DNA of 64,000 nucleotides from a virus. Position 1 is the stretch's first letter, and every line of letters begins with the position of its first letter. The stretch lies in IMG/VR virus record IMGVR_UViG_3300021492_000072; one strand, given 5' to 3'. The position numbers and the translations under genes were made by a program. Shown one piece after another: positions 1 through 64,000 of the stretch. The notes under the pieces are model-generated. The model had not been told where the DNA came from, made no database searches, and saw nothing but the letters and a program-made list of their open reading frames with translations.

Positions 1-85
1 CTCAGGAGTCCAGCACTGGTCTTTTCTCGGCCTCGCACGCGCCAGATAAACGCGCCATCACCAAATTTTTGGGACTCATATTCAC
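1..85 (-). CDS. Hypothetical protein, 5' part only (runs off left edge)
   Basis: GGAGG SD followed by GTG/ATG, open to position 1; not in ORF track. Confidence 0.4.
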
Positions 86-200
86 TCTAACCTCCCTATA
101 ACTCATCATTATCAAAATAAGCCCTCTTTGGCACTATTTATATAACGCATAGCTTGGAGTAGTCACTAAAATTTTTTAACTCCTCTTGAATGACTAAGCG

Positions 201-584
201 CTACTTCTCAAATATGTGTCCTAGATTGAGATATAAGAGCTTTCTCTCCCCTTGTGTTAAACCCAACACCTCTGATAACCAACCCATTAACAAAAACCGT
301 GAAGGAAATGTGGGAGTAGACCTGAGATCCAAATGACCATACTTAAAACCCACTCGCTTCCAGTGTGGGTAAAGTTCCATAAACCGCTCCCAATACTTTT
401 CATGATCTGGCCTGATCTGGATCCAACACCACGCCCTGATCGTCGATTCAACTATTTCCACTGATTCAACCTGCACATCCGGCACCGCACGTGACAGTAT
501 AGAAGTTAACACTTGCATCAAACCAGACTTCCAAGAAGGTTCACTTTTTAAACATCTTAATTTTAACTCGTAACCCTTTATCAT
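201..584 (-). CDS. Hypothetical protein
   Basis: ORF co-oriented with the leftward array; start uncertain. Confidence 0.65.
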   Translation of the reverse strand: MIKGYELKLRCLKSEPSWKSGLMQVLTSILSRAVPDVQVESVEIVESTIRAWCWIQIRPDHEKYWERFMELYPHWKRVGFKYGHLDLRSTPTFPSRFLLMGWLSEVLGLTQGERKLLYLNLGHIFEK

Positions 585-753
585 CTACTTCAACTTCTTC
601 AATTCTGCCAACCGGCCGACCTTTTTGTGACACTGTCATCCCTTTCAAACTCACCTTTAAATCTTCAAGGACTTCCTTTGCAAGGATATAGTTTCCATGT
701 CTTCTTGTTATTACATAGCCTTCTATGGTCAAATGTTCCTTACCATCCTTCAT
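541..753 (-). CDS. Hypothetical protein
   Basis: AAGGAGGT SD upstream. Confidence 0.7.
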   Translation of the reverse strand: MKDGKEHLTIEGYVITRRHGNYILAKEVLEDLKVSLKGMTVSQKGRPVGRIEEVEVDDKGLRVKIKMFKK

Positions 754-763
754 CCTACCTCCT

Positions 764-1357
764 TTATCTAACAGTCTTATGTGATCTATACCAATTTACG
801 AACCACTTCAGTTGGCTTACACCAACTTTAAGTAACCACAGCTTTCCCTCGGGCGACATTAGTGCGGTAGAGATGTCAGTTATTATCTTATCATAAAGCT
901 TCCCTGTGTCTACATACGACACTACGTGTCCCTTCTTGAGCTTAACAAACGCACGTACCGAATTCACCTCAACTACGACATCCCTATAATGTCCACGGAT
1001 AGTTACATTTGGATCATTGGGGGCTTTACTAGGAATGATTTTATCTAAACAAAACGTCCCTCGTAGAGCAGTATGACGCATTTGTCTCCGCACTTTAGTC
1101 GCGTCAGCTAGATTCCTCTCTCGCTGCTCGTACAACTTCATGAACCTGTCTGCAAATTCACGCCCGGCTTGCGTCGGGCGTATTTCAATGTATCCTCTCT
1201 TTATTAGAAATGCTAAGGCACCACTTATAGATGGAGGCATCCCAAATCGGTCAACGTTCCTCCGTACGAACTCAGGGCGCATACACTTCAATACTGTGGG
1301 AGAAACCCATGTTCCATCTTCTACACGTAGGTATACATTCTTCAATTTTTCTTTCAT
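764..1357 (-). CDS. Hypothetical protein, paralog family A (copy 1 of 3)
   Basis: Shares VSxxxLKCM, LxYL(I/L)KxG...RPTxAGxE and LYxKIIxDI...SPxGxLW with 2391..3020 and 4246..4887. Confidence 0.85.
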   Translation of the reverse strand: MKEKLKNVYLRVEDGTWVSPTVLKCMRPEFVRRNVDRFGMPPSISGALAFLIKRGYIEIRPTQAGREFADRFMKLYEQRERNLADATKVRRQMRHTALRGTFCLDKIIPSKAPNDPNVTIRGHYRDVVVEVNSVRAFVKLKKGHVVSYVDTGKLYDKIITDISTALMSPEGKLWLLKVGVSQLKWFVNWYRSHKTVR

Positions 1358-1719
1358 GATTCCTCTCCATAATGTGTTTTACGTACCTCCAAGGTTACAG
1401 GATGCCCGTAACCACCAAACCTAATATTGTAAATATATTTCACTCCCATGTTAATCCCTATAGGACTTATATAGACATCACCCACAAACGACTTCTTCTT
1501 GAGTTCACAAATTAGCTGAGCCGCAAGATCACCCATTCCATTCGCTATCTTTAAGCGATCTCTCAGCTCAGGATTTGGGTTACCACGTATAACCGTCCTA
1601 TCCTTTAAGAAACGCCTTAAGAACACACCCAAACCCTCTGGGTGACCTCCGTAGTACTTAAATATAGCTATTAACGGACGCCCCTCCTCATTAAACACAG
1701 TTATCACTGCTTCATTCAC
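1354..1719 (-). CDS. Conserved phage hypothetical protein
   Basis: YYGGHPEGLG and NGMGDLAAQL resemble a widespread phage family (HxDGYPxGxG / NGMGxLAAQ); SD present. Confidence 0.75.
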   Translation of the reverse strand: MNEAVITVFNEEGRPLIAIFKYYGGHPEGLGVFLRRFLKDRTVIRGNPNPELRDRLKIANGMGDLAAQLICELKKKSFVGDVYISPIGINMGVKYIYNIRFGGYGHPVTLEVRKTHYGEES

Positions 1720-1749
1720 TCCGTACTACCTCCTATGACATCAGTCAAA

Positions 1750-2376
1750 TTAACGTTCATACCATGGACTAGGATAATGAGCACAGAACTCCTCCCACTT
1801 TTGGATAACGTGGCCTCCATAACATTCGTTGAAAAGACACACACACCACTGTAACTCGGCTTGCTGTACTACATCAAGTGGGAGAAGAATACGTGTTCCT
1901 TGAATTCCAAACGAAGGAGGATTTGAGGCGAGCCTGGGATTCTTACGACAATCCCAGTATGCGCGTTGTACTTCAAAATTAACACGTTTCAAATATGGCG
2001 TGGCCTGGCGCCATGTCTTTAGATACTCAGTCCACAGGCTATTAAGCTTTAGTAAACGACGTTGAGGTGCAGTTATACCACACAACAAGTCCTTTAACTT
2101 AACGAGAGTTACAGACCGTATGTCGCGTCTTTCTAGACATACTGGTGTACCTAGGACTGCTAACCGAGGGAAGTTCACTTTAACCTTATTAGACTCAGCA
2201 AAAAACACCTCAACTAACACATCATCAGGCAATCGTGTTTTAAACTGAACCGAAGGTGCGACAAATAATATTGTTTCTAAAACGACAGCAGGATGAATCT
2301 GTGATAAAAGACTCTCTTCTGCCTTCCTAAGTTCAGTGCATGAATAGTCGATCATCTTTAGACCCTCGGCAACCAC
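1750..2376 (-). CDS. Hypothetical protein
   Basis: 208-aa ORF in array; start uncertain. Confidence 0.7.
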   Translation of the reverse strand: MVAEGLKMIDYSCTELRKAEESLLSQIHPAVVLETILFVAPSVQFKTRLPDDVLVEVFFAESNKVKVNFPRLAVLGTPVCLERRDIRSVTLVKLKDLLCGITAPQRRLLKLNSLWTEYLKTWRQATPYLKRVNFEVQRAYWDCRKNPRLASNPPSFGIQGTRILLPLDVVQQAELQWCVCLFNECYGGHVIQKWEEFCAHYPSPWYER

Positions 2377-2390
2377 GTAAGCGAATTATT

Positions 2391-3020
2391 TCATCCAACC
2401 CCCTTCCTGTTTTTACTCTTTGTCACGTGATTGTTAAGGAACCGCTCTATATGTTTCGCGCTAACTCTAACCACCCATAGCCTACCTGCGGGTGACTTAA
2501 GAACATTGGTGATATCTGTTATTATTTTGTTGTAAAGACTGCCTCTTTGTACGTACGTTGTTCTCACACCGTTCCTTCGAAGCTTGATACACTTATACTT
2601 TGTGGACGCTTCTACTATAACGTCCCCGTAGTGACCTTTTACATCAACATGAATTCCATGTGGAGTAATTCCATCCAAACTGAATGATCCTGTTCGCACG
2701 ATTTGACGTACCTGCCTTCGCCCCTCAGCTTCCCTCTTCCACCTCTCATGTGATACTTTATACGATTCAAGAAAGGCTTTCACTAATTCACACCCAGTCT
2801 GTGTCGGGCGTATTTCAGCAAGGCCCTCCTTTAGTAAGTAGGACAGGGTGTGGTTTATTGCCCATGGCATTTCCAACTGTTTATCATCAATTTGCTTTTG
2901 TACATAACTAGTGTACATGCACTTCAAGGTAGAAGCGGAGACCCACATTTTGCCCGGTCCACGATATAGAAAAGGCCCTGCCTCACTCAACTTTTTTAGC
3001 AGGCGAATTCCTTTTGACAT
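2391..3020 (-). CDS. Hypothetical protein, paralog family A (copy 2 of 3)
   Basis: Visible alignment to 764..1357 and 4246..4887. Confidence 0.85.
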   Translation of the reverse strand: MSKGIRLLKKLSEAGPFLYRGPGKMWVSASTLKCMYTSYVQKQIDDKQLEMPWAINHTLSYLLKEGLAEIRPTQTGCELVKAFLESYKVSHERWKREAEGRRQVRQIVRTGSFSLDGITPHGIHVDVKGHYGDVIVEASTKYKCIKLRRNGVRTTYVQRGSLYNKIITDITNVLKSPAGRLWVVRVSAKHIERFLNNHVTKSKNRKGVG

Positions 3021-3048
3021 ATTAGATCAGACTCTCCACACTCAATGT

Positions 3049-3234
3049 TTACTCTTTGTCACCCTCTACTGTAAGTTTAACTCGCACTTCTCTGGGCAGT
3101 TCAGCATTCCTTTTTACGTATACTACACCTGTTACCTCTTCAGACTCGATGTTAAACCTGTGGTACCTTTTTGTATCCCTCTCATATACCGCTTTTACTT
3201 CTACAAAGTCTTTTCTACCCATCTTCTTGTTCAC
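3049..3234 (-). CDS. Small beta-rich hypothetical protein
   Basis: GGAGGTG SD, co-oriented. Confidence 0.7.
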   Translation of the reverse strand: MNKKMGRKDFVEVKAVYERDTKRYHRFNIESEEVTGVVYVKRNAELPREVRVKLTVEGDKE

Positions 3235-3403
3235 CTCCTATTTTTTCCTTCTTTGTTGTTATAGTTACTTTAAACGCACAACCACACCTTTCGCATTTGT
3301 AGGTATGAATCTCAACCTGTTCATAACCCTGACCATCATCTATTACCTCAGGTGAGAACTCGTCCTCTCTTGCCCTCGCCCCACATTCAGGACAATGTTC
3401 CAT
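3215..3403 (-). CDS. Zinc-ribbon protein
   Basis: CPECG ... CERCG; ATG at 3403 after GGGGGTGA SD (ORF track extends to 3526). Confidence 0.75.
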   Translation of the reverse strand: MEHCPECGARAREDEFSPEVIDDGQGYEQVEIHTYKCERCGCAFKVTITTKKEKIGGEQEDG

Positions 3404-3573
3404 TTTCTCACCCCCTATCGACTTTCTCTTTCTCCTCTTTATAGCACTCATAACACCACGCGTAGATGACGTCCTCTTTTCCTGTAAGTCCTTACTCCCA
3501 CAATCGCTGTATATCTCGGGCATCACCTATAGTAACTATACCAGGAGCTTCCTCTGACATCGTGCTTCACCTT

Positions 3574-3780
3574 TCATTTCTTTAGTGCGTGTTGGTTGCA
3601 TATATGTCGGATCAAGGTCACATTACCAAATGGTGTTACTACCTCACATACCAAACACCCACATGGAGCTACCCTTAAACGTGCAGGGAACTCAACTACA
3701 TATTCAGCGTCCTTAAAGATAGCTCTCAGCTCCTCACTATGCTTTACATCATCTCTGTCCCAAACAGTAAACGTTGGCAT
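3574..3780 (-). CDS. Small Cys/His-containing hypothetical protein
   Basis: AGGAGGT SD; PCGC...HICxxH. Confidence 0.7.
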   Translation of the reverse strand: MPTFTVWDRDDVKHSEELRAIFKDAEYVVEFPARLRVAPCGCLVCEVVTPFGNVTLIRHICNQHALKK

Positions 3781-3856
3781 TTCCTCTTACCTCCTAACAT
3801 TTTAAAATTAAATTTTTTTAAATTAAAAAATTAGCCCACACGCACTTCATGTGCTC

Positions 3857-4171
3857 CTACCCATACTTCTCCTCATAGTATTCATATAAATCTTGCATAG
3901 CACTACAAATCCCTTCTGGTAAGTAATCATCCGGAAATTCATCCCTCTCAATAACCTCGTCATACAGTTTTGTTAAACTATCCCTGTCCTTTACCCACTC
4001 ATCTCTTAGTCTCTTAACTAACCTCATCATATGTGGATCTTTTACAGACTCCTTCTTCAGTTCTTCATATATTGTGTCGATTTCATCATACCTAGCTAGC
4101 GTATAAAAGCGGCTATCCTTGTCTAGGTTACATATGAAGCTTTCTAACCTTTCCCAACCTTTACCCATCAA
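3857..4171 (-). CDS. Acidic hypothetical protein
   Basis: AGGAGGTG SD. Confidence 0.75.
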   Translation of the reverse strand: MMGKGWERLESFICNLDKDSRFYTLARYDEIDTIYEELKKESVKDPHMMRLVKRLRDEWVKDRDSLTKLYDEVIERDEFPDDYLPEGICSAMQDLYEYYEEKYG

Positions 4172-4245
4172 CCACCTCCTACATCTGGAAATAACAGGAT
4201 GGAGTTATTTCAATTTTCTTCCTTAACTTGAACAACTCGCTTATT

Positions 4246-4887
4246 TTAGGGGCCGCCGCCCTTTAACGTATCCTTCGGTCTGAGGTAACGTTCTAAACAC
4301 CCAACTCCAGTTCTTACCAGCCACAACCTTCCTTTGGGCGACCTAAGAGTATTGTTGATATCGTTTATCAACTTATTGTAGAGCTTTCCCGCTCCCACGA
4401 ACGACACCACGTTTCCTCTTTGTAACTTCACATAACGCCCGAATTCGAACGCTGTAACCTTTACATAACGCCCGTGTGTAAGCGTTGTAGCCTTCACATC
4501 TTCGTTATAGTAACCGAAAATAACGATGTTATACTTACGTTTAGTAATCTTATCCAACTCAAACTTACTTCTTTGCACAATGGACCGCATTCGCCTCCGT
4601 TCCTTAGTTATCTCACGTCTCCTCATTTCTTCCATTTCATACGCTCCTAGCACACGACTCGCAAATTCATACCCCGCGTGTGTCGGTTTGAGTTGAACGT
4701 AACCGTTCTTTATTAAATATATCAGTGCTGCTCCAATAGACTCCGGCATTTTTCTTCTCCCGTTCACGCTTCCAAACAGAAAGTCATGATCCATGCACTT
4801 CAAGTGTAGTGTGGAGACCTTGTTTGACCCCACACGCACAATCTTGTTATTCTTCAACTTTCGAATTTCCTTAAGGAGTTCTTTCAT
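4246..4887 (-). CDS. Hypothetical protein, paralog family A (copy 3 of 3)
   Basis: Alignment to the other two copies; short internal duplication GRYVK. Confidence 0.85.
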   Translation of the reverse strand: MKELLKEIRKLKNNKIVRVGSNKVSTLHLKCMDHDFLFGSVNGRRKMPESIGAALIYLIKNGYVQLKPTHAGYEFASRVLGAYEMEEMRRREITKERRRMRSIVQRSKFELDKITKRKYNIVIFGYYNEDVKATTLTHGRYVKVTAFEFGRYVKLQRGNVVSFVGAGKLYNKLINDINNTLRSPKGRLWLVRTGVGCLERYLRPKDTLKGGGP

Positions 4888-4932
4888 TCCTGCCCCCTGT
4901 ATTTTAAACCTAAAAGCATAGTTCCACTGAGT

Positions 4933-5163
4933 TCACGTGTCAGCTTCATCCAAAATTTGGTACAACCTATAAATGAAATTCCTGATCACCTCATCCTCTT
5001 TAGTTTCCAACGTGTCCATTAGATCCTTCATGTAGAACCGACAGACCAAATCCACTCTCCCCTCCCGAAAGCTCTCCTTTCTGACTTTATACCTAGCTGA
5101 ATTCAGATCAGTGGAGAACCGCGATACTTCCTCTACTACTTTGTTTTTTATCTGAGCGTTCAC
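4933..5163 (-). CDS. Hypothetical protein
   Basis: GTGA overlap with upstream gene. Confidence 0.7.
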   Translation of the reverse strand: MNAQIKNKVVEEVSRFSTDLNSARYKVRKESFREGRVDLVCRFYMKDLMDTLETKEDEVIRNFIYRLYQILDEADT

Positions 5164-5360
5164 TTACTACCCCCATTAGTTCGTGTCTCAACGTAGCTTT
5201 CATAAGGAGGCGTAGCTGGGGCTTCTCTAACCCTAAAGCCAGCCTCTTCAAAAACCTTATACAACTCCTGCCGGTTCAGTATCACATCGTCCAAATCCGA
5301 GTCAGCAAACAAATGGATTTGGACGTCACCTTTCTCAAGTATGAAGTATTTCTCACTCAT
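5160..5360 (-). CDS. Hypothetical protein
   Basis: Tightly packed in array. Confidence 0.7.
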   Translation of the reverse strand: MSEKYFILEKGDVQIHLFADSDLDDVILNRQELYKVFEEAGFRVREAPATPPYESYVETRTNGGSK

Positions 5361-5362
5361 CT

Positions 5363-5560
5363 TTACCCCTCTTTTTTATATATTCCATCTTTGCACGACC
5401 CTTCTTCCTTTTGGTCCACGACCACTACTGAACAACACGGGCACGTCCACGCCGTCCATGGCTGATGTTCATCTACCTCAACCACGCCACCTTCTTGACA
5501 GATGACGCAGTCAGGATTATCGCACTCAATCCTAATCACTTTTTTATCTCCTTCCTCCAT
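5363..5560 (-). CDS. Cys-rich putative metal-binding protein
   Basis: CDNPDCxxC ... CPCC. Confidence 0.65.
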   Translation of the reverse strand: MEEGDKKVIRIECDNPDCVICQEGGVVEVDEHQPWTAWTCPCCSVVVVDQKEEGSCKDGIYKKEG

Positions 5561-5591
5561 CTTTCCTTACATCATTGACCCAGAATGAACT

Positions 5592-5939
5592 TCATATATG
5601 TAAACGCCCACGCGTTGATTTCCTTTTCATCGATAATTCATGCCCATTCTCATCTAACAGGCTGATCACATCACCTAAATGAAACTTCACCTCATCCCCC
5701 CGCTTTACGCCTAACGTGATGGGATCTAAAGGTTCATTATCTAGATACCCATACCCATAAGTGCCATCTACCTTTGTCACACGAACCCACATCCTTTCCC
5801 CATTGTCACCTTTTTCATCCGTGAAAATCAGCTTCACCCAGTATCCCGGCTTCACTTTCAACAACTCTTTCCTCGTAGGGAGGTCGAACGTCTGTAAAAT
5901 CGGGGGTCGCCGGATGAAGTACTTCTTTGCGGTCGACAT
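5592..5939 (-). CDS. DUF2314/YegJ-like protein
   Basis: GERMWVRV ... GYLDNEP ... GDEVKF motif; GGAGGTG SD. Confidence 0.65.
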   Translation of the reverse strand: MSTAKKYFIRRPPILQTFDLPTRKELLKVKPGYWVKLIFTDEKGDNGERMWVRVTKVDGTYGYGYLDNEPLDPITLGVKRGDEVKFHLGDVISLLDENGHELSMKRKSTRGRLHI

Positions 5940-5950
5940 AATTACACCTC

Positions 5951-6292
5951 CTAAGGGATCTGGTATTCAATTTTTGCTCCACAAACACGGCAGTATTTCC
6001 CACCTTCGTCGACTAAGACCTTACACTTAGGGCAGTACGTGTAGAGGTCGCCATATATACGATACTTCACCCAAGTAGTATCTTCATACCCAACTGCTAG
6101 AAACACAGCACAACTACCAGTGCGGTTATCTCTTACGTTAAAAGCCTTAACTATCACATCCAGCCCTGGTACCTGTAACTCACCTTCTGCTGGTGTTACC
6201 GCCGCGTCGACGTTATATACAGACTTCAGCCCTCCAGTTATTTCGTCAGAGAGGGCATTCTTTCTGACCCTAAGCTTAAGCAAATACTTCAT
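5951..6292 (-). CDS. Hypothetical protein with C-terminal zinc ribbon
   Basis: YCPKC ... KYCRVCG. Confidence 0.75.
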   Translation of the reverse strand: MKYLLKLRVRKNALSDEITGGLKSVYNVDAAVTPAEGELQVPGLDVIVKAFNVRDNRTGSCAVFLAVGYEDTTWVKYRIYGDLYTYCPKCKVLVDEGGKYCRVCGAKIEYQIP

Positions 6293-6325
6293 TGCTGTCT
6301 CCTTTACGCACCCTTGCTTTCTTAG

Positions 6326-6399
6326 CTGTGCGTCGCTTTTTGACTGTGCGTCGCTTTTTGACTGTGCGTCGCTTTTAACCCTTACTTTTGACTATGCGT
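6326..6399. repeat. 18-bp tandem repeat CTGTGCGTCGCTTTTTGA (two full copies, one partial, one degenerate)
   Basis: Read directly; intergenic. Confidence 0.9.
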
Positions 6400-6466
6400 T
6401 ACTAAGGGCCTAGGCATTTTCAACCCCACCCTGGGGGCAAAAACCAGGGGGGCCTGGCGCCTGTGT

Positions 6467-6784
6467 TCAGCCACGTGACACCTCATCAGGTTTGACCCGC
6501 GTGATTTGCTTGAAGACCCCTGTCCACGGTTTATCTCCTGCCTGCGAATAGCGTGCAGGCATCAAGCTCAAAGTCAGGTTCTTGACAAGCAGCTCTGCTT
6601 CCTTCTTCGGCCCTTCAAGTGAGAGCCCGAGGTTGAGACATCCCGGTCCTTCTACCAACTTGAGGCCTTTTACTTTGATGTCCTTGAAGTGTGTTTGGTT
6701 CATGATTGTCTCAGCAATCTCATGCCAGCGTGGTCTTAGGTCCTTCAACGTCGCGATCACATAAACATGTTGCTCTTCGCCCAT
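6467..6784 (-). CDS. Hypothetical protein
   Basis: AAAGGAGG SD preceded by a perfect 11-bp hairpin (CAGGGCAGTCT/AGACTGCCCTG). Confidence 0.75.
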   Translation of the reverse strand: MGEEQHVYVIATLKDLRPRWHEIAETIMNQTHFKDIKVKGLKLVEGPGCLNLGLSLEGPKKEAELLVKNLTLSLMPARYSQAGDKPWTGVFKQITRVKPDEVSRG

Positions 6785-6841
6785 TTGTTCCTCCTTTGGC
6801 AGACAGGGCAGTCTGTTTAGACTGCCCTGGACAGAAGGCTA

Positions 6842-7183
6842 CTACTCTTGTGCATCGTAGTAAGCCTTCTGCATTTCCGCCTTTAATGTGGACATCTTTA
6901 CTTTCTCTTGTACTCTCTTCCACAACTCAGGCTTCTCCGCTTTGAACATGAGTATGCAGACCTTTCTGAACCCAGTGGGCCCCAGTTTCTTGAAGACCTC
7001 AGGACCTTTGTCCTTGATGATACGAGCTGCCAGATCTCTCATATAAGTCGTGTGGCCCAACTGAGACTGTCCGTTCTTCTTCTCAAGCGCTGCGTCCACA
7101 AGAGACTTCAAATCCACAGTAGCTTCCTTCTCAGATTCTTTTACGTTCACAATAGATTTCTTTGCCTCCGCCATCTTCTTCAC
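6842..7183 (-). CDS. Hypothetical protein, paralog family B (likely ATG at 7174)
   Basis: Aligns with 11534..11842 (LKxLxxxAL ... GH...MR ... L(G/R)PxGF). Confidence 0.8.
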   Translation of the reverse strand: MKKMAEAKKSIVNVKESEKEATVDLKSLVDAALEKKNGQSQLGHTTYMRDLAARIIKDKGPEVFKKLGPTGFRKVCILMFKAEKPELWKRVQEKVKMSTLKAEMQKAYYDAQE

Positions 7184-7228
7184 CTCCTTTCACAGCCTTG
7201 ATTTGGACTGAAAGTCCAAGCTGTTCCA

Positions 7229-7268
7229 AACGTTTTAAAAAATAAAATTTTATATAAAAATAAAATTA
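7229..7268. promoter_or_regulatory. ~40-bp AT-rich element, near-identical to 7774-7813 and related to 3796-3833
   Basis: AACGTTTTAAAAAATAAAA.TTTATATAAAA(A)TAAAATTA read directly; function inferred. Confidence 0.55.
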
Positions 7269-7275
7269 TGCCTGA

Positions 7276-7452
7276 CTACAGGTAGTAAGAACCCCAACCG
7301 TCCAAGTACTTGTTAATCCAATAAGCTAACTCCTTATCCAGTTCTTCTACACACTCTGACATCTTATCATGCCCAAGCTCTTCCAACTTTTTACACAATA
7401 ACTTCTCTAGTGCCTGATATACCTCTTCCATCTCTTCTTCCTTTATATGCAC
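7276..7452 (-). CDS. 58-aa hypothetical protein (not in ORF track)
   Basis: GAGGAGGTGA SD then GTG; open frame ending ...WINKYLDGWGSYYL*. Confidence 0.65.
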   Translation of the reverse strand: MHIKEEEMEEVYQALEKLLCKKLEELGHDKMSECVEELDKELAYWINKYLDGWGSYYL

Positions 7453-7477
7453 TCTTCTTCACCTCCTCTTAGTTTGA

Positions 7478-7768
7478 CTAGATTATCCGGTCGATCTCTT
7501 CCTCAGCGATATACAGCTCATTACCTACTATGTCCACTTCTGCTTCTACATCATAAATCACATTATAGGCCCCTTTGTTGACGCTTAACACTACATTAAC
7601 TATCTTGGATCCCTCTGGTTCGTAAGTGGTCACTTGTCGATCGTCAATCACATACTTGCCTTTGAGATCCTTAAACTCATGCAACTCCAACCACCTGATG
7701 TTTCCAGTTTCACCCAGATCATCAACTGTCTTTATCTCCCTTAGTTTGTACCCTGTCACAAACGACAC
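7478..7768 (-). CDS. Acidic hypothetical protein
   Basis: AGGAGGTG SD; true start probably GTG at 7759. Confidence 0.7.
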   Translation of the reverse strand: MSFVTGYKLREIKTVDDLGETGNIRWLELHEFKDLKGKYVIDDRQVTTYEPEGSKIVNVVLSVNKGAYNVIYDVEAEVDIVGNELYIAEEEIDRII

Positions 7769-8026
7769 CTCCTAACGTTTTAAAAAATAAAAATTTATAT
7801 AAAATAAAATTAAACCTTCACAAACAAACCAGCTCTGCTTTTCCTTTCATTACCCTGCCTGGCCTCGCCAAAGCGAGACCTAGGGCAGGGTTTTGCCAAA
7901 GTAGAATTCCGGTGCTTAACTGCTTCTACTCGAAAGTTGCTCAGCTAAGTGGGCACCCCCGAGCTCAACCCCTTGATTTTATTACAGGTGTATTTTCACA
8001 TCAACCAGAAATTTCGTGCCAACCAC

Positions 8027-8371
8027 TTACTCATCTTGTCGCTGGAACAACACTTTATTAACCACTTCCACTTCAATCCGGGTGTACCGCGCTTCCGTAA
8101 TCTGATACGCTTTCTTCCGTGGGTCTAACTTACCCCACGACTGTTCCTTATCCTTCGCCGGTTTCGGTTCGTAAGTAATCCGATGCCTCAACCAACTATA
8201 CACCTGTCGGTACAGTTTCACTCGAGGAGTTTCCGTTAGCTCTTTCAGCTCAGCGTAGTCACAAATCACTCTAGTCCAAACACAGACTGGTTTCCCTTTC
8301 AACTTCTCTAGTAACCCAGGCTCCGCTCTCACTTCCTGCATGAACTGGTTGATGATGTCCCTGTAGTCCAC
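8027..8371 (-). CDS. Hypothetical protein
   Basis: Preceded by leader hairpin + SD. Confidence 0.8.
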   Translation of the reverse strand: MDYRDIINQFMQEVRAEPGLLEKLKGKPVCVWTRVICDYAELKELTETPRVKLYRQVYSWLRHRITYEPKPAKDKEQSWGKLDPRKKAYQITEARYTRIEVEVVNKVLFQRQDE

Positions 8372-8434
8372 TTTCTCTCACCTCCTTTCCAGCCCCTGAT
8401 TAGGGACCAAATGGTTCCCGAGCTGAATGGTATC

Positions 8435-8674
8435 CTACCAACTTCCATACCTAATAAGTCCTCGATTATACAGCGACACTATTCTTTCTTTCAGTATTGG
8501 ACGTATCTTTTCCCACTGTTCATCTGGCACCTCAGAATAATCCCAACACCAGCATCCGAAAACGCGACTTTTCGCTTCCTTGAGAGGTAGACCTGTACCT
8601 TTGATGACGTCCGCAATTAAGTCTCCTGGTCTAGGATGACCTGGTGGGCAGTCCAGCTCTATCGTTTTCGGCAT
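8435..8674 (-). CDS. Conserved phage hypothetical protein
   Basis: IELDCPPGxPRPGDLI ... GLIRYGSW; leader hairpin + SD. Confidence 0.8.
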   Translation of the reverse strand: MPKTIELDCPPGHPRPGDLIADVIKGTGLPLKEAKSRVFGCWCWDYSEVPDEQWEKIRPILKERIVSLYNRGLIRYGSW

Positions 8675-8773
8675 CTCCTCTCACCTCCTTTCTGGGCCCA
8701 AATTGGAACCTCTTGGGTCCTAGGCCCATTGTATATAGTTCCTTATAGGAACTATAACGTTGCTCAATCCCCT

Positions 8774-9178
8774 CTAAGCGGGTCTCTTTATTAGTTTGAT
8801 CATATAGGTATAACCTCTTTCCCATTTGTTAACCGGTTCCTCCTTTACTAATGTCCATCCTCTGCACTCTAGTAAATCGAAGAACTCTCTCCATACTCCA
8901 ACTCCGCTCCTCTCATCACCATAGCAGTGAACCTGTAAAACCGCGCCAACCTTACATACTCTATCCACCTCACGCGCCAACTTCACACGCGCGATTTTGT
9001 CTAACACTATCAATAGTTGCCCTATGTAAACCTCATCAGTAGATTCATCCTCAACCGGAATCCGATCAGGACACCTCCACTCCACGACTCCGTCATACTT
9101 CTCGCAGTCCAAATGAATCCAGTCTGGAGTGTCCTCTACCCAATATTCTTTTGGTCCCGAACCTAGATCGAGCTTCAT
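8774..9178 (-). CDS. Short class I SAM-dependent methyltransferase-like protein
   Basis: N-terminal LDLGSG motif I, WIHLD, ExxRVCKxG. Confidence 0.6.
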   Translation of the reverse strand: MKLDLGSGPKEYWVEDTPDWIHLDCEKYDGVVEWRCPDRIPVEDESTDEVYIGQLLIVLDKIARVKLAREVDRVCKVGAVLQVHCYGDERSGVGVWREFFDLLECRGWTLVKEEPVNKWERGYTYMIKLIKRPA

Positions 9179-9219
9179 TCCCTCACCTCCTTTCCAGCCT
9201 TAGATTAGGACCTTTGGTC

Positions 9220-9651
9220 CTAGGCTGTTAAGTCCATTCTAATATGTGTTGTACTCAAATCCGAATCCAAATGTAACTGAAACGTCACTCTCTTCACCTG
9301 TTCCGGTTTTACACGTTTGACATACAGCCCATAACCAGTACGTATTTCAATACTATACCTGTCAAGTACTGCTGCTAACGGTTTATCACTCCAGTCAATC
9401 TTTTGCTCCTCAGGCGGAAGTTGTTCTAGTATTTCACTACCATCGTCGCAATCGAAGTAGACTTCTGTAGGCTCAACCTCAAACTCTACTACCCAAGAAG
9501 GTTCATTTAGTAGTGGGAACTCAATTGCTGAAACGAGTACAGCATCATGTCCGTTAGCAGTATCAGAACTAGGCGATACCCCATCTTTCAGGATCTGTTG
9601 TAGGCTCATCATAGAACATGGTACAGTTGTGAACAACCTCACATTACTCAC
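9220..9651 (-). CDS. Hypothetical protein, possibly degenerate ADP-ribosyltransferase fold (likely GTG at 9642)
   Basis: LFTT...LQQILKDGVSP...VLVS...VVEFEV...VKPEQV echoes the LYHxT..I..GLxP pattern without the His. Confidence 0.45.
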   Translation of the reverse strand: MSNVRLFTTVPCSMMSLQQILKDGVSPSSDTANGHDAVLVSAIEFPLLNEPSWVVEFEVEPTEVYFDCDDGSEILEQLPPEEQKIDWSDKPLAAVLDRYSIEIRTGYGLYVKRVKPEQVKRVTFQLHLDSDLSTTHIRMDLTA

Positions 9652-9779
9652 CTCCTCTCTGACCTCTTTAAGAACGTGACCGTTATTACCCTACGATCTC
9701 TGAAGAACCAAACCATGAAGTAATGCACGTTCTTAATGCCTACAACTACCGGACCGATTTCTTGGTATTTCTCTAACAT
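9648..9779 (-). CDS. 43-aa hypothetical protein (not in ORF track)
   Basis: AAAGGAGGTGA SD, ATG at 9779, fills the gap exactly. Confidence 0.6.
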   Translation of the reverse strand: MLEKYQEIGPVVVGIKNVHYFMVWFFRDRRVITVTFLKRSERR

Positions 9780-9793
9780 CTTTTCACCTCCTT

Positions 9794-10051
9794 TCAAATC
9801 GGCATTACTCCAACCTTTATGATCCTTTTAGGCCGGAGCAGGACCGCTCTTACCTTCACAAAATTATTGTTATCCAACCAGTACCTCTCTTCGAAACTCT
9901 TCACTACGTGCCCATGAACCTCATAGAGGTCCACGTCCTCGCCATACCACTGCTCCTGTACCACCCTCGCTTCCTCTAATGTACTGGTACAGAGCAAGGT
10001 ACCGTTATAGGCTCGTAGTGGCGAGCCCGATTCTTGCACCCTAAACGGCAT
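9794..10051 (-). CDS. Hypothetical protein
   Basis: AAGGAGG SD. Confidence 0.7.
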   Translation of the reverse strand: MPFRVQESGSPLRAYNGTLLCTSTLEEARVVQEQWYGEDVDLYEVHGHVVKSFEERYWLDNNNFVKVRAVLLRPKRIIKVGVMPI

Positions 10052-10061
10052 ACTTCCTCCT

Positions 10062-10319
10062 TCACTTCTCCTTTACTCGTCTCCATGATTCAATCGGGTC
10101 CTTTACTACCAACCTGGCCCTCCCTGGGCACTGCTCGAAGAACTTTACTGCTTCTTCCAACCCATCTTCGCTTCCATCCGTGAAGTTCTCTACTTTCTGG
10201 ACCCCGTCTTTAATGTAGAAAACCGACGCGACCACTTCCTCAATCCGGATTGGAGCGCATTCGGGGCATATCTCCGCCCAATCCGGAACCGGTTTTCCAC
10301 ATTTCTTACACTTCTTCAT
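10062..10319 (-). CDS. Zinc-ribbon protein
   Basis: CKKCG ... CPEC; leader hairpin + SD. Confidence 0.8.
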   Translation of the reverse strand: MKKCKKCGKPVPDWAEICPECAPIRIEEVVASVFYIKDGVQKVENFTDGSEDGLEEAVKFFEQCPGRARLVVKDPIESWRRVKEK

Positions 10320-10369
10320 CTCCTCACCCCCTTTCGTGGCTCAGATTCTTTTACCGGAGCCACAACGGT

Positions 10370-10894
10370 TTATTCATTTCCATACAATAGACTCTCTATT
10401 ACCTCTAGTGTTCCAACGTCCACTTCAGAATCAGGTTTATCTTTCCAGTCGCAAGTGAATTCACCCCATCTCTGATACATATCCCCGATTCTAGTTCCCG
10501 GTAGTACTCTCGGTTCCTCTTTCCTCCTTGGACGCCCTCTTTTCTTTCCTTTGAGGGCTTCCACGATCAGCTTTCCTAACGGGTCTTTCATGTCGATGTT
10601 CAACTCTTCCTTCGGTGTCTCTTTCGGTCTCATGTTCAATACTTCCAACGCGCCCCAGATACCGAAGTTCTGTATGAACTGCAACCTCATCATCCGCTTC
10701 GTCCTTCCTCTGAACCGAATCCTTTGAACCGGTCCCAATGGCCACCTCGACTTGGAAGCCTTCGTTTCTAAGGCCTCCTCAATCAGGTCAGCAAGGTCAG
10801 GTTCCATTGTAGGTGCAGGCTCAGGTTCCAGCTCGACGATTACTTTGAATTCTCTGCCGTCTTTCTTTCGAATTAAGTATTCCTGGCGCTCCAT
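10370..10894 (-). CDS. Hypothetical protein with two LxxLIxEAL helices and an AT-hook-like KRGRPR
   Basis: Seen in translation; leader hairpin + SD. Confidence 0.8.
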   Translation of the reverse strand: MERQEYLIRKKDGREFKVIVELEPEPAPTMEPDLADLIEEALETKASKSRWPLGPVQRIRFRGRTKRMMRLQFIQNFGIWGALEVLNMRPKETPKEELNIDMKDPLGKLIVEALKGKKRGRPRRKEEPRVLPGTRIGDMYQRWGEFTCDWKDKPDSEVDVGTLEVIESLLYGNE

Positions 10895-10950
10895 CCTTCT
10901 TTCACCTCCTTTCTGGCCCTAGATTAGACCTCAATAGTCCTGGGCCAGTT

Positions 10951-11124
10951 TCAGTCCTCTTTAGACTTTAACCAATCCAGTCTCAGTTCATAGACTGTAG
11001 TATCATTCTCCACTAGACAAGAACCTCCGTGAATGAACACGATTTCTCCTTCCACCCCATTATAATGGTCATCAGGGTGGCCTACAACAATAACCCTATC
11101 ACCTACTTTAAAGCCTTCATTCAT
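10951..11124 (-). CDS. 57-aa KOW/SH3-like protein (not in ORF track)
   Basis: MNEGFKVGDRVIVVGHP...GVEGEIV; overlaps the stop of the upstream gene. Confidence 0.6.
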   Translation of the reverse strand: MNEGFKVGDRVIVVGHPDDHYNGVEGEIVFIHGGSCLVENDTTVYELRLDWLKSKED

Positions 11125-11410
11125 CTTCCTCCATCTCCTCCTCTTCTTCTATACCAGTCTCGATCCCGAACATTGACACAACCCAATCACGTGCTTCCAA
11201 GGACGCGCAGTCGAGATCACTAAGGCTCTTGACGCAAACTTTTGATGACTCAGTGGTTCTCTGATAGATCAGGTTGTCGATTACGAAACCCTTCTTACCG
11301 AAGAAGAGCCGCGCGCTGATTCGCTCCCCTCGTGTGGTCTCAACACCTATATCTACGGCGTGAGTACCCTCGAAGGGGCCATCACCCGCTTCTATGAACC
11401 TTAACATCAT
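11117..11410 (-). CDS. Hypothetical protein with acidic tail
   Basis: Leader hairpin + SD. Confidence 0.8.
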   Translation of the reverse strand: MMLRFIEAGDGPFEGTHAVDIGVETTRGERISARLFFGKKGFVIDNLIYQRTTESSKVCVKSLSDLDCASLEARDWVVSMFGIETGIEEEEEMEEDE

Positions 11411-11494
11411 CTTCCTCCACCTCCTTTCTGACCCTAGATTGGCCTGGATGGGCCTGGGCCAGTCGCAATCCCCTTTAACGGGTCATTCTTTGTT

Positions 11495-11533
11495 GGGCCC
11501 CTTTACCTTTCCCCACCGGGGCCCGAGGTGGGG
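11495..11533 (-). other. Predicted H-type RNA pseudoknot
   Basis: Minus strand CCCCACC-UC-GGGCCCC-GGUGGGG-AAAGGUAAA-GGGGCCC: two perfect 7-bp stems. Confidence 0.7.
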
Positions 11534-11842
11534 TTATTTGGCTCTAGTGTCTATCCAGATCTTGTTGACCTTGTCGTACTGGAAGCCGTGGGAGTTCTTG
11601 TAGGCGTTTAACTGGCAGGCAAACTCATGAGAGTTGCCTACCTTCCCCACTAGGTCAGGGTGGACCGCCGCGAAGATCATCTTAAACCCCGCGGGGCGGA
11701 GTTGTCGGATGATCTCTCTGCCGTGCTCGCGCTCGATCTTAGCCAACAAGGCCCGCATGGCCGAAATGTGGCCTCCGCCTTGGCCTTGTTGCTGGTCGAG
11801 AGCCTGACTGATGAGTTCTTTCAGGTTTGACATCTTCTTCAC
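11534..11842 (-). CDS. Hypothetical protein, paralog family B (likely ATG at 11833); first gene of leftward array
   Basis: Aligns with 6842..7183. Confidence 0.8.
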   Translation of the reverse strand: MKKMSNLKELISQALDQQQGQGGGHISAMRALLAKIEREHGREIIRQLRPAGFKMIFAAVHPDLVGKVGNSHEFACQLNAYKNSHGFQYDKVNKIWIDTRAK

Positions 11843-11889
11843 CTCCTTCCTGCCCTGATTGGCCTAGACTGAGATCCAGGCCTGGGCTA

Positions 11890-12290
11890 GTCTGTCTCTT
11901 ATCTGACTTCTTACTTTTATATTTATTTTTATTTAATTTAATTTTAATATATTTTCGCTTAGTACGCGTTAACCGAGCTGTTAGAAAAAGTCACGTTAAG
12001 GAACCAATACGCGTTAACCGATACGCGCTAAGAGAGCCGTTAGTCACGTTCGCGCATGAGCCTGTTACGTTCTATCAGCTAAGTCACGCCCAAATAGTAC
12101 GCCTACAAATAACAAATTGGTACGCTTAGAAACTACCAGTCACACAATTCCGTAACTAGGCAAAAAGCACGTTCACAATAAAATCAAGGGTTTGAGGTCG
12201 AATGGCGTCTATAAGGTTGGCCAACTTTTGAGTAGAAAGGGTTAGTCACGCAAAAATTCCATAAGGAGTAAGACTTGACATTGGGTATGA
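11890..12290. promoter_or_regulatory. Divergent non-coding control region with AT tract and short repeats
   Basis: AT tract ~11915-11955; AGTCAC x5; TACGCGTTAACCGA x2; transcription diverges here. Confidence 0.6.
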
Positions 12291-12294
12291 GTAA

Positions 12295-13317
12295 ATGGAA
12301 AAGTGTGGTATGGTTGTAAAGGTAAAGAACGAAGATAGGTTCTTCGATTCTCTAGCTAAATACCTGTTCTTCAAAGAGTTAAAAAGAGCATACGAGATCA
12401 AGGTTGATGAAAAAGGACGTCCTATTACATTTATTACTAAAAGAGTCAAAGGTAGGCTTAGACACATCCCAATCCCGTTAGAAAGGTTAAGAGAGGAAAA
12501 GCTAAGTGATGCTGGTAAAAGATTGATTGAGATGAATACTATGAGATTGGTAGGACAAAGTGCTAAGATAAACGAGGGTGGGAAGAGCTTTCTCAGGATT
12601 GGAATGAAAGATTTAATAGGTGCGTTGAGTTTTGAAGGAAAGATAGGATCCAGGTTGAGTGAGGTCTGTAAAGCACCGGGAGCGATGGCGTGTGCTGCTA
12701 ATATGATAGGACTGGATTCGTATGATGTGCGTAAGGTGGAATTAAAGAAGGGAGGTAATATAGATTTAGATGCCAAGATATGGAAAGGTGACGTTTCATT
12801 AGGTTTTGTAGGAAGTATTGAGAAAGAAAAAGATAAGTTGGTGATGTATCCTAGGAGGTTGGAGAAGGTTAAAGGTGGTGATGTGGATTGGGCTAAAAGA
12901 GTAGCGCGGGTGTTTAAGAGGAGTGGAGTAGATGAGGTTAAGGTAGCTGCTAGGGGAAAGGCGGATCATGTGTTATTTAGCATGCTGGGGGCGGAGTTTG
13001 AGAATCCAAGAGAGGCGAAGTTATTCACTGCGCTGGCTGTTAGTAAGTTAAAGGGAATGAAATTAGCCCGTGAGTGGCAAGTAAAGAAAATCATGATAAC
13101 TCTAGCGAAAGAACAAACGCAAAGTTTACCCAGGATTTTGGAAATATTTAGAGATACAATGTTCCCTAGAAGGCCGGGGTTCCCCACTACTGGAGAGGCG
13201 CCAGGTACTTATAAAGACTTCAAAAGGCTGTTAGAGTTAATATTCGGCAAGGGAGTCAGCAAGTACAGAATCCCTATGAAGGGAAATAAGCTATTAGACC
13301 TTTTGGTGAGAGGTTAA
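12295..13317 (+). CDS. Basic protein with possible degenerate GNAT fold and a weak copy of the cargo-like tag
   Basis: ARVFKRSGVDEVKVAA...LFSMLGAEF resembles GNAT motif A/B; FITKRVKGRLRHIPI near N-terminus. Confidence 0.55.
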   Translation: MEKCGMVVKVKNEDRFFDSLAKYLFFKELKRAYEIKVDEKGRPITFITKRVKGRLRHIPIPLERLREEKLSDAGKRLIEMNTMRLVGQSAKINEGGKSFLRIGMKDLIGALSFEGKIGSRLSEVCKAPGAMACAANMIGLDSYDVRKVELKKGGNIDLDAKIWKGDVSLGFVGSIEKEKDKLVMYPRRLEKVKGGDVDWAKRVARVFKRSGVDEVKVAARGKADHVLFSMLGAEFENPREAKLFTALAVSKLKGMKLAREWQVKKIMITLAKEQTQSLPRILEIFRDTMFPRRPGFPTTGEAPGTYKDFKRLLELIFGKGVSKYRIPMKGNKLLDLLVRG

Positions 13318-13318
13318 G

Positions 13319-14284
13319 GTGTTAGAGTTTATACCACTTAGGAATAGGCAAGGTAAACTATTCTGGATACATGTATCGGAGTTTGAGCCGTGGAGGATTA
13401 AAGATCCCAAGACGTTACAACATATTCTGAACTTATACTTTGGATCCATTACGGTGGATAAGCTGGGAAGGTCTATGCTCACCAGTGATGGTTACGTCTT
13501 TCTGAAAGAAACCTTACCTGATTACCTCTGGAACGAAATAAAGCGTAAGAAGTACAAAAATACTATTGAGGTCTTTAGAGAGGCATCTCATCATCCAAAG
13601 GCTATACACCAGCTTGCTAATGCAATGGGTGATGTTTCCTACTTATCCGACTTCGCGATTAGGAAGGACTACATATTTGCCGAAGGTGGGATGCGTAGGT
13701 TATATAAGGCGGGGATTAGAATCCCATTTGAACCTTTATCCCCAAAATGGATGGTGAGTTCACAGGTTCCAAGAGTTCCAGTGGTCTTTGGGCCCAAGCT
13801 ATTTGGCAGAGAGATGTCAGGAAAGCACCTACAAAAGATATATCACAATTTACTGGTTGAGAGTGGACAAAAGGCTTTTATTGTCAGGCCAGGTCCGAGT
13901 AGTTTCATCACATATGCGAAGCTGGGTGCGAATTATCCAACTAAGAGCGGTAGGAAGTCGCTTGTAAAAGAGATGCAGAGATTAATCCCATACATACGTA
14001 AGTCCGGGCAAGAAAGGGAAACTGATATGCTCATGCATGTTTTAGAAAGATGGAGTGAGGGGGCGGATAATCTACAAAAGCTATATAGGGACACCTTGGA
14101 GTTGGTCAAAAAGAAGGAAATACCAGTTAGTTTGTTCCAGAGGTTTTGGTACCGAATGAGCGCCTTCGAACGTGAACTAAAGTTAGAGATAACCCCCGCT
14201 GTAAAACGTATGTTAAAAGAGGGTACTGTTTCATTCAGTGTAAAACGTTGGTTACGCGCGCCATCTAGTACGCGGTTTCAATAG
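13319..14284 (+). CDS. Basic protein with possible degenerate GNAT fold
   Basis: GREMSGKHL...SGQKAFIVRP...TYAKLGANY. Confidence 0.55.
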   Translation: MLEFIPLRNRQGKLFWIHVSEFEPWRIKDPKTLQHILNLYFGSITVDKLGRSMLTSDGYVFLKETLPDYLWNEIKRKKYKNTIEVFREASHHPKAIHQLANAMGDVSYLSDFAIRKDYIFAEGGMRRLYKAGIRIPFEPLSPKWMVSSQVPRVPVVFGPKLFGREMSGKHLQKIYHNLLVESGQKAFIVRPGPSSFITYAKLGANYPTKSGRKSLVKEMQRLIPYIRKSGQERETDMLMHVLERWSEGADNLQKLYRDTLELVKKKEIPVSLFQRFWYRMSAFERELKLEITPAVKRMLKEGTVSFSVKRWLRAPSSTRFQ

Positions 14285-15388
14285 CTTTCTAGGAATCCTC
14301 TTACGATATTTTATACAAATTTCAATAGTGTTCTTGATTTCTTCTTCAAGAGTAATTGAAGGCTTGTAACCAAGGCTGTCTAAGATTCCTTTCTCTACTT
14401 TGTATAAGTCAATGTCTTCTCTTTCAACTCTTGGATTGGGATAGTACTTCATCTTTGTAAAAATACCAAATTCCTCCATTGAGATTCTTTTAACAGTTCT
14501 AGCCAAGTCTTCCAGCCTATAGACTTCCATTAACTGATTAACTAGCCTATACTCTCCACGTTTGGGTGGGTTCTCTAATAACAAACGAAGGCATTGAATG
14601 GAGTCTCTTAAAGGTAGGAAGCCTCTCTTTTGATTCCCCGAACCATAGACGGTTAATGAGACATCTTTAGTCGCAGCTTCGGCGCATAGACGATTGAGAT
14701 AAGTCCCAAACAGTTCATCTGCGTCAAAGCGTGTGAATAAGAGTTCGTCTTTCCCATCTATTTCCTCGGTTAATACACCAAAGACTACACCTTGCATCAC
14801 GTCAGTTACTGTTAATCCCCAGCAGTTGCACGCTAACTCTAGATAAAGAGAGCCTAAGATTTTTGTATCGTGGTAGAAAGAGATTCCTCTACGGGGGTAT
14901 GGTAGGACTTCCTTAAACGGTCCGTAGCTGATTTCCAATCCTTTTTCTGAAATAGGGATGTTAGACGCCGCGTACTCTCCCAAAGTTCCGATTACTATTA
15001 CATGCACATCCATTTTTAATTCTCGTAGAGCCCAAACAAGGTTTAAAGGTCCAATAGTGTTGGTGAACGTAGTTTCAAAGCAGCTATCACGGTCCTTCAT
15101 TGAGTACGGCGCACTAGGTTGATGTGCTAAGTATACAATAGCGTCTGGATCGACTCTACGGAGTACGTCTAAGAAGTGAGGCCAATCAGTTACGTCACAG
15201 ACTTCGAAGCCAATTGATAAGGCGTGAACCCTGTCTTCTACTGACGCAATTGGGGTTATAGACGTTGCGACCTTCCTTCTGAAGAGGTTGTCGATACCAT
15301 AAACCTCGAACCCGCGCGCTACTAAATTCTGCGCTAATGCAAATCCTATAAAACCATCTATACCTGCGATTAGAACCTTACCACGCAT
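14252..15388 (-). CDS. sqdB: UDP-sulfoquinovose synthase (SQD1/SqdB/Agl3 family, extended SDR)
   Basis: GIDGFIG, DNLFRR, QPSAPYSM, GTLGEY, FYHDTK, WGLxxTDxxQGVVFG, TRFDxDxxFGTxLNR, LTVYGxGxQxRGF, NPRVE. Confidence 0.9.
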   Translation of the reverse strand: MRGKVLIAGIDGFIGFALAQNLVARGFEVYGIDNLFRRKVATSITPIASVEDRVHALSIGFEVCDVTDWPHFLDVLRRVDPDAIVYLAHQPSAPYSMKDRDSCFETTFTNTIGPLNLVWALRELKMDVHVIVIGTLGEYAASNIPISEKGLEISYGPFKEVLPYPRRGISFYHDTKILGSLYLELACNCWGLTVTDVMQGVVFGVLTEEIDGKDELLFTRFDADELFGTYLNRLCAEAATKDVSLTVYGSGNQKRGFLPLRDSIQCLRLLLENPPKRGEYRLVNQLMEVYRLEDLARTVKRISMEEFGIFTKMKYYPNPRVEREDIDLYKVEKGILDSLGYKPSITLEEEIKNTIEICIKYRKRIPRKLLKPRTRWRA

Positions 15389-15462
15389 TTTCCTATACCT
15401 CCTAGCGGGATCCCGCGCATATTGCTAAAATATGGCGCAATAACCATATGATATGAAGCATG

Positions 15463-16866
15463 TTATAGCTCAATCACGGCGTATCCACCCCTCCCCATGC
15501 CCTCAAAGTAGAGTCGAATCGCTTCCCTTGTGAACCACCAGGCCATTACGCAGTCATCATAGGTGCTATAGGGATAACTTAGCACTTCACGTTTCCATGC
15601 GCAAAAAGAACACTCACAACCAGGGTCATGGCTCCAATAGGGGATGTGCCACATATTATTATCTAATTCAACTCTTAAAGACGGGATGCCAACATTGACA
15701 TAGTGCTTTTGCGTACCTGTGTAATAAGACTTTATGGGGAGCTTCCTTAGTTCACCCACCCAATCAAATAGCATTTGCTGGGTAGCGTTGGACTCAACTA
15801 GGATCACTTCTGGTTTATACTTCTCGTACTCCCTGATCAGTAATCTCGCGACTTCAGGTGCGGCTGCTTTGACTCTTATTATGTTAATCGGCCACCGCAT
15901 ACGTGTTTCTGCGTGGACGCCCGTCGTGAATAAAACTGAGTAGTCCTTACCATGACCACCAGAGATATCAACTCCCATGTATTTTCTGACATATGGTTCC
16001 GTAAGGCTTGTATACTCGGGTGGGTTGGAACCGGGAGTGAGAGGCCAATCATGTCTCTGTTTGAAGCACTCTCTAGAGAATAACACAGTCTCCACCCGAA
16101 TGGGCTGCATCCGGAAACCTTTTTCAAACGCCAGTGGATCATCCTTCCACTTGTCGTACAGCTTCTCTCGTGGCCATACTTGAGGCCATAAAGGATCAAA
16201 GTTCTCATTTATCTTCCATATCTTACGACACCAACCTTTCTTTCTTAGAAGGTCAGCGTATACATCTTCCTCTGCCCATGTAGTGCCGATGACCACAACT
16301 TGGTGACCTTGTGGTTCTAGTGTGTTCATCCAGACGTCAAAGAACGCTTCTTTTACCTTTCTTATCATACCTTTTGTAGCTGCTGTCCTGTTGTCACATA
16401 TGTCATCGCAAATAAGGAGGTCACTTCTTCCTCCAGTACCAGTCGCAATTATCCCTTTACCTTCTACTGTTGCGTCTCTGAGCGCCAAGCTTCTCTCCAC
16501 AAAGATTCTTTCTTTAGTCCAGTACCTAGCTTTAGATGGTCTTACATGAGGGAAAATAGCACGGTACTTTGGTGAAAAAAGCAGTGTTTGAGTGATTGCT
16601 GATAAAAGTTCCTTCGCCTTTTCGTTTGAGTTCGCAACTATCTTGATCCTGATATTAGTGTTGAGTCCGATCCTCCAGCATGGGTAGGCTATGGAGACAA
16701 CCGAACTTTTCCCGTGTGCTCTTGGAGAAAGGATGAGAATTTTCCGTTTAGTTTCCAAGAGTGTACACCATTGTTTATGGAGGTCCGCTAGGGGGAAGTC
16801 GAAGACGAAGGTTAGGAATGATGCGAAACTTTCGCGGCACAATCTCCGGAGTGTTTTGATGTTCAC
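15463..16866 (-). CDS. terL: Terminase large subunit
   Basis: Walker A PRAHGKS, Walker B LLICDD, motif III VIGT, RNase H-like GVDIS ... DDCVMA. Confidence 0.95.
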   Translation of the reverse strand: MNIKTLRRLCRESFASFLTFVFDFPLADLHKQWCTLLETKRKILILSPRAHGKSSVVSIAYPCWRIGLNTNIRIKIVANSNEKAKELLSAITQTLLFSPKYRAIFPHVRPSKARYWTKERIFVERSLALRDATVEGKGIIATGTGGRSDLLICDDICDNRTAATKGMIRKVKEAFFDVWMNTLEPQGHQVVVIGTTWAEEDVYADLLRKKGWCRKIWKINENFDPLWPQVWPREKLYDKWKDDPLAFEKGFRMQPIRVETVLFSRECFKQRHDWPLTPGSNPPEYTSLTEPYVRKYMGVDISGGHGKDYSVLFTTGVHAETRMRWPINIIRVKAAAPEVARLLIREYEKYKPEVILVESNATQQMLFDWVGELRKLPIKSYYTGTQKHYVNVGIPSLRVELDNNMWHIPYWSHDPGCECSFCAWKREVLSYPYSTYDDCVMAWWFTREAIRLYFEGMGRGGYAVIEL

Positions 16867-17132
16867 TTTTCAAAATCCTTCAACTTCTCCTCAAATAGTT
16901 CGATCACATCGTCGGGGTCGCCTTCGCCTTTATACTTGAGTAGAAGCTCCAGTCCTTTGACTACTTCCATCCACGTTTGTGGTTTCAAATTAGGGTTATT
17001 TAAGAGCGCTTCTTTTATTCTAGTAGCGACCACATCGACGGTGCTGCCAGTACTACTTTCTTCATCGTTTGTCGACTTCTTATGTGGTGCTGACGCTAAA
17101 CCTAATTCTAAGACTTTCTTTTTTCTGCCCAT
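16863..17132 (-). CDS. Small helical protein, possible terminase small subunit
   Basis: Directly upstream of and overlapping terL; position only. Confidence 0.45.
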   Translation of the reverse strand: MGRKKKVLELGLASAPHKKSTNDEESSTGSTVDVVATRIKEALLNNPNLKPQTWMEVVKGLELLLKYKGEGDPDDVIELFEEKLKDFEK

Positions 17133-17689
17133 TTAAAGTACCTCATTGGTAAAAATGCATATGGTGTTGCTAGAGAAATTTCACCTAAACTTACAGGTTC
17201 TGACTTCTTTGCGCGCTCGGTTCTTGTTACACACCTAAGATTCCCAGCACTGGTTTCCGACACTTCAACTTCATTCGTCTCTATTGAGCCCTTAGGACGA
17301 ACGCGTGATTTTATTTCACCTCCGGCATAGCACCATACATCTACAACCTTGTTATCTTTTGTAACAAGACCAACTAGGTTGTTTGAGGTAAGTTTAGCTT
17401 CTTGAGGTGGGAACTTTATAGCACCTTCTTCCATGTCCTCTTCCGCTACACACACGTAGTCAGGTGAAAGGGCTTCTGTCAGTTCAGCTAACGTTGCATT
17501 TGCTGGCTGAATGTAATCAGGTTCAGTGAACAACTTTCCACGGTATATAGTAGGTTTGGACCGCAGGATGCCCTTGCTTATTCGTCTCTTAACCGTGTCG
17601 TCAGGCGTCGACACGAATAAGCTGCCAAAGGTAATAGTCCATATTCCAACTACTCGGTTGGATTTTACTTCAATAATGAAACCTCTCAT
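17108..17689 (-). CDS. Hypothetical protein
   Basis: Coupled between portal fusion and terminase genes. Confidence 0.7.
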   Translation of the reverse strand: MRGFIIEVKSNRVVGIWTITFGSLFVSTPDDTVKRRISKGILRSKPTIYRGKLFTEPDYIQPANATLAELTEALSPDYVCVAEEDMEEGAIKFPPQEAKLTSNNLVGLVTKDNKVVDVWCYAGGEIKSRVRPKGSIETNEVEVSETSAGNLRCVTRTERAKKSEPVSLGEISLATPYAFLPMRYFKWAEKRKS

Positions 17690-20600
17690 TATTCACCCTC
17701 CTTCTTTAGGAGTTTGAGGAGGTATTGTTCTTCAGGACGGCGTTTTGGCGCCACCCAGACAATCCCCACCTCCTTCTTAAACCATTCAAACGCGGCTTCC
17801 CTCCATTTACCACCTAACACGATGCCTCTTAAGTGGCGCCACACGTTAAATTTTGCGTCTTCGCTCCACCCGTGCTTATTTAGGTAAGCAAAGATTTTGT
17901 TCGCAACCGGCACCTGCTGTTCTTCCGATGTCAGTTTTGTCACAAACTTGGCGACTAACTTACGAAAGTCTTTACCCTTTGCCGCTTCTTGGAATTTGAT
18001 AAACCACTTTTCACGCTTAGCAGCTTCGATGACTTTCTTTTTCTTCTCCCATGGCCTTTTCAAAGTCCATTTGACTTTCATTTCTTCTTCGAACCATTTA
18101 TACGCATCTTGTCTTGGTTTACCACCAGACTGAATGTTTTTCAGCCGCCGCCATACGTTGTACATTGCATCCTTACTCCAGCCTTGTCTGTCCAAGTAGG
18201 CGAAGATTTTGTTCACTATGAGCTCACACTGTTCCTCAGGCGCAAGTCTCGCTACGAACTCAACAACTACGTTGTGAAAGTCCTTACCTTTAGTGTCCGC
18301 CAAGAACTCGAATAACCTCTTATATTTTTCTCTTTCGCGTTTTAGAATTGCTGCAGTAACGGGCCTCTTCCGTGCTTCCTCTAATGCTTTTAGCCTCGAA
18401 AACTCCGTCATTTTATTCAGTTGCTTACTAAATCCTTGCACGTCAATTACTCCCTCTTTCTCTAACTCCAGTAATAAACCCTTGTCACTCCTAGACGCGG
18501 CTATAATCCTACGAATCATCATGCCAACCGTATCCCAGTTCTGTGCTTCTGTGGATGCCATAACGGTCAAAGTGGCTTCTATTGCTTCCCTTATTTGATC
18601 AGGGTTGAGCTTCAGCTTTTTCATCGCTTCAACAAACTCTTTCCACATCCCTTCGGTCTTGAGCTTAGCGAGGGGTTTTACCGCTACTGCCTTCATTAAA
18701 GATAAGAAGTAATCGTAAAGTTCGGGTGAACTGTACCGCAAGATTGTGGGCTTGGTTACAAATGTCGCGAATAATTCAGCGAAGGATTCTGCTGGGTCTG
18801 AGATAGCGTACACCCGAAGAGGGATAGATAAGTTTTTCGTAATCTCAGGTAACCTGTCTTGGAGCGGTTTGATGAGAGTTTCGCGTATATACGACGAACT
18901 AGCCAGTAAAGCTGCTTGAAGCTGGCCCTTCTGTTCCTTCTCTACTAAGTACTCAAGAAAACCAATTAATTTTGCTACTTCTTTTTCACTCTTTGCATAT
19001 AAAGTAGCCCTTTCTACAAAGGGATACAGGATCCCATAGAGGTAGACCTGTCCGTAGGTGGACCCCAGTAATGTGTTGTACATAACGTGGCGTTCGAAGA
19101 TGTGGTGACCTAACTCATGAAGTATTTGGTAGAGGTTGGGAGTAGCCACAATAGACGAGTTGAATGATTCCATAAACTTCTCATACCCGCGTCCCAAGAT
19201 GTACGACGCGTTAAATGTTGAAGTAGTCTTACTAAATCCAATATAGTTGAGTCCTTCCCATATAGCTGGGACTCTTAAGAAGGGGTAGGTTTCTAACAGG
19301 GACCGGATGTATGGTTCGATCTTTTCGTCGACGTAGGGAATTCTTTTCATAATCGCATCAACACTTGTTACAGCGGGCCAAGGCCGCCCCAGTCTCTCAA
19401 GTGACTTGCCAACCCATTTTTTGTAAGAACTTGGTGTCCAAAGTGTTGATGCTAGGAAGTCTTCAAACGCTACTTTACCAGGTATTTCCCTATGAGGTGT
19501 GAAGATAACCGCGCGAAACATGTGTTTAAAGAACAACATCGGATCCACATACGCTTCTTTAGGAAAGTCGAGTGGTAAGGTGAACTTCTCAAAAGGCGCC
19601 AAGTTCCCAAACTTCCACGCCTCTTCCAATTTAATGTACGGTTCTTTGCCGAGTTCTATACCAACCTTTCTGAACACTTTCCACAAGCGAGTTTCCCACA
19701 CATCCTCACGAGCCTTTTGCATTATAGCTGCGAGCTGGGCTGTAATGGGTGAGTATGGGTCGAGAAAGTTGTTCCTAAACATTAGGTTCTCAACAACTGC
19801 GTCAACAAACGCACTTCTTACTGTTGAATGTGTTGCTTTTGCAGGGATGTACAGCGTGTTTTCCAGCGGGTTATAATATGGTGTCTCAGCCGCCGTGGTT
19901 GTTATTTTGTCAAACAAAGCAAAGTAAGCAGGTTCACGTAATCGAGGTTCTTTTAGTAAAATATCCCGGATTTTCTTATCGACATGATCAAGCGCGCCTA
20001 TTGCCAGCAGCTCGGACTTGGGTAAGTGCAGGCCTCTTACTGGGATGACTTTTTGGAGCCAATCTACTTCAAACCTGGTCTCCTCTATATCGACAGGAAT
20101 TAACACGCACCGACATTTACCGTTACATCTTACTCCCCTAGCTTTGTAAGGCTCACCGCAGCCCGGCCACCTACCTATAAACTCAAGTTCAGTTTGCGAG
20201 AAGACTTTACCGTGCATCTCCCGACAGTCTTGGCACATGTTCTCATCGCCAGTGCCAACCCATTTGTAATAGATGGTTTTGCCTTTTAGGGTAAAAAATC
20301 GAGTTACAGCCTGGAGGGGTAAGTGTGTAAGGTAACCAACGAACGCACCCGCCGCCAGGAAGCTTAGGAGTAACTTATGTAAATCATCTCTTACTTTGTC
20401 CCAATCTCTCTTTTCTGCGTCTTTCTTGACTTCTTGATATTTTGAAGTCCACTGACGAGTCATATAGTCGTTAATCTTCTTTAATGAACGTACAGTTTCA
20501 GCGTCGACATAATCTTTGTCATAAGAAGGCCAGTACCTATCTACCCAGTAGTACCCTGTCTGAAGAGCGTCAGGGGTCACATCTTTCAAGGCGTTCTGAA

Positions 20601-22014
20601 TTTGCGTGTAGAACCATTTGTCCAATGGATCGAGTGTAGGGGTAACGTCTGCTCTGACTAGCATGAACTTTTCGCACAGTTTCTCTGTGAGCTCCTCATG
20701 TACTTTCCTGAGCTTTTTGGTTAGCTTCATTGAAAGAGTCATCCGCTTGGATACAAAGTCAGCTGTCTTAGGGTCACTAATCAGGTTCAAGTTACGTACG
20801 CTTTCTAGATATTCTAACTCGGCAGCTCTTTTTATCTCTTGAAACGGGTCCTCTGATTCAGCTCGAGCTGGGGTCACAACTATAGGTTCTTGGGTAGGGG
20901 GTTTTGCTTCCCCACCAGGAGGCTTCGTCCCACCAACAGGTGTGAGACCTTGTGGTTGCAAGATAGTGAGTGTGTCACCACCTTGAGCGGGTGGTAAGTG
21001 CAGGAATGCCCTTGCTTCGTTAGGTGAAATAAGCCCAGACCTCGCAGCTAGTAGCAACTCTGATATAGTATGAGCGGGGGGTATTTTGAATCTTATATTG
21101 ATACCGTAAGGGCGGAGAAAGTGATTGAGTTGATCTTGGATAGCTGTTACAATATGAGGTGTGTAGGTCGAATACAATAAAGGTCGCGCGGTTTGCCTAC
21201 CTAAACTATCTCCAGGATTGGAAAAACCAAACGCTGAACGTACCAGCCAATCCATTCGGTCTAAGAAGGAGGTTATGAGTTGAACGTCTAGTTGTTTTAC
21301 TATGTCAATCCACTCGCCTCTACCAGCACCCCAAAGAATTGGCACTTTAGTTGACTGTTCTTGAACTAAGTTGGTTAAGTCTGCCTGTAGTTTTTCTATT
21401 ACCTCCTTTCCTACGTCCTCTTGCACTACGAAAACACCAATTGGTGGCCTTCCTTTCTTGTGCATTCGCTGGAGTGAGTAAACCAAATTAGTGATCTCGT
21501 AAGTTAGAGACTCAATGATAGATAAGGATCCAATAGTGTAGGTCCTCTTAACCCCAGCTATAACAATAACCTCGTCTGGTTTGAATTCAAATTTTTTACC
21601 GTTGACCTCCTGAATGTATCCTAAGAGAACCCCATCTTTTCTAAACACAGGAGCGAACGTGCCCGCGTCTCTTGCGGTAAAACTTTTTAGCTGAGATCCA
21701 AGCGTGAATACAGGTAATATAACACCTTTGTTGACGACAAGCATGTCAACAACACATGCTTGGAGAACTTCCTTAAATGTCTCACCTGTGGGACCTACTC
21801 CCTCAAAAAGAGCGGAGATTACTCCCTTCTTAAATGGATGAGACACTTTCACTTCAAAAGGGAGCCCAGCGATCGTTGTCGCAATTTGATCAACACACCT
21901 TCTTATTGTGTTAGTGTCCCTATATATCTGTCTCAAGACCGAAGCTTGTAAAGAAGTTGTGTATGACCACTGGATTGATGTGTCAAAAGACGTCACTCCC
22001 TTCAACTTATCCAT
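17689..22014 (-). CDS. Portal protein fused to MuF (SPP1 gp7-like) domain, zincin-like metallopeptidase and a duplicated C-terminal domain
   Basis: Portal: RRCVDQIAxTIAGLPF, FKPDEVI, GLISPNEAR. MuF: YKWVGTGDENMCQDC...CNGKCRC. Peptidase: HELGH...YAISDPAESFAE. Two KGKDF...NKIFAYL..GWS.DA..NVWR.L repeats. Confidence 0.85.
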   Translation of the reverse strand: MDKLKGVTSFDTSIQWSYTTSLQASVLRQIYRDTNTIRRCVDQIATTIAGLPFEVKVSHPFKKGVISALFEGVGPTGETFKEVLQACVVDMLVVNKGVILPVFTLGSQLKSFTARDAGTFAPVFRKDGVLLGYIQEVNGKKFEFKPDEVIVIAGVKRTYTIGSLSIIESLTYEITNLVYSLQRMHKKGRPPIGVFVVQEDVGKEVIEKLQADLTNLVQEQSTKVPILWGAGRGEWIDIVKQLDVQLITSFLDRMDWLVRSAFGFSNPGDSLGRQTARPLLYSTYTPHIVTAIQDQLNHFLRPYGINIRFKIPPAHTISELLLAARSGLISPNEARAFLHLPPAQGGDTLTILQPQGLTPVGGTKPPGGEAKPPTQEPIVVTPARAESEDPFQEIKRAAELEYLESVRNLNLISDPKTADFVSKRMTLSMKLTKKLRKVHEELTEKLCEKFMLVRADVTPTLDPLDKWFYTQIQNALKDVTPDALQTGYYWVDRYWPSYDKDYVDAETVRSLKKINDYMTRQWTSKYQEVKKDAEKRDWDKVRDDLHKLLLSFLAAGAFVGYLTHLPLQAVTRFFTLKGKTIYYKWVGTGDENMCQDCREMHGKVFSQTELEFIGRWPGCGEPYKARGVRCNGKCRCVLIPVDIEETRFEVDWLQKVIPVRGLHLPKSELLAIGALDHVDKKIRDILLKEPRLREPAYFALFDKITTTAAETPYYNPLENTLYIPAKATHSTVRSAFVDAVVENLMFRNNFLDPYSPITAQLAAIMQKAREDVWETRLWKVFRKVGIELGKEPYIKLEEAWKFGNLAPFEKFTLPLDFPKEAYVDPMLFFKHMFRAVIFTPHREIPGKVAFEDFLASTLWTPSSYKKWVGKSLERLGRPWPAVTSVDAIMKRIPYVDEKIEPYIRSLLETYPFLRVPAIWEGLNYIGFSKTTSTFNASYILGRGYEKFMESFNSSIVATPNLYQILHELGHHIFERHVMYNTLLGSTYGQVYLYGILYPFVERATLYAKSEKEVAKLIGFLEYLVEKEQKGQLQAALLASSSYIRETLIKPLQDRLPEITKNLSIPLRVYAISDPAESFAELFATFVTKPTILRYSSPELYDYFLSLMKAVAVKPLAKLKTEGMWKEFVEAMKKLKLNPDQIREAIEATLTVMASTEAQNWDTVGMMIRRIIAASRSDKGLLLELEKEGVIDVQGFSKQLNKMTEFSRLKALEEARKRPVTAAILKREREKYKRLFEFLADTKGKDFHNVVVEFVARLAPEEQCELIVNKIFAYLDRQGWSKDAMYNVWRRLKNIQSGGKPRQDAYKWFEEEMKVKWTLKRPWEKKKKVIEAAKREKWFIKFQEAAKGKDFRKLVAKFVTKLTSEEQQVPVANKIFAYLNKHGWSEDAKFNVWRHLRGIVLGGKWREAAFEWFKKEVGIVWVAPKRRPEEQYLLKLLKKEGE

Positions 22015-22041
22015 ATAAATCTCCTGAAAAGTGTTTTCTTC

Positions 22042-22109
22042 TATCTACATGTGTAAGGGGGGTTAAGTCAAGGTCGCACCTTGACCTATTAAGTTAAGCG
22101 CTGTATAAG
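22042..22109. promoter_or_regulatory. Back-to-back sigma70-like promoters
   Basis: Plus strand TTGACC-17 nt-TATAAG (22081-22109); minus strand TTGACT-~18 nt-TAGATA toward the portal gene. Confidence 0.6.
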
Positions 22110-22116
22110 CGAACAA

Positions 22117-22686
22117 ATGTTGCCCTTCAAGATTAAGCGACCATACATAGCTTTTGTGGGGTCAGCAGTGACCTCGCTTGTCAGTCACGATCTAGATGTC
22201 ATGTTTTTTACACTACAGCTTAAAGATGATGTGGTAGCACAAAAGTGCATCAAAATGCTATCACGCTATCTTCCAACCCGAACTCATTACATCGAGGCTA
22301 GCTATATCACTCCTTTTTCGCCTTACGTCCCACTGTACGACCTTGTCGCTATGCCTTACGAATGGACACATAAACGTTACGCACCCCTCTACCCAAAGAG
22401 TGCAAAGGGCCCGTACATCTCTATCAGTACGCGTCATCTTCACCAAAAAGCACCTCGGCGGCTTGTAGTTTGGTTAGGGTGTGTGCGCTACTTGAAACCT
22501 AAGCATACTTTTTACGTACCAAAAGAGTTTAACATGTACTACTATGTCCCTCTGTACATCCGTCTAACACGAATGTTTCCCATCAATAAAAGACCAGTTG
22601 TTTCAAAAGCAGATCCGCCCCAAGGAGCGCTTGCAGTGTACAATTTAGTGCTGGAAAAACAACCTTACCGCAAGGTAGAAATGTGA
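22117..22686 (+). CDS. Pol-beta-type nucleotidyltransferase-like protein
   Basis: AFVGSAV...HDLDV matches hG[GS]..DhD; YVPLY occurs twice. Confidence 0.55.
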   Translation: MLPFKIKRPYIAFVGSAVTSLVSHDLDVMFFTLQLKDDVVAQKCIKMLSRYLPTRTHYIEASYITPFSPYVPLYDLVAMPYEWTHKRYAPLYPKSAKGPYISISTRHLHQKAPRRLVVWLGCVRYLKPKHTFYVPKEFNMYYYVPLYIRLTRMFPINKRPVVSKADPPQGALAVYNLVLEKQPYRKVEM

Positions 22687-24005
22687 TGAGTAGTGTCGTA
22701 GACGAACTCTTTGGTTCACTCCCACCGGGCTGGAGAGTTGCCCACTTATGTTCGGCATGTAAGTACTTTAAACCCAAAACTTTCACATGCTCAGCATTCC
22801 CTGAGGGGATCCCAAGTGACATAATAGAAGGCTTTATGCCGCACACTAATGTGTTTCGGGGTCAAGTAGGGGACTACGTGTTTGAGCCAAAAACGGACTT
22901 TAAACTGTCAGAGCTCTTTGGGGTAACTGAAGACTTAACCCGCCGAGTTTTCAGACCAAAAGAGGACATCATAAAGTGGATAACATATAAAGGACGTAGA
23001 ATTCCTATTTTCAAAAAACGCCCGCCTACCAAGTCATACAAAGCCCTGGGCCAGCTTTTAACGGCTGTAAGCGGAGTTACACTTGAAGCATCCTTCCAAG
23101 CCATAAAAAGGTTCGCCAGGTTTCTAGAGAAGAAAGGCGCGGAGTGGATAACCGTAGACGATCCTATTTGGAGAAGACATGTGAAAAGAATTGAGGATTA
23201 CTTCCCCCTCCGTGATGTGGGGTATTATAAAACTAATGGTGATATGTACCTACCCCAAATAATGCGCGTTCATAGGACGTTACGGAAGCTCGAAAAGCGG
23301 TTCCCAGGGATATTATCCGGTGTGCGTATAACATGCGTCCCTCAAGGTAGAACTCCTAGAACGAAAGCCTTTGCTACTATAGACAGAGCGCACTTGGAAG
23401 GCGGGGCCCTTCTCAAAAGTCCTAAGTTTGACGATCTTTATTTTGGCAAAATCTTTAAGCACGCCGGGATTGTAAAAGAACACACAACTTACAGCCAGAT
23501 ACGGTCTGCGTATTGGATTCCTGAAACGCATTTAAGCGACCTAGAAAACTTGAGCCTTTATACTGAATATTTTAAGCGTCGCTTTGGAGGTATAGAGCCT
23601 CCCTTGGTGGCTTTTGTATCCTCAAAATACACAGCTACCTGTTACCCTTCCATGAATCACATTGTTCACGAATTTGGTCACATATTTCACAACAAACACA
23701 ACAAGCTTAGAGAGTTTATGCTTGACGTATACGCACCCTACTTAGGGAGGTGCATTAAAGCGGGTTTTGACAAATTCCCGCTCCAGCCGATGTCTGGACG
23801 TGCAAAATTACCGCGTCTCACAGCACTATTCCAAGTAGATACCAAATTCAGAAGCGCGGTTTACACTCCTTATTCGTTAGTCGACCCATTCGAAGGCTAC
23901 GCTGAGGCATTTAAAGGGTACATCATCCATCCACAGATTCTAAAGCGCAAGTGGCCCGAAGCGTATGAGTTCTTTCGAAAAATAGAAGAACAAGGTTTAA
24001 GTTAA
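22683..24005 (+). CDS. Multidomain effector-like protein: Cys/His domain + tag + zincin-like metallopeptidase
   Basis: CSAC..C.AFPEGIP..I..G...H; KWITYKGRRIPI; HEFGH...YS..DPFEGYAEAF. Confidence 0.75.
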   Translation: MMSSVVDELFGSLPPGWRVAHLCSACKYFKPKTFTCSAFPEGIPSDIIEGFMPHTNVFRGQVGDYVFEPKTDFKLSELFGVTEDLTRRVFRPKEDIIKWITYKGRRIPIFKKRPPTKSYKALGQLLTAVSGVTLEASFQAIKRFARFLEKKGAEWITVDDPIWRRHVKRIEDYFPLRDVGYYKTNGDMYLPQIMRVHRTLRKLEKRFPGILSGVRITCVPQGRTPRTKAFATIDRAHLEGGALLKSPKFDDLYFGKIFKHAGIVKEHTTYSQIRSAYWIPETHLSDLENLSLYTEYFKRRFGGIEPPLVAFVSSKYTATCYPSMNHIVHEFGHIFHNKHNKLREFMLDVYAPYLGRCIKAGFDKFPLQPMSGRAKLPRLTALFQVDTKFRSAVYTPYSLVDPFEGYAEAFKGYIIHPQILKRKWPEAYEFFRKIEEQGLS

Positions 24006-24046
24006 TGTACTTGACACTTCAAGCGGTGAGTACTAGTTAACCAGTA

Positions 24047-25021
24047 ATGGAACGTGTTGTCTTCTTCGTGACGCGAAAGCCCAAGTTCGCCCCCAGTCCT
24101 TTCTACCTAGAAGGACGCAGGCCAACCGACAAGTATTTATGGGATCCAATTATTGACCTACTTGAGCGTAAAGTCGTAACTTGCCCAGACGGAAAACCAG
24201 GTCATTGGGTGACATTACCTGGAGGCCGTAAGGTTTGTATCCCAGAGTCGTATTGGCGGAAGAAAGCACTTACTGCGGGTGTAACTGCGGGTACGGTTAC
24301 TGCTGCTGTTACAGCTGCTACGCTCGCAGCGTCAGCGCGGGTTCGGGCTTTTGTTCGTGGTCTTCATTTCACCCCCGAAGGTGCGATACAGCCGCTATTG
24401 GGGCGACGCGGTCTGAACTTTATACTAAAAAGCCCCGATGTTGTGAGTCGATCTTTTCGCGCCGCTGCTCTGACTGGATTTAAAGTGCGACGTTTTGGGT
24501 ATTATGAGTATAGGGGTGTGAGGGGTTTGATGATCGATGGGTCGCTAAAGAATTTTCCAGAGTCCAAGTTCTTGTACGCCACAACGAAAGATCCAGATGT
24601 GCTATGGGCCGGATTGATTTCTATTCCAAAGGCATCGCGTAAGGCATCACGTGACCTCTTTAGAGGTGTCTTTGACTTAACGCGCGCGAGCGGTGCGTCA
24701 AAAATACGATTCATAGCAGGACTTGAAAATGGATCATCAATGTGGGCACGTTTAGGTGGTAAGTGGGTCGACAAGGGTGCTGAAAATGCGTGTAAGCGAG
24801 CAATCTTAGAGCGGCGTAGAAGCATTGGCTACCCCGCTGACTTAGACAGACTCATCACCGAAGCACGAACCCCAAAAGAGTTAGTACAAAAATTGGATGA
24901 GAGGTTGGGTAAATCAGGCACACGCAGACTTCTAAGAAATGTTGAATGGTGGGGGGAACTCGACTTGAAAGATCCTCAAGTCAGGTCCTTTTTATTAAAG
25001 TTAACAGGACAGAAGTTGTGA
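24047..25021 (+). CDS. Tag + hydrophobic helix + GNAT-like domain protein
   Basis: CPDGKPGHWVTLPGGRKVCIP; Ala/Thr/Val helix; SGASKIRFIAGLENGSSMWARLG. Confidence 0.7.
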   Translation: MERVVFFVTRKPKFAPSPFYLEGRRPTDKYLWDPIIDLLERKVVTCPDGKPGHWVTLPGGRKVCIPESYWRKKALTAGVTAGTVTAAVTAATLAASARVRAFVRGLHFTPEGAIQPLLGRRGLNFILKSPDVVSRSFRAAALTGFKVRRFGYYEYRGVRGLMIDGSLKNFPESKFLYATTKDPDVLWAGLISIPKASRKASRDLFRGVFDLTRASGASKIRFIAGLENGSSMWARLGGKWVDKGAENACKRAILERRRSIGYPADLDRLITEARTPKELVQKLDERLGKSGTRRLLRNVEWWGELDLKDPQVRSFLLKLTGQKL

Positions 25022-25899
25022 ATGTACCAGAAGCACTGAAGAAATATGCGAGACCTTTCTTGGTTTGGTGTGAGGGGTCCTATCCTTACTGTCTGCACAT
25101 ACACCTCGCGAGTGTTTTTCATGGTGACCTTCGTATGAGGTGGTGTGGGCGTGACCTTATTGGTGTAACTTTATTCCTCTACCGCTCGGGGTCTGTGAAG
25201 CATAGACCAAATGGAAGAGAGGGTTGGGATGACTTCCTTAAGATTGTGAAGTACCCACGAAGATACTTTAAGCTGGACTATACAACAGGAGAGATTATTG
25301 GTCAGAGGAGCCTTCAAGCGACGATGAAGCTTCCGGAGGCTAATGCGTGGATCAATGTTCGGAAGTTTATATCACCACCCGGTTATATCGGAGCGCGTTA
25401 TCTTAAGGACAAGTGGGGCTACATGACGCGTGTGGACACTGGGTTAGTGGAGCACCTTACACGCAAGCTAGATATGTTTGAGTTTTACTTTACTAAAGGG
25501 AAGGCCTTTCGTGGTAGATACATCCTTCGACCCTTTGGGCGTGGTTTCCATTTTTACACTGCATCTGCTGACAAACCACACGTAGTGGGTACAAAGTATG
25601 AGAAGTTAAAAGAGGGTAAGGAGTTAGGGGGTTTCCTGTGGATCAGAGCAAAGGATCAGACACCATACATTCTTTCATTGCGTGCGGTTGAAAAGCGTTT
25701 CGTTGCCCCTTTTGGCTACTCAGGTCTACCTACACAATTAAAGAAGTTGATCCCTTCAAGGTTTCAATACTGGAAGTTAAGGAGCGAGAAGGATCGTATA
25801 AAGGTGCGGGATGAGTTAAGGGATGCGCTTAAAAGGAAAGGACTGATGAAGTACCTAGAATCTGGTGCGTGGTCTTACGTGAAAAGTTTAGAGGCTTGA
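24946..25899 (+). CDS. Protein with LigD 3'-phosphoesterase-like motif (likely GTG start at 25018)
   Basis: LHIHLASVFHGDLRM resembles QxHxA..HxDxRL. Confidence 0.5.
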   Translation: MVGGTRLERSSSQVLFIKVNRTEVVNVPEALKKYARPFLVWCEGSYPYCLHIHLASVFHGDLRMRWCGRDLIGVTLFLYRSGSVKHRPNGREGWDDFLKIVKYPRRYFKLDYTTGEIIGQRSLQATMKLPEANAWINVRKFISPPGYIGARYLKDKWGYMTRVDTGLVEHLTRKLDMFEFYFTKGKAFRGRYILRPFGRGFHFYTASADKPHVVGTKYEKLKEGKELGGFLWIRAKDQTPYILSLRAVEKRFVAPFGYSGLPTQLKKLIPSRFQYWKLRSEKDRIKVRDELRDALKRKGLMKYLESGAWSYVKSLEA

Positions 25900-25940
25900 C
25901 CTTTTTTGGTAGACCCTAGTTTAAATTTGGAACAAAGGAG

Positions 25941-27026
25941 GTGAGAGCTATGTCGTTTTCGCGGTTTGAAAATGGGTTATTCCAAGCAACAGGTCAGTTT
26001 ATTGCATCGGCTGACACTAAACCGTTTAAGGACTTCGCGAAGCAAGGTGAGTTAATAGTTGCGGGTTACGCTACAACTTTCGACGTTGGGCTGGAAGGAG
26101 CTGTCATCGCGAGGGACGCGTTAAATGAAGAGGATTTGAAGCAACGCCCGACTTTGCTGTTCAACCACGACCAGAATCGCCCCATCGGACGTGTTGTAAG
26201 CTCTAAGGTTGATGATAAGGGCCTTTTCATAGTTGGTGTTATTGATAGTACTGAAAAGGAACTTCAACAGAAAATCATGTCTGGTACGCTTTCTCGTTTC
26301 TCAATCAGGGGCCGGATAATGCGCTCACATGCTGAATGGAGGAAGGACCTTCAGAAGAATATAGACGTAATTGATGAGTTAAAGACTTTAGAAGTATCTG
26401 TTGTTTCGGTACCCGCTGTTGCAGAGGCCGAAATTCAAAAATGGTATCTGCAACGTAATTTTAACGAAGGAGGTGATAGTATGAGTGAACAAAGAGACGT
26501 TGAGGCAAAGGACATCACGCGCGACACTGAACTCCCAGAAGAGGATGAGTTTGTGCTTGAAGACGATGGAACAATTGAGTTATTGCTGGGGCTAGATGAG
26601 CGAGTTAATGACTTGGTTGACAAGATTAGTACTTTTGAAGCGGCTGCTAATGACCTTAAGGCAGTCATGGAGAAGTTGAGCGCAATCGATAAGAAGATTG
26701 ATGAGGTACTCAAAAAGTTGGAGAAGTATCCATATCCATATCCAGCTAAGAGAGACGCTGAAGAGTCAGCTGACCAATCAGAGCAGGGAGAAGGAGATCA
26801 GGAGAGACAGGAGTCCACTAATCCACTTGAGGAGATTCAGAAGTCTATCCAACGCTTGGCTGACGAAGTAAAGTCGATAAAGGAATCTCCTACTATAAAG
26901 GGGGAGAAGGAGGCTGGAAAGGAAGACGAACTAAAGAGATTTATAGAATCAGAAGAGTACAAGAGCGCACCCCCAACTGACAAGCTGAGGATGTTATACG
27001 ACTTTTTGCAAAAAGGAGGTGAGTAG
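25941..27026 (+). CDS. HK97-family prohead protease fused to scaffold domain
   Basis: VAGYATT, LLFNHD..RPIG, FSIRG, LEVSVVSVPA; acidic coiled-coil C-terminus. Confidence 0.92.
   Translation: MRAMSFSRFENGLFQATGQFIASADTKPFKDFAKQGELIVAGYATTFDVGLEGAVIARDALNEEDLKQRPTLLFNHDQNRPIGRVVSSKVDDKGLFIVGVIDSTEKELQQKIMSGTLSRFSIRGRIMRSHAEWRKDLQKNIDVIDELKTLEVSVVSVPAVAEAEIQKWYLQRNFNEGGDSMSEQRDVEAKDITRDTELPEEDEFVLEDDGTIELLLGLDERVNDLVDKISTFEAAANDLKAVMEKLSAIDKKIDEVLKKLEKYPYPYPAKRDAEESADQSEQGEGDQERQESTNPLEEIQKSIQRLADEVKSIKESPTIKGEKEAGKEDELKRFIESEEYKSAPPTDKLRMLYDFLQKGGE
26481..27026 (+). CDS. Probable nested in-frame scaffold protein
   Basis: Internal AAGGAGGTGA SD before in-frame ATG at the protease/coiled-coil boundary. 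Confidence 0.65.
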   Translation: MSEQRDVEAKDITRDTELPEEDEFVLEDDGTIELLLGLDERVNDLVDKISTFEAAANDLKAVMEKLSAIDKKIDEVLKKLEKYPYPYPAKRDAEESADQSEQGEGDQERQESTNPLEEIQKSIQRLADEVKSIKESPTIKGEKEAGKEDELKRFIESEEYKSAPPTDKLRMLYDFLQKGGE

Positions 27027-27957
27027 GATGCTAGATTTAAAGCGCGAATTAGTTAGAAGCTTAACCGAAAGTGATATTGCTTCGATCATCCCCAAGGAAG
27101 TAGATAAGATCATCGAGTCCATGGTTGAGCATAAGAATCCTCTTCGTCAGAATCTTCCTCGTAAACCAGGCTCTGGCGCGGGAGTTCCCGTTAACCGGAG
27201 AGACGGCGCTTCAACAGAGCCCAAGTTCTACGGTGACACCGACTCATTCGATGAAAGCACAGGCAGTTACTCTCAGGTTGTGTTTACATACAAGACCATT
27301 GGATGTCAGGGGAAGGTCACTCGTAAGGCACGCGCAATCGGAGCTAACTACGCTGACTTACTGGCCAATGAAATGGAGGAACGGTCCCAAGAGTTCCGTG
27401 ACAAAGAAGAATGGGGATACTTTTGGGGCGATGCAACAGCAAATCCAAAACAGTTTGATGGGTTAGATAAGTTAACCCACAGTGACAATAGATTTGCAGT
27501 CGGTGGAAGTGGTGGTGGCAACTTAACACTTGAGTTAATGGACCAAGCAATTGACGCAGTTCGCGGGACACCTGACATGATCGTGTGCAGTAAAAGAACA
27601 CGTAGGAGAATACGTGCCTTACTTCAAACTCAACAAAGGTTCGTAAATACCACAAAAGTGAAGGGTGGCTTCGAACTCATGAGCTATAATGATATTCCTA
27701 TCTACGTGTCTAACCAAATTCCTGACACTCTTAAGGTTGATACGGACGGGAAGACCATCACTAGCTTAACCGCTGGTACATTGTCAGCTCTCTTTATTTT
27801 GGACACTGAGAAAGTGTATGTGTCCGAGTTAACCCCCCTTACTATTAAACCTCTCGCCAAAACTAGCTCGCAGTTTGACCTCTTTGACATCTACGCTGAC
27901 GAGGTTTTAGTAGTTCGTAATCCATACGCGTGTGCTGAGATTGTAGGAATTGTATAA
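27019..27957 (+). CDS. Major capsid protein (likely ATG at 27028)
   Basis: Follows protease/scaffold; FWGDA..NPKQFDGL, LTLExMD.AID, YNDIPI. Confidence 0.9.
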   Translation: MSRMLDLKRELVRSLTESDIASIIPKEVDKIIESMVEHKNPLRQNLPRKPGSGAGVPVNRRDGASTEPKFYGDTDSFDESTGSYSQVVFTYKTIGCQGKVTRKARAIGANYADLLANEMEERSQEFRDKEEWGYFWGDATANPKQFDGLDKLTHSDNRFAVGGSGGGNLTLELMDQAIDAVRGTPDMIVCSKRTRRRIRALLQTQQRFVNTTKVKGGFELMSYNDIPIYVSNQIPDTLKVDTDGKTITSLTAGTLSALFILDTEKVYVSELTPLTIKPLAKTSSQFDLFDIYADEVLVVRNPYACAEIVGIV

Positions 27958-27968
27958 TAAATCGGAGA

Positions 27969-27988
27969 GGGGGACTGTAAGGTCCCCC
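27969..27988 (+). terminator. GC hairpin after capsid gene (no clear U-tract)
   Basis: GGGGGAC-TGTAAG-GTCCCCC. Confidence 0.4.
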
Positions 27989-28013
27989 GTAATGTTAGTG
28001 GGGGAGGTTACTT

Positions 28014-28415
28014 ATGTATAAAATGAAGTACTGTGGGCCGTTTAGTGGTCCAGAATGGACTCTTGCTACTTATCGTGAGGTCATAACTGTAAAAAACGGG
28101 TACTGCACAGTTAAGTACCCGGAAACAGTTCAAACGCTACAACTGCAAGGCTTCAAATTAGTAGAGCAAGACGACACCCCAAAGCCACCACCTCGTCAGA
28201 AGGAATCTATTAAACCAGTAGCAACGCCTCCACCGAGACAAAAGCCGGAGCTGTCTCAAGCTGAAACGAAGATCCTTGAATTGCTTAAAAAAGGTGCAAA
28301 CCTAGGTGCCATAGCGGTTGCTATTAAGTGGAAAAAGTCAAAGATAGAGAATTGGATACGAACTCACAGCAAGCTAGTAGCTGAGGTAGTAAATGCGCCA
28401 AGTTCTGCCAAATAG
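28014..28415 (+). CDS. Hypothetical head-region protein with C-terminal HTH-like segment
   Basis: PPPRQK x2; LSQAETKILELLKKG..LGAIA. Confidence 0.65.
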   Translation: MYKMKYCGPFSGPEWTLATYREVITVKNGYCTVKYPETVQTLQLQGFKLVEQDDTPKPPPRQKESIKPVATPPPRQKPELSQAETKILELLKKGANLGAIAVAIKWKKSKIENWIRTHSKLVAEVVNAPSSAK

Positions 28416-29211
28416 CCCAATTTCGTTAGCATTCGATTTTGTTTACGCGGGTGTAACGGTTAGCGATGTTGAGGACCCTGTGGTTGAAGTGTACTCCTTC
28501 GCTCAGGCGTTGATGACCGCCGCTGCCTTAACATGGGGTGGGGCTCATTATGAAGCACGTGTTCAAGCACCACAGGAGTTGGGTGTTTACGTAGCAGTAG
28601 CTCACGGTAAGTATAATGGTGACTATATAACAGCCGCTTCACACGAAGCTCTTGAAGTAGTTTCATACGGGGCAGAAGCGCACCACGCGCTTATAACCCT
28701 CAATGAGGTTAAAGAGTACTTGGAATTGACAGACTTTAGCGAAGACGCGTTTCTGCGACTTCTTACCGAGGCGTGCATTAGCAGTGTATTGAACTACCTT
28801 CACATTACAATCGGGCCGCAAACAACAAAAGAGACCTTTCCTGTGTCTGATTGTGCCTCTTGGAGCTTAAACTATTACCCCGTCATTTCAGTGGAACATA
28901 TTAGTGTAGATGGTGTTGAGTTAAGTAGTACAGATTACACATTAAACGCTAATACGGGTACGATTTGGTTCAATGAGTTAGTAAGTGGGGTGCTAGAAGT
29001 TGAGTATACATACGGGCTCACATCTATACCATATGATATGAAGCTCGCGTGCCTCAAGCTAGCAGCTGTGCTTTATAACCTACGAAACACAGAAGGCTAT
29101 TCATCTCGAAGGTTGTTAAGCGTCGCTGAAACATATTTAGCGAGCAGCAAGGCTGATGTCTTTCACGAGATACGTTCTTTACTCGCTCCCTATAAACGGG
29201 TATCACGTTAG
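28393..29211 (+). CDS. Head-tail connector/adaptor protein with extra N-terminal domain
   Basis: LITLNEVKEYL...EDAFL..L; VEYTYG...IPYDMKLAC. Confidence 0.85.
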   Translation: MRQVLPNSPISLAFDFVYAGVTVSDVEDPVVEVYSFAQALMTAAALTWGGAHYEARVQAPQELGVYVAVAHGKYNGDYITAASHEALEVVSYGAEAHHALITLNEVKEYLELTDFSEDAFLRLLTEACISSVLNYLHITIGPQTTKETFPVSDCASWSLNYYPVISVEHISVDGVELSSTDYTLNANTGTIWFNELVSGVLEVEYTYGLTSIPYDMKLACLKLAAVLYNLRNTEGYSSRRLLSVAETYLASSKADVFHEIRSLLAPYKRVSR

Positions 29212-30018
29212 AAGTTGGTTTTGGTCAACATATCCCCAATTACGTTGATACATTCTCCACTTTTCTCTCGGCCATCGAAGCATGTCATGAACAATAAGTC
29301 TCTTGGGGTTGACGAAAGTACTAATGTTTGGGTGATATAAGTGGTGAAGTGTTATATCTGCGGCTCCGACCCGGTACCCAAACGCTTCTAGTTTTATCCA
29401 AAACGCGTTATCTTCACCATACTTACCGTAAAAATCTTTCTCTGGCATCCCGCCCACGTGGTTCATTATAGTCTTAGTGATCCACATAGCACCGCCAGCT
29501 GCACCCATTTTCTCTGGTGTGGTGCTACGTATGTAAGGGCCCCCAAGTGACTCTGATTTAAGAAATCGTTCTGTTGCCTCCTTTGACATGTACAAAATAC
29601 GATTCCACGCTGCAGCTGGAGGCCGCGTCTGGGCCAATATGCTTTGATAATTGGGTGGGTAAATGAGATCAGCGTCGGTAAGTAACACGTGTTCAAACGT
29701 GGCCAACTCTTTCACACCTACGTTAAAGGCCCAAGCTCTGTTAAAGGGGTGAAAAGTGAAAACCTTTAGGTACCGAAAGGGTTTGCGGATCCATTCACGG
29801 AAGGCGTTAATGTGGTCATGAATGTACGCTGTGGGGCCTGTCTCAACGATACATATCTCACACCGAGCTGAGCGGGCTAGGGATTTCACACAGAAAGTTA
29901 GGAGTGGAAGTCGTAGTGGGTGGTGTTCATATGGTATAACAATAGAGATTGGGATTGACACGCTTCCTCCTTTGATATAGACTACACTTATGATACCAAA
30001 CTCGCAAGACATTGACAA
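29203..30018 (-). CDS. Glycosyltransferase (GT-A fold, GT2/GT7-like)
   Basis: ISIVIPY, FNRAWAFNVG, TDAD, VGGMPE..YGKYGED, HLYH. Confidence 0.85.
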   Translation of the reverse strand: MSMSCEFGIISVVYIKGGSVSIPISIVIPYEHHPLRLPLLTFCVKSLARSARCEICIVETGPTAYIHDHINAFREWIRKPFRYLKVFTFHPFNRAWAFNVGVKELATFEHVLLTDADLIYPPNYQSILAQTRPPAAAWNRILYMSKEATERFLKSESLGGPYIRSTTPEKMGAAGGAMWITKTIMNHVGGMPEKDFYGKYGEDNAFWIKLEAFGYRVGAADITLHHLYHPNISTFVNPKRLIVHDMLRWPREKWRMYQRNWGYVDQNQLLT

Positions 30019-30036
30019 GTTTGAAAGACAAGGTTA

Positions 30037-30444
30037 ATGGCAACCACACAAGCTTTATTAAGTGAAACAGACTTTCCACAGGCAACGGTTGATGTCTTTT
30101 ATAACAGTGAAGTGCTTGAGAGATGGATATTTGTGGGTGTACAGCAGCAAGGGATCGCGTCTGTTTTGTGGTGGATTACAAGAGGTTACCATCAATTTAC
30201 TGTACTTCTTCCCCTTGCGCAATTGTACCTCCTACATCATATCAGAACGCTGCGAATCAGAGTACCTGCCCGACAAATCTGGACAATAAAGCGCGAACAT
30301 GGTATCACTATTTACCCCACTCTTCAGTTCTACACAAGCGCGGGCAAAGTTGCTGAATTACGCGGCTGTGGATTTAACTTCCAAGAGTTGAAGAGTGTGG
30401 TAGTCAACCACTTGACCCCGGGGGTGAGCTATGGGAACTACTAG
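30037..30444 (+). CDS. Hypothetical protein
   Basis: ORF overlapping holin start. Confidence 0.6.
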   Translation: MATTQALLSETDFPQATVDVFYNSEVLERWIFVGVQQQGIASVLWWITRGYHQFTVLLPLAQLYLLHHIRTLRIRVPARQIWTIKREHGITIYPTLQFYTSAGKVAELRGCGFNFQELKSVVVNHLTPGVSYGNY

Positions 30445-30919
30445 TAGTGTTTTCAAAAAAAGGAGGTTCCCATTGTACAGTGTACTTTATTACAGAGGCC
30501 AGCTTACTACAGATTTCACATTTAAGTCAGTCGCTTCAGGGCTTTTATATGCTCTTTTATGGCTGTTTGGTGATGTCAACGACGCTGTCATTGCTCTACT
30601 AGCATTAATGACTCTTGACGTTATATTAGGTTTGTCAGCCGCTATTAAATACCATGATGTCTCTTCAGACAAACTACGGCAAGGTGCGGTAAAGTTTTTA
30701 TTGTATTTTGTGTTGATCATAGCCGCCAACTGTGTTGACAAGGTTGTAGCTCTTATACCGCTTATGAGCCAAATAGTACAGATCAGGAGTTTCACTATGA
30801 TTTATCTAGCGGTATCTGAAGGGATTAGTGTCCTTGAGAATCTTTCATCACTTGGTGTGGCTGTGCCTAAAGTGATGCTCAAAAGACTCCGCCGGTTCAA
30901 GCAAAGCATGGAGAGGTAA
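30431..30919 (+). CDS. Phage holin (holin_4 / toxin secretion-phage lysis family)
   Basis: Several TM helices; LDxxxG..A, SSxKLRQG..K, EGISVLENL..LGV.VP. Confidence 0.9.
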   Translation: MGTTSSVFKKRRFPLYSVLYYRGQLTTDFTFKSVASGLLYALLWLFGDVNDAVIALLALMTLDVILGLSAAIKYHDVSSDKLRQGAVKFLLYFVLIIAANCVDKVVALIPLMSQIVQIRSFTMIYLAVSEGISVLENLSSLGVAVPKVMLKRLRRFKQSMER

Positions 30920-32170
30920 ATGGCACGGATTATAATGTGTCCTGACAACAAACCAGGGACATGGATTACGCTAAAAGAAACAGGAAGACGCGTTTGTGTT
31001 CATTACATCAAAAAGAATGGTAGGTGGGAGAGGATCTCAGCAGCTATACCGTCAGCGAAAGTGTTAGGTGGTGTTACATTAGCAGCTATAGCCGCCGCGA
31101 TACTACGAAGGAAGCCACCGTTGATTAAGGACATCCGAAAAGTTGCCGTGATTCACGGAAAAGCTGAGTACGCGACTGATAAGTGGTACCAAGCTATAAT
31201 GAGTGCGTGGATGGGGATGAAATCGATCCCTCCTGTAACTCCTAGTGCAAAACCACCTAAGTTACTGAAAACCGCTGCTTTAATATACACACCACATCCA
31301 GGAGCAACTGCAGTGAAGGCCGAGAAGATTATTGGTCATAGAGAAATGATGAAGTTGATCAGCGACAAGTTTGAATTCTCGTTTCTCTTCCACAAACACC
31401 CAGAGTATCACCTGGACACCTATCTGGCGTCCAACTTCAAGAACGTAGATGAAATGAGGAATTACTTCGCTTCGGTAGGTAAATCCTTTATATTGAAACC
31501 GAGGTTTGGGTCGCTTGGGACTCTTAAAGACTTTCCTAACGGTGAATGGTCAAACAAAGCAATCGAAAAATATATCAAGTCTTATGGTGCTGATGATGTA
31601 GTTGTACAGGAGCTAGTACCCGTTGCAAACGAGTTTCGGGTACATGTGGTGAATGGAAAAGTTTACGCTGTAATGCACAGATGGGGCCCACCAGGAGGAC
31701 TCGGAAAAGTTTGGCGTGAACATATTCCGTTTGGGCATATTGTGTTTCCAGTCTGGCGTAAGGGTGATATTGTAAAATTCACAGAGAAGGCAATTCAACC
31801 TTGGGGGAAGAACCTTCATGCTGGGTTGGACGTGATCCAACTTCCCGATGGGAGCTATAAGATCTTAGAAGCAAATCCCCTTCCTGCTTCCTTTTTACAT
31901 CCTTACGTATCTAGAAAGTTCCACAGAGCAGTTACTGGCGTGTGGACTGCAGATATACAAGCACTAGCTGTGGTAGGAGGTGCGGTTGGTGCTTGGACTA
32001 CAATTTCAGGAACGAGGGAACTTGTGAACAAGAGGAAGAGGGACTATCCTGAGATAGTTACTTTCAAAGGGGATAAAGGTTTTTGGGTAACACTAGAAAC
32101 AGGTAAGAAAGTCTTCATTCCCCTGAAGTATGCAGCGGATTACATTAGAGAAAGGTGGTTCGCTTGGTGA
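30920..32170 (+). CDS. RimK-like ATP-grasp ligase carrying the tag at both ends
   Basis: FILKPRFGSLG, VVQELV, EFRVHVVNGKV, GLDVI, ILEAN; tags at 30938-31003 and 32054-32122. Confidence 0.8.
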   Translation: MARIIMCPDNKPGTWITLKETGRRVCVHYIKKNGRWERISAAIPSAKVLGGVTLAAIAAAILRRKPPLIKDIRKVAVIHGKAEYATDKWYQAIMSAWMGMKSIPPVTPSAKPPKLLKTAALIYTPHPGATAVKAEKIIGHREMMKLISDKFEFSFLFHKHPEYHLDTYLASNFKNVDEMRNYFASVGKSFILKPRFGSLGTLKDFPNGEWSNKAIEKYIKSYGADDVVVQELVPVANEFRVHVVNGKVYAVMHRWGPPGGLGKVWREHIPFGHIVFPVWRKGDIVKFTEKAIQPWGKNLHAGLDVIQLPDGSYKILEANPLPASFLHPYVSRKFHRAVTGVWTADIQALAVVGGAVGAWTTISGTRELVNKRKRDYPEIVTFKGDKGFWVTLETGKKVFIPLKYAADYIRERWFAW

Positions 32171-32291
32171 AGCACTTAGGGACACGTAAGGAGGAAGTAA
32201 ATGATAACGATTATGGTTAAAAACGCTTGGGTTCAAATAGGAATACTTGGGTATAGGATAGAACCCTCAGGGGTGTATTTTGGATAGGGTA

Positions 32292-32825
32292 TTAAGCCCC
32301 AAGCGCGCTCCTTATTTGTTCGTAAAGCTTGGTGCCTTTCTTAGCAAGCCCAGCTTTATCGACACACACCTCAAACACAATGAACCCAGTACGAGGGTCA
32401 ACAAGATCTACTAAGATAAGTGCGGCTTCATTTTTACTCTCAACGGGATTGAGTCTTGTATTTAAATAAGTCATGTAGGATTTGGGTTTCTTCATCCCTT
32501 TGGTTACATCCACAGGTTCTTCCTTCTTCATAAGCTGGATCAACTTTTTAAAGGCATCAGTGGTTTTAGGTTTGGCGGTCTCACGTACTAAATACTGAGC
32601 GAAGTTAGACTGCACGTAAGCGACGTCACCCATCACTCGATGTGCGGTCGCTAGTTTGTCAACCGGTCCTTCGAGCTTCACTGAAGATATGAGAGTCTCC
32701 TTTAGTGACTCAAAACTCTTGGGATGAGTCGCGACGGCAACTAATCCAAGTCCCCGAGTGCCTAGAAAGACCGTGACTCGTGGATTTGCCTTCCCCACAG
32801 TTAACACAGAACCTTGCTTCTTCAT
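32292..32825 (-). CDS. Hypothetical protein, paralog of the N-terminal half of 43917..44945
   Basis: Shared GPVDKLA...GDVAYVQSNxA and LNTxxNP. Confidence 0.8.
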   Translation of the reverse strand: MKKQGSVLTVGKANPRVTVFLGTRGLGLVAVATHPKSFESLKETLISSVKLEGPVDKLATAHRVMGDVAYVQSNFAQYLVRETAKPKTTDAFKKLIQLMKKEEPVDVTKGMKKPKSYMTYLNTRLNPVESKNEAALILVDLVDPRTGFIVFEVCVDKAGLAKKGTKLYEQIRSALGA

Positions 32826-32831
32826 AGTGGC

Positions 32832-33191
32832 TTACCTCCTTTTAGATTTTTCCTCGATCTCTCTACGTCTCCGCCTCGCCTGCAAGTTAATCCCAGCAGC
32901 CGAAGCTGCTATAATGGCTCCTAGCATACCCAACTTTTCCCCAAGAGCGCGGTAGCCGAGTGCTGCCATTGAGGTTTTGCACCGACTCGCTAAGAGTTCT
33001 CCACCCAAGAGTCCTATCGCTGCTATACCCGCGCCAATTGTGGAAATCTTTTCACTCACTTTTTCGTCATTCGTCCACTTTTGATACGCTTTTATATTCT
33101 TCTCTTCGATGAATACACGCTTACCCGCTCTTGTTGTGACCCAAATACCTCTCTTTCCTCGAAAGGTTGTAATTTTTGGTTTCCTAGACAT
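32832..33191 (-). CDS. Tag + glycine-zipper membrane hairpin protein
   Basis: ITTFRGKRGIWVTTRAGKRVFI, then two Gly/Ala helices. Confidence 0.8.
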   Translation of the reverse strand: MSRKPKITTFRGKRGIWVTTRAGKRVFIEEKNIKAYQKWTNDEKVSEKISTIGAGIAAIGLLGGELLASRCKTSMAALGYRALGEKLGMLGAIIAASAAGINLQARRRRREIEEKSKRR

Positions 33192-33513
33192 TTTCTTCCT
33201 CCTTATATCTAGTTACTAGAGACACGCCCGCGCCTGCGATTGCAATAGTAACGCCCATCTTGCTGAGTTTACTACCGAGTGCACGGTACCCAAACTTTGC
33301 AAAAGCAGTTCTACATTGTAACGCAAGTGACGCACCGCTCTTAACACCAACAGATGCTATAGCCGATCCGACACCGCTAACCCACCTAATGGCCTTTTTA
33401 CTATTGGTCCATTTCTGATATGCTTTTATGTTCTTCTCTTCTATGAATACACGTCTGCCTGTCCTTAATGTGAACCAAGCACCTCTCTTCCCTCTATAAG
33501 TAGTGATCCTCAC
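33184..33513 (-). CDS. Tag + glycine-zipper membrane hairpin protein (tandem paralog)
   Basis: ITTYRGKRGAWFTLRTGRRVFI; identical VFIEEKNIKAYQKWTN. Confidence 0.8.
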   Translation of the reverse strand: MRITTYRGKRGAWFTLRTGRRVFIEEKNIKAYQKWTNSKKAIRWVSGVGSAIASVGVKSGASLALQCRTAFAKFGYRALGSKLSKMGVTIAIAGAGVSLVTRYKEEENV

Positions 33514-33563
33514 GCTTCCTTTTTAAACTCCTATTGAAGGAGTAGTCAAGTTGTTATAAAGAA

Positions 33564-33839
33564 TCAGAGGTGAACCTTTGCAAGCAGTCGAACTATCTTT
33601 CCATGACTTTTCAACGACGGTGACTCCACGTACGCTTGAATTTCCCACTGCCCAGCTCTGTCAAAAACAACATTGTCTGCTTTTATCTTTGTGGGATTAT
33701 CACCAAGGACAGTAGCGTCCCATGCGCCTGATTCTCCATTGGGTTTTTTATATTTTATTTTTTGTACAGACGTGCTAGACACGTCACATCCTACATCTAA
33801 AACAACATCTACTGTGTCACCTACAAAGACGTTAATCAT
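33564..33839 (-). CDS. Small Ig-like/BppU-N-like fibre-associated protein (copy 2)
   Basis: Near-identical to 36415..36699; IKYxKPNG, AGQWEIQAY. Confidence 0.75.
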   Translation of the reverse strand: MINVFVGDTVDVVLDVGCDVSSTSVQKIKYKKPNGESGAWDATVLGDNPTKIKADNVVFDRAGQWEIQAYVESPSLKSHGKIVRLLAKVHL

Positions 33840-33840
33840 C

Positions 33841-35139
33841 TTACAACCAACTGTCTAGCTCAATTTTATTAGTTATTTTACTGCTTTGTTCAAGTTCTTT
33901 AATTACTTTACTACTTAGCTCAAATCCTTGAATCATTTTACTACTTAGCTCAAATCCTTGAATCATTTTACTACTTAGCTCAAATCCTTGAATCATTTTA
34001 CTACTTAGTGCAAGCTCCTCTATTACTTCACTACGTAGCTCAAACTCCCTAACTACTTCACTATCAAACTCAAGTTCTTCGGTTATCCCACTATCTGCTT
34101 CGAATTCTTCGACTACTTCACTACCTACCTCCAGTTTTTCAGTTACTTCACTACCTTCTTCGAACCCTTCAATTGCTCTGCTGTCTAACTCGAGCTTCTT
34201 CTCAAAGGGCAGCAATGGAGTGAGAACTGTGTCGACACCCCATGAAGTGGAAAGAGCGAGCTTTTTGAGTAAGGCATCAATATCGTAGGCCAGGCCAGAT
34301 AGTACTACATCGATGACGAATTCAACAGTAATTTGAAGCTTTTGCAACAGAGCTGAGCAGGAATAACTAGTGTTGAGGTTTAACCGCTGTAATAGCGCGT
34401 TTATAGTTGCACTCTCCTCAAGTCCAAAAGACTGAAGTAGAGTGTCAATAACAGCTTGTACAAACTGCCTTTTTGACAGTAAAGTGTCGGCACTTAATTG
34501 TGCTTCTTGTGTTACAGTAAGGAGTGTGTCAATTGAGATACCCTGTGTCAAAGCTAGTTTTTGTAATAGTGTGTCGATGGTGCTTTCAGTTGATAAGTCT
34601 AAAGCTTTTAGGAAGGTATCAATCGTAATAGAGCTTGTTAGTTGTTTTGACAACAAGGCGCTTACTGTAGTTGATGTACTTAGATCTAACTTCTTGATCA
34701 GAGTGTCAACAGTTATGGACTCTTGAGGTGCGGCTCCAATAATAGTATCGATTGTTGTGGAAGTAGAAACGCCTAATTTTCTTAGTAACGAGTCAATTGT
34801 GGTTGAAGTTAAACCAAGCTTCTGGAGTAGTGTGTCAACCGTTGATGACGTTGTTAGTCCTAAAGCTTTCAGTAGGCCATCTACAGTGATGGATGAGAGA
34901 AGGGCTCCTTGTATGATGGCATCTATGTCGAGCGCTTCTAACCCCTGTTTTTGTAACAAAACATCAACAGTAACTTGTCCTGACAAGCCAAGTGCTTGGA
35001 GCAAACTATCAACCGTGTAAGACGATGTAGGGGCCTCACCAGGAGCCCTCATCACAGCATAATGACCGATATAGGTCCTCACGGGCCTGAGGCTCGTCTT
35101 GCTCTTCTTTGTTACAGGACATCCATTGTAATTAGCCAT
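33841..35139 (-). CDS. Fibre/stalk protein with [IV]DxLLxK repeats and C-terminal 10-aa ELxS repeats
   Basis: Paralogous to the C-terminal part of 36684..39776. Confidence 0.8.
   Translation of the reverse strand: MANYNGCPVTKKSKTSLRPVRTYIGHYAVMRAPGEAPTSSYTVDSLLQALGLSGQVTVDVLLQKQGLEALDIDAIIQGALLSSITVDGLLKALGLTTSSTVDTLLQKLGLTSTTIDSLLRKLGVSTSTTIDTIIGAAPQESITVDTLIKKLDLSTSTTVSALLSKQLTSSITIDTFLKALDLSTESTIDTLLQKLALTQGISIDTLLTVTQEAQLSADTLLSKRQFVQAVIDTLLQSFGLEESATINALLQRLNLNTSYSCSALLQKLQITVEFVIDVVLSGLAYDIDALLKKLALSTSWGVDTVLTPLLPFEKKLELDSRAIEGFEEGSEVTEKLEVGSEVVEEFEADSGITEELEFDSEVVREFELRSEVIEELALSSKMIQGFELSSKMIQGFELSSKMIQGFELSSKVIKELEQSSKITNKIELDSWL
33911..34008. repeat. Perfect 30-bp tandem repeat x3 (SSKMIQGFEL)
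   Basis: CTACTTAGCTCAAATCCTTGAATCATTTTA read three times. Confidence 0.95.
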
Positions 35140-35144
35140 AAGGT

Positions 35145-35306
35145 TTATTGTGGTCTTGTTTTAAAGCTCTTCGCTCCATTGAAGGACCTTTCAGATCTGG
35201 AACTTGATTTACCTTTTTTTAGCTGTTTTGATCCTCCCCACTGTCTTCCTACTCTCGCACTAAGCCCAGCCTTTTTTGTTACTGAGGAACCAGTATAGTT
35301 AGCCAT
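35145..35306 (-). CDS. 53-aa basic protein (not in ORF track)
   Basis: MANYTGSSVTKK... matches the N-terminus MANYNGCPVTKK of the next gene; TAATG coupling with upstream gene. Confidence 0.6.
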   Translation of the reverse strand: MANYTGSSVTKKAGLSARVGRQWGGSKQLKKGKSSSRSERSFNGAKSFKTRPQ

Positions 35307-36283
35307 TAGACACTCCTTGGTATAATAATGACACTGTTGTTATAACAAACAAATACATCATAAGTAACTCCTCCATACTCGATTGTATCTTCGGAGACAA
35401 CATTTTGTTTATTTTTATCTAAAGCATATAGATGTTTGAAGTACCCCAAATAATCTGTATATGTAGTATTAGATACTGTTAGAAGAAGAGGCCAGAAAAA
35501 TCTTTTACTATTTGGATATCTCTTGCTGTTAGAATCATCGGTAGGCCCAAATCTGGCAGCAGTATAGTTATAATTTTTTCCAACTACTCCATTATAGTAA
35601 AACTGGACACAACCAGAGTAAGAACGGAATCTATAATCAGATATGAAATTTGGCATTGGATCTTCGCCTACTCGTGCCCCACTAGAGTATGAATTATTAA
35701 GGTGAGTAAAAGTAATAGTTGTGCCAGAAATAGAAGAAATTTGAGCTCTCTCACAGTTTTCATCATCCATAATCAGATAATACTCACCTTCCTCTAAAGG
35801 GTCTGTAGTGTCAACTTGAACTGAGACACTATCTCCTGATGATATAGACGATTGGGTTATCGCATAGTCTGGATTATACACTGTGTCATAAATCCCACCG
35901 TACCAACAGTAGTAAGCGGCTCCAACCAAAGTGATTACTACTACATGATCTTTATCCCCATAAAACCAATAGTTATGTACTGACCCACTAGAATAGATAT
36001 AACTATAACTGTCTCCGCTTTCTTTCTTTCCGGTATGGTTTGTATTATCCCAACTTAAATACTGTCTTGTCTCTATACGGTGATATGAAGCGTTTTTAGT
36101 GAACTTAATGCAGATTTTCTGCTTGGTATTTTCCCCTGTACTGGTAACCACAAAGTAACCATTTCCACTTCGTTGGTCATCGTGATCGGTCCAGCCAACA
36201 GTGTTCACCAGAAAATCATGTAGCTTATCCAACAAGTCTGACTCGTCATTGGCTGAACCTTTTAACACTGTATGATAACTCAT
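35306..36283 (-). CDS. Virion structural protein, putative receptor-binding/fibre tip
   Basis: LxDFLV..GWT N-terminus, Tyr/Ser/Asn-rich beta content, AT-rich coding. Confidence 0.65.
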   Translation of the reverse strand: MSYHTVLKGSANDESDLLDKLHDFLVNTVGWTDHDDQRSGNGYFVVTSTGENTKQKICIKFTKNASYHRIETRQYLSWDNTNHTGKKESGDSYSYIYSSGSVHNYWFYGDKDHVVVITLVGAAYYCWYGGIYDTVYNPDYAITQSSISSGDSVSVQVDTTDPLEEGEYYLIMDDENCERAQISSISGTTITFTHLNNSYSSGARVGEDPMPNFISDYRFRSYSGCVQFYYNGVVGKNYNYTAARFGPTDDSNSKRYPNSKRFFWPLLLTVSNTTYTDYLGYFKHLYALDKNKQNVVSEDTIEYGGVTYDVFVCYNNSVIIIPRSV

Positions 36284-36374
36284 AGCTTAACCTCCTTTGT
36301 CTAACGACAGCACGCACAGCGTGGGTACTCCGCTATGGGTAAGGGCAGTAGGTCTTTACCCTCTCTTTTATAGG

Positions 36375-36406
36375 CTCTTGTAACTGTTGTCACACATCTG
36401 GTCAAG
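36375..36406 (-). promoter_or_regulatory. sigma70-like promoter
   Basis: TTGACC-17 nt-TACAAG; same arrangement (TTGACT-17-TACAAG) at 41857-41885. Confidence 0.55.
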
Positions 36407-36414
36407 CGAGGAAC

Positions 36415-36699
36415 TTAAAGGTGAGTCTTCACAAGTAAATAGACTATCTTTCCATGACTTTTCAACGTTGTTGATTCTATATATGCTTGAATTTCCCATT
36501 GACCGGCTTTGTCAAAGACGACGTTGTCTGCCTCTATTTTTGTAGGATCATCACTAAGGGCGGCGTCCCACGCGCCTGTTTCCCCGTTAGGCTTTCTGTA
36601 CTTTATCTTTCTCACAACCGCGTCAGATACGTCACATCCTACATTTAAGACAATATCTACTGAGTCACCTGCAAAGACGTTAATCATTTCGCAACCCAA
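36415..36699 (-). CDS. Small Ig-like/BppU-N-like fibre-associated protein (copy 1)
   Basis: Paralog of 33564..33839. Confidence 0.75.
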   Translation of the reverse strand: MGCEMINVFAGDSVDIVLNVGCDVSDAVVRKIKYRKPNGETGAWDAALSDDPTKIEADNVVFDKAGQWEIQAYIESTTLKSHGKIVYLLVKTHL

Positions 36700-39600
36700 C
36701 TATCTAACTCAATTTTACCAGTTATTCCACTGTCTAGTTCAAGCCTCTTAGTTACTTCACTATCTAACCCAAGCTTTCGCTTACAAAATACTAGTGGAAT
36801 GAGAACCGTGTCAACGCTCCATGTAGTAGGAAGGGTAAGCTTTTTGAGCAGGACGTTAATGGGCAGCGTTTTGTAGTAAGCCAAACTGACCAACATTGTG
36901 TCGATGACAAATGAGGTAGTGATTTGGAGTTTCTGTAATAAGGCAGAACAAGAATAACTAGTGTCGAGGCCTAGTTTTCGTAGCAGAGCATCCACAGGCA
37001 TACTCTCTTCAAGTCCGAGAGACATGAGTAAAATGTCAATAACAGTTTGTGCTATTCGCTCTTTTGATAGTAGAACGTCAGTACTTAATTGTACTTCTCG
37101 TATGGTTGTGAGAAGGGTGTCAATTGGAAGACTTTGTGATAAAGCAAGCTTTTGTAACAACACGTCAATGGTGTTTTCGGTTGACAGGTTTAGAACCTTC
37201 AAAAGAGTATTGATTGTGATAGAACCTATTAACTGCTTTGATAGTAAAGAATCAGCTTGGAAGGTCACAGAGTCGGTTTTCTGTAGCAAAGTGTCAACGG
37301 TTGCTGAGGTTGTAACTCCTAATTTTTTAAGTAACGCGTTGATAGTTATAGACTCTTGGAACGCGCCACCGATGACAACGTCAATAGTAACTGATGTGTC
37401 TAGGTCTAATTTCTTTAGCAATGAGTCAATCGTAGTAGAAGTAGGTAGGTCAATCGCTTTGAGTAAAGCATCTAAGGTCAGCTGTGTAGAAAAGAGTGTT
37501 TGTATTAGTGTATCAATAGAAACTTGTGAAGTAAGGCCAAGAGACTGAAGCAGTGTATTAATTGTGGTCGTACTAGTTAGGGTCTTTTGTAGCGAAGCGT
37601 CGATAGAAGCGGAGGTAGAGAGGCCCAGGCCTTGGAGTAAGCTGTCCACAGTCAGAGTACTTTGCTTAGTTAATTTAAGTAGGACGTCCAGAGTCACACC
37701 AGATGACAACGCTTTTTGTAACAAGACGTCTATCGTGGTTGATGTATCAAAACCTAGCTTCTCAACCAAAGCGTCTATTGCGGCGCTGGAAGTTAAACCA
37801 ATCTTTTGAAGTAATGTGTCGACGGATGTTGAAGTTGTGATTCCTAATTTTTCAAGTAACGTGTTGATAGCTATAGATTCTTGGAACATAGCCCCAATGA
37901 CGGCGTCAATAGAAACAGATGTGTCTAAGTCTAACTTCTTTAGTAAGGAATCAATCGTGGTAGAAGTAGGCAAATTAACTGCTTTGAGTAAAGTATCTAA
38001 AGTCATACTAGACGACAGTGTTTTTTGTAACAGAACGTCTATTGTGGCGCTAGAAGTTAAACCAATCTTTTGAAGTAATGTGTCAACAGCTGCTGAGGTT
38101 GTGATTCCTAGCTTCTGAAGTACTATGTCGATAGTTACGGACTCTTGGAACATAGCTTTAATAACAGCATCGATCGTCGCAGAAGTGGAGAGCCCAAACT
38201 TTTTCAGCACCGAATCAATTGTGACCGAAGTTAAACCAGCTGACTGAAGCACAGCATCTATGAGAACTTCGGTACTTAATCCTAGCTTTTGAAGCAAGCC
38301 ATCTACTGTAAGAGAACTTTCCTTGATCGACTGAAGTAAGGTGTCAATTGTTATTGTTGATGTAAACGTCTTCTGTAGTAAGGTGCTGACCGTAACACTT
38401 TGTGTCAGCCCTAATTTTTCGAGTAGTGTGTCAACTGTTGACGATGTTGTTAAACCCAGAGCTTTCAGTAGGCCATCTACGCTAAGCGCTGAAAGAAGTG
38501 CTTTTTGTAGTAAGGCATCTATATTAAGCGCTTCCTCTAAGTCCTGCTTCTGTAGTAGAACGTCAGTGGTGACTTGTTCGGTTAGCCCAAGGGCTTGAAG
38601 CAAGCTGTCGGTTGTGTAAGAGGTTGTGTAAGCAGCTGATACGTACTCATCCGCCCCAATGTCCCAAGTTCCACTCCTAGTTTCGCCATCTATGTCATCA
38701 GTGAAAGCCAGATTCGGATCAGAGGATAAATCTACACCTGCATCCTTTGCACAAGTATCATTAGAGGCAAGATGGAAGTCATCATTGGCTTCATCTACAA
38801 AAGAAACTGTGCAAGTTTTTGAGTTAGCACCAGGGGCATCACCAGAGATATCTGAGATGTTGTAGTCAGAATCGGGGTCAAAATCACCATTATACCCATC
38901 AGTGCAATTTTGGACAAGATTATTTTTTGCCACAATATCTTGATAGCCTGATGAATAAATACCGACATTACAATTATAAATCGTGTTATTATAAGCATAA
39001 ACCTTCTGCCCTGCTGTGCTTATCCTTGCATCAATTCCATCCGAACTGTTAAAATCATAAATAATATTGTTCCAAATTTTTACAGGACCTTCAGATGTAT
39101 TCCCTATTATTCCTTTTGCTAAATTTCCATTACATCCCCAAATGATATTGTATGATACCTCATAATGAGGAGCATCCCTAACATCCAGAGCATGGTTATA
39201 ATCACCAGGCCCCGTTTGTCTAATTTGAAGTCCCTCAATTTTTGTATAAGGTTCGTTGATATGAAGTGCATAAGAATCAGCGTTATTAACTATTCTATAC
39301 TTACTATCGTTCCACTTTCCATCATGCCGATATCCTTCACTTGGGTCAGTCCAGATTTTGATATAACGAGTAGCATCAGTATCCCAACCATCAACAGTCG
39401 CTCTATCATCTGCACTTCCACCCGTGCATCTACATTTAGCAACTGCTATCTCACCGTCTTGATAAGCGAAAGTATCTATATCACAAGACGCCCCAGAGTC
39501 ATCACCAGTTATAGTATCATCAACAGTAGGAGTGCCGCTTGAGAGTTCATACCGCATATAAGAAGAATTATCTGTCTCGATCATCACTCCCGTTGCACCA

Positions 39601-39776
39601 GAGGGACTAAATGATAGAGTTTCGCCACCAGTAAACGTTCCACTATGATTAGAAGTATTAGCCCTCTGCATATTAGGCAGATTACGCTGTTCTCCTGCCT
39701 CCCAAGCAGAAAGAGAGGTGTAATCCGTTCCCGTACTATTATCTGGGTCAACCACTTTTACGACTTCAGTCGCCAT
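36684..39776 (-). CDS. Fibre/spike protein: N-terminal parallel beta-helix (pectate-lyase-like) head + long [IV]DxLLxK repeat stalk
   Basis: DYTSLSAWEA, NNIIY, NNTIYNC, DFHL, DIDGETR..WDIGADEY; then ~16-17-aa repeats. Confidence 0.8.
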   Translation of the reverse strand: MATEVVKVVDPDNSTGTDYTSLSAWEAGEQRNLPNMQRANTSNHSGTFTGGETLSFSPSGATGVMIETDNSSYMRYELSSGTPTVDDTITGDDSGASCDIDTFAYQDGEIAVAKCRCTGGSADDRATVDGWDTDATRYIKIWTDPSEGYRHDGKWNDSKYRIVNNADSYALHINEPYTKIEGLQIRQTGPGDYNHALDVRDAPHYEVSYNIIWGCNGNLAKGIIGNTSEGPVKIWNNIIYDFNSSDGIDARISTAGQKVYAYNNTIYNCNVGIYSSGYQDIVAKNNLVQNCTDGYNGDFDPDSDYNISDISGDAPGANSKTCTVSFVDEANDDFHLASNDTCAKDAGVDLSSDPNLAFTDDIDGETRSGTWDIGADEYVSAAYTTSYTTDSLLQALGLTEQVTTDVLLQKQDLEEALNIDALLQKALLSALSVDGLLKALGLTTSSTVDTLLEKLGLTQSVTVSTLLQKTFTSTITIDTLLQSIKESSLTVDGLLQKLGLSTEVLIDAVLQSAGLTSVTIDSVLKKFGLSTSATIDAVIKAMFQESVTIDIVLQKLGITTSAAVDTLLQKIGLTSSATIDVLLQKTLSSSMTLDTLLKAVNLPTSTTIDSLLKKLDLDTSVSIDAVIGAMFQESIAINTLLEKLGITTSTSVDTLLQKIGLTSSAAIDALVEKLGFDTSTTIDVLLQKALSSGVTLDVLLKLTKQSTLTVDSLLQGLGLSTSASIDASLQKTLTSTTTINTLLQSLGLTSQVSIDTLIQTLFSTQLTLDALLKAIDLPTSTTIDSLLKKLDLDTSVTIDVVIGGAFQESITINALLKKLGVTTSATVDTLLQKTDSVTFQADSLLSKQLIGSITINTLLKVLNLSTENTIDVLLQKLALSQSLPIDTLLTTIREVQLSTDVLLSKERIAQTVIDILLMSLGLEESMPVDALLRKLGLDTSYSCSALLQKLQITTSFVIDTMLVSLAYYKTLPINVLLKKLTLPTTWSVDTVLIPLVFCKRKLGLDSEVTKRLELDSGITGKIELDSWVAK

Positions 39777-40291
39777 TACTGTCTCTGGTCAATAATTTTC
39801 AGATCTTTTGCGCTCATTTCTACTATGCCTTTTTTCAAGTCGTTCTCAATCTTGCCAATGTCAACTCTATATCGCCTCCTAGCCACCGTATAAATTTCTG
39901 GTTCTTCTTCAATTCTTATATCATAATCTTCTTCGCTTATGTTTATTCCAAAATGAGTTAACTCTTGAGCGGCCAACCTGCATTTCTCCAGACACTCTTT
40001 TTGTGCGGCATCTCTATCTGAGCTTGAAACAAAAACACCGAGCTTATCTGATAACGCAGTATACCTGGTCCCCAGACTTATCTCATGGGGTTGCACTAGG
40101 TGTCGTACATCTTTGATTTCTACATCTTTTATGCGTAGAATGTAAAACTTTTGCTTGTTTAGCTCTTCTTTGCCCCATTTACAGGGACTGGGTTTAGCCA
40201 CGACAACATATCCCTTTTTGTAACAACCCCTCAGATCCTTCACTTCGTTTTGGTGGGTCACATCCGTGGCTTTCACAAGTAATTCAACCAT
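39776..40291 (-). CDS. Hypothetical protein
   Basis: Coupled to the fibre gene. Confidence 0.7.
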   Translation of the reverse strand: MVELLVKATDVTHQNEVKDLRGCYKKGYVVVAKPSPCKWGKEELNKQKFYILRIKDVEIKDVRHLVQPHEISLGTRYTALSDKLGVFVSSSDRDAAQKECLEKCRLAAQELTHFGINISEEDYDIRIEEEPEIYTVARRRYRVDIGKIENDLKKGIVEMSAKDLKIIDQRQ

Positions 40292-40293
40292 AC

Positions 40294-40698
40294 CTAATCC
40301 CCCAACAATAAAATGAAATTCCCTGGTGTAGCAGGTTTGGGATATGGTATGTAGATCGTAGCCTCAGCTTTGTCTGACTCCTCGTCCGCATTTTTCGCAG
40401 TCAGACCGAAAGTGTAGTTTTGGCCAGGGATCACATCGTATGTAAAAGTTTCTTCGAAGCTTTTGGCACCAGCCTCATCACACTTTGAGGTGAACTCTTG
40501 AATTTCTGTCCAAGTGTCATCTGGGTTCTTCAGGTACAGTGTGAATCTTATCTCCCATTCAGGACAGTCGTAGTCCCACTTCGCTGTGAACTCTTCTGCT
40601 ACAGACTCAGGGATAATAATGTGTGTGTGTACCACTGCCTGTGATAGTATAGGCAGAAGAAACAAAATAAAGGCTAATACAATAATAAACTTTCTCAT
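40294..40698 (-). CDS. Signal-peptide-bearing fibronectin type III-like protein
   Basis: MRKFIIVLAFILFLLPILSQA; PGQNYTFGLTAKN..EESD; PATP. Confidence 0.65.
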   Translation of the reverse strand: MRKFIIVLAFILFLLPILSQAVVHTHIIIPESVAEEFTAKWDYDCPEWEIRFTLYLKNPDDTWTEIQEFTSKCDEAGAKSFEETFTYDVIPGQNYTFGLTAKNADEESDKAEATIYIPYPKPATPGNFILLLGD

Positions 40699-40886
40699 TC
40701 TCTTACCCCCTTTCCGTAAAGTCTTCTAAACAACCTAACCATTTCATTCTTCACCTTCCTGTTGGGCCCAACATAAATCAGGGCCTCCATTTCTACAACC
40801 ACCATCTCTTTCTTCCTCAATTGAATCATATCATACCACACTTTTATCCACCACTCATCATCGTACTTCTCCAATCTCCACTTCAC
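40695..40886 (-). CDS. Hypothetical protein
   Basis: Overlapping neighbours in operon. Confidence 0.55.
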   Translation of the reverse strand: MKWRLEKYDDEWWIKVWYDMIQLRKKEMVVVEMEALIYVGPNRKVKNEMVRLFRRLYGKGVRE

Positions 40887-41316
40887 TTACAGTTCCCTGC
40901 TCAGTGATCTCTAATCTCTTTTTTGAGTTCTCTAACACGTAGACAGTTGGCAGCCTAGCGACTCCGCTCTTACCATATTTGACCTTATTTCGTCGATAAA
41001 TTTTAAAGTAACCGTCCACAACCGAAAGCTCATAAATAGGGTTGTTAGTTGGAATTACTAGCTTCCCCTTCTTCGTCAGTACGTGAAACATTCGCACACT
41101 AAAAGGGTACCATCCAATCTTCACTATATCACCTTTAGGAATATCTCCGAAGTAGACTTCTGTTCCGTCAGGTGTAAACTGAGAAACAGCTAGCCCTGAC
41201 TTGTACTGCACTATCCAAAAATAGACTAACGGACGCTCTAGATCACCTTTAAATCTCATCCCAGACGAATGTGTAGGTAATGTCAGCCTGTTCACCTTGT
41301 GTGGCATCAGAAGCAA
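40858..41316 (-). CDS. Hypothetical protein (likely start at MRFKG, 41259)
   Basis: ORF in operon. Confidence 0.65.
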   Translation of the reverse strand: MLLMPHKVNRLTLPTHSSGMRFKGDLERPLVYFWIVQYKSGLAVSQFTPDGTEVYFGDIPKGDIVKIGWYPFSVRMFHVLTKKGKLVIPTNNPIYELSVVDGYFKIYRRNKVKYGKSGVARLPTVYVLENSKKRLEITEQGTVSEVEIGEVR

Positions 41317-41818
41317 CCTTTACTTGAGTTACAATATGTTTAGTCCTCCCGGCAGAGGTATACTCTCCACTATCTACCTGCATCTTATTTGTCTCAGAAT
41401 ACGTGCTAATATCCGTGGTTGGGGTTGTCTGCCCATTGTAGTAGGAGTGTCCACTTGTCCCATCCTCAATCGCATCACCGGATGTACCCGGAGTACCAGT
41501 TGCCTGGTCATAGCTAGCATCGGGGCACCCATGATCGCCAGAGTCTCTTTGGCCAACCCTTACTTCACCACCCGTGCCAAGCGTCCACGAATACGAGCTT
41601 GGGTACCACCTGATATTGCTTACTTTAGTGAAAGTGCCTCCCGCGATGTTTAAACAATGTGACTTCCAATACGAGTAATTAAACCCACTAGATGGGATGG
41701 GGATAGGGTTACTAGTCCCTGGGTTGTAGTCGTCAGCGGTACAATACCGAGCCGCGGTTACCACCGACCAAGTGGGTCCTGATCCATTTCCTTCTCTGAT
41801 TTCAACTGTTGCTGCCAT
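41249..41818 (-). CDS. Virion structural protein, first gene of the fibre operon
   Basis: GGAGGAGGAG SD; NPIPIP...NYSYWK ... TFVWDEI. Confidence 0.7.
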   Translation of the reverse strand: MAATVEIREGNGSGPTWSVVTAARYCTADDYNPGTSNPIPIPSSGFNYSYWKSHCLNIAGGTFTKVSNIRWYPSSYSWTLGTGGEVRVGQRDSGDHGCPDASYDQATGTPGTSGDAIEDGTSGHSYYNGQTTPTTDISTYSETNKMQVDSGEYTSAGRTKHIVTQVKVASDATQGEQADITYTFVWDEI

Positions 41819-41950
41819 ACTCCTCCTCCTCCTCTTTATTGAGTTTTCTTCTTCGCTTGTAACCGCTGTTAGTCATTCAGTCAAGCGGCTTGTGAACTTA
41901 CTTCTTGACGGTGAAACCAAAATCATAGATATTATTGGACGGAGGTAGAC

Positions 41951-43843
41951 ATGAAGACAACTATAATCACTTTTGATGAACAGAAGGGTGTTTTAATACA
42001 GCACTTGCTGCAATGGAAAGACTTCCCTAAGATAGTAGCGTGCGATGAATCCGATCGAACTTTGTACAGAGAGTTGGGGTGTAAAACAGTTCCACGTGGA
42101 ATGAACTTCCTTGAAACGTTTAAGCGCCTAATCTCAGCAGTTAACACCGAGACGTTTACCTTTATCTACCCAGGATGCTTCGTAAATCCTAATTACTTCC
42201 TGGAAGCAGCTAACATCTTAAGAGCACCTAATGTAGGCTTACTAGCACCAGGTCTGGATGTTGCAGCTGGACCACAAGCGGCTAGCCAACACATTCAGTT
42301 CAGACAATCAGTAAGAGTAGCACCATGGTGTTTTAGTGGACGTACCTCACAAATTAAGTCGAGCTTAAACACCAAACATCTTTTAACAGGCTTTGATGTA
42401 GTCCCCTACATTTGTACTACTCTCGCCTTAGAAGGCTCGTTTCAAGTTGTATGTTCCAAATATATCCTCCAAGTACCAGTAAGCTTAAAGGATCGTGTAA
42501 AAGAAGCTGATTTAGGACATTACTTACTAACCCAACCTGTTAAGCCACTCAACCCCGTGCTCGTTTACACAGGACGTGGTAGGGTCCCACCTCATGCAGC
42601 GGCGTTATTCTCAAAAGTAATAAAAGCACCGCTTGAGTCGGTGGAGCAGCCACGTGACGCGTTAGTGTTCGTATTAAACGAGGGAGAGGATTTTGACCCC
42701 TCAGTAACTAAAGAGAAGATCAAAAGATTGTGTACACCTGTTGACCCAGCAACGCTTGCTTACTACGTGTGCGTTGTTGACGTGTGGAATGAGTATAAAG
42801 TCGGGAACCTTAATTGGTCCCTCAGAGCCTTACGGAGTGGTACCCCAAAACTAAACTCCATAATTCAATCGAACCCAGAACTAATCCCTGGAGACGCAAA
42901 GCGAACCTCAGGGGTTGTTATTCGCAGGGGACTAAAGGACCTGCCGAGAGCAACACTAACGGTTCAACCCTTCACCCCTCCTTCTCTCACAATAGCTACT
43001 ATTATGAAGAACGAGAAGGACCGGCTCGCGGCTTATTTGAGTTTAACTCTCCCGTTTGCTGACGAAGTATTATTGGTTGATACGGGCTCACGGGACAAGT
43101 CGGATAAGCACGCTAGAAAGTTCGGTGCGAGGGTTATAAACTTCAAGTTCAGAGATCACTTCGCCGAAGCGAGGAATGCGTATTTAAAGGAGTGTAAAAC
43201 TAAGTGGTTGCTCCACTTAGACATAGATGAGGTAACGGACTTCAAGAAAGTAATGAACTTAATTTTATCGGACCTCCCATCAGTAGATGGAGTTCAACTT
43301 CAGGTGTTGAACGTCATGAAGCGTACTCGCTCGTATGTACATCAAGACGCGGTCCGCATCATCAAGAACCCGAACTCGTGGTACTATACAGGAAGAGTTC
43401 ACGAAACTGTAGAAGAGTGTGCCGCAAAACACTCTAAATCTTTAATCAGGGCATCTGGGTTAGTCATATATCATTTTGGTTACCTCTCCTCCAATGTCCC
43501 TAGCAAGTTAGAGTACTATCGGAAGCTTAACGAATTACAAATGCAGGAAAACCCATACGACTGCCGACCTTACTTTAACCTTGCCCTACACGAGTTAAAT
43601 CACCAGGAGTTAACTGATGAACAAATTGATAAAGTTATTAGAATGTTGAAGAGAAGTATAGAATTACACAGCACTTTCGTACTTGCGAAATATGAGTTAA
43701 GCCGATGTTACTGCTTAAAGGCTCTCCAACTTATAGAGGATATCATGCAGCTTGCACCTCGTGATCATCCCTTATATAAAGAGGTGAGTGAGGTGTACAC
43801 CCTCTTGAAGAACTACACACGACGTATTATAGTTGAAGAATGA
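41951..43843 (+). CDS. Multidomain glycosyltransferase (degenerate GT-A + GT2 + TPR)
   Basis: IMKNE, VDTGSRD, FAEARN, LDIDE, YTGRVHE, IYHFGY; PYFNLA TPR-like helices. Confidence 0.88.
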   Translation: MKTTIITFDEQKGVLIQHLLQWKDFPKIVACDESDRTLYRELGCKTVPRGMNFLETFKRLISAVNTETFTFIYPGCFVNPNYFLEAANILRAPNVGLLAPGLDVAAGPQAASQHIQFRQSVRVAPWCFSGRTSQIKSSLNTKHLLTGFDVVPYICTTLALEGSFQVVCSKYILQVPVSLKDRVKEADLGHYLLTQPVKPLNPVLVYTGRGRVPPHAAALFSKVIKAPLESVEQPRDALVFVLNEGEDFDPSVTKEKIKRLCTPVDPATLAYYVCVVDVWNEYKVGNLNWSLRALRSGTPKLNSIIQSNPELIPGDAKRTSGVVIRRGLKDLPRATLTVQPFTPPSLTIATIMKNEKDRLAAYLSLTLPFADEVLLVDTGSRDKSDKHARKFGARVINFKFRDHFAEARNAYLKECKTKWLLHLDIDEVTDFKKVMNLILSDLPSVDGVQLQVLNVMKRTRSYVHQDAVRIIKNPNSWYYTGRVHETVEECAAKHSKSLIRASGLVIYHFGYLSSNVPSKLEYYRKLNELQMQENPYDCRPYFNLALHELNHQELTDEQIDKVIRMLKRSIELHSTFVLAKYELSRCYCLKALQLIEDIMQLAPRDHPLYKEVSEVYTLLKNYTRRIIVEE

Positions 43844-45167
43844 AGAATTTGTTACGTCATAACCCGCTGTTTGAATGGTTTGACCTTGCTTAAGAAAGGA
43901 TGAATAAGAGGGGATGTCACCGATTCCTTTCTCTTCTTCTTCGATAGATCGCGGCAAGAATGGCAGCAACGACACCAATTGTAGCTCCAGCGTACATAAG
44001 AGGTTTTCCAAATTTAAGCCCAAGTTTAGAGATATCTCTCGAGGCATCAAGTATGTCAGACTGGTTTTTTGCCATCCATGAGGCACCTTTTAGCGCTTTT
44101 ACTGGATCTTGTTTAAACCCCTTTTTAAAGAGATTAAACATCAGTGCGTTGTCTTTTACCGCAGCATGTGCGGCCCCTGACGCAACACCAATACCAGATA
44201 ATAATAACCCCGCCCCAGCAGTAATCCCACCAAAGTTAACAAGTGATTTCAGTGCGCTTTCACGCCAATCGTGATAAGCATCTACTTTATCCTTTGGAAT
44301 AAAAACACGCCTACCAGTCTTTGTTGTAACCCAATATCCTAGTTTACCTTTCCACTCTGTCAGTTTTGCCTTTGTGGGTGTCTTACGTTCCAACGACCTT
44401 TTTATCGCTTCTAGCGTTTTAGTTCCAGCTTCAACTACTTGCTTTACACCATATACAAATTCGCCAAAAATAAGTCCTATTTTCTTATCTACAACAACAA
44501 ATACTTTAAAAGCCGGATTAGTGGTGGTAGGATTAAACGCAGTGTTCAAACCTAGACTATACGCTTCAGGAGAAACAATCTGAGGAGGGGGTGATGGTTT
44601 CGTTTTACTTATTTCTTTAAGAAATTCTTTACATAATTGACTAAAAGCGTTATTAGGCGCTTTACTTCCTAAGGCTACACATTCTGCTACGTTAGATTGC
44701 ACATAAGCAACATCGCCTAATGATCTATATTTAGCGGCTAACTTATCAACCGGTCCCGTTTGATACAAAATACTACGTAATTTTGGGTAATACTTTTGAA
44801 AAAGTGGTACATGAGTTATGATTACAGTCAATGCTATCCCACGTGCTCCAAATCTTGTAGAAATACGAGGACTTACTTTCGACACACCTAAAACTAAACC
44901 GTATTTCTTCATTTCTTCATTTACCCCCTCTTTCTTCATCTCCATCTAAACTCAAGATGTAAAGGGCGTCAAGCCCTGGGTGATCAAAGACATATAGGAG
45001 AGGAAGAGACTGAACTTGAAAGTTTGTAAGTTTCGTCTTATAGAAATCATTATGCAGCTTGCACCTCGTGATCATCCCTTATATAAAGAGGTGAGTGAGG
45101 TGTACATTCACACGTCGTATTATAGTTGAAGAATGAAGAATTTGCTACGACATAACCCATTGTTTGA
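43730..45167. mobile_element. Moron-like insertion bounded by ~140-bp direct repeats (43730-43874 and 45037-45167)
   Basis: Both copies contain the GT gene 3' end and the MKNLLRHNPLFE start; a single opposite-strand gene with its own CTTGAC lies between. Confidence 0.8.
43917..44945 (-). CDS. Fusion of the 32292-type domain with tag + glycine-zipper module
   Basis: GPVDKLA..GDVAYVQSN; LTEWKGKLGYWVTTKTGRRVFIP; two Gly/Ala TM helices. Confidence 0.85.
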   Translation of the reverse strand: MEMKKEGVNEEMKKYGLVLGVSKVSPRISTRFGARGIALTVIITHVPLFQKYYPKLRSILYQTGPVDKLAAKYRSLGDVAYVQSNVAECVALGSKAPNNAFSQLCKEFLKEISKTKPSPPPQIVSPEAYSLGLNTAFNPTTTNPAFKVFVVVDKKIGLIFGEFVYGVKQVVEAGTKTLEAIKRSLERKTPTKAKLTEWKGKLGYWVTTKTGRRVFIPKDKVDAYHDWRESALKSLVNFGGITAGAGLLLSGIGVASGAAHAAVKDNALMFNLFKKGFKQDPVKALKGASWMAKNQSDILDASRDISKLGLKFGKPLMYAGATIGVVAAILAAIYRRRRERNR

Positions 45168-45732
45168 GCGACGCTGTCAGGACTTTACCGTTCGACGGTA
45201 TACACCCTGCATTTCACCTTCCCTCAAATGTCACAAAAATCGGCCCGTCAACATTTCAGCTATCATTAAACCTAAGTCGCAACTTAGGTTGATCCGCACT
45301 GATGTTGGGGATAAAGTGAATTGTAGTGTAGTAGGAAACACAGTAGAGACGTTAATTTTAGAAACCCAAGTGCCATCTACTACAAGCGCTGAGTACTCCT
45401 ACTTGGACTACATTCAATGTGACATAGATTGCCAAGTAAGCTGCTATGTAAACAGACCTGAGGCGCAACTGCAGTTGGGCACTATAAAAGGTGCTCTTGT
45501 TGAAGCCAAAAAGGCGCTAGGAATGGATGAGCTTGGCAGGCTGGTTTTTATCAACACACAAGTGTTAGTGTGCTTACCCTCTGTGTTTTCGATCATGGCG
45601 GGTGATACAGTAGAATCCTCAAGCGGCGTTTACGAAATTAAGTCGGTGAACCCCGCCTATAACCCGCGTGGTGAACTCGAATTCTTAGAGTGTGATGTAA
45701 CACAACTGTTCGACCCCGGAGCACGCTCATGA
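45133..45732 (+). CDS. Putative head-closure protein
   Basis: Position; C-terminal AGDTV...YEIKSVNP. Confidence 0.55.
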   Translation: MKNLLRHNPLFERRCQDFTVRRYTPCISPSLKCHKNRPVNISAIIKPKSQLRLIRTDVGDKVNCSVVGNTVETLILETQVPSTTSAEYSYLDYIQCDIDCQVSCYVNRPEAQLQLGTIKGALVEAKKALGMDELGRLVFINTQVLVCLPSVFSIMAGDTVESSSGVYEIKSVNPAYNPRGELEFLECDVTQLFDPGARS

Positions 45733-46109
45733 GACTAACGGTTAGAACAAAAAACCCGACCTACATACAATCTGACTTAGAACAAAGAAAAAAGCGTACA
45801 ATAGAAGTGATTTACAGCGAGATCCTGAAGCTCGTGTCAGCCAGGCCTATGAGTAGGGAGGAGCTACGTTTCTCTGGACATCCATATGCGCGTCGGCATG
45901 GGCTCAAATACGTTGAACCTGTTGTACACTTAAACACAGGGCGCTTGAAGAGCGCAATTAAAGTAAGGCGTGGCGGGGTTGTGTTCGACCTCAGTGATTG
46001 TCCTTACATAGAATATGTCCGAAAAGGTACGCGAACGATGTTACCTCGGTGGTTCGTGAAAGAGGCAATAAAGAACGCGCAACCCGAGTTGAGGAAAATT
46101 TGGCGATGA
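45729..46109 (+). CDS. Neck/tail-completion protein (HK97 gp10-like)
   Basis: TGRLKSAI, Y..YVxKGTRTMxPRxF. Confidence 0.75.
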   Translation: MRLTVRTKNPTYIQSDLEQRKKRTIEVIYSEILKLVSARPMSREELRFSGHPYARRHGLKYVEPVVHLNTGRLKSAIKVRRGGVVFDLSDCPYIEYVRKGTRTMLPRWFVKEAIKNAQPELRKIWR

Positions 46110-46522
46110 GATACACGGTTGAAGTGTTGTATTACTTAAAGGAGATCTACGAACGCGCCCTTCAATCCTTAAATCGGGGGTACCAACTAAACCTAGTAAG
46201 ATCCCCAGTCATCACCACATCGCTCCCCACCCCACACACCGCTCCTGCTAGCTTTATCAAGTACGAAGTACAAAAGACCTCACTTTATGGGTTCTTTGAC
46301 CTTAAGGTCGAGTTTGTACTCACTGTTGCTATAGAACATAATGTAAGTGGTTTCGCAGAAAGGTTCGTTGCTGAAATGAAGCAACGACTCAACGGGCGCC
46401 TTTTCACTCCGCACGTCTATTTCGTGAGAACATCTCTAATGATTGCTGAGTCCTTAAACACATCAGAAAAAACACGGACTTACACACTTACTTGCATATT
46501 CCAGGGGTTTGAAAAAGAATGA
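46106..46522 (+). CDS. Putative tail terminator
   Basis: ATGA overlap at 46106; position before tube gene. Confidence 0.55.
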   Translation: MRYTVEVLYYLKEIYERALQSLNRGYQLNLVRSPVITTSLPTPHTAPASFIKYEVQKTSLYGFFDLKVEFVLTVAIEHNVSGFAERFVAEMKQRLNGRLFTPHVYFVRTSLMIAESLNTSEKTRTYTLTCIFQGFEKE

Positions 46523-46713
46523 AGCAAAATCCACAAACATGGCGGTGTGACAAGTGTGGTGCACTTTTAGGTTTCGTTGACCTTCCTGACGTCTTACGAA
46601 TTAAATACAAAGACGCGTACACCCTAATAAATGTTGTCACAGGAAAGACCGAAGTAAAAGTCGTCTGTCGAAAGTGTGGCTTCATCAACACCAAGATACT
46701 CAAGCTCGCTTGA
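46519..46713 (+). CDS. Mu Com-like zinc-finger protein
   Basis: WRCDKCGALLG ... VCRKCGFIN. Confidence 0.65.
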   Translation: MKQNPQTWRCDKCGALLGFVDLPDVLRIKYKDAYTLINVVTGKTEVKVVCRKCGFINTKILKLA

Positions 46714-46781
46714 CTTTTAGGTCACACTGGTCCATTCAATGTTAGTCTAGGCGGTGACGCTTAGAAACTAATTTCAAGGAG

Positions 46782-47342
46782 GTGAAATGTAGTATGAACG
46801 TTCCCGAGTACACTACCAAACGTTTATCGTTCGGCCCTGGTGTGTTATATCTTGGCGCAGCGGGGGCAACTCCTTCCAGCGATATTGGTGCAGTAAAAAC
46901 AGGAGCTGTACTAACCATCACTAGAGACAAGTTAGAAGTGAAACAAGGGTCGCCCGCACAGCTGATCCAGCAGTGGGTTATCAGTGAGTCTGTAAAATTA
47001 GAGGTTCATGGGATGGAATGGAACCTTGAAAACCTGAAGTACGCGATTGGAGCTGGAATCATCAAAACTGTATCGGGTGGCAAGACATTAGAGTTAGGTG
47101 GTACTATGAGTATCGAGGAGTGCGCGCTCGAATTCGTACACCAAATGCCTGCCGGTGGTACGGTCATAGTTGACATTTGGAAAGCACAAGCGGGTGGTGA
47201 AATCGCAATCACCTTCGGTGATGACCCTCACGAGTTCCCTTATGTGTTTATGGGTTTGAATGCCGCTACTGATTGGGCTGGAAACCCATTAGAGTCAGGA
47301 GCACAATTATGTAAAATCACTTTATTAGGTGACTTTACTTAA
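46782..47342 (+). CDS. Major tail tube protein (likely ATG at 46794)
   Basis: LSFGPGVLY, DIGAxxxG, EWNLENL..A; upstream of chaperone and tape measure. Confidence 0.85.
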   Translation: MKCSMNVPEYTTKRLSFGPGVLYLGAAGATPSSDIGAVKTGAVLTITRDKLEVKQGSPAQLIQQWVISESVKLEVHGMEWNLENLKYAIGAGIIKTVSGGKTLELGGTMSIEECALEFVHQMPAGGTVIVDIWKAQAGGEIAITFGDDPHEFPYVFMGLNAATDWAGNPLESGAQLCKITLLGDFT

Positions 47343-47381
47343 TAGTAATATAAATCCAAAATGACGCCCAGGAGGTGCAAC

Positions 47382-47786
47382 ATGGGACAAAAACCATTTG
47401 AAGAGTATTTAGAGGGTAACAGGAAAGTTAAGCTCTCTTCCGGTAAGGAGGTAGAAGTACCACCCCTTACTTGGGGAAGAGAGCTTAAGATCTACAAAGC
47501 ATTAACTGAAGTCCTCAAGAAACTCGCCGCGCCTGTGGACACTAAAACAGGCGAAGTAACAGCAGTTACTCCTGATCAAATGTACTCGTTTTTGCTGACT
47601 TTTGTGGACGAAGCTACTAACATCGCGGCTCTTGTGTTTGATCAGGACGCTCAATGGGTGACGGAAAACCTCACATCAAGTGATATGACTGAGTTTGTCC
47701 TCCCTTTATCACTAAGCATTTTCAACAAGCTCAGCAAGGGTATGACGGACGCTTTCAACGCTCTCGCGTCGCTAGAGAAGAAGTAG
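47382..47786 (+). CDS. Tail assembly chaperone (G-like)
   Basis: AGGAGGTG SD; position between tube and tape measure. Confidence 0.8.
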   Translation: MGQKPFEEYLEGNRKVKLSSGKEVEVPPLTWGRELKIYKALTEVLKKLAAPVDTKTGEVTAVTPDQMYSFLLTFVDEATNIAALVFDQDAQWVTENLTSSDMTEFVLPLSLSIFNKLSKGMTDAFNALASLEKK

Positions 47787-48031
47787 AGAAGATAATTGCT
47801 GATATTGTTGACTTCTTGTGTTCTGAATACGGTTGGACACCGGATCAGGTCTTCAACTTGACACGAGCCACAGTTTCCGCTCTATTAGAATCAGCCATGA
47901 AAAGGAAGAAGGAGGAGTATAAGTTTTATGCGAGCTGTGCGGGGGCTAAGTTGCAAGAGGAGATTACTACCTCTGAGGACCTACTACGTCAAGTGAAGCA
48001 GTCGGGGATACCGTTTGAGGTGAGGAAGTAA
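47702..48031 (+). CDS. Tail assembly chaperone -1 frameshift extension (GT-like)
   Basis: Slippery heptamer C-CCT-TTA at 47702-47708; -1 frame open 47693-48031, containing EYGWTPDQVFNLT. Confidence 0.75.
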   Translation, partial: PFITKHFQQAQQGYDGRFQRSRVAREEVEKIIADIVDFLCSEYGWTPDQVFNLTRATVSALLESAMKRKKEEYKFYASCAGAKLQEEITTSEDLLRQVKQSGIPFEVRK

Positions 48032-51000
48032 TGCCGGAAGAATACGTTGTTGAAGTAAAACTAGAAAACGAAGAAAGTCTGGCTGACCTTACTCGTGCGT
48101 TCAACGAAGTTAACGCTGAATTAAACCGCCTCAACGCCTCGCTTACCCGATTTCAAAAGGCAGTGAGTGCACAAAGCAGTGAACTCCAGAAGTCAGTGAA
48201 ACAGTCTACACAGCTAGCATCGTCAAGCCGACAGGTTACTAAAGAAGTCGAAAACCAAGCATCAGCTCTGACGTGGGTGAAAAGAGTGTTTATCGGAGTC
48301 GCCGGCGCTGTTGCTGCGGTTACCGTCGCGTATCGACATCACGAAAGGATTCAGAGCATCCTCTACAAGCTCGATCAACGTCGGTATCTCCTCGCGCTGG
48401 CACTCGCGAAAGGCCTTACCGAATATGGAAAACAACACAGAACTGTTGCGAATATTCTCACGGCATTTGGTGCTACCTTATCGAGTTTGATAAGAACTAC
48501 CTACAACTACGTGAGTGGATCTTATGGGGCAAAGGCGGCTGTTACTTCGTTTGGGAAAACTGTGAAGGCCTCAGCTGCTATTGTGGCTTCTGAATTACGC
48601 CGAGCTCCGGTTGATTGGTTAAAGTTAGTTAAAAACAGCTTCACAGAGTCATCTGGGTTGATTAAGAATTTTTTGGCATCTACCTCTGCGTCAGTAGTTG
48701 AGACAACAGGTGTGTTACTCCTCGGGGTTTCAAAAGGTGTAACTATGTCCTTGAAGATGATTTCAAACCAAGTTCTACCTTCAGTTGCACTGCAGTTTAA
48801 AAATGCGTTATCGAGCGCTCAAGTGCGCTTCGTTGAAGTTGCAAAAAGCTCCTCGGTGTTGAAAGCAGCACTTTTGTCATTAGGAACCTTGGCGAAAAAC
48901 ATGGGAACGCTTTTCGTTAATTTAGGTTTGGATCTCAGGAATACATTTGAGACAGGTGTTATGGTATCATCTATGTATTTCGATATCTTTGATATTTCAC
49001 TGAAAAAAACAACTAACTTGGTCAGAAGTTTTAGCACAACTGTAATGGGGGTTGCTAAAACATTAGCGGCACCACTTGCTGCTCTCGTTACTCCTCTCGT
49101 CGACCTTCCAAGCGCGATAAGCCCAAGCTTTCGGGCAGCAGTGACTCGATTTAAGCAATTTGAGTCCGCAACTTGGGCTCTGGCCCGAACTACTTATGAA
49201 GCTTCAAGAGAGTCATCCTCCGCACTGAGGAGCTTTGCTGCCGCATCTAAGGTCTACTTAACTGAACACTTGGCTGTTGTGAAGGACACTTTAGCTACGT
49301 CAGCGAAAAGCTTTAAAATTTGGTTAAGTTCGTTAGGGATTGGTAAAAGAGAAGTCCCCCTATTGTTGAAACCCTTCACTCTACTACTTGGTTCTTTAGC
49401 TATTATGTCTGGGAGGTTGCTAAAGCTTGTACCGTCGTTCAGGAACTTTGGGAATGTTGTGGAGAGCGCTGGGTGGGCTCTGAACAGAGCAAGTTCGTTC
49501 ACGCGTGTCTATGGTTCTGTCGTGACCAATCTTGATCGTGGGTTGACTGAAGTAACAGGAACTACTAAGTCTGTAACGAGGAGTTTTGGTGACGTAACAG
49601 CTGCGACTATCAAACAAAAAGTGGGTGTTATGGGTTTACTTGGTAGCCTTGGTGAGTTGGTGGCCCACTACTTTTTGGTATATCAATGGCATCTAACCAT
49701 TGCTCATGCGCTCGAAGGACTCGCTCACCTTCTAGTACATGTTGGACAAACCTGGGTTGCGTCGCTTCATCATGCGTTTGAAGTTAGTGTTGAATTCCTC
49801 CGCACCGAGTTAGATTTAATCCGTGCGACTCAACGGTACCAGGAACTCACCAAAGACATGTCTAGATCAACAAAAGAATGGGTCGATTGGGCAGACAAGC
49901 TCGCCATCTCCCTCGGCAAGGATATTGCTCCAATGAGACGTGTCACTGGTGTACTGCTCGACTACGCTGCCGTGTATGGTTTAACCAGAAGTGAAACTGA
50001 ACGTTTCATAAAGTTGATGATCGATGTGTCTACTTATCTAGGGACTGATGTATTCATGGCAATGCGGCACGTTCGTGGCGCCCTAGCTGGACTCAGTTTG
50101 TCTGCTATGTATTTAGGTATCCAAGTAGAAGCACTGAAGGAGAGGGCTAAACATTACGAAGAGCAATTACGAAAAACAGGTGTAGCAGCGGGTGTTGACA
50201 TAAAGCAGAAGGCTATGCTGTTAGCGTTGATGGATGAACTGAACTTTGTACAAGGAATGACTAACAAGTTAATGGATACTGGGTATGGTGCTGTTCATAG
50301 ATACAGAGTTGCCCAACAGGCACTCGCGAACGCGATTGGTGAAGCCGCCTCACCTGCGATGAGTTCCCTGTACAACATGATGACAAGAGCCATTGAAGGT
50401 GTGTTTGGGTTAGGTAGTGGATTTATGAGGGCGTATGTTGGTGTGAAAGCCTTCTTAGGTGTCGCGTTTCAAGTTGTAGGTACTGCAGCAGTTATGGCTG
50501 CTAAAGTATTGGTCCTGATGGAAACCCTACGCATGCTAGAAATAGTTCTCACGTTTGTCAATAAATCTCTCTACACCCTACCAATAGCGTCTGTTCCATT
50601 CTTACGTTCAATCATACGAATGGAGGGTGAAACAGTTAAATTCAAAAACCTTTGGGTTGTTGCTGGCAACACAATACGCTTTGTAGCCCGTTTAGTGGTC
50701 GGTGAGATAAAGGGCCTTGTAACTAGTGGGACCGCAATGTTGGCCCAACTTACAACCAAGGCCATTAGTACTATGAAAGCGTTCCTAACTGTAAAGTTTC
50801 CTACGTTCGCAGTTGCAGCTCTCTATGGTGAACGTTTCACTCGTACCATCGCTGCACAAAGAACAGTTGCTGCAAGACTGACCGAAACGTTAAAGGCAGT
50901 AGGAAGAGCTAATCTTGAGACTGGTACACACATGGTTGCGTGTGCAACAAGTGCTATATGGCTTAAAAGTAACATAGCCTCCTGCATCACAAAGCTCCAA

Positions 51001-54000
51001 GACTTCGGGAAAGCATCAGAACGTGTAGGAAGGTCGATTCTATTTATGCGTCTCCCCGCACTCGCTAGTAGCTTCAAAGACCTGTCTGTATCAGTAGCAG
51101 CTGCTGGTGTCAGTGCGGTCCGGTGGATGACCAGAGCTCATACACCCGTAACGAAATATGCGGATACAGTAGCTGAAGCGGTGAGACGGACGCATGGAAT
51201 GGAGGCGGCGGCGCGCGCTTGGGGTGGCGCTTTTTTACAAGCGATAGGCCTTGTGAAGCTATCGGAAACAAGGTTCGCTGGTTTGTTAGGAAGGTTCCGC
51301 AGGCTAATAACTTTCATCTCAAATATTGGAATTGGTACACTTGGTGCTCTTGGTGAGAAGTTTAAGCTTCTTTGGTCAATAGTTCGCACTGTAGGAGTGA
51401 GGTTCTATCTCATTACTGCGGTTGTACTTGGTACCTTCAAGGCTTTTGGAAATCTGATCAGGGCGATCTCGGAGACGTTTGGTGTGACTATTAGGTTAGT
51501 CCCAGTAATCAAAGCAGTCGGTGCTCTTTTATACGACATTATAAAGCCTATTATCTGGTTAGGGAAACTGGCGGTCAATGTCGTTGCTAGTGTGTTAACC
51601 GAAGCGTTTGCCGGATTAGCACTAACCATAGGGCTTACTCTTAAGCTCTTAGAAAAACTTCCTTTCATAGGAGGTAAGGTGAAGGGCTTAGGAGACAAAT
51701 TCGTTGAGCTATCGTTCCGCTTAGATGAGATGGCGAAAGGAGCGGGTGAGTCGACGAAGCAGACACGTGATCTCCGTAAGGAAGTAGAGAGTTTACTTAC
51801 AACCTTAGAGACCCGCGCCAGGGAAAGAGGGTTAAACTTAGCTGTCGCTGAGTCTTATAAGGTGCTGATTGAGAGGGCGATTGATTACAAGTACGCATTG
51901 GAAGCTGAACGGAAGCTCAGAGAGGACTTGGAAGAAGCGAAGGAAAAAGGCCTCTTGACCGATAAGGGGTTACGGGCACAAAGAGAACACCTCCAAAAAG
52001 TTACCTTAGAAGCAAATTCAGCGGAAAACAAGTTTAAGAAAGCTATCGAGGAGTCAACAAAAGCTACGAAGACCGAGCTCGATCAAGTAAAGACCTTAGG
52101 TAACGCTTACATAGAACATCTTCGTGTACACAAAGGGATAGAACCGGCTCTAAAGAACCAAGTCACACTTTACAGCCTGATCAGTAAGGTTCAAGAAGAC
52201 CAAGCTCGTGTAATGTCAGGAAGTACGCTGGCTGCGCGAGATCTCGCGGGTGACTTTGACCAACTAGCGGATCTTTTCTCTGAGTGGGCGTCCACAGCCG
52301 ACAGCGAAGCAAAGCCCGCACTAGAAGCGCAAGCGGCACATCTAAAAGCCCTGGCAGAGAAGCTACGAGAGGTGGGCGGAAGCTTAGAGGAGCACCCTGA
52401 GTTACTAAAAGAGCTCACAGATGCTTACACAAAGAGCGCCGCTGCAGCAGGGGTACTCACCTCTGAATCCAGTAAGCTAAAGCTGCAACAGGAATTACTA
52501 AAGAAAGCTATAGAAGACGCAGCTAAAGCACCTCTTTTGAAACCAGAAGCCCCAGAAGAATTTGCGAAACGACTCGCAAGAGTTGTTGCCATAGAAAAGG
52601 AACTTCGGGAGATCCGTGAGAAAGGATTCAAAGAGCTTCAAATCCAGGCCGCACTAGGTGTGGACACGCTCGACGAGCAGATCAGACGTGAGGTAGAGCT
52701 CACTAAGAAGATTCGAGAGAAGCTCGACGCCCTAAGAGAAGGCTCCGAGGTGTATGAGGAAACCTTCCGTCAATATCGTTCACATATCGAAAAAGTGGTT
52801 TCACTACAAACTCAGTTCATTAGTCAAGTTGCTAGATCGTCAGAGGTATACCTTAGTGGACTAAGGAGTGCACGTGAGTTTGAAGTACAGCGACTTGAGT
52901 TACTAAGGAGAGGCTCAGCAGAGTACGAGGCGGCTCATGCTAGAAGGAAAGCACTAGACACAGAATATATAGGAAGCCTCGACCGAATAATTAGTGCTTA
53001 CGAGAGGCTCGCGACATCTGCTGTTGTTGCACCTCGCGCGAGACAAGCCGCGTTGGAGCAACTTCGCTCAATGCATACTAGCATCATCCAACAGGTTCGT
53101 ACCTTACAACTAGAGTATCTCAGAGCACAGAAGAATGTAGAAAAAATGCGAGACGCGTTCGAAGTTATGCAGATGGAGTTCAGGCACGACATCGAAGACA
53201 TGGTAAATGCTCACGCGTCAGCGGAAGACAGAAAACGTATGGCTTCTGAGCGTGCAACAGAATATATGAGGAAGGCATGGGATCTCTACTACAAAGGTAA
53301 TTACGAAGCCGCGGAGAGTCTCGCTCGAAAAGCCATACCTCTATATAAACAGATGGCCGAAGCGGCGGCTGAAGAAGCAAGAGAAACGTGGAAGGGTACA
53401 AAAATAGTTAAGGAGAAAGAAGACGAAGCACGTGAAGAGGGTGCCCGTAAGGTAAAAGAGGTTCATGATTTCATACTAATGCTCGCTGACAAACGCATCG
53501 AGAAGGAAAAAGAGGAAGCCGCAAATATAAAAGAGACGATGGAAAAGATGACTAAGTTGCTAGAAGACCATAAAGCCGCTTTTGAAGCATCAGAGGAGTG
53601 GGCAACTCGGTATTACACTAAGTTAGAAGAAAGAGTATCTTCATTGATCAAGAAGCTGAAAGAACTGCCCAGAGAAATACACGTGAAGATTATCGTTGAA
53701 GAAAGCCGTCACGTGGGTGGACTTATTGGTAAATATCTACGTCGTCAGTTTGGTGGATTGGTTCCTGGCACAGGCAAAGGAGATATTGTGCCCGCATTGT
53801 TAGAGCCAGGAGAGTATGTAATACCAACACGTGTAGTAGAAAGATTAGGGGTGTCCTTTTTTGAATCATTACGTAAGAACACCCCCTTAGCCCCTCCTCC
53901 AGTCGTTCGGATGCAAGAAGGAGGGCTTGTACCAGAACCTGCGGCTGAACGAGTAGTACGACTCGACTTTAGGGTAGGTTCTGAAACGTATCCGCTTAGG

Positions 54001-54072
54001 GGGAGGCCAGATGTGGTTGATGGTTTAGTTAAAGCGTTGAAAAGGAAAGCGTTAGTAGGTGCAAACGCATGA
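48031..54072 (+). CDS. Tape measure protein
   Basis: 2013 aa, Ala/Leu helical, TM segments, coiled coil, C-terminal GGLVPG.G.GDIVPALLEPGEYVI. Confidence 0.92.
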   Translation: MPEEYVVEVKLENEESLADLTRAFNEVNAELNRLNASLTRFQKAVSAQSSELQKSVKQSTQLASSSRQVTKEVENQASALTWVKRVFIGVAGAVAAVTVAYRHHERIQSILYKLDQRRYLLALALAKGLTEYGKQHRTVANILTAFGATLSSLIRTTYNYVSGSYGAKAAVTSFGKTVKASAAIVASELRRAPVDWLKLVKNSFTESSGLIKNFLASTSASVVETTGVLLLGVSKGVTMSLKMISNQVLPSVALQFKNALSSAQVRFVEVAKSSSVLKAALLSLGTLAKNMGTLFVNLGLDLRNTFETGVMVSSMYFDIFDISLKKTTNLVRSFSTTVMGVAKTLAAPLAALVTPLVDLPSAISPSFRAAVTRFKQFESATWALARTTYEASRESSSALRSFAAASKVYLTEHLAVVKDTLATSAKSFKIWLSSLGIGKREVPLLLKPFTLLLGSLAIMSGRLLKLVPSFRNFGNVVESAGWALNRASSFTRVYGSVVTNLDRGLTEVTGTTKSVTRSFGDVTAATIKQKVGVMGLLGSLGELVAHYFLVYQWHLTIAHALEGLAHLLVHVGQTWVASLHHAFEVSVEFLRTELDLIRATQRYQELTKDMSRSTKEWVDWADKLAISLGKDIAPMRRVTGVLLDYAAVYGLTRSETERFIKLMIDVSTYLGTDVFMAMRHVRGALAGLSLSAMYLGIQVEALKERAKHYEEQLRKTGVAAGVDIKQKAMLLALMDELNFVQGMTNKLMDTGYGAVHRYRVAQQALANAIGEAASPAMSSLYNMMTRAIEGVFGLGSGFMRAYVGVKAFLGVAFQVVGTAAVMAAKVLVLMETLRMLEIVLTFVNKSLYTLPIASVPFLRSIIRMEGETVKFKNLWVVAGNTIRFVARLVVGEIKGLVTSGTAMLAQLTTKAISTMKAFLTVKFPTFAVAALYGERFTRTIAAQRTVAARLTETLKAVGRANLETGTHMVACATSAIWLKSNIASCITKLQDFGKASERVGRSILFMRLPALASSFKDLSVSVAAAGVSAVRWMTRAHTPVTKYADTVAEAVRRTHGMEAAARAWGGAFLQAIGLVKLSETRFAGLLGRFRRLITFISNIGIGTLGALGEKFKLLWSIVRTVGVRFYLITAVVLGTFKAFGNLIRAISETFGVTIRLVPVIKAVGALLYDIIKPIIWLGKLAVNVVASVLTEAFAGLALTIGLTLKLLEKLPFIGGKVKGLGDKFVELSFRLDEMAKGAGESTKQTRDLRKEVESLLTTLETRARERGLNLAVAESYKVLIERAIDYKYALEAERKLREDLEEAKEKGLLTDKGLRAQREHLQKVTLEANSAENKFKKAIEESTKATKTELDQVKTLGNAYIEHLRVHKGIEPALKNQVTLYSLISKVQEDQARVMSGSTLAARDLAGDFDQLADLFSEWASTADSEAKPALEAQAAHLKALAEKLREVGGSLEEHPELLKELTDAYTKSAAAAGVLTSESSKLKLQQELLKKAIEDAAKAPLLKPEAPEEFAKRLARVVAIEKELREIREKGFKELQIQAALGVDTLDEQIRREVELTKKIREKLDALREGSEVYEETFRQYRSHIEKVVSLQTQFISQVARSSEVYLSGLRSAREFEVQRLELLRRGSAEYEAAHARRKALDTEYIGSLDRIISAYERLATSAVVAPRARQAALEQLRSMHTSIIQQVRTLQLEYLRAQKNVEKMRDAFEVMQMEFRHDIEDMVNAHASAEDRKRMASERATEYMRKAWDLYYKGNYEAAESLARKAIPLYKQMAEAAAEEARETWKGTKIVKEKEDEAREEGARKVKEVHDFILMLADKRIEKEKEEAANIKETMEKMTKLLEDHKAAFEASEEWATRYYTKLEERVSSLIKKLKELPREIHVKIIVEESRHVGGLIGKYLRRQFGGLVPGTGKGDIVPALLEPGEYVIPTRVVERLGVSFFESLRKNTPLAPPPVVRMQEGGLVPEPAAERVVRLDFRVGSETYPLRGRPDVVDGLVKALKRKALVGANA

Positions 54073-54455
54073 GTTTAAAATTTGAGTTAGCGGGAATTGA
54101 GTTACCTGATATGTTTTGGGTTGATGAAAAAATGGTCTACGAAGTAGTAGGGTCTGTTGACAGAACCTTGGGGGGCACGGAAATCGTGTGGGAACAGACT
54201 CTGACTGGTGGGAGGCCGATTACATTAACAACAAAATTAGGAGAATGGAGGCTATCAACGTTTACTGAGGATCAACTCGATGAAATCCTTGAACTGGCAC
54301 GGGTCCCCAACACCACCTACAACCTAACTCACGATGGGAGCACTTACAGGGTTCGTTTCGCTCACGAAGACCCCCCATGCGTTGAGACGAATCGAATCTA
54401 CCCTAGTGGACTGTACGACGTTATAATAAAACTACGTGAAGTAAAGCAGCTTTAG
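54069..54455 (+). CDS. Distal-tail-like protein
   Basis: Immediately after tape measure; LPDMFWVDE, RTLGG, GRPITL. Confidence 0.7.
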   Translation: MSLKFELAGIELPDMFWVDEKMVYEVVGSVDRTLGGTEIVWEQTLTGGRPITLTTKLGEWRLSTFTEDQLDEILELARVPNTTYNLTHDGSTYRVRFAHEDPPCVETNRIYPSGLYDVIIKLREVKQL

Positions 54456-54465
54456 GAGGTGAAAT

Positions 54466-55869
54466 ATGGCTGTAACAAGAGACGATTTGGCATTTGTGAA
54501 AAGCGCAACTGTTACAGATACAGACAACAATGGTGGGCGAAAGAGTTACATCGAGGTACCAAACCGCGCTCGGTTTAATCTATTCCCTCGCGTAACACGT
54601 CCTGAGAGGATGAATGGTAAAACTAGATATCGTAAGGAGTTTTTATGGAACAAAAATGCATCGAATGAAATTGCGTATGGTGTGTTAGCTTACATCTTAT
54701 ACCCCAGTCCAGCAGGTGACAGGTTTTATCTAGCTGAGGGAACACAGACAGACACACAAGGAGATATTGATAGCAGCTATAAATGGTGTGGTGGGGGCGC
54801 GTTACACTCAGACGTAACTGCCGGTGCGACTCAAATCTCGGTTGAGTTCGAAAGTGATGACTTCCATATCGCAAATGGAATGACTATCGCGATCAATAGT
54901 CACTTCCTAGTCGGTCAAACGATCATGTCTGGTGTAAGAGCGTTCGATGCAGTAAAGTTTGATTCTGTACAAGGTATGTGGGTAAAAGAATCCGCGCCCG
55001 ACGCGGACTCTGAAGACGTATACCCATATGGGACGTACTTAGGAGATAATAAAGTATTCAGTTACAATGACAATGGGGAATTGGAGTACCTTACTGTCGC
55101 AAATGATGAATACACAGGTGAGGTCATTGGTACTGGGGATGGTAACACAAAGGAATTCACCGACACACTAGAACACCCACCTATTGAGCTAAACACAGTC
55201 ACAGTGTACTTCACCATTGATGGAGCTACTTATTCTGGGTCCGCCGACGAGAACGGAAACATTTCAGGGGCATACATTTCGTCTGGTTCTGTAAACGCAA
55301 CTGGGCTTATTAACCTTACCTTCACTACAGCCCCCGACAATGGAACAAACATAACCTGCAATTACACTAAACGAGCTTACTCTTGGAGTGGTAATGTCTG
55401 TACTATTGATCTTATGTTTCCAGTCGCAAATGATTATCTCGCATCAAATACTTATGTGGGTGTTTGTGTGGCTGTTGGAGATATTAAACCATCTATCTCC
55501 GATGTCACAGTGAACTCCGCTAATGGAACCTTCGATTACACACTAGTAACCGAGGACAATCGCGGCACGGTAGAAGACGATTGGACTATAACTTTTACTA
55601 GTTCAACTGAGTTCACTTGTTCAGGAGCTAACGAGGGGAGTGTTGGCTCAGGGAACATCACTTCAAGCTTTAGTCCAACAAACCCAAACACAGGTCAGCC
55701 CTACTTTACAATTCCTCCGTCTGTGTGGGGAGGTGCTTGGACATCGGGGGATACTGTTACTTTCAAAACCCACCCCGCAGCTGCTCCGTTGTGGTGGAAG
55801 GAAGTAGTTCCAGCTGGAACTGGGCCTTATAGCGATAATGGTGTGATGTTAGAAGTTTATGTAGAGTAG
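54466..55869 (+). CDS. Tail/baseplate structural protein
   Basis: NLFPRV..ER..G.TRYRK; inserted IG.GDG...F module shared with the next gene. Confidence 0.75.
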   Translation: MAVTRDDLAFVKSATVTDTDNNGGRKSYIEVPNRARFNLFPRVTRPERMNGKTRYRKEFLWNKNASNEIAYGVLAYILYPSPAGDRFYLAEGTQTDTQGDIDSSYKWCGGGALHSDVTAGATQISVEFESDDFHIANGMTIAINSHFLVGQTIMSGVRAFDAVKFDSVQGMWVKESAPDADSEDVYPYGTYLGDNKVFSYNDNGELEYLTVANDEYTGEVIGTGDGNTKEFTDTLEHPPIELNTVTVYFTIDGATYSGSADENGNISGAYISSGSVNATGLINLTFTTAPDNGTNITCNYTKRAYSWSGNVCTIDLMFPVANDYLASNTYVGVCVAVGDIKPSISDVTVNSANGTFDYTLVTEDNRGTVEDDWTITFTSSTEFTCSGANEGSVGSGNITSSFSPTNPNTGQPYFTIPPSVWGGAWTSGDTVTFKTHPAAAPLWWKEVVPAGTGPYSDNGVMLEVYVE

Positions 55870-55882
55870 GAGGCCAACCTCA

Positions 55883-58800
55883 GTGACAACTTCGCAGAGC
55901 ATAACTGAGGGGAGAAACGCTTTCAAGTTCACCCCAACTAAGTGGCTGAGGATTGAGGCGTCGAAGAAGGAAGCTCCGGAAGCCAAAATATTAGTTGGGA
56001 AGAAAGACTACGTCAAAGTACGCTACCTTGGCAGTGTTTCAACTACGCCGACACAAGAAGAGGGCAGGCTAAGATGGTGTGGTGAGGACGAGGAAGTCCA
56101 CCTTTACCACTTAGGGCACAAAAAACATCAGGGAAAAAGGCAACTACATCCTGTTGAGGAGTGGTCTTACGAACAAGAAGTCATCTTAAAGAAGAAGCCC
56201 TTAAACAGTACTCTAACTTTTGAAGTCGAGGCTAAAGGACTGGAATACAGAAAGGAAGGTGACAAATACGTTTTTTACAGAAAGATTAGGCTACCAGCTT
56301 CAGAGGAAGAGATATGTGAAGATATCTTCTACCTTAACCCCATAGTCGTCAGAGACAGTCAAGGTAAAGAGACAAAACCAAAAGTAGAGTTAAAAGATGG
56401 GATCCTAACAATCAAGATCAACAAAAACTTCCTTAACAAAGCGGTCTATCCAATAAGCGTCGACCCCTCTTATACAGTCAAGACCGGCGCTAGCTATGCT
56501 TCCACACAAACCAACAATCAGCGTAAGCTAGCCAGGACTAGTGACGGTACTTTATGGTGTGTTTACCACCGATCAGATGGGTCTTACAACCAGGTCTATG
56601 CCTCCTACTCTACTAATGATGGTGAGACTTGGACGGAAGAGCAAGTAACAAACGTAAGCGGCAATCAGTATTACCCCTCTATTGCTATAGATAGTAACGA
56701 TAACATCCACGTGGTTTGGCGGGGGTACGGCTGGGGGAGCAATACTAATAGGAACAACGTCCGATATAGAAAGAGGACCTCTTCGGGATGGCAAACACAT
56801 GAAGCAGTAACAGATATAAGTTACCATCAATATGACCCCGCAATTGCCATAGACAGTCAGGATAATATTCACGTAGTTTGGTGTGGTGGAGGTTGGGGAA
56901 CTAATACTAGCTACAACAATATTCAATACAGAAAAAGAACCTCGTCAGGATGGCAAACACAAGAGTCAGTGACAGATACAAATAACAACCAGAGCCGCCC
57001 CGCCATCGCTATAGATAGTAACGATAACGTTCATGTAGTTTGGCAAGGTAAAGGGTGGGGGACAAACACCGCTAACGACGACATTCAATATAGAAAGAGA
57101 ACCTCTTCAGGGTGGCAAACGCAAGAAGATGTTACAGATAGGACCGACTACCAGCAGTCGCCCTCTATTGCTATAGATAGTAATGATGACATTCATGTGG
57201 TTTGGTATGGGTATGGTTGGGGAACGAACACTAGTTACTACAACATACGGTATAGAAAGAGAACCTCTTCAGGATGGCAATCTCATGAGGCAGTAACAGA
57301 TAAAGACAACAACCAATACGACCCCACTATTGCTATAGATAAGAACGACAACATTCATGTAGTTTGGCACGGCCAGGGGTGGGGTAGTAACCCTAGTTAC
57401 TACAACATTCAATATAGGAAGAGAACTTCGTCAGGGTGGCAAACACAAGAGGGGCTCACAGACGTATCAGCCTATCAATATTCCCCTAACTGTATTTGGG
57501 CATTGCACCCTACTGTCTCGGGTGAGAAGCCAAACAGAACTAAAACAGGATACGCTTTTGTCTGGGTGGATGGATCAACGATCAAATTTTACAAGAGTGA
57601 TGACTTGGCGTGGGACGCACCACCTAAGGCTTATCTCACAGTTGACTCTCTACTAGAAAAGTCGAACCTAAACACAACTTTCAGTATCGATACTATCACC
57701 TGGCCTGGTTATTCTTACACAATTAGGTCAAACATAGAGAGTACAGCAGACAATGGTCAACGTGCGCTAGCCAGGACTAGTGACGGTACTTTATGGTGTG
57801 CTTATTGTCGGTCAGATGGGTCTTACAACCAGGTCTACGCCGCTTACTCTACTGACGGTGGGGTAAGCTGGGCGGAAGAGCAAATAACGAACGCAAGTGG
57901 TAATCAATACAACCCCGCTATCGCTATAGATAGTAACGATAACGTTCATGTGGTTTGGACTGGGCAAGGTTGGGGGAGTAATACAGGATATAAAAACATT
58001 CAGTACCGAAAAAGAACCTCATCAGGGTGGCAAACACAAGAAGCACTAACAGATAAAGACGCTGACCAAGTCAGCCCCTCAATTGCTATAGATAGCGATA
58101 ATGACGTTCACATAGTTTGGTATGGTAAAGGATGGGGTGATAATCCTAGCTACTACAACATCCAATATAGAAAGAGAACTCTAACTACTTGGGAGACGCA
58201 AGAGGCAATAACAGATGTAGCCCATCACCAACAAGGCCCTTCTATTGCCATCGATAGTAACGATAACATTCATGTAGTCTGGTACGGTGCAGGTTGGGGG
58301 TCAAACCCCGCTTACGACGATATTCAGTATAGAAAGAAAACCCTACTTGGGTGGCAGTCGCAGGAATCCGTTACAGACGTAGATGGTGAGAATCAAACCG
58401 AACCTTGTATCGCTATAGACGGAAATGACGACGTCCATGTAGTTTGGCGTGGGACAGGATGGGGAACATACACAGGGTACGTCAATATCCAATATAGAAA
58501 GAGAACCTCATCTGGTTGGCAACCCCAAGAAGCAGTGACAGATAAAGATGATGATCAATACGCCCCCTCCATTGCTGTAGATAGTGACGGTAACGTTCAT
58601 GTGGTTTGGAGCGGTAAAGGCTGGGGTACAAACGTAAGTGTAGTCAACGTTCAACACAGAAAAAGAACCTTTGTGGGGTGGCAAAACCCAGAATCAGTCA
58701 CTGACGTGTCTACGCCAACTCAGGAGTGTCCAAACCTTATCTGGGCATTACATCCTACAGTATCTGGAGCGAAAACTAACAGAGCAAAGAGAGGTTTCGC

Positions 58801-61800
58801 GCTCGTCTGGAGAGACGGCTCAACATTTAAAATTTACAAAAGTAACGATTTGGACTGGGAAACGCCTCCTGCGACTTGTACGATCGACTCACTACTAAAA
58901 AAACTAGGTGTAACTTCATCATTTGGTATTGACACTTATATTGGGACCCCACTTTTAGAATCCATATCAATTGACTCCATAATTCAAAAATTAAGATCAG
59001 CCTACAGTACAGTCGACGCCCTACTTAAAAGTCTCTTCATAGTTAAAGAAAGCGTCCCAACCAATAGTACAGCATACAACAATCAACGTAAGCTAGCCAG
59101 GACTAGTGACGGTATTTTGTGGTGCGTTTACCTTCGCTGGGATGGGTCATACTACCAAGTCTATGCTGCTTACTCCACTGATGATGGTGAAACTTGGACA
59201 GAAGAGCAAGTAACAAACGCAAGTAATAATCAATACTGCCCTTCTATTGCTATCGATAGTAACGATGACATCCACGTGGTTTGGAGCGGTTATGGTTGGG
59301 GAACAAACACGAACTACCGTAACATTCAATACAGGAAGAGAACCTCTTCAGGATGGCAAACGCAAGAGTCAGTAACAGATAAGAATCGAAATCAATGGTA
59401 TCCCTCTATTGCTATAGATAGTAATGATAACGTTCATGTAGTTTGGGAAGGCAAAGGATGGGGAACAAATACTGAATACGACAACATTCAATACAGGAAG
59501 AGAACCTCTTCAGGGTGGCAACCACAAGAGTCAGTCACAGATAAGGATAGGAACCAGCCACACCCCACTATCGCTATAGATAGCCAAGACAACATCCATG
59601 TAGTTTGGTCTGGTCAGGGTTGGGGAACGAACAACAACTACGACAATGTACAATACAGGAAGAGAACCTCGTCAGGATGGCAAACACAAGAAGCAGTAAC
59701 AGATAAAGATGCCTCTCAGACTTCTCCAGTTATCGCTATAGACAGTAGCGACAACATTCACGTAGTCTGGGCAGGTGCAGGTTGGGGCACGCTTGGATAT
59801 GTAGATATTCAGTATAGAAAGAGGACATCAAGTGGGTGGCAAGATCGAGAAGCAGTAACGGATGCGGGTACCGACCAAAGTAATCCTACCATTGCTGTGG
59901 ATGAAGATGATAATGTTTACGTGGTTTGGAGTTGTAATCCCTATAAAATCTGTCACAGAAAAAGGACTTCTTCGGGGTGGCAAACACAAGAGGAGCTCAT
60001 AAGCGCGTCGACTGAGCAAGAATACCCTAGTCTCATTTGGGCGTTACACCCCACTGTCTCAAACGGAAAGCCGAACAGAACTAAAGCAGGATATGCTTTT
60101 GTTTGGGTAGATGGAACAACACTCAAATACTACAAGAGTAGCGATTTAGATTGGGGTTCACCATACATCAAATCTTACAGCTGTACAATTAATACCTTCC
60201 TAAGGAAACTGTGTCAGAAACCATTTAGCATTGACGCTTTCATTGGTCCCCCACTTGTAAGATACTTGTTTGTCAGTGCACTGCTTCAGAAGTTTAACCT
60301 GAGTCACAGCTTCAATATAGACACACTAGTTGAAATCCCGATTTACACCTACACAGTTAAGACAGGTGCGACGAGTGACAGCACATCTTATAACAATCAG
60401 AGGAAACTAGCTAGAACTAGTAATGGCACCTTGTGGTGCGTCTACCATCGATCAGATGGGTCTTACCTCCAAATATATGCTGCTTACTCCACTGATGATG
60501 GGGAAAGTTGGACGGAGGAGCAAATAACAAACGCAAGTAATAATCAATACTGCCCTTCTATTGCCATCGATAGTAACGATGACATCCACGTGGTTTGGTA
60601 TGGGCGAGGTTGGGGAAGCAATACAAGTAAGTACAACATTCAATACAGGAAGAGAACCTCTTCAGGATGGCAAACGCAAGAGTCAGTAACGGATAAAGGT
60701 GAGGATCAGTACTACCCCGCCATTGCCATAGATAGTAACGATGACATCCACGTGGTTTGGGAAGGCACGGGCTGGGGTACGTTCTCTGAAACGGTTAACA
60801 TTCGGTACAGAAAGAGAACTTCGTCAGGATGGCAAGATCACGAAGCAGTAACAGACAAAAGTGACCACCAATACAGACCAGCTATTGCTATAGACAGCAA
60901 TGATAACGTTCACGTAGTTTGGGAAGGCAAAGGATGGGGAACAAACCCAGACAACCAAAACATCCGGCACAGAAAAAGAACCTCTGAGGCATGGATGACA
61001 CCTGACCCGGTCACGGATGTGTCAAGCAACCAACATAACCCTTCTATTGCTATAGATAGTAATGATGACATTCATGTGGTTTGGTATGGGTATGGTTGGG
61101 GAACTCAACCTAGCGACTACAACATCAAATACAGGAAAAAAACTTCTCTGGGGTGGCAGTCGATCGAGTCGATAACAGACAAAAGTACCAGCCAATATTA
61201 CCCCTCTATTGCTATAGATAGTGATGACGTCATTCACGTAGTTTGGTACGGTCTTGGTTGGGGAACCAACACCGGCTATTACAACATCATATACAGAAAA
61301 AGAACTCCTTCAGGGTGGCAAACACCGTTAACAATCACTGACGAACCGGCTCATCAGAGGCACCCGGGTCTCATTTGGGCACTGCACCCAACGATTTCAA
61401 ATGTCAAACCAGGCAGAACAAGGAAAGGCTGTGCCCTCGTTTGGGTAGATGGAACGACTGTTAAGTTTGGCAAAGTCTTCTTAGAATGGGAAGTTCCTTT
61501 CGGAACTAGTAGCTACACAATCAATTCCCTATTGGAAAAGATAGATCAGATTTCCACATTTAATATTGATGCGTATGTTGGAGAGGTGCTTCTAGAGTCC
61601 ACAACTATAGATGCGATACTCCAGAAAGCACTCACAAACAGCTTCATCATAGACGCACGGATACGCGAAGCATCAGTGCCCAGCATAACTATCGACGCAG
61701 TATTAGTAGAACCAAGTCCGTATTATACAGTTGCTATTAGTGTACCAAGCAACAGTACAGAGTTTAGTGCGCAGCGGAAGTTGGTCAGAGCAAGTGACGG

Positions 61801-64000
61801 TACTTATTGGTGTGTCTTTTGTCGCGCAGACGAGAACTATTACCGACAAATCTACGTCGCTTACTCTACCAACAAAGGGAAAACCTGGACTATAGAACAA
61901 GTGAGTTTCGCAACAGCTAATCAATACAACCCCTCCATTGCTATAGATAGCCAGGACAACATTCACGTAGTCTGGGCAGGTGCAAGCTGGGGTACGTACC
62001 CCACAATCCAAAACATTCAGTACAGGAAAAGAACCTCTTCGGGGTGGCAACCACAAGAGTCAGTCACAGATGTAAATAATGTTCAGTATAGACCCGTTGT
62101 TGCTATAGACAGCAATGATAACGTTCATGTAGTTTGGTATGGCCAAGGCTGGGGGCTGTACTACAACTACTACAACATTCAATACAGAAAGAGAACCTCG
62201 GCAGGGTGGCAAGACCGAGAGGCGGTAACGGATAAAAAAGGACATCAATTCGACCCTGCCATCGCTGTAGACAGTCAAAACAATATTCACGTAGTCTGGT
62301 ATGGTAAGGGCTGGGGAACAAACTATGAACGCTACAACATTCAATACAGAAAGAGAACATCAGATGGATGGCAAACACAAGAGGCTGTGACGAACGAAGA
62401 GCACGATCAACAACATCCTTCCATCGCTGTAGATAGTTGGGATTGTGTTCATGTAGTCTGGTCAGGTCAGGGGTGGAGCGGACCCTACATATTCGACATC
62501 CGTTATAGAAAAAGAACTTCGGTCAGTTGGCTGCCACACGAAGCAGTAACATACACTAAAGGTGAGGATCAGCATCACCCCTCAATCGCGATAGACAAAT
62601 TTGACAAGATCCACGTAGTATGGCACGGTAAGGGTTGGGGAGAAAATACAGACAAGAACAACATTCAATACAGGAGAAAAACTTCTGATGGTTGGCAAGC
62701 GCAAATAAGCCTCACAGATTCACCATATGATCAATATCATCCAAGTCTTATTTGGGCGCTACATCCAACTATTTCTGAATTAAAGACAAATAGGCCAAAA
62801 TCTGGCTACGCCTTCATTTGGACAAGCGGGTCGTCTGTGAAGATCTACAAGAGTAAGGATTTAAGGTGGGAAAGGTTAATGTTAGGAGTATCTACCGGAT
62901 GGACACGGTGTGGGGCTCTAACCGAAACACAAAACCAACACCAAGCACATCCTCTAATTTGGGCCTTAAGACAAGTGCTCTTAAACGCCTTCCCTCTACC
63001 AAAAATCATCACTCAGTTTTTGAGAGACGTGATTGCGAAGTATAACACCCCCTCGCGAAGTTATCCTGTAACTCAAATCATTGATGGCACTGTACAACAA
63101 CTGAAAAACACAATTGTAAAACACAACACCCCGTCACACATTTACCACATGAATCAGATCACTGATGGGATCGCACAGCAGTTAAAGAGCCTGATCTCTA
63201 GTGATCCAATACGAAGAAGCCAATTCCTACGTAACGTTTTGACTACATTTACGTTGACTACCGAGCATCATCTACGAACAGCAGTTGGTGGTGCACCAAG
63301 TGATATAATAGGTTTTGGTGATGGAACAAGTACGACGTTCACCGGCAACCTAACTTACACACCACATGTATCCTCTGTTGTTATCCACTACACTATTAAT
63401 GGTGCTTCATACGAAGGTGTTGCCGATGAAGACGGGAACATAACAGGTACCTACATAGCCAGTGGGACCATCGATCCTAATGGTCATCTAACGCTTACGT
63501 TTACTATCGCACCAGATTCAGGTTCATCGATCTTAGCTTCATATACCCGTAGAATGGTTGATTGGTCTCTAAAGGTTGATGGGGTTGATTTCAGCACAGT
63601 TGTAAGCGAAGTTCACGTTAGCCAAAGAGAGAGCGAAAAGATCAATCACATTGAGGTCACCGTAAAAGACCCTAGTAAGTTCACAATGTGTGACCCCGCC
63701 CATAATTGGGGTACAGAAAGGATTCAATTAACTGTTGGTGACACTACCTACTCTTTTCTTCTTGAGTCACGCGAAGGTTCAGAAGTAGAGTTCACAATTT
63801 GGGGAAGGGCTAAAGCAGCACTCTTAACAGAACCCTTCGCGGAGAAGGTTGATAAAGAGTGGTCAGACCTGAACGCGTCATCTATAGCATCAGAATTAGC
63901 TGGCAGTGTACCTCTAGACTGGGAGGCGGTGGATTACTATATCCCGTACGGTAGTTTTGAAGGTTACCCCTTAGACATAATAGGAAGGTTAGCTGAAACG
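55883..64000 (+). CDS. Giant tail protein (>2,700 aa, 3' end outside window): five beta-propeller modules, stalk linkers, then a baseplate-hub-like region
   Basis: AGGAGG SD + GTG at 55883; the same frame read open at the start, in the repeats and at the end; absent from the ORF track, consistent with no stop in the window; Asp-box S.(N/D).G.TW. Confidence 0.85.
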   Translation, partial: MTTSQSITEGRNAFKFTPTKWLRIEASKKEAPEAKILVGKKDYVKVRYLGSVSTTPTQEEGRLRWCGEDEEVHLYHLGHKKHQGKRQLHPVEEWSYEQEVILKKKPLNSTLTFEVEAKGLEYRKEGDKYVFYRKIRLPASEEEICEDIFYLNPIVVRDSQGKETKPKVELKDGILTIKINKNFLNKAVYPISVDPSYTVKTGASYASTQTNNQRKLARTSDGTLWCVYHRSDGSYNQVYASYSTNDGETWTEEQVTNVSGNQYYPSIAIDSNDNIHVVWRGYGWGSNTNRNNVRYRKRTSSGWQTHEAVTDISYHQYDPAIAIDSQDNIHVVWCGGGWGTNTSYNNIQYRKRTSSGWQTQESVTDTNNNQSRPAIAIDSNDNVHVVWQGKGWGTNTANDDIQYRKRTSSGWQTQEDVTDRTDYQQSPSIAIDSNDDIHVVWYGYGWGTNTSYYNIRYRKRTSSGWQSHEAVTDKDNNQYDPTIAIDKNDNIHVVWHGQGWGSNPSYYNIQYRKRTSSGWQTQEGLTDVSAYQYSPNCIWALHPTVSGEKPNRTKTGYAFVWVDGSTIKFYKSDDLAWDAPPKAYLTVDSLLEKSNLNTTFSIDTITWPGYSYTIRSNIESTADNGQRALARTSDGTLWCAYCRSDGSYNQVYAAYSTDGGVSWAEEQITNASGNQYNPAIAIDSNDNVHVVWTGQGWGSNTGYKNIQYRKRTSSGWQTQEALTDKDADQVSPSIAIDSDNDVHIVWYGKGWGDNPSYYNIQYRKRTLTTWETQEAITDVAHHQQGPSIAIDSNDNIHVVWYGAGWGSNPAYDDIQYRKKTLLGWQSQESVTDVDGENQTEPCIAIDGNDDVHVVWRGTGWGTYTGYVNIQYRKRTSSGWQPQEAVTDKDDDQYAPSIAVDSDGNVHVVWSGKGWGTNVSVVNVQHRKRTFVGWQNPESVTDVSTPTQECPNLIWALHPTVSGAKTNRAKRGFALVWRDGSTFKIYKSNDLDWETPPATCTIDSLLKKLGVTSSFGIDTYIGTPLLESISIDSIIQKLRSAYSTVDALLKSLFIVKESVPTNSTAYNNQRKLARTSDGILWCVYLRWDGSYYQVYAAYSTDDGETWTEEQVTNASNNQYCPSIAIDSNDDIHVVWSGYGWGTNTNYRNIQYRKRTSSGWQTQESVTDKNRNQWYPSIAIDSNDNVHVVWEGKGWGTNTEYDNIQYRKRTSSGWQPQESVTDKDRNQPHPTIAIDSQDNIHVVWSGQGWGTNNNYDNVQYRKRTSSGWQTQEAVTDKDASQTSPVIAIDSSDNIHVVWAGAGWGTLGYVDIQYRKRTSSGWQDREAVTDAGTDQSNPTIAVDEDDNVYVVWSCNPYKICHRKRTSSGWQTQEELISASTEQEYPSLIWALHPTVSNGKPNRTKAGYAFVWVDGTTLKYYKSSDLDWGSPYIKSYSCTINTFLRKLCQKPFSIDAFIGPPLVRYLFVSALLQKFNLSHSFNIDTLVEIPIYTYTVKTGATSDSTSYNNQRKLARTSNGTLWCVYHRSDGSYLQIYAAYSTDDGESWTEEQITNASNNQYCPSIAIDSNDDIHVVWYGRGWGSNTSKYNIQYRKRTSSGWQTQESVTDKGEDQYYPAIAIDSNDDIHVVWEGTGWGTFSETVNIRYRKRTSSGWQDHEAVTDKSDHQYRPAIAIDSNDNVHVVWEGKGWGTNPDNQNIRHRKRTSEAWMTPDPVTDVSSNQHNPSIAIDSNDDIHVVWYGYGWGTQPSDYNIKYRKKTSLGWQSIESITDKSTSQYYPSIAIDSDDVIHVVWYGLGWGTNTGYYNIIYRKRTPSGWQTPLTITDEPAHQRHPGLIWALHPTISNVKPGRTRKGCALVWVDGTTVKFGKVFLEWEVPFGTSSYTINSLLEKIDQISTFNIDAYVGEVLLESTTIDAILQKALTNSFIIDARIREASVPSITIDAVLVEPSPYYTVAISVPSNSTEFSAQRKLVRASDGTYWCVFCRADENYYRQIYVAYSTNKGKTWTIEQVSFATANQYNPSIAIDSQDNIHVVWAGASWGTYPTIQNIQYRKRTSSGWQPQESVTDVNNVQYRPVVAIDSNDNVHVVWYGQGWGLYYNYYNIQYRKRTSAGWQDREAVTDKKGHQFDPAIAVDSQNNIHVVWYGKGWGTNYERYNIQYRKRTSDGWQTQEAVTNEEHDQQHPSIAVDSWDCVHVVWSGQGWSGPYIFDIRYRKRTSVSWLPHEAVTYTKGEDQHHPSIAIDKFDKIHVVWHGKGWGENTDKNNIQYRRKTSDGWQAQISLTDSPYDQYHPSLIWALHPTISELKTNRPKSGYAFIWTSGSSVKIYKSKDLRWERLMLGVSTGWTRCGALTETQNQHQAHPLIWALRQVLLNAFPLPKIITQFLRDVIAKYNTPSRSYPVTQIIDGTVQQLKNTIVKHNTPSHIYHMNQITDGIAQQLKSLISSDPIRRSQFLRNVLTTFTLTTEHHLRTAVGGAPSDIIGFGDGTSTTFTGNLTYTPHVSSVVIHYTINGASYEGVADEDGNITGTYIASGTIDPNGHLTLTFTIAPDSGSSILASYTRRMVDWSLKVDGVDFSTVVSEVHVSQRESEKINHIEVTVKDPSKFTMCDPAHNWGTERIQLTVGDTTYSFLLESREGSEVEFTIWGRAKAALLTEPFAEKVDKEWSDLNASSIASELAGSVPLDWEAVDYYIPYGSFEGYPLDIIGRLAET
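56513..62870 (+). repeat. Five modules, each with five ~162-bp (54-aa) blade repeats PSIAIDSNDNIHVVWxGxGWG...NIQYRKRTSSGWQ
   Basis: Module starts near 56515, 57755, 59080, 60390, 61770; each ends IWALHPT(V/I)S. Confidence 0.9.

Follow-up and report, generated by a model that had tools for sequence, protein, structure and literature searches.

Each independently translated early gene in an uncultured 131-kb virus from a hydrothermal vent begins with a two-tier RNA hairpin that carries a fixed AAUC bulge and abuts the ribosome-binding site. The window, the whole stretch of its DNA analyzed here, is 64 kb. Comparison of sequences identifies the module as a family of predicted cis-acting structured leaders on the sense strand of early transcripts, and indicates that the modules delimit the gain, loss, and replacement of early-gene cassettes between strains. 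The genes are presumably early, as judged from their position and gene type.

Architecture and placement of the modules

From 5' to 3', the module is composed of an outer stem of 3–8 bp, 0–2 nt, an inner stem-loop of 4–9 bp, a 3' bulge with the sequence AAUC-N-A, and the 3' arm of the outer stem. The 3' arm is followed by (G/A)AAGGAGGUGA, an extended Shine–Dalgarno (SD) sequence, and then by the start codon; every copy has both downstream. The internal loop is asymmetric in all full copies, with 0–2 nt on the 5' side and 4–7 nt on the 3' side. The outer and inner stems sum to 9–15 bp (median 12), and the SD is 12–13 nt long. The gap between the outer stem and AAGGAGG is tight, as an earlier note on this DNA had reported, but measures 0–3 nt rather than 0–2 nt.

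The covariance model R1 is based on ten copies, copy E of the window and nine from related contigs. Searched over all 64 kb on both strands with filters off, R1 retrieves exactly eight copies, which lie within 7179–11893 on the minus strand and score 71.4 to 23.4 bits (E 5.6e-19 to 5.6e-5). They are the same eight that the earlier note had located. No ninth copy is retrieved, the next match (16.7 bits) being to the SD only. Folded alone, each window copy forms the two-tier hairpin (z -2.05 to -4.67 versus dinucleotide shuffles), copy D without a real inner stem. In addition, 30 hairpin-bearing sequences, D-type copies left out, are all two-tier when parsed with AAUC held unpaired, and unconstrained folds mostly agree.

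Copy A (11838–11889, minus strand, as are all that follow) has the outer stem GCCC/GGGC, which can be lengthened across one A·A mismatch, a 5' bulge A, a 9-bp inner stem with loop CUCA, and the bulge AAUCA, followed by AGGAAGGAGGUGA and an ATG at 11833 (23.4 bits, E 5.6e-5; -20.7 kcal/mol, z -3.24). Its gene is the first past an AT-rich promoter-like tract. In copy B (11417–11462), the outer stem CUGGCCC/GGGUCAG contains one G·U where relatives have G-C; a 5' bulge A, the inner stem GGCC/GGCC, and the bulge AAUCUA lead to the SD and an ATG at 11410 (38.7 bits, z -2.33). A CRISPR-repeat-like unit lies directly upstream. Copy C (10902–10948) combines the outer stem CUGGCCC/GGGCCAG with the inner stem GGACU/GGUCU, which has two G·U pairs, the bulge AAUCUA, the SD, and an ATG at 10894 (53.6 bits, z -2.43). 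Copy D (10322–10363) is degenerate. It keeps the outer stem GUGGCUC/GAGCCAC and AAUCU and lacks a real inner stem, in agreement with the earlier description of this copy; its SD is AAAGGGGGUGA, with an ATG at 10319 (26.9 bits, E 5.2e-6, z -4.67). D-type orthologues are present in strains L087, L092, L098, and L101.

Copy E (9183–9227) is the highest-scoring (71.4 bits, z -4.16), with the outer stem CAGCCU/AGGCUG, the inner stem AGGACC/GGUCCU, loop AAA, the bulge AAUCUA, the SD, and an ATG at 9178. Its 5' arm contains the stop codon (9222–9220) of the upstream gene. Copy F (8681–8728) has the outer stem UGGGCC/GGCCCA, which is extendable, the inner stem GGACCC/GGUUCC with one C·U, and the bulge AAUU(UG), followed by the SD and an ATG at 8674 (42.6 bits, z -2.69). 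Copy G (8378–8428) has the outer stem CAGCUC/GGGCUG, an imperfect inner stem, the bulge (U)AAUCAG, the SD, and a GTG at 8371 (57.4 bits, z -2.05); in a 97%-identical relative, three positions differ and the inner stem is a perfect 7-bp helix. Copy H (7180–7225) has the outer stem ACAGCU/GGCUGU, in which relatives carry a compensatory C-G to U-A change, the inner stem UGGACU/AGUCCA, the bulge AAUCAA, the SD, and an ATG at 7174 (40.7 bits, z -3.61). An AT-rich promoter-like repeat immediately precedes it.

Within the block 7180–11890, six genes begin more than 40 nt past the previous stop, and each of these has a module (B–G); modules A and H are on two genes downstream of AT-rich promoter-like tracts. 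Four of the six module-less genes of the block overlap or closely follow the previous gene; another starts 25 nt past the upstream stop, and the last has a bare SD directly after an AT-rich tract. The proposed restriction of the copies to ~4.7 kb holds in the 64-kb window, and also in a whole 131-kb relative except for one degenerate copy upstream of a Ku gene.

Covariation, cassette exchange, and a second virus

Covariation was assessed on 61 distinct copies from about 15 contigs. In the model-fitted alignment, 93.5% of pair cells are paired, versus 69.7% in shuffles and at most 56% in slid controls; double-sided changes occur at 12 of 13 pairs, and the covariation score is 0.526 versus 0.184. 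In a structure-blind MAFFT alignment, covariation is weaker, and still above both controls. The stems thus differ yet stay paired, as the first inspection of the DNA had suggested. G·U cells outnumber A·C cells (58 vs 10), indicating that the fold is selected on the mRNA-sense strand, the strand to which a G-U bias had been ascribed. The sense hairpin is more stable than the antisense hairpin in 32 of 47 cases (p 0.002). Over 47 distinct copies, the first four positions of the bulge are A (46/47), A (47/47), U (47/47), and C (41/47), and the paired positions vary. Support for an RNA-level function on the sense strand comes from covariation, the excess of G·U cells, and the constancy of the unpaired AAU.

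The modules also coincide with the places where strains differ. Similarity blocks between strains have 23 of 42 boundaries within 15 nt of a module; counted as distinct breakpoint clusters, 9 of 20 lie within 15 nt, versus 12% expected by position (p 2.9e-4). Strains L103, L089, and L098 have chimeric hairpins at the F/G junction, and in L106 a cassette is inserted along with a duplicated module. The crossover point varies by strain, falling in the 5' arm, the 3' half, or the SD. With about 50 nt repeated, the modules are also exchange points for early-gene cassettes. A cassette-shuffling handle had been among the suggested roles, and the boundary enrichment and the chimeric hairpins give it direct comparative support.

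A second virus, G004 (GC 37.6% vs 44.9%), carries seven copies upstream of small ORFs. The sequenced 47 kb of G004 (29% complete) have just three weakly similar proteins in common with G001, and neither an RNA-binding protein nor a nuclease is among them.

Relation to known elements

Rfam 15 at gathering thresholds gives no match in the whole window. At E<=1 over 6700–12400, the sole hairpin match is the L31-Firmicutes leader on copy A, with 22.3 bits versus a gathering threshold of 33.3 (E 0.25). The motif had not been recognized on first inspection, and no family is matched in the Rfam search. A terminator stem-loop is ruled out, as AAAGGAGG rather than a T-run follows each hairpin, and no sense-strand terminator-like site lies on a module. 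Plus-strand terminator-like sites, opposite to the leftward transcripts, overlap copies F (8714–8728) and A (11877–11894). Integron attC sites are likewise rejected: the modules have no GTTRRRY, and G001 and G004 have no Phage_integrase domain in a search whose control was positive in 14 of 14 genomes. The archaeal bulge-helix-bulge (EndA) has a 3-nt bulge on each strand with 4 bp between the two, whereas the module has one 4–7-nt 3'-strand bulge facing 0–2 nt, and inner stems that vary from 4 to 9 bp. The K-turn (L7Ae) consists of a 3-nt bulge and then tandem sheared G·A pairs, and the modules contain no G·A tandem.

Between the early genes of phage T7 lie the RNase III sites R0.3 to R1.3, of which R1.1 is the model substrate. 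Like these, the modules recur as hairpins along an early polycistronic transcript, with an asymmetric internal loop between an upper and a lower stem. By analogy, the single cut would fall on the 3' side and give a protective 3' hairpin, and the downstream mRNA would begin just before the ribosome-binding site. RNase III substrates typically contain about two turns of dsRNA, and internal loops or bulges restrict the enzyme to one strand, yielding protective 3' hairpins (PMC1540722). The modules have, in shape, an internal loop that would limit cleavage to one strand and leave a 3' hairpin; their helices of 9–15 bp fall short of about two turns, and of the about 20 bp in T7. The T7 analogy of the earlier note therefore stands for shape but not for helix length. 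A gene for RNase III was not found in the virus and may be absent from the host as well. Unlike the T7 sites, the modules have a fixed bulge sequence (AAUC) and are fused to the SD at 0–3 nt. Related stem-loops also lie between early genes of the Bacillus phage SP82. There, Bs-RNase III sites in early mRNA are reportedly followed by a polypurine 5' stabilizer, the stem-loop being said to precede an SD-like purine run that stabilizes the downstream RNA after cleavage; the relation is one of analogy only, by description. The coat-protein and RegA operators of MS2, PP7, and T4 resemble the module as small hairpins with an essential unpaired base beside or over the ribosome-binding site. They are single sites, however, in which the bulge is 5' or lies within the loop, whereas eight or more copies occur here and the bulge is a 5–7-nt 3' strand.

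In Cluster K mycobacteriophages, some non-structural genes have an asymmetric conserved sequence (SAS) near the start codon; it is the 13-bp GGGATAGGAGCCC, 3–8 bp upstream of the codon (PMC3203893). About half of the SAS have an imperfect inverted repeat upstream (ESAS), with a variable spacer and sequence-conserved arms of 17 bp, and a role in translation initiation is suspected (PMC3203893). The layout is alike, with an inverted repeat and then a conserved start-proximal sequence at a subset of non-structural genes. Identity with SAS/ESAS is ruled out: GGGATAGGAGCCC is unrelated to the module's AAAGGAGGUGA, the arms of the module are shorter and covarying, and the host group differs. A conserved bulge, covariation, and cassette boundaries are not reported there (PMC3203893). 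The promoter-early stem-loop (PeSL) of T4-type phages comprises a sigma-70-like promoter and a terminator stem-loop, and is a short repeated regulatory module that flanks small ORFans of the hyperplastic early region (PMC2839356, PMC4122927). The modules are similarly placed, and indels and replacements between close relatives start and stop at them, as at PeSLs. In contrast to PeSLs, they have no promoter hexamers or U-tract and appear as a translation-leader element (hairpin and SD) with RNA-level covariation. No listed promoter-like site falls within any module, which rules out a PeSL-type promoter inside the repeat; such sites are not enriched in 1–20000 (21 vs 29.9 +/- 5.4 in shuffles).

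Proposed mechanism and alternatives

We tentatively favor an RNA leader that would be read by a trans-acting factor, most likely as a T7-like processing and stabilizing site; being repeated, the module also provides a PeSL-like recombination junction. An endoribonuclease would recognize the unpaired AAUC and cut once in this bulge, as happens at the T7 RNase III sites. The inner hairpin would then form the end of the upstream cistron and shield it from 3'-to-5' exonucleases. The downstream cistron, starting a few nucleotides upstream of a very strong and unstructured SD, would be stabilized by a ribosome bound there, and expression of each cassette would become independent of its neighbors. 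The hairpin is predicted not to sequester the SD (mean unpaired probability 0.59), although this accessibility is not significantly above the 0.49 of hairpin-less leaders (p 0.17). The enzyme would more likely come from the host than from the virus, since the same bulge is present in a virus with just three weakly similar proteins in common. A search of G001 and G004 for an RNase III domain (Ribonucleas_3_3) found none, and the metagenome-assembled genome that holds a related viral contig has one weak match (37 bits). RNase III is absent from most archaea, and the host may be an archaeon.

A translational operator would account for the fixed SD distance and the invariant bulge equally well as a cleavage site. 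A virus or host RNA-binding protein would recognize the AAUC bulge and the adjoining G-C pairs, and its binding, with the hairpin right next to the SD, would switch the early cassettes off together, in the manner of T4 RegA and the MS2/PP7 coat-protein operators, or on. Unpaired nucleotides that are invariant beside freely covarying stems, the strict 0–3 nt spacing, and the restriction of the modules to one co-regulated gene block, and there to genes that need de novo initiation, all point this way. No candidate protein was found, however: the neighboring early ORFs have no Pfam or PHROG match, no RNA-binding protein is detectably common to G001 and G004 (29% complete), and the same bulge in viruses sharing almost no proteins would require a host factor. 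We consider such an operator plausible but somewhat unlikely. A passive insulator or 5' stabilizer of the ribosome-binding site could do without a dedicated factor, the hairpin tying up upstream sequence and leaving the SD free in any gene context; it may also stack coaxially on the SD:anti-SD helix and block 5'-to-3' exonucleases. The stem does end 0–3 nt from a 12–13-nt SD, the modules move with cassettes into new contexts, and two copies lie at probable transcript 5' ends, just past AT-rich tracts. Nevertheless, this explanation is improbable, as it leaves unexplained an AAU that is invariant in a 5–7-nt bulge over 47 distinct copies in two unrelated viruses, and the predicted SD accessibility does not significantly exceed that of hairpin-less leaders.

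The boundary enrichment, the chimeric hairpins at the F/G junction, and the L106 insertion with its duplicated module would also be produced by a DNA-only recombination handle, either homologous (PeSL-like) or site-specific (attC-like). Homology needs no intramolecular pairing, yet pairing is kept via double changes and the wobbles are strand-biased; the differing crossover points among strains argue against a fixed site-specific cut; a search of G001 and G004 yielded no tyrosine recombinase, and the modules lack the GTTRRRY core. A purely DNA-level role is very unlikely. Still more doubtful are hairpin promoters, or a DNA element, for a virus-specific RNA polymerase of the N4 virion type, which would give each cassette its own start site before the SD. 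The hairpins are repeated, in the earliest region only, and each stands before a short leader. No enrichment of sigma-70-like promoters is seen, and a sigma factor was not found. The promoter hairpins of N4, however, form in the template strand, whereas the wobble bias here puts the fold on the sense strand, and separate AT-rich promoter-like tracts exist. The two giant proteins of the window match beta-propeller repeats or nothing, and no polymerase; a search for a T7-like RNAP domain (RNA_pol) found none but is uninformative, its control being silent too.

Possibly, though this is somewhat unlikely, viruses of hydrothermal-vent microbes use a class of portable expression module not described before, in which a putative dedicated endonuclease or translational regulator reads a structured RNA with an invariant AAUC bulge that is joined to the ribosome-binding site. 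If it is true, any ORFan cassette would be both instantly expressible and easy to recombine, and one RNA element would tie early-gene regulation to early-gene turnover, in a module common to viruses with almost no proteins in common.

Architecture and covariation of the module

The module is composed of a two-tier hairpin, with an outer stem, an inner stem and an AAUC-type bulge on the 3' side, followed by a Shine-Dalgarno (SD) sequence. Reading of the region 7000-12400 reveals eight copies on the minus strand: A (11838-11889), B (11417-11462), C (10902-10948), D (10322-10363), E (9183-9227), F (8681-8728), G (8378-8428), and H (7180-7225). A covariance model of the module (R1; 52 positions, 13 pairs), built from window copy E and nine copies from related contigs, was scanned over both strands of the whole 64 kb with filters off. 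R1 returns precisely these eight, at the places claimed in an earlier note made from the sequence alone (7179-11893, minus strand; 71.4 to 23.4 bits; E 5.6e-19 to 5.6e-5), and the best non-module match, at 16.7 bits, is just an SD sequence. When folded singly, the eight copies share a common shape, with z-scores of -2.05 to -4.67. Copy D has the outer stem and AAUCU and no real inner stem, as the earlier note had remarked of the copy at 10324.

The 5' half of the module consists of an outer stem of 3-8 bp, 0-2 unpaired nucleotides, an inner stem of 4-9 bp, and a loop of 3-6 nt. The 3' half starts with the bulge (4-7 nt); the outer stem then closes, and a gap of 0-3 nt leads to AAGGAGGUGA and the start codon. 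The helices sum to 9-15 bp (median 12). Among 47 distinct full copies, the SD is invariant and 12-13 nt long, the inner pairs flanking the bulge are both nearly always G-C, and the successive bulge positions are A (46/47), A (47/47), U (47/47), C (41/47), N, A (35/47), bearing out the claim that an AAUC-type bulge is kept. The motif had gone unrecognised in the earlier note, and Rfam likewise holds no match to it at gathering thresholds; the sole sub-threshold match over any hairpin is a weak one of the L31 leader to copy A (E 0.25).

In 244 kb of related loci, R1 makes 93 matches, of which 61 are distinct. In the R1 alignment of the distinct copies, standard pairs fill 93.5% of pair cells, compared with 69.7 +/- 1.1% when the 3' partners are shuffled, and no more than 56% when the partners are slid by 1-3 columns. 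Double-sided changes occur at 12 of the 13 pairs, and the covariation score is 0.526 (control, 0.184). Because this alignment was fitted to the structure, two model-blind checks were applied. A plain MAFFT alignment of 29 copies, with visible register errors, is 75.9% paired (shuffled, 70.1 +/- 1.2%; slid, at most 55%) and has a covariation score of 0.372 versus 0.272, a weaker signal that is still above the controls. With AAUC held unpaired, the two-tier layout is found in 30 of 30 parsed hairpin-bearing sequences (D-type copies excluded), and unconstrained folds mostly agree with it. Individual compensatory changes include C-G to U-A at locus H in two related contigs (L089 and L103), CUGGCC/GGCCAG to CUGACC/GGUCAG in the outer stem in L103, and, at locus B, replacement of the inner stem GGCC/GGCC by AGGUACCC/GGGUACCU in contigs L087 and L106. 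The stems thus diverge with pairing kept, as had been proposed.

The expected bias of wobble pairs to the mRNA strand is also present: the alignment has 58 G·U cells against 10 of A·C, and the sense hairpin is more stable than its reverse complement in 32 of 47 cases (mean -16.2 versus -14.9 kcal/mol; p 0.002). The covariation and strand tests are not fully independent, because the copies are related. Despite this kinship, the fold of the module is under selection on the mRNA-sense strand.

Gene context and strain boundaries

All six genes of the block that start more than 40 nt past the previous stop carry a module (B, C, D, E, F, and G), and modules A and H lie on two genes that follow AT-rich promoter-like tracts. 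Six genes have no module. Four of them, with starts at 11124, 10051, about 9778, and 9651, overlap the gene upstream or come close behind it. The gene at 7452 begins 25 nt beyond the preceding stop, and the gene at 7768 has a bare SD immediately after the AT-rich tract at 7785-7825. This arrangement shows that modules sit on genes needing their own initiation. We infer that the genes of the block are early from their position beside a divergent control region and from gene type. None of ten scanned ORFs neighbouring modules has a significant Pfam or PHROG family match; they give weak sub-threshold zinc-ribbon and PHROG matches, nothing more.

The control region (11980-12290) separates the leftward early genes from a rightward gene at 12295. 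In it CGTGACT occurs about six times and TTAACGCGTA three times, and these repeats resemble operators or iterons. AT-rich tracts with the pattern TTTATATAAA...TTTTATTTTTTAAAACGTT lie on the minus strand at 7232-7270 and 7785-7825, with looser versions at 3790-3831 and 11900-11960; one is immediately 5' of hairpin H and another immediately 5' of a bare SD. They look like promoters, and a bacterial, an archaeal TATA/BRE, or a virus-specific type are all possible. A gene-free gap of about 235 nt (7790-8026) holds a GC-rich bulged hairpin, CCCUGCC...GGCAGGG (7850-7895), and a 72-nt piece (7912-7983) that recurs inverted near the early promoter region in two relatives (L103 and G005:C1). The element in this gap could represent a small RNA or else a mobile segment.

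To locate strain boundaries, BLAST blocks of nine related contigs were compared with the window, a boundary within 15 nt of a module being counted as near. By this measure 23 of 42 internal block boundaries are near a module, as are 9 of 20 distinct breakpoint clusters, where 12.2% is expected by position (p 2.9e-4). The remaining boundaries are mostly plain SDs or gene ends. In L087, unrelated sequence led by a B-type outer stem with a new inner stem takes the place of two genes between B and C. In L106, an additional cassette lies between the copies of a duplicated 118-nt leader plus hairpin, and in L103 and L109 an additional small gene lies between two E-like modules. A 79-codon gene (8435-8674) is missing from four strains, in which one hairpin bridges the upstream flank of F and the gene downstream of G. 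This hairpin is different in each strain: L092 has that of F unmixed, L103 combines the 5' arm of F with a remainder resembling E, the L089 hairpin resembles G, and that of L098 is mixed in yet another way. The crossovers vary within about 50 nt, indicating homologous exchange between paralogous modules rather than a fixed site-specific cut. The clustering of boundaries and the mixed junction hairpins agree with the suggestion of a cassette-shuffling handle. No tyrosine recombinase was found in two viral records that carry modules, the 131-kb IMG/VR relative G001 and the 47-kb fragment G004.

A perfect 11-bp hairpin, CCAGGGCAGUCU...AGACUGCCCUG, lies on the minus strand at 6797-6833, just 5' of the SD for a gene with its start at 6784. 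This hairpin differs from the module and has no AAUC bulge; a recurrent strain block boundary falls at 6788-6796.

Distribution of the module and clues to the host

The window derives from an uncultured tailed virus, with terminase, portal-MuF, and glycosyltransferase genes. Megablast finds no nucleotide match among 50,697 phage records, and the window TerL is at most 26% identical to those of known phages, its distant relatives all being bacteriophages. The stretch is contained in 24 listed runs (20 labelled as hydrothermal-vent and four as marine, marine-sediment or sediment metagenomes), with no RNA run among them. Identity to the window is about 97% for G001 (identical to G002; 91% complete, labelled a provirus) and 70-96% for twelve related, mosaic contigs obtained by a pattern scan of JGI metagenomes. 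Family-level relatives, contigs with a TerL 54-59% identical, differ in gene order, and no module was found within +/-10 kb of their TerL.

Confinement of the copies to about 4.7 kb, as claimed, holds throughout the window (all matches within 7179-11893). G001 agrees, save for one degenerate D-like copy beyond the window (G001:C1:22936-22990; L158 2936-2990), directly 5' of a Ku-domain gene, with the outer stem UGGCCC/GGGCCA, an AAUUA bulge and an SD, and no inner stem. The left arm of G001 (L157, L158) encodes NrdD, a QueD gene split by a LAGLIDADG endonuclease domain, the Ku protein, a DUF2201 metallopeptidase with an AAA ATPase, and an SMC/RecF-like ATPase with a calcineurin-like phosphoesterase, a pair that by our reading is SbcCD- or Rad50/Mre11-like.

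G004, a fragment of a different virus (29% complete; GC 37.6% versus 44.9%), has seven R1 matches at one end, each preceding a small ORF and with the same SD as elsewhere. Its stems are quite different (for example, CUUGACC/GGUCAAG), and the bulge is unchanged (AAAUCUA or AAUCC). G004 and G001 have only three proteins in common, weakly similar (21-34% identity): the two scanned are a radical-SAM enzyme and a metallopeptidase, and the remaining match, the weakest of the three, overlaps the gene for the SMC/RecF-like ATPase. Several module-led small genes of G004 (L166; G004:C1:43100-47312) are paralogous, with products starting M-R/A-I/L-Y-K/R-I-V/I, and 25 nt, TAACCTTACCTTGACCGGGTTACG, are repeated 5' of two of the hairpins.

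L110, a third contig, carries two full copies plus one weaker match; the ORFs of loci L096, L110, and L124 have no match in the window. Stricter patterns in IMG/VR find the window's lineage and G004 only, and a loose pattern scan gives mostly chance single matches. Single look-alikes in unrelated IMG/VR contigs (L065 3170-3225, L073 10542-10590, and L077 about 140-185; one per locus examined) comprise an outer stem, an inner stem, an AAUCA(C/U) bulge, and AAAGGAGGUGA; L065 and L073 are from 250-kb contigs, and R1 scores the latter at 22 bits. They may be chance matches or distant relatives. A pattern match in L179 was rejected as chance.

One of the related contigs falls in the bin of an "uncultured archaeon" metagenome-assembled genome (MAG), which has a weak RNase III-like match; neither spacer-like matches nor McrA were found in it. 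Among 100 cellular genomes related to this MAG, no R1 module was found beyond the MAG's own viral contig. That scan gives two single matches of 27 bits, and the one inspected (G032) looks like chance, lying inside apparent coding sequence. Neither sigma-70-like promoters nor intrinsic terminators show convincing enrichment, and the same goes for TATA-like octamers (12 versus 8.8); the NrdD look-alikes are viral.

The early transcript (sense, minus strand) contains two solitary CRISPR-repeat-like units, both conserved in related contigs. They score 25.4 bits (11462-11493) and 20.3 bits (8759-8793) against Rfam CRISPR-DR8, below the gathering score of 39. The former abuts hairpin B and ends in GGGGAUUGCGAC, the 3' end of Thermus-type repeats, and the latter, 30 nt upstream of hairpin F, ends in GGGGAUUGAGCAAC. 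These units may act as RNA anti-CRISPRs of the Racr type (PMC10651486) or as sites of Cas6-dependent processing, and they offer a clue to the host; a search of 101 genomes turned up no matching arrays.

Readings of the module and their implications

At T7 RNase III sites, the internal loop allows only one strand to be cut, and a protective 3' hairpin remains (PMC1540722). The analogy to the T7 early sites drawn in the earlier note stands for shape and position, and fails for helix length and for the fixed bulge sequence. SAS/ESAS elements of Cluster K mycobacteriophages, of unknown function, combine an inverted repeat with a conserved start-proximal sequence at a subset of non-structural genes (PMC3203893); the layout resembles that of the module, whereas the sequences are unrelated. 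The comparison to T4-type PeSL cassettes, repeated regulatory modules bounding shuffled ORFan genes (PMC2839356), is apt in that repeats bound shuffled genes, but not in composition, a PeSL being promoter plus terminator and the module a leader hairpin plus SD. The module belongs to none of these families, and is classed as a cis-regulatory leader or intercistronic element doubling as a shuffling junction. Other candidates were rejected: an intrinsic terminator (no U-run after the hairpin), an RNA thermometer (SD not sequestered), BHB, K-turn, and attC (each ruled out by module anatomy), and a bulge-downstream pseudoknot (no conserved GAUU).

The module combines a selected RNA-sense structure, an invariant unpaired AAU(C), and a fixed junction to a 12-13-nt SD. 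By analogy, we tentatively favour an endonucleolytic processing and stabilising site shaped like those of T7; a cut at the module would make the downstream RNA begin just before a ribosome-stabilised SD. However, the helices are short (9-15 bp), and RNase III was found in neither G001 nor G004. Host identity matters here, because the RNase III version would be much weaker were the host archaeal. A translational operator would fit the same conserved features and is possible, with a lesser claim. It is rather doubtful that the module is a passive insulator or stabiliser, which would leave the invariant bulge unexplained and gains no support from predicted SD accessibility (0.59 for modules versus 0.49 for hairpin-less leaders; p 0.17). 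The covariation and the strand bias of wobble pairs disfavour two further proposals, a recombination handle acting as DNA only and an N4-like hairpin promoter, and make each of them very improbable. No sigma-70 factor was found in the viruses, and a search of them for a T7-like RNAP gave no match, with the control search equally silent.

Early, host-takeover regions are the fastest-changing and least understood parts of phage genomes. This locus provides a compact, strongly covarying RNA motif absent from Rfam. Its recognition element is obvious and its placement relative to the ribosome-binding site is fixed; in natural populations, units of gene gain and loss are seen to be bounded by modules. 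Should the bulge prove to be a site of cleavage or binding, it would represent a new RNA-protein pair in thermophile-associated viruses and a possible part for processing or insulation that needs only short, GC-rich stems, and would extend modular shuffling driven by regulatory cassettes, as with T4 PeSLs, from transcription signals to translation leaders.

Follow-up and report, generated by a model that had tools for sequence, protein, structure and literature searches.

How phages choose the proteins that are packed into the head and injected is understood for a few model phages only. The unrelated T4 head proteins IPI-III and Alt have in common a short element, the capsid targeting sequence, a peptide of some 10 residues at the N terminus, which the prohead protease removes after loading, and encapsulin cargo carries short, unfolded, mostly C-terminal loading peptides that bind the shell protein. 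A conserved, folded header marking cargo in many uncultured phages would offer a sequence handle for injected effectors in metagenomes and a defined element to mutate for loading or ejection tests, and it might also be used to load capsids with proteins of choice. Polyvalent proteins have two to fifteen effector-type domains per polypeptide, and their autoproteolysis by their own metallopeptidases has been proposed (Iyer, Burroughs, Anand, de Souza, and Aravind 2017, J Bacteriol, PMC5512222); MuF toxins form a related literature (Jamet et al. 2017, PMC5576092).

Here, we report a small folded tag common to six otherwise unrelated proteins of a 131-kb uncultured phage, for which no cultured relative was found. 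Like the T4 sequence, the tag is a short element common to otherwise unrelated, putatively head-destined proteins; it is not a short N-terminal peptide, having instead about 40 residues with a predicted fold, and proteins carry it N-terminally, internally, or C-terminally and often more than once. Encapsulin peptides resemble it in concept only, as portable elements that load varied enzymes into an HK97-fold shell, and have no sequence likeness to the tag. Polyvalent and MuF effectors have in common with the tag system their repertoire (zincin metallopeptidase, ART, and kinases) and a packaging link through portal/MuF and portal-terminase genes, and the tag itself occurs inside proteins of this type; term searches in PMC5512222 and PMC5576092 gave no inter-module header, and no Pfam model covers the tag. 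Unlike in polyvalent proteins, the putative cargo here is divided among genes for single bodies, Gly/Ala helices being present in most; each tagged protein has one body or none, and the portal-MuF protein is untagged; as with polyvalent proteins, packaging genes (TerL, portal-MuF, S78 protease, and capsid) flank the tagged genes.

The window (the whole stretch of DNA analyzed, 64,000 nucleotides) contains seven copies (six strict and one short) of the motif G-x-W-[VI]-T-x2-4-G-[RK]-[RK]-[VI]-[FC]-[IV] in six genes. In a six-frame translation, the strict regular expression matched at 24200-24241, 30956-31000, and 32078-32119 on the plus strand and at 33108-33149, 33442-33483, and 44298-44339 on the minus strand, with no matches in 50 shuffles; a looser pattern gave one extra match (22977-23009, plus strand). 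A hidden Markov model (HMM) built from the copies scored 38 to 58 bits for each and found no further copy anywhere in the window. The six strong copies and the shorter one lie where, and in the frames in which, a preliminary description had claimed them. Two additional "weak forms" (12415-12477 and 13319-13375) were rejected as tag copies because the HMM did not match them even at an E value of ≤10.

Three carrier genes are on the plus strand. The first (22683-24005; 440 amino acids [aa]) encodes a Cys-rich N-terminal part, the short-form tag (core KWITYKGRRIPIF; 22935-23045, plus strand; 43.5 bits, HMM and translation), and a zincin-like body with the motif HEFGH. The second (24047-25021; 324 aa) has a tag with a Cys pair (C...GHWVTLPGGRKVCIP; 24164-24265, plus strand; 49 to 57 bits), an Ala/Thr/Gly helix, and a body without a family match. 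The third (30920-32170; 416 aa) is laid out as an N-terminal tag with a Cys pair (30923-31036, plus strand; 40 to 54 bits), a helix, an R2K-like ATP-grasp body, a Gly/Ala helix, and a C-terminal tag (32045-32158, plus strand; 51.6 bits). On the minus strand, a 119-aa protein (32832-33191) consists of an N-terminal tag (33066-33185; 57.8 bits) and two glycine-zipper helices, its 109-aa paralogue (33184-33513) of an N-terminal tag (33400-33510; 57.1 bits) and two Gly/Ala helices, and a 342-aa protein (43917-44945) has an internal tag (44256-44372; 55.8 bits) between Gly/Ala helices and a domain resembling an untagged 177-aa protein. The gene for the latter (32292-32825, minus strand; model pLDDT, 81.7) adjoins the tag-hairpin genes, and by alignment its domain is tag-fused not only in the 342-aa protein but also in P0020, P0027, P0039, and P0042. 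The tag can be N-terminal, internal (residues 192-230 of 342), or C-terminal (376-413 of 416).

An ATP-grasp body had been proposed for the 416-aa protein and received weak but consistent support (R2K_3, E value of 4e-4; PDB 5ig9, E value of 0.05), and the distant orthologue P0053 matched the same family. The zincin-like assignment of the 440-aa protein is based on its HEFGH motif and a weak ATLF match (E value of 0.004), while neither Pfam nor PDB sequences supported a "GNAT-like" body in the 324-aa protein. Both the ATLF-like and the R2K matches lie below Pfam cut-offs, and the other bodies in the window have no family. The Ala/Gly helix said to follow the tag does so in six copies; in the ATP-grasp protein, the tag at the C terminus has the helix before it instead. 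Helices adjoining tags in the window are only moderately hydrophobic (Kyte-Doolittle, 1.3 to 2.1).

The tag had been taken for a beta-hairpin; the AF2 model (22-sequence alignment; pLDDT, 84.6) instead predicts a domain of about 40 residues, with three strands (8-11, 14-20, and 26-30) and then a helix (31-44). Strand 2 carries the invariant W-[IV]-T, strand 3 carries G-[RK]-x-[VI]-[FC]-I, and the sheet is packed on the short helix. Among 84 instances, the W is conserved in 84, the T in 81, and the G in 83. All 11 instances with a Cys on strand 3 have an upstream Cys, which is found in 0 of the other 73, a covariation expected for a folded unit; the Cys pair reported to bracket two copies in the window was confirmed and is also seen in other phages. 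The tag had no match among Pfam, PHROG, or PDB-sequence entries, and a literature search found no published description of it.

Head genes surround the tagged genes of this phage: the large terminase (15463-16866, minus strand; phrog_38, E value of 4e-62), a 1441-aa portal-MuF fusion protein (17689-22014, minus strand; phrog_12/2662 portal, with Pfam Phage_portal and Phage_Mu_F below cut-off), an S78 prohead protease with a scaffold-like coiled-coil tail (25941-27026, plus strand; Peptidase_S78, 58.5 bits; phrog_80), and a major capsid protein of SU10/HK97 type (27019-27957, plus strand; SU10_MCP, 48.8 bits; Phage_capsid, 33.2 bits). Two tagged genes lie between the portal-MuF and protease genes, on the same strand as the protease and capsid genes. 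The tag HMM did not match the portal-MuF protein, and MuF (PF04233), present in that untagged fusion, did not match any tagged protein of the window. Because the head modules of this phage also contain glycosyltransferases and an epimerase, gene position by itself is weak evidence for a head role.

An exhaustive search of 1.84 billion representatives with the tag HMM (threshold, E value of ≤1e-3) gave 48 matches, and all 25 exact pattern matches in IMG/VR were HMM supported. Giant polyvalent-type proteins carry two to seven tag copies (P0041, P0046, P0047, P0063, P0065, P0069, and P0040), multi-module relatives with the tag being 1,100 to 2,400 aa long. In other uncultured phages, the tag directly follows portal domains; tag and portal share one open reading frame (ORF) in P0081, L022 (102.5 bits), and L024 (59.1 bits), and tag and MuF share one in P0046, P0063, P0065, and G009. 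Elsewhere, the tag adjoins the portal gene (L018 and L021), lies 1 to 3 kb from MuF (G007 and G008), or occurs in five consecutive genes immediately upstream of the prohead protease (L015). These fusions and neighbors bear out, across independent phage lineages, the head association put forward in the preliminary description. The tag was also correctly described as a portable module on unrelated bodies: the fused bodies (ATLF-like zincins, DRAT-like ART, PI3/4-kinase-like proteins, thymidylate kinase, and ATP-grasp) match the repertoire of polyvalent proteins.

Some occurrences lie elsewhere. No recognized head genes were seen near the tagged genes of L017 and L019, and the gene for the tagged ATP-grasp protein P0053 of another phage has glycosyltransferase and AdoMet-decarboxylase genes around it. 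Two tagged genes of the sister genome G001 have DNA-metabolism and nucleotide-metabolism genes as neighbors: an 86-aa one is between SbcCD-like genes and NrdD, and a 448-aa zincin adjoins QueD; given these two genes and P0053, the tag is not confined to virion modules. Stand-alone proteins of little more than a tag (P0048, 54 aa; P0077, 65 aa) or with two tags (P0043) also occur and would be unusual if the tag were purely a label. The HlyD-family proteins P0057 and P0064, both bacterial, have three short hairpin-like matches each, which, if real, are non-phage occurrences.

In the reading that we prefer, at an even balance of confidence, the tag folds autonomously as a mini-domain, its family is undescribed, and it acts as a "header" on the proteins and modules that phage heads carry. 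In other uncultured phages, the header stands before every enzyme module of proteins that are portal-fused, MuF-fused, or of the giant polyvalent type, and this lineage encodes like putative cargo (zincin-like, ATP-grasp, and unknown bodies and small two-helix proteins) as separate genes that are often gained, lost, and duplicated, each protein keeping one header and the ATP-grasp protein two. By binding one common partner in the head machinery, for which the portal-MuF protein and the protease-scaffold are obvious candidates, the header may allow different bodies to be handled alike. Since it is also on portal-fused cargo, it more likely helps to retain, release, or eject the individual modules than merely to address them. 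The earlier term "cargo-addressing" therefore keeps its link to the head and loses its claim to the whole role, since copies on portal-fused cargo need no address. The Gly/Ala helices particular to this lineage may insert into the host membrane or bundle together after ejection.

A bolder extension, which we consider doubtful, is that the portal-MuF or scaffold machinery reads the W-[IV]-T header as a portable signal of general use, its carriers being packed into the capsid and expelled with the DNA, and that in this lineage the tagged two-helix proteins form a membrane conduit for the tagged enzymes (such as ATP-grasp and zincin) into the host. If true, this would amount to programmable delivery of proteins by a system other than the T4 capsid targeting sequence.

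Among alternatives to the header reading, it is possible, though unlikely, that the tag is a small nucleic-acid-binding domain with a three-stranded sheet and helix (as in AP2, integrase arm-binding, PC4, and PUR domains) that tethers the bodies to phage DNA. Such tethering could also explain how bodies travel with DNA, and in helix-bearing proteins it would link DNA to membrane. The beta3-alpha topology of the AF2 model agrees with this, and the order of secondary structures in AP2, lambda Int arm-binding, Tn916 Int N-terminal, PC4, and PUR-repeat domains is that predicted for the tag; in our reading, there is also a loosely similar pattern, [FY]-[RK]-G ahead of strand 2, G-x-W-V within it, and R-V-[FW]-[IL] on strand 3. 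The best, weak structural neighbors bind DNA or RNA (PUR repeat III, PC4/Sub1, chromodomain, I-HmuI, and Bxb1; Z of 2.8 to 3.7), and language-model neighbors include lambda-type and Tn916 integrase arm-binding domains (0.87 to 0.88, below the trust level). However, every fold match is at noise level (Z below 4): the top match is a chromodomain (Z of 3.7), PC4/PUR (Whirly-like) folds give a Z of 2.6 to 3.6 (rmsd of 3.4 to 3.8 over 43 to 45 residues; Foldseek E value of at least 0.65), and no solved member stands out. No HMM match links the tag to these domains either; 22 tags searched against Pfam at an E value of ≤10 retrieved no AP2 or integrase arm-binding family, and the AP2 and Arm-DNA-bind_4 HMMs (PF00847 and PF14657) had no match in G001 at the same threshold. 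Tags in this clade are strongly basic (mean net charge, +4.7), but the charge outside the clade runs from -4 to +9 (mean, +2.4), and basic positions are unconserved, conservation being limited to W, T, G, and hydrophobic positions. The stand-alone tag proteins and the position of the 86-aa tagged gene beside SbcCD-like genes also favor nucleic acid binding.

We think it rather unlikely that the tagged proteins are instead membrane proteins of the infected cell and not virion cargo, the tag being a juxtamembrane domain that assembles one complex, enzymes included. Nearly all tags of the clade lie directly beside a Gly/Ala-rich helix, the tag-helix-ATP-grasp-helix layout is retained in P0053, the related small proteins are a tag and two helices, a Rosetta-stone fusion joins the 177-aa domain to tag and helices, and some tagged genes are in nonstructural regions. 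Against this, the helices are only marginally hydrophobic (1.3 to 2.1), portal fusions and MuF fusions, both capsid internal, contain tags, and outside the clade a hydrophobic helix adjoining or near the tag is missing in most cases; the helix earlier credited with "membrane passage" is therefore a feature of this lineage and not part of the tag system. Least probable is a processing junction, a recognition or self-cleavage module where a prohead protease or one of the co-occurring zincins would cut polyproteins into separate modules, the single-gene copies here being remnants of that system: tags do lie at module boundaries in giant proteins (directly before DUF7178, kinase-like, and zincin bodies), zincins are the commonest fused body, and the metallopeptidases of polyvalent proteins are proposed to be autoproteolytic (Iyer et al. 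2017, PMC5512222), but the residues after the tag show no conserved pattern of a cleavage type, its predicted fold (AF2) is compact and no flexible linker, and terminal tags on small single-body proteins would separate nothing.

This lineage lends itself well to testing the header reading, since every putative cargo protein has a small gene of its own and the gene content varies among close relatives. G001 and this phage are 81 to 98% identical, and, in favor of the header reading, the tagged genes behave as cassettes between them: one difference is an indel of 1.3 kb, another an insertion between direct repeats, and a third a tandem duplicate. The 440-aa carrier gene is missing at the corresponding site of G001, which has a 448-aa homologue elsewhere; the 119-aa gene is taken as the tandem duplicate because it is absent from G001. 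The 342-aa gene, also missing there, is an insertion flanked by two copies of a direct repeat of about 130 bp (43730-43874 and 45037-45167, plus strand), identical at 110 of 130 positions, and one site in G001 matches both.

All peptides quoted in the preliminary description of this DNA were reproduced by translation, and the recurrence that it claimed was borne out: the strict pattern G.W[VIF]T.{2,5}G[RK][RK]V[FC][IV] occurred six times in a six-frame translation of the window and not once in 50 shuffles, with one extra, short copy (22977-23009) recovered by a looser pattern. The tag copies scored 38-58 bits with a profile built from them, and profile search found no further copies in the window, giant open reading frames (ORFs) included. 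Weak forms listed at 12415-12477 and 13319-13375 were rejected because they had no HMM match even at E<=10. The shared tag domain is real and statistically solid.

The conserved block was longer than the motif as first drawn and takes in the first strand ([IV]-T-x-[FYW]) and the following helix, with its conserved Y and W. An AlphaFold2 model of the tag (22 aligned copies) was confident (pLDDT 84.6), with three predicted strands (residues 8-11, 14-20, and 26-30) ahead of a helix (31-44). Across 84 instances, the W was invariant, the T was present in 81, and the G before strand 3 was present in 83; a G two residues ahead of the W was found in 70 of 78 tags. Cysteine replaced the strand-3 Phe in 11 tags, all 11 of which carried an upstream Cys that was found in 0 of the 73 others; such covariation, seen in unrelated phages, points to a folded unit that brings these positions into contact. 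In two tagged proteins (P0046 and P0063), the Cys pair was followed by G-H-x-H, which, judged from sequence, looks like a metal site. No tag family was found in Pfam, PHROGs, or PDB sequences (sub-threshold matches to DUF2442 and DUF2835 only), and Foldseek, VIA-align (wide search and second look), and ESM Atlas returned nothing specific for the 45-residue model, all fold neighbours being at noise level. No relevant publication was found by searching for the motif string or for capsid-targeting tags.

Word-indexed searching recovered orthologues only within the clade formed by the window phage and its close relatives. Searched exhaustively with the HMM, 1.84 billion representatives yielded 48 proteins at E<=1e-3 (P0045 and P0056 were excluded as spurious repeat matches), and the exact degenerate DNA pattern occurred at 25 places in IMG/VR, all 25 supported by HMM. 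Two bacterial membrane-fusion proteins of the HlyD family (P0057 and P0064) had three short hairpin repeats (PPGQWITMPSGERIFMVDQ) before a membrane helix; their kinship to the tag is uncertain, as the match is confined to the hairpin part of the profile. Outside the clade, the tag was often repeated within large proteins, with seven copies each in P0041 (2,440 amino acids [aa]) and P0046 (2,342 aa), six in P0047, and three each in P0040, P0065, and P0069. It also headed each of four consecutive genes at one locus (L026), and runs of tagged genes were found at four others (L015, with five genes, L017, L019, and L021). Bodies fused to the tag included MuF, intein-bearing MuF, DUF7178, ATLF-like zincins, other HExxH proteins, a DRAT-like ADP-ribosyltransferase, PI3/4-kinase-like domains, thymidylate kinase, and R2K ATP-grasp. 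Tag-rich proteins had no match in cultured phages or plasmids (tblastn).

There is good support for linkage of the tag to the portal and to MuF. Portal domain and tag shared an ORF in P0081, L022, and L024, where the tag followed the portal and headed a C-terminal extension, and MuF and tag shared an ORF in P0046, P0063, P0065, and G009. Tagged protein P0049 was encoded directly behind a portal gene, three tagged genes at locus L021 came after a pair of genes for TerL and portal-MuF, and MuF lay 1 to 3 kb from tags in contigs G007 and G008. The five tagged genes of L015 were immediately upstream of a prohead protease; in the window, the interval from portal-MuF to protease was filled by two tagged genes. 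Against a link to the head, tagged copies in the sister genome G001 (131-kb IMG/VR contig UViG_3300025163_000238) were in DNA-metabolism and nucleotide-metabolism regions, a tagged ATP-grasp (P0053) was among glycosyltransferase and AdoMet-decarboxylase genes, and some tagged loci had no recognisable head genes.

On balance, the evidence favours the tag as a header of cargo carried in the head, an element of syntax among polyvalent and MuF proteins. Iyer et al. 2017 (PMC5512222) described that polyvalent and MuF world, and searching their paper and Jamet et al. 2017 (PMC5576092) by term turned up no inter-module header of the tag type. Phage head cargo is a known theme, of which the tag is a variant that has not been catalogued. 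The preliminary description read it as an address label for the prohead, which is plausible for free-standing genes but is not the whole role, because portal-fused cargo, which is in the capsid anyway, keeps a header per module. A role that each module needs, such as retention, release, ejection, or binding of a common partner, would fit better.

Alternatively, the tag may be a DNA-binding beta3-alpha domain, as weak structural and language-model leads and the basic charge of tags within the clade suggest; however, these basic residues were not conserved outside the clade, and AP2 and Arm-DNA-bind_4 profiles gave 0 matches in G001 (E<=10). It may also be a juxtamembrane domain that assembles complexes in the host membrane. 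The hydrophobic helix, to which the preliminary description gave a part in membrane passage, was absent near most tags outside the clade. Finally, the tag may mark a processing junction.

Returning to the header of head-carried cargo, its carriers in the window were six genes. Two on the plus strand encoded proteins of 440 aa (22683-24005, with an HEFGH motif) and 324 aa (24047-25021). A third (30920-32170, plus strand, 416 aa) carried one tag at each end and matched R2K ATP-grasp weakly; the bracketing of this putative ATP-grasp by two tags was confirmed. These N- and C-terminal tags may pair in the manner of PUR repeats. A co-fold of two tag copies scored 0.02, where the mark was 0.42, which speaks neither for nor against pairing. 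The tagged ATP-grasp had a distant orthologue on a ~97-kb phage contig (L013/L014:8001-9842), directly upstream of two AdoMet-decarboxylase-like ORFs and surrounded by glycosyltransferase and methyltransferase genes, a setting that hints at action on polyamine or in a modification pathway.

On the minus strand, genes of 119 aa (32832-33191) and 109 aa (33184-33513) each comprised a tag and two Gly/Ala helices and adjoined an untagged 177-aa gene (32292-32825). The first half of the sixth carrier, a tagged fusion protein (43917-44945, minus strand, 342 aa), was homologous to the 177-aa protein, confirming a Rosetta-stone fusion. The model of the 177-aa domain was confident (pLDDT 81.7), with five helices and then a three-stranded sheet. 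No function was assigned, because its best structural match was weak (Z 5.8; helical part of anthrax lethal factor, Certhrax) and it had no HExxH motif; lacking the motif, the domain may have a zincin-like fold without activity.

The window is from a tailed phage, with a large terminase (15463-16866), a 1,441-aa portal-MuF fusion (17689-22014), an S78 protease whose tail is scaffold-like (25941-27026), and a capsid protein of SU10/HK97 type (27019-27957). Among the structural genes were also those for an NAD-dependent epimerase/dehydratase and two glycosyltransferases of family 2 (14252-15388, 29203-30018, and 41951-43843), so position there is weak evidence for a virion protein.

Compared with G001 (81 to 98% nucleotide identity), tagged genes behaved as cassettes. 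The 440-aa zincin gene was a clean 1.3-kb indel (window 22684-24009 versus G001 79019-79037), with a diverged 448-aa homologue in G001 ~60 kb off, by a QueD gene with a LAGLIDADG insertion (L005:16895-18235; L005 is a stretch of G001). The 342-aa gene was missing from G001 and was bracketed in the window by direct repeats of ~130 bp (43730-43874 and 45037-45167; 110/130 identical, with a 14-bp gap in one), both of which duplicate a gene junction and map to one G001 site. The 119-aa gene was an extra tandem copy in the window. G001 had an additional 86-aa tagged gene (L005:5832-6092), which had SbcCD-like genes on one side and, on the other, a sigma-region-4 gene and then NrdD. The N-terminal half of its product (G-x-Y-Y-L-x4-G-K-K-I-A...) resembled a degenerate second tag, to which the HMM gave no score, and P0014, P0018, P0019, P0044, and P0052 are considered together with this protein.

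A 440-aa ORF of G001 (L005:18449-19771) combined a LAGLIDADG endonuclease (residues 123-288) with a QueD-like 6-pyruvoyl-tetrahydropterin synthase (318-431), suggesting that a gene of the deazaguanine pathway contains an intein or has been invaded by a homing endonuclease. After the structural region of the window were two giant untagged ORFs, at 48031-54072 (2,013 aa) and 55883-64000 (>2,706 aa), the latter strongly different from its G001 counterpart.
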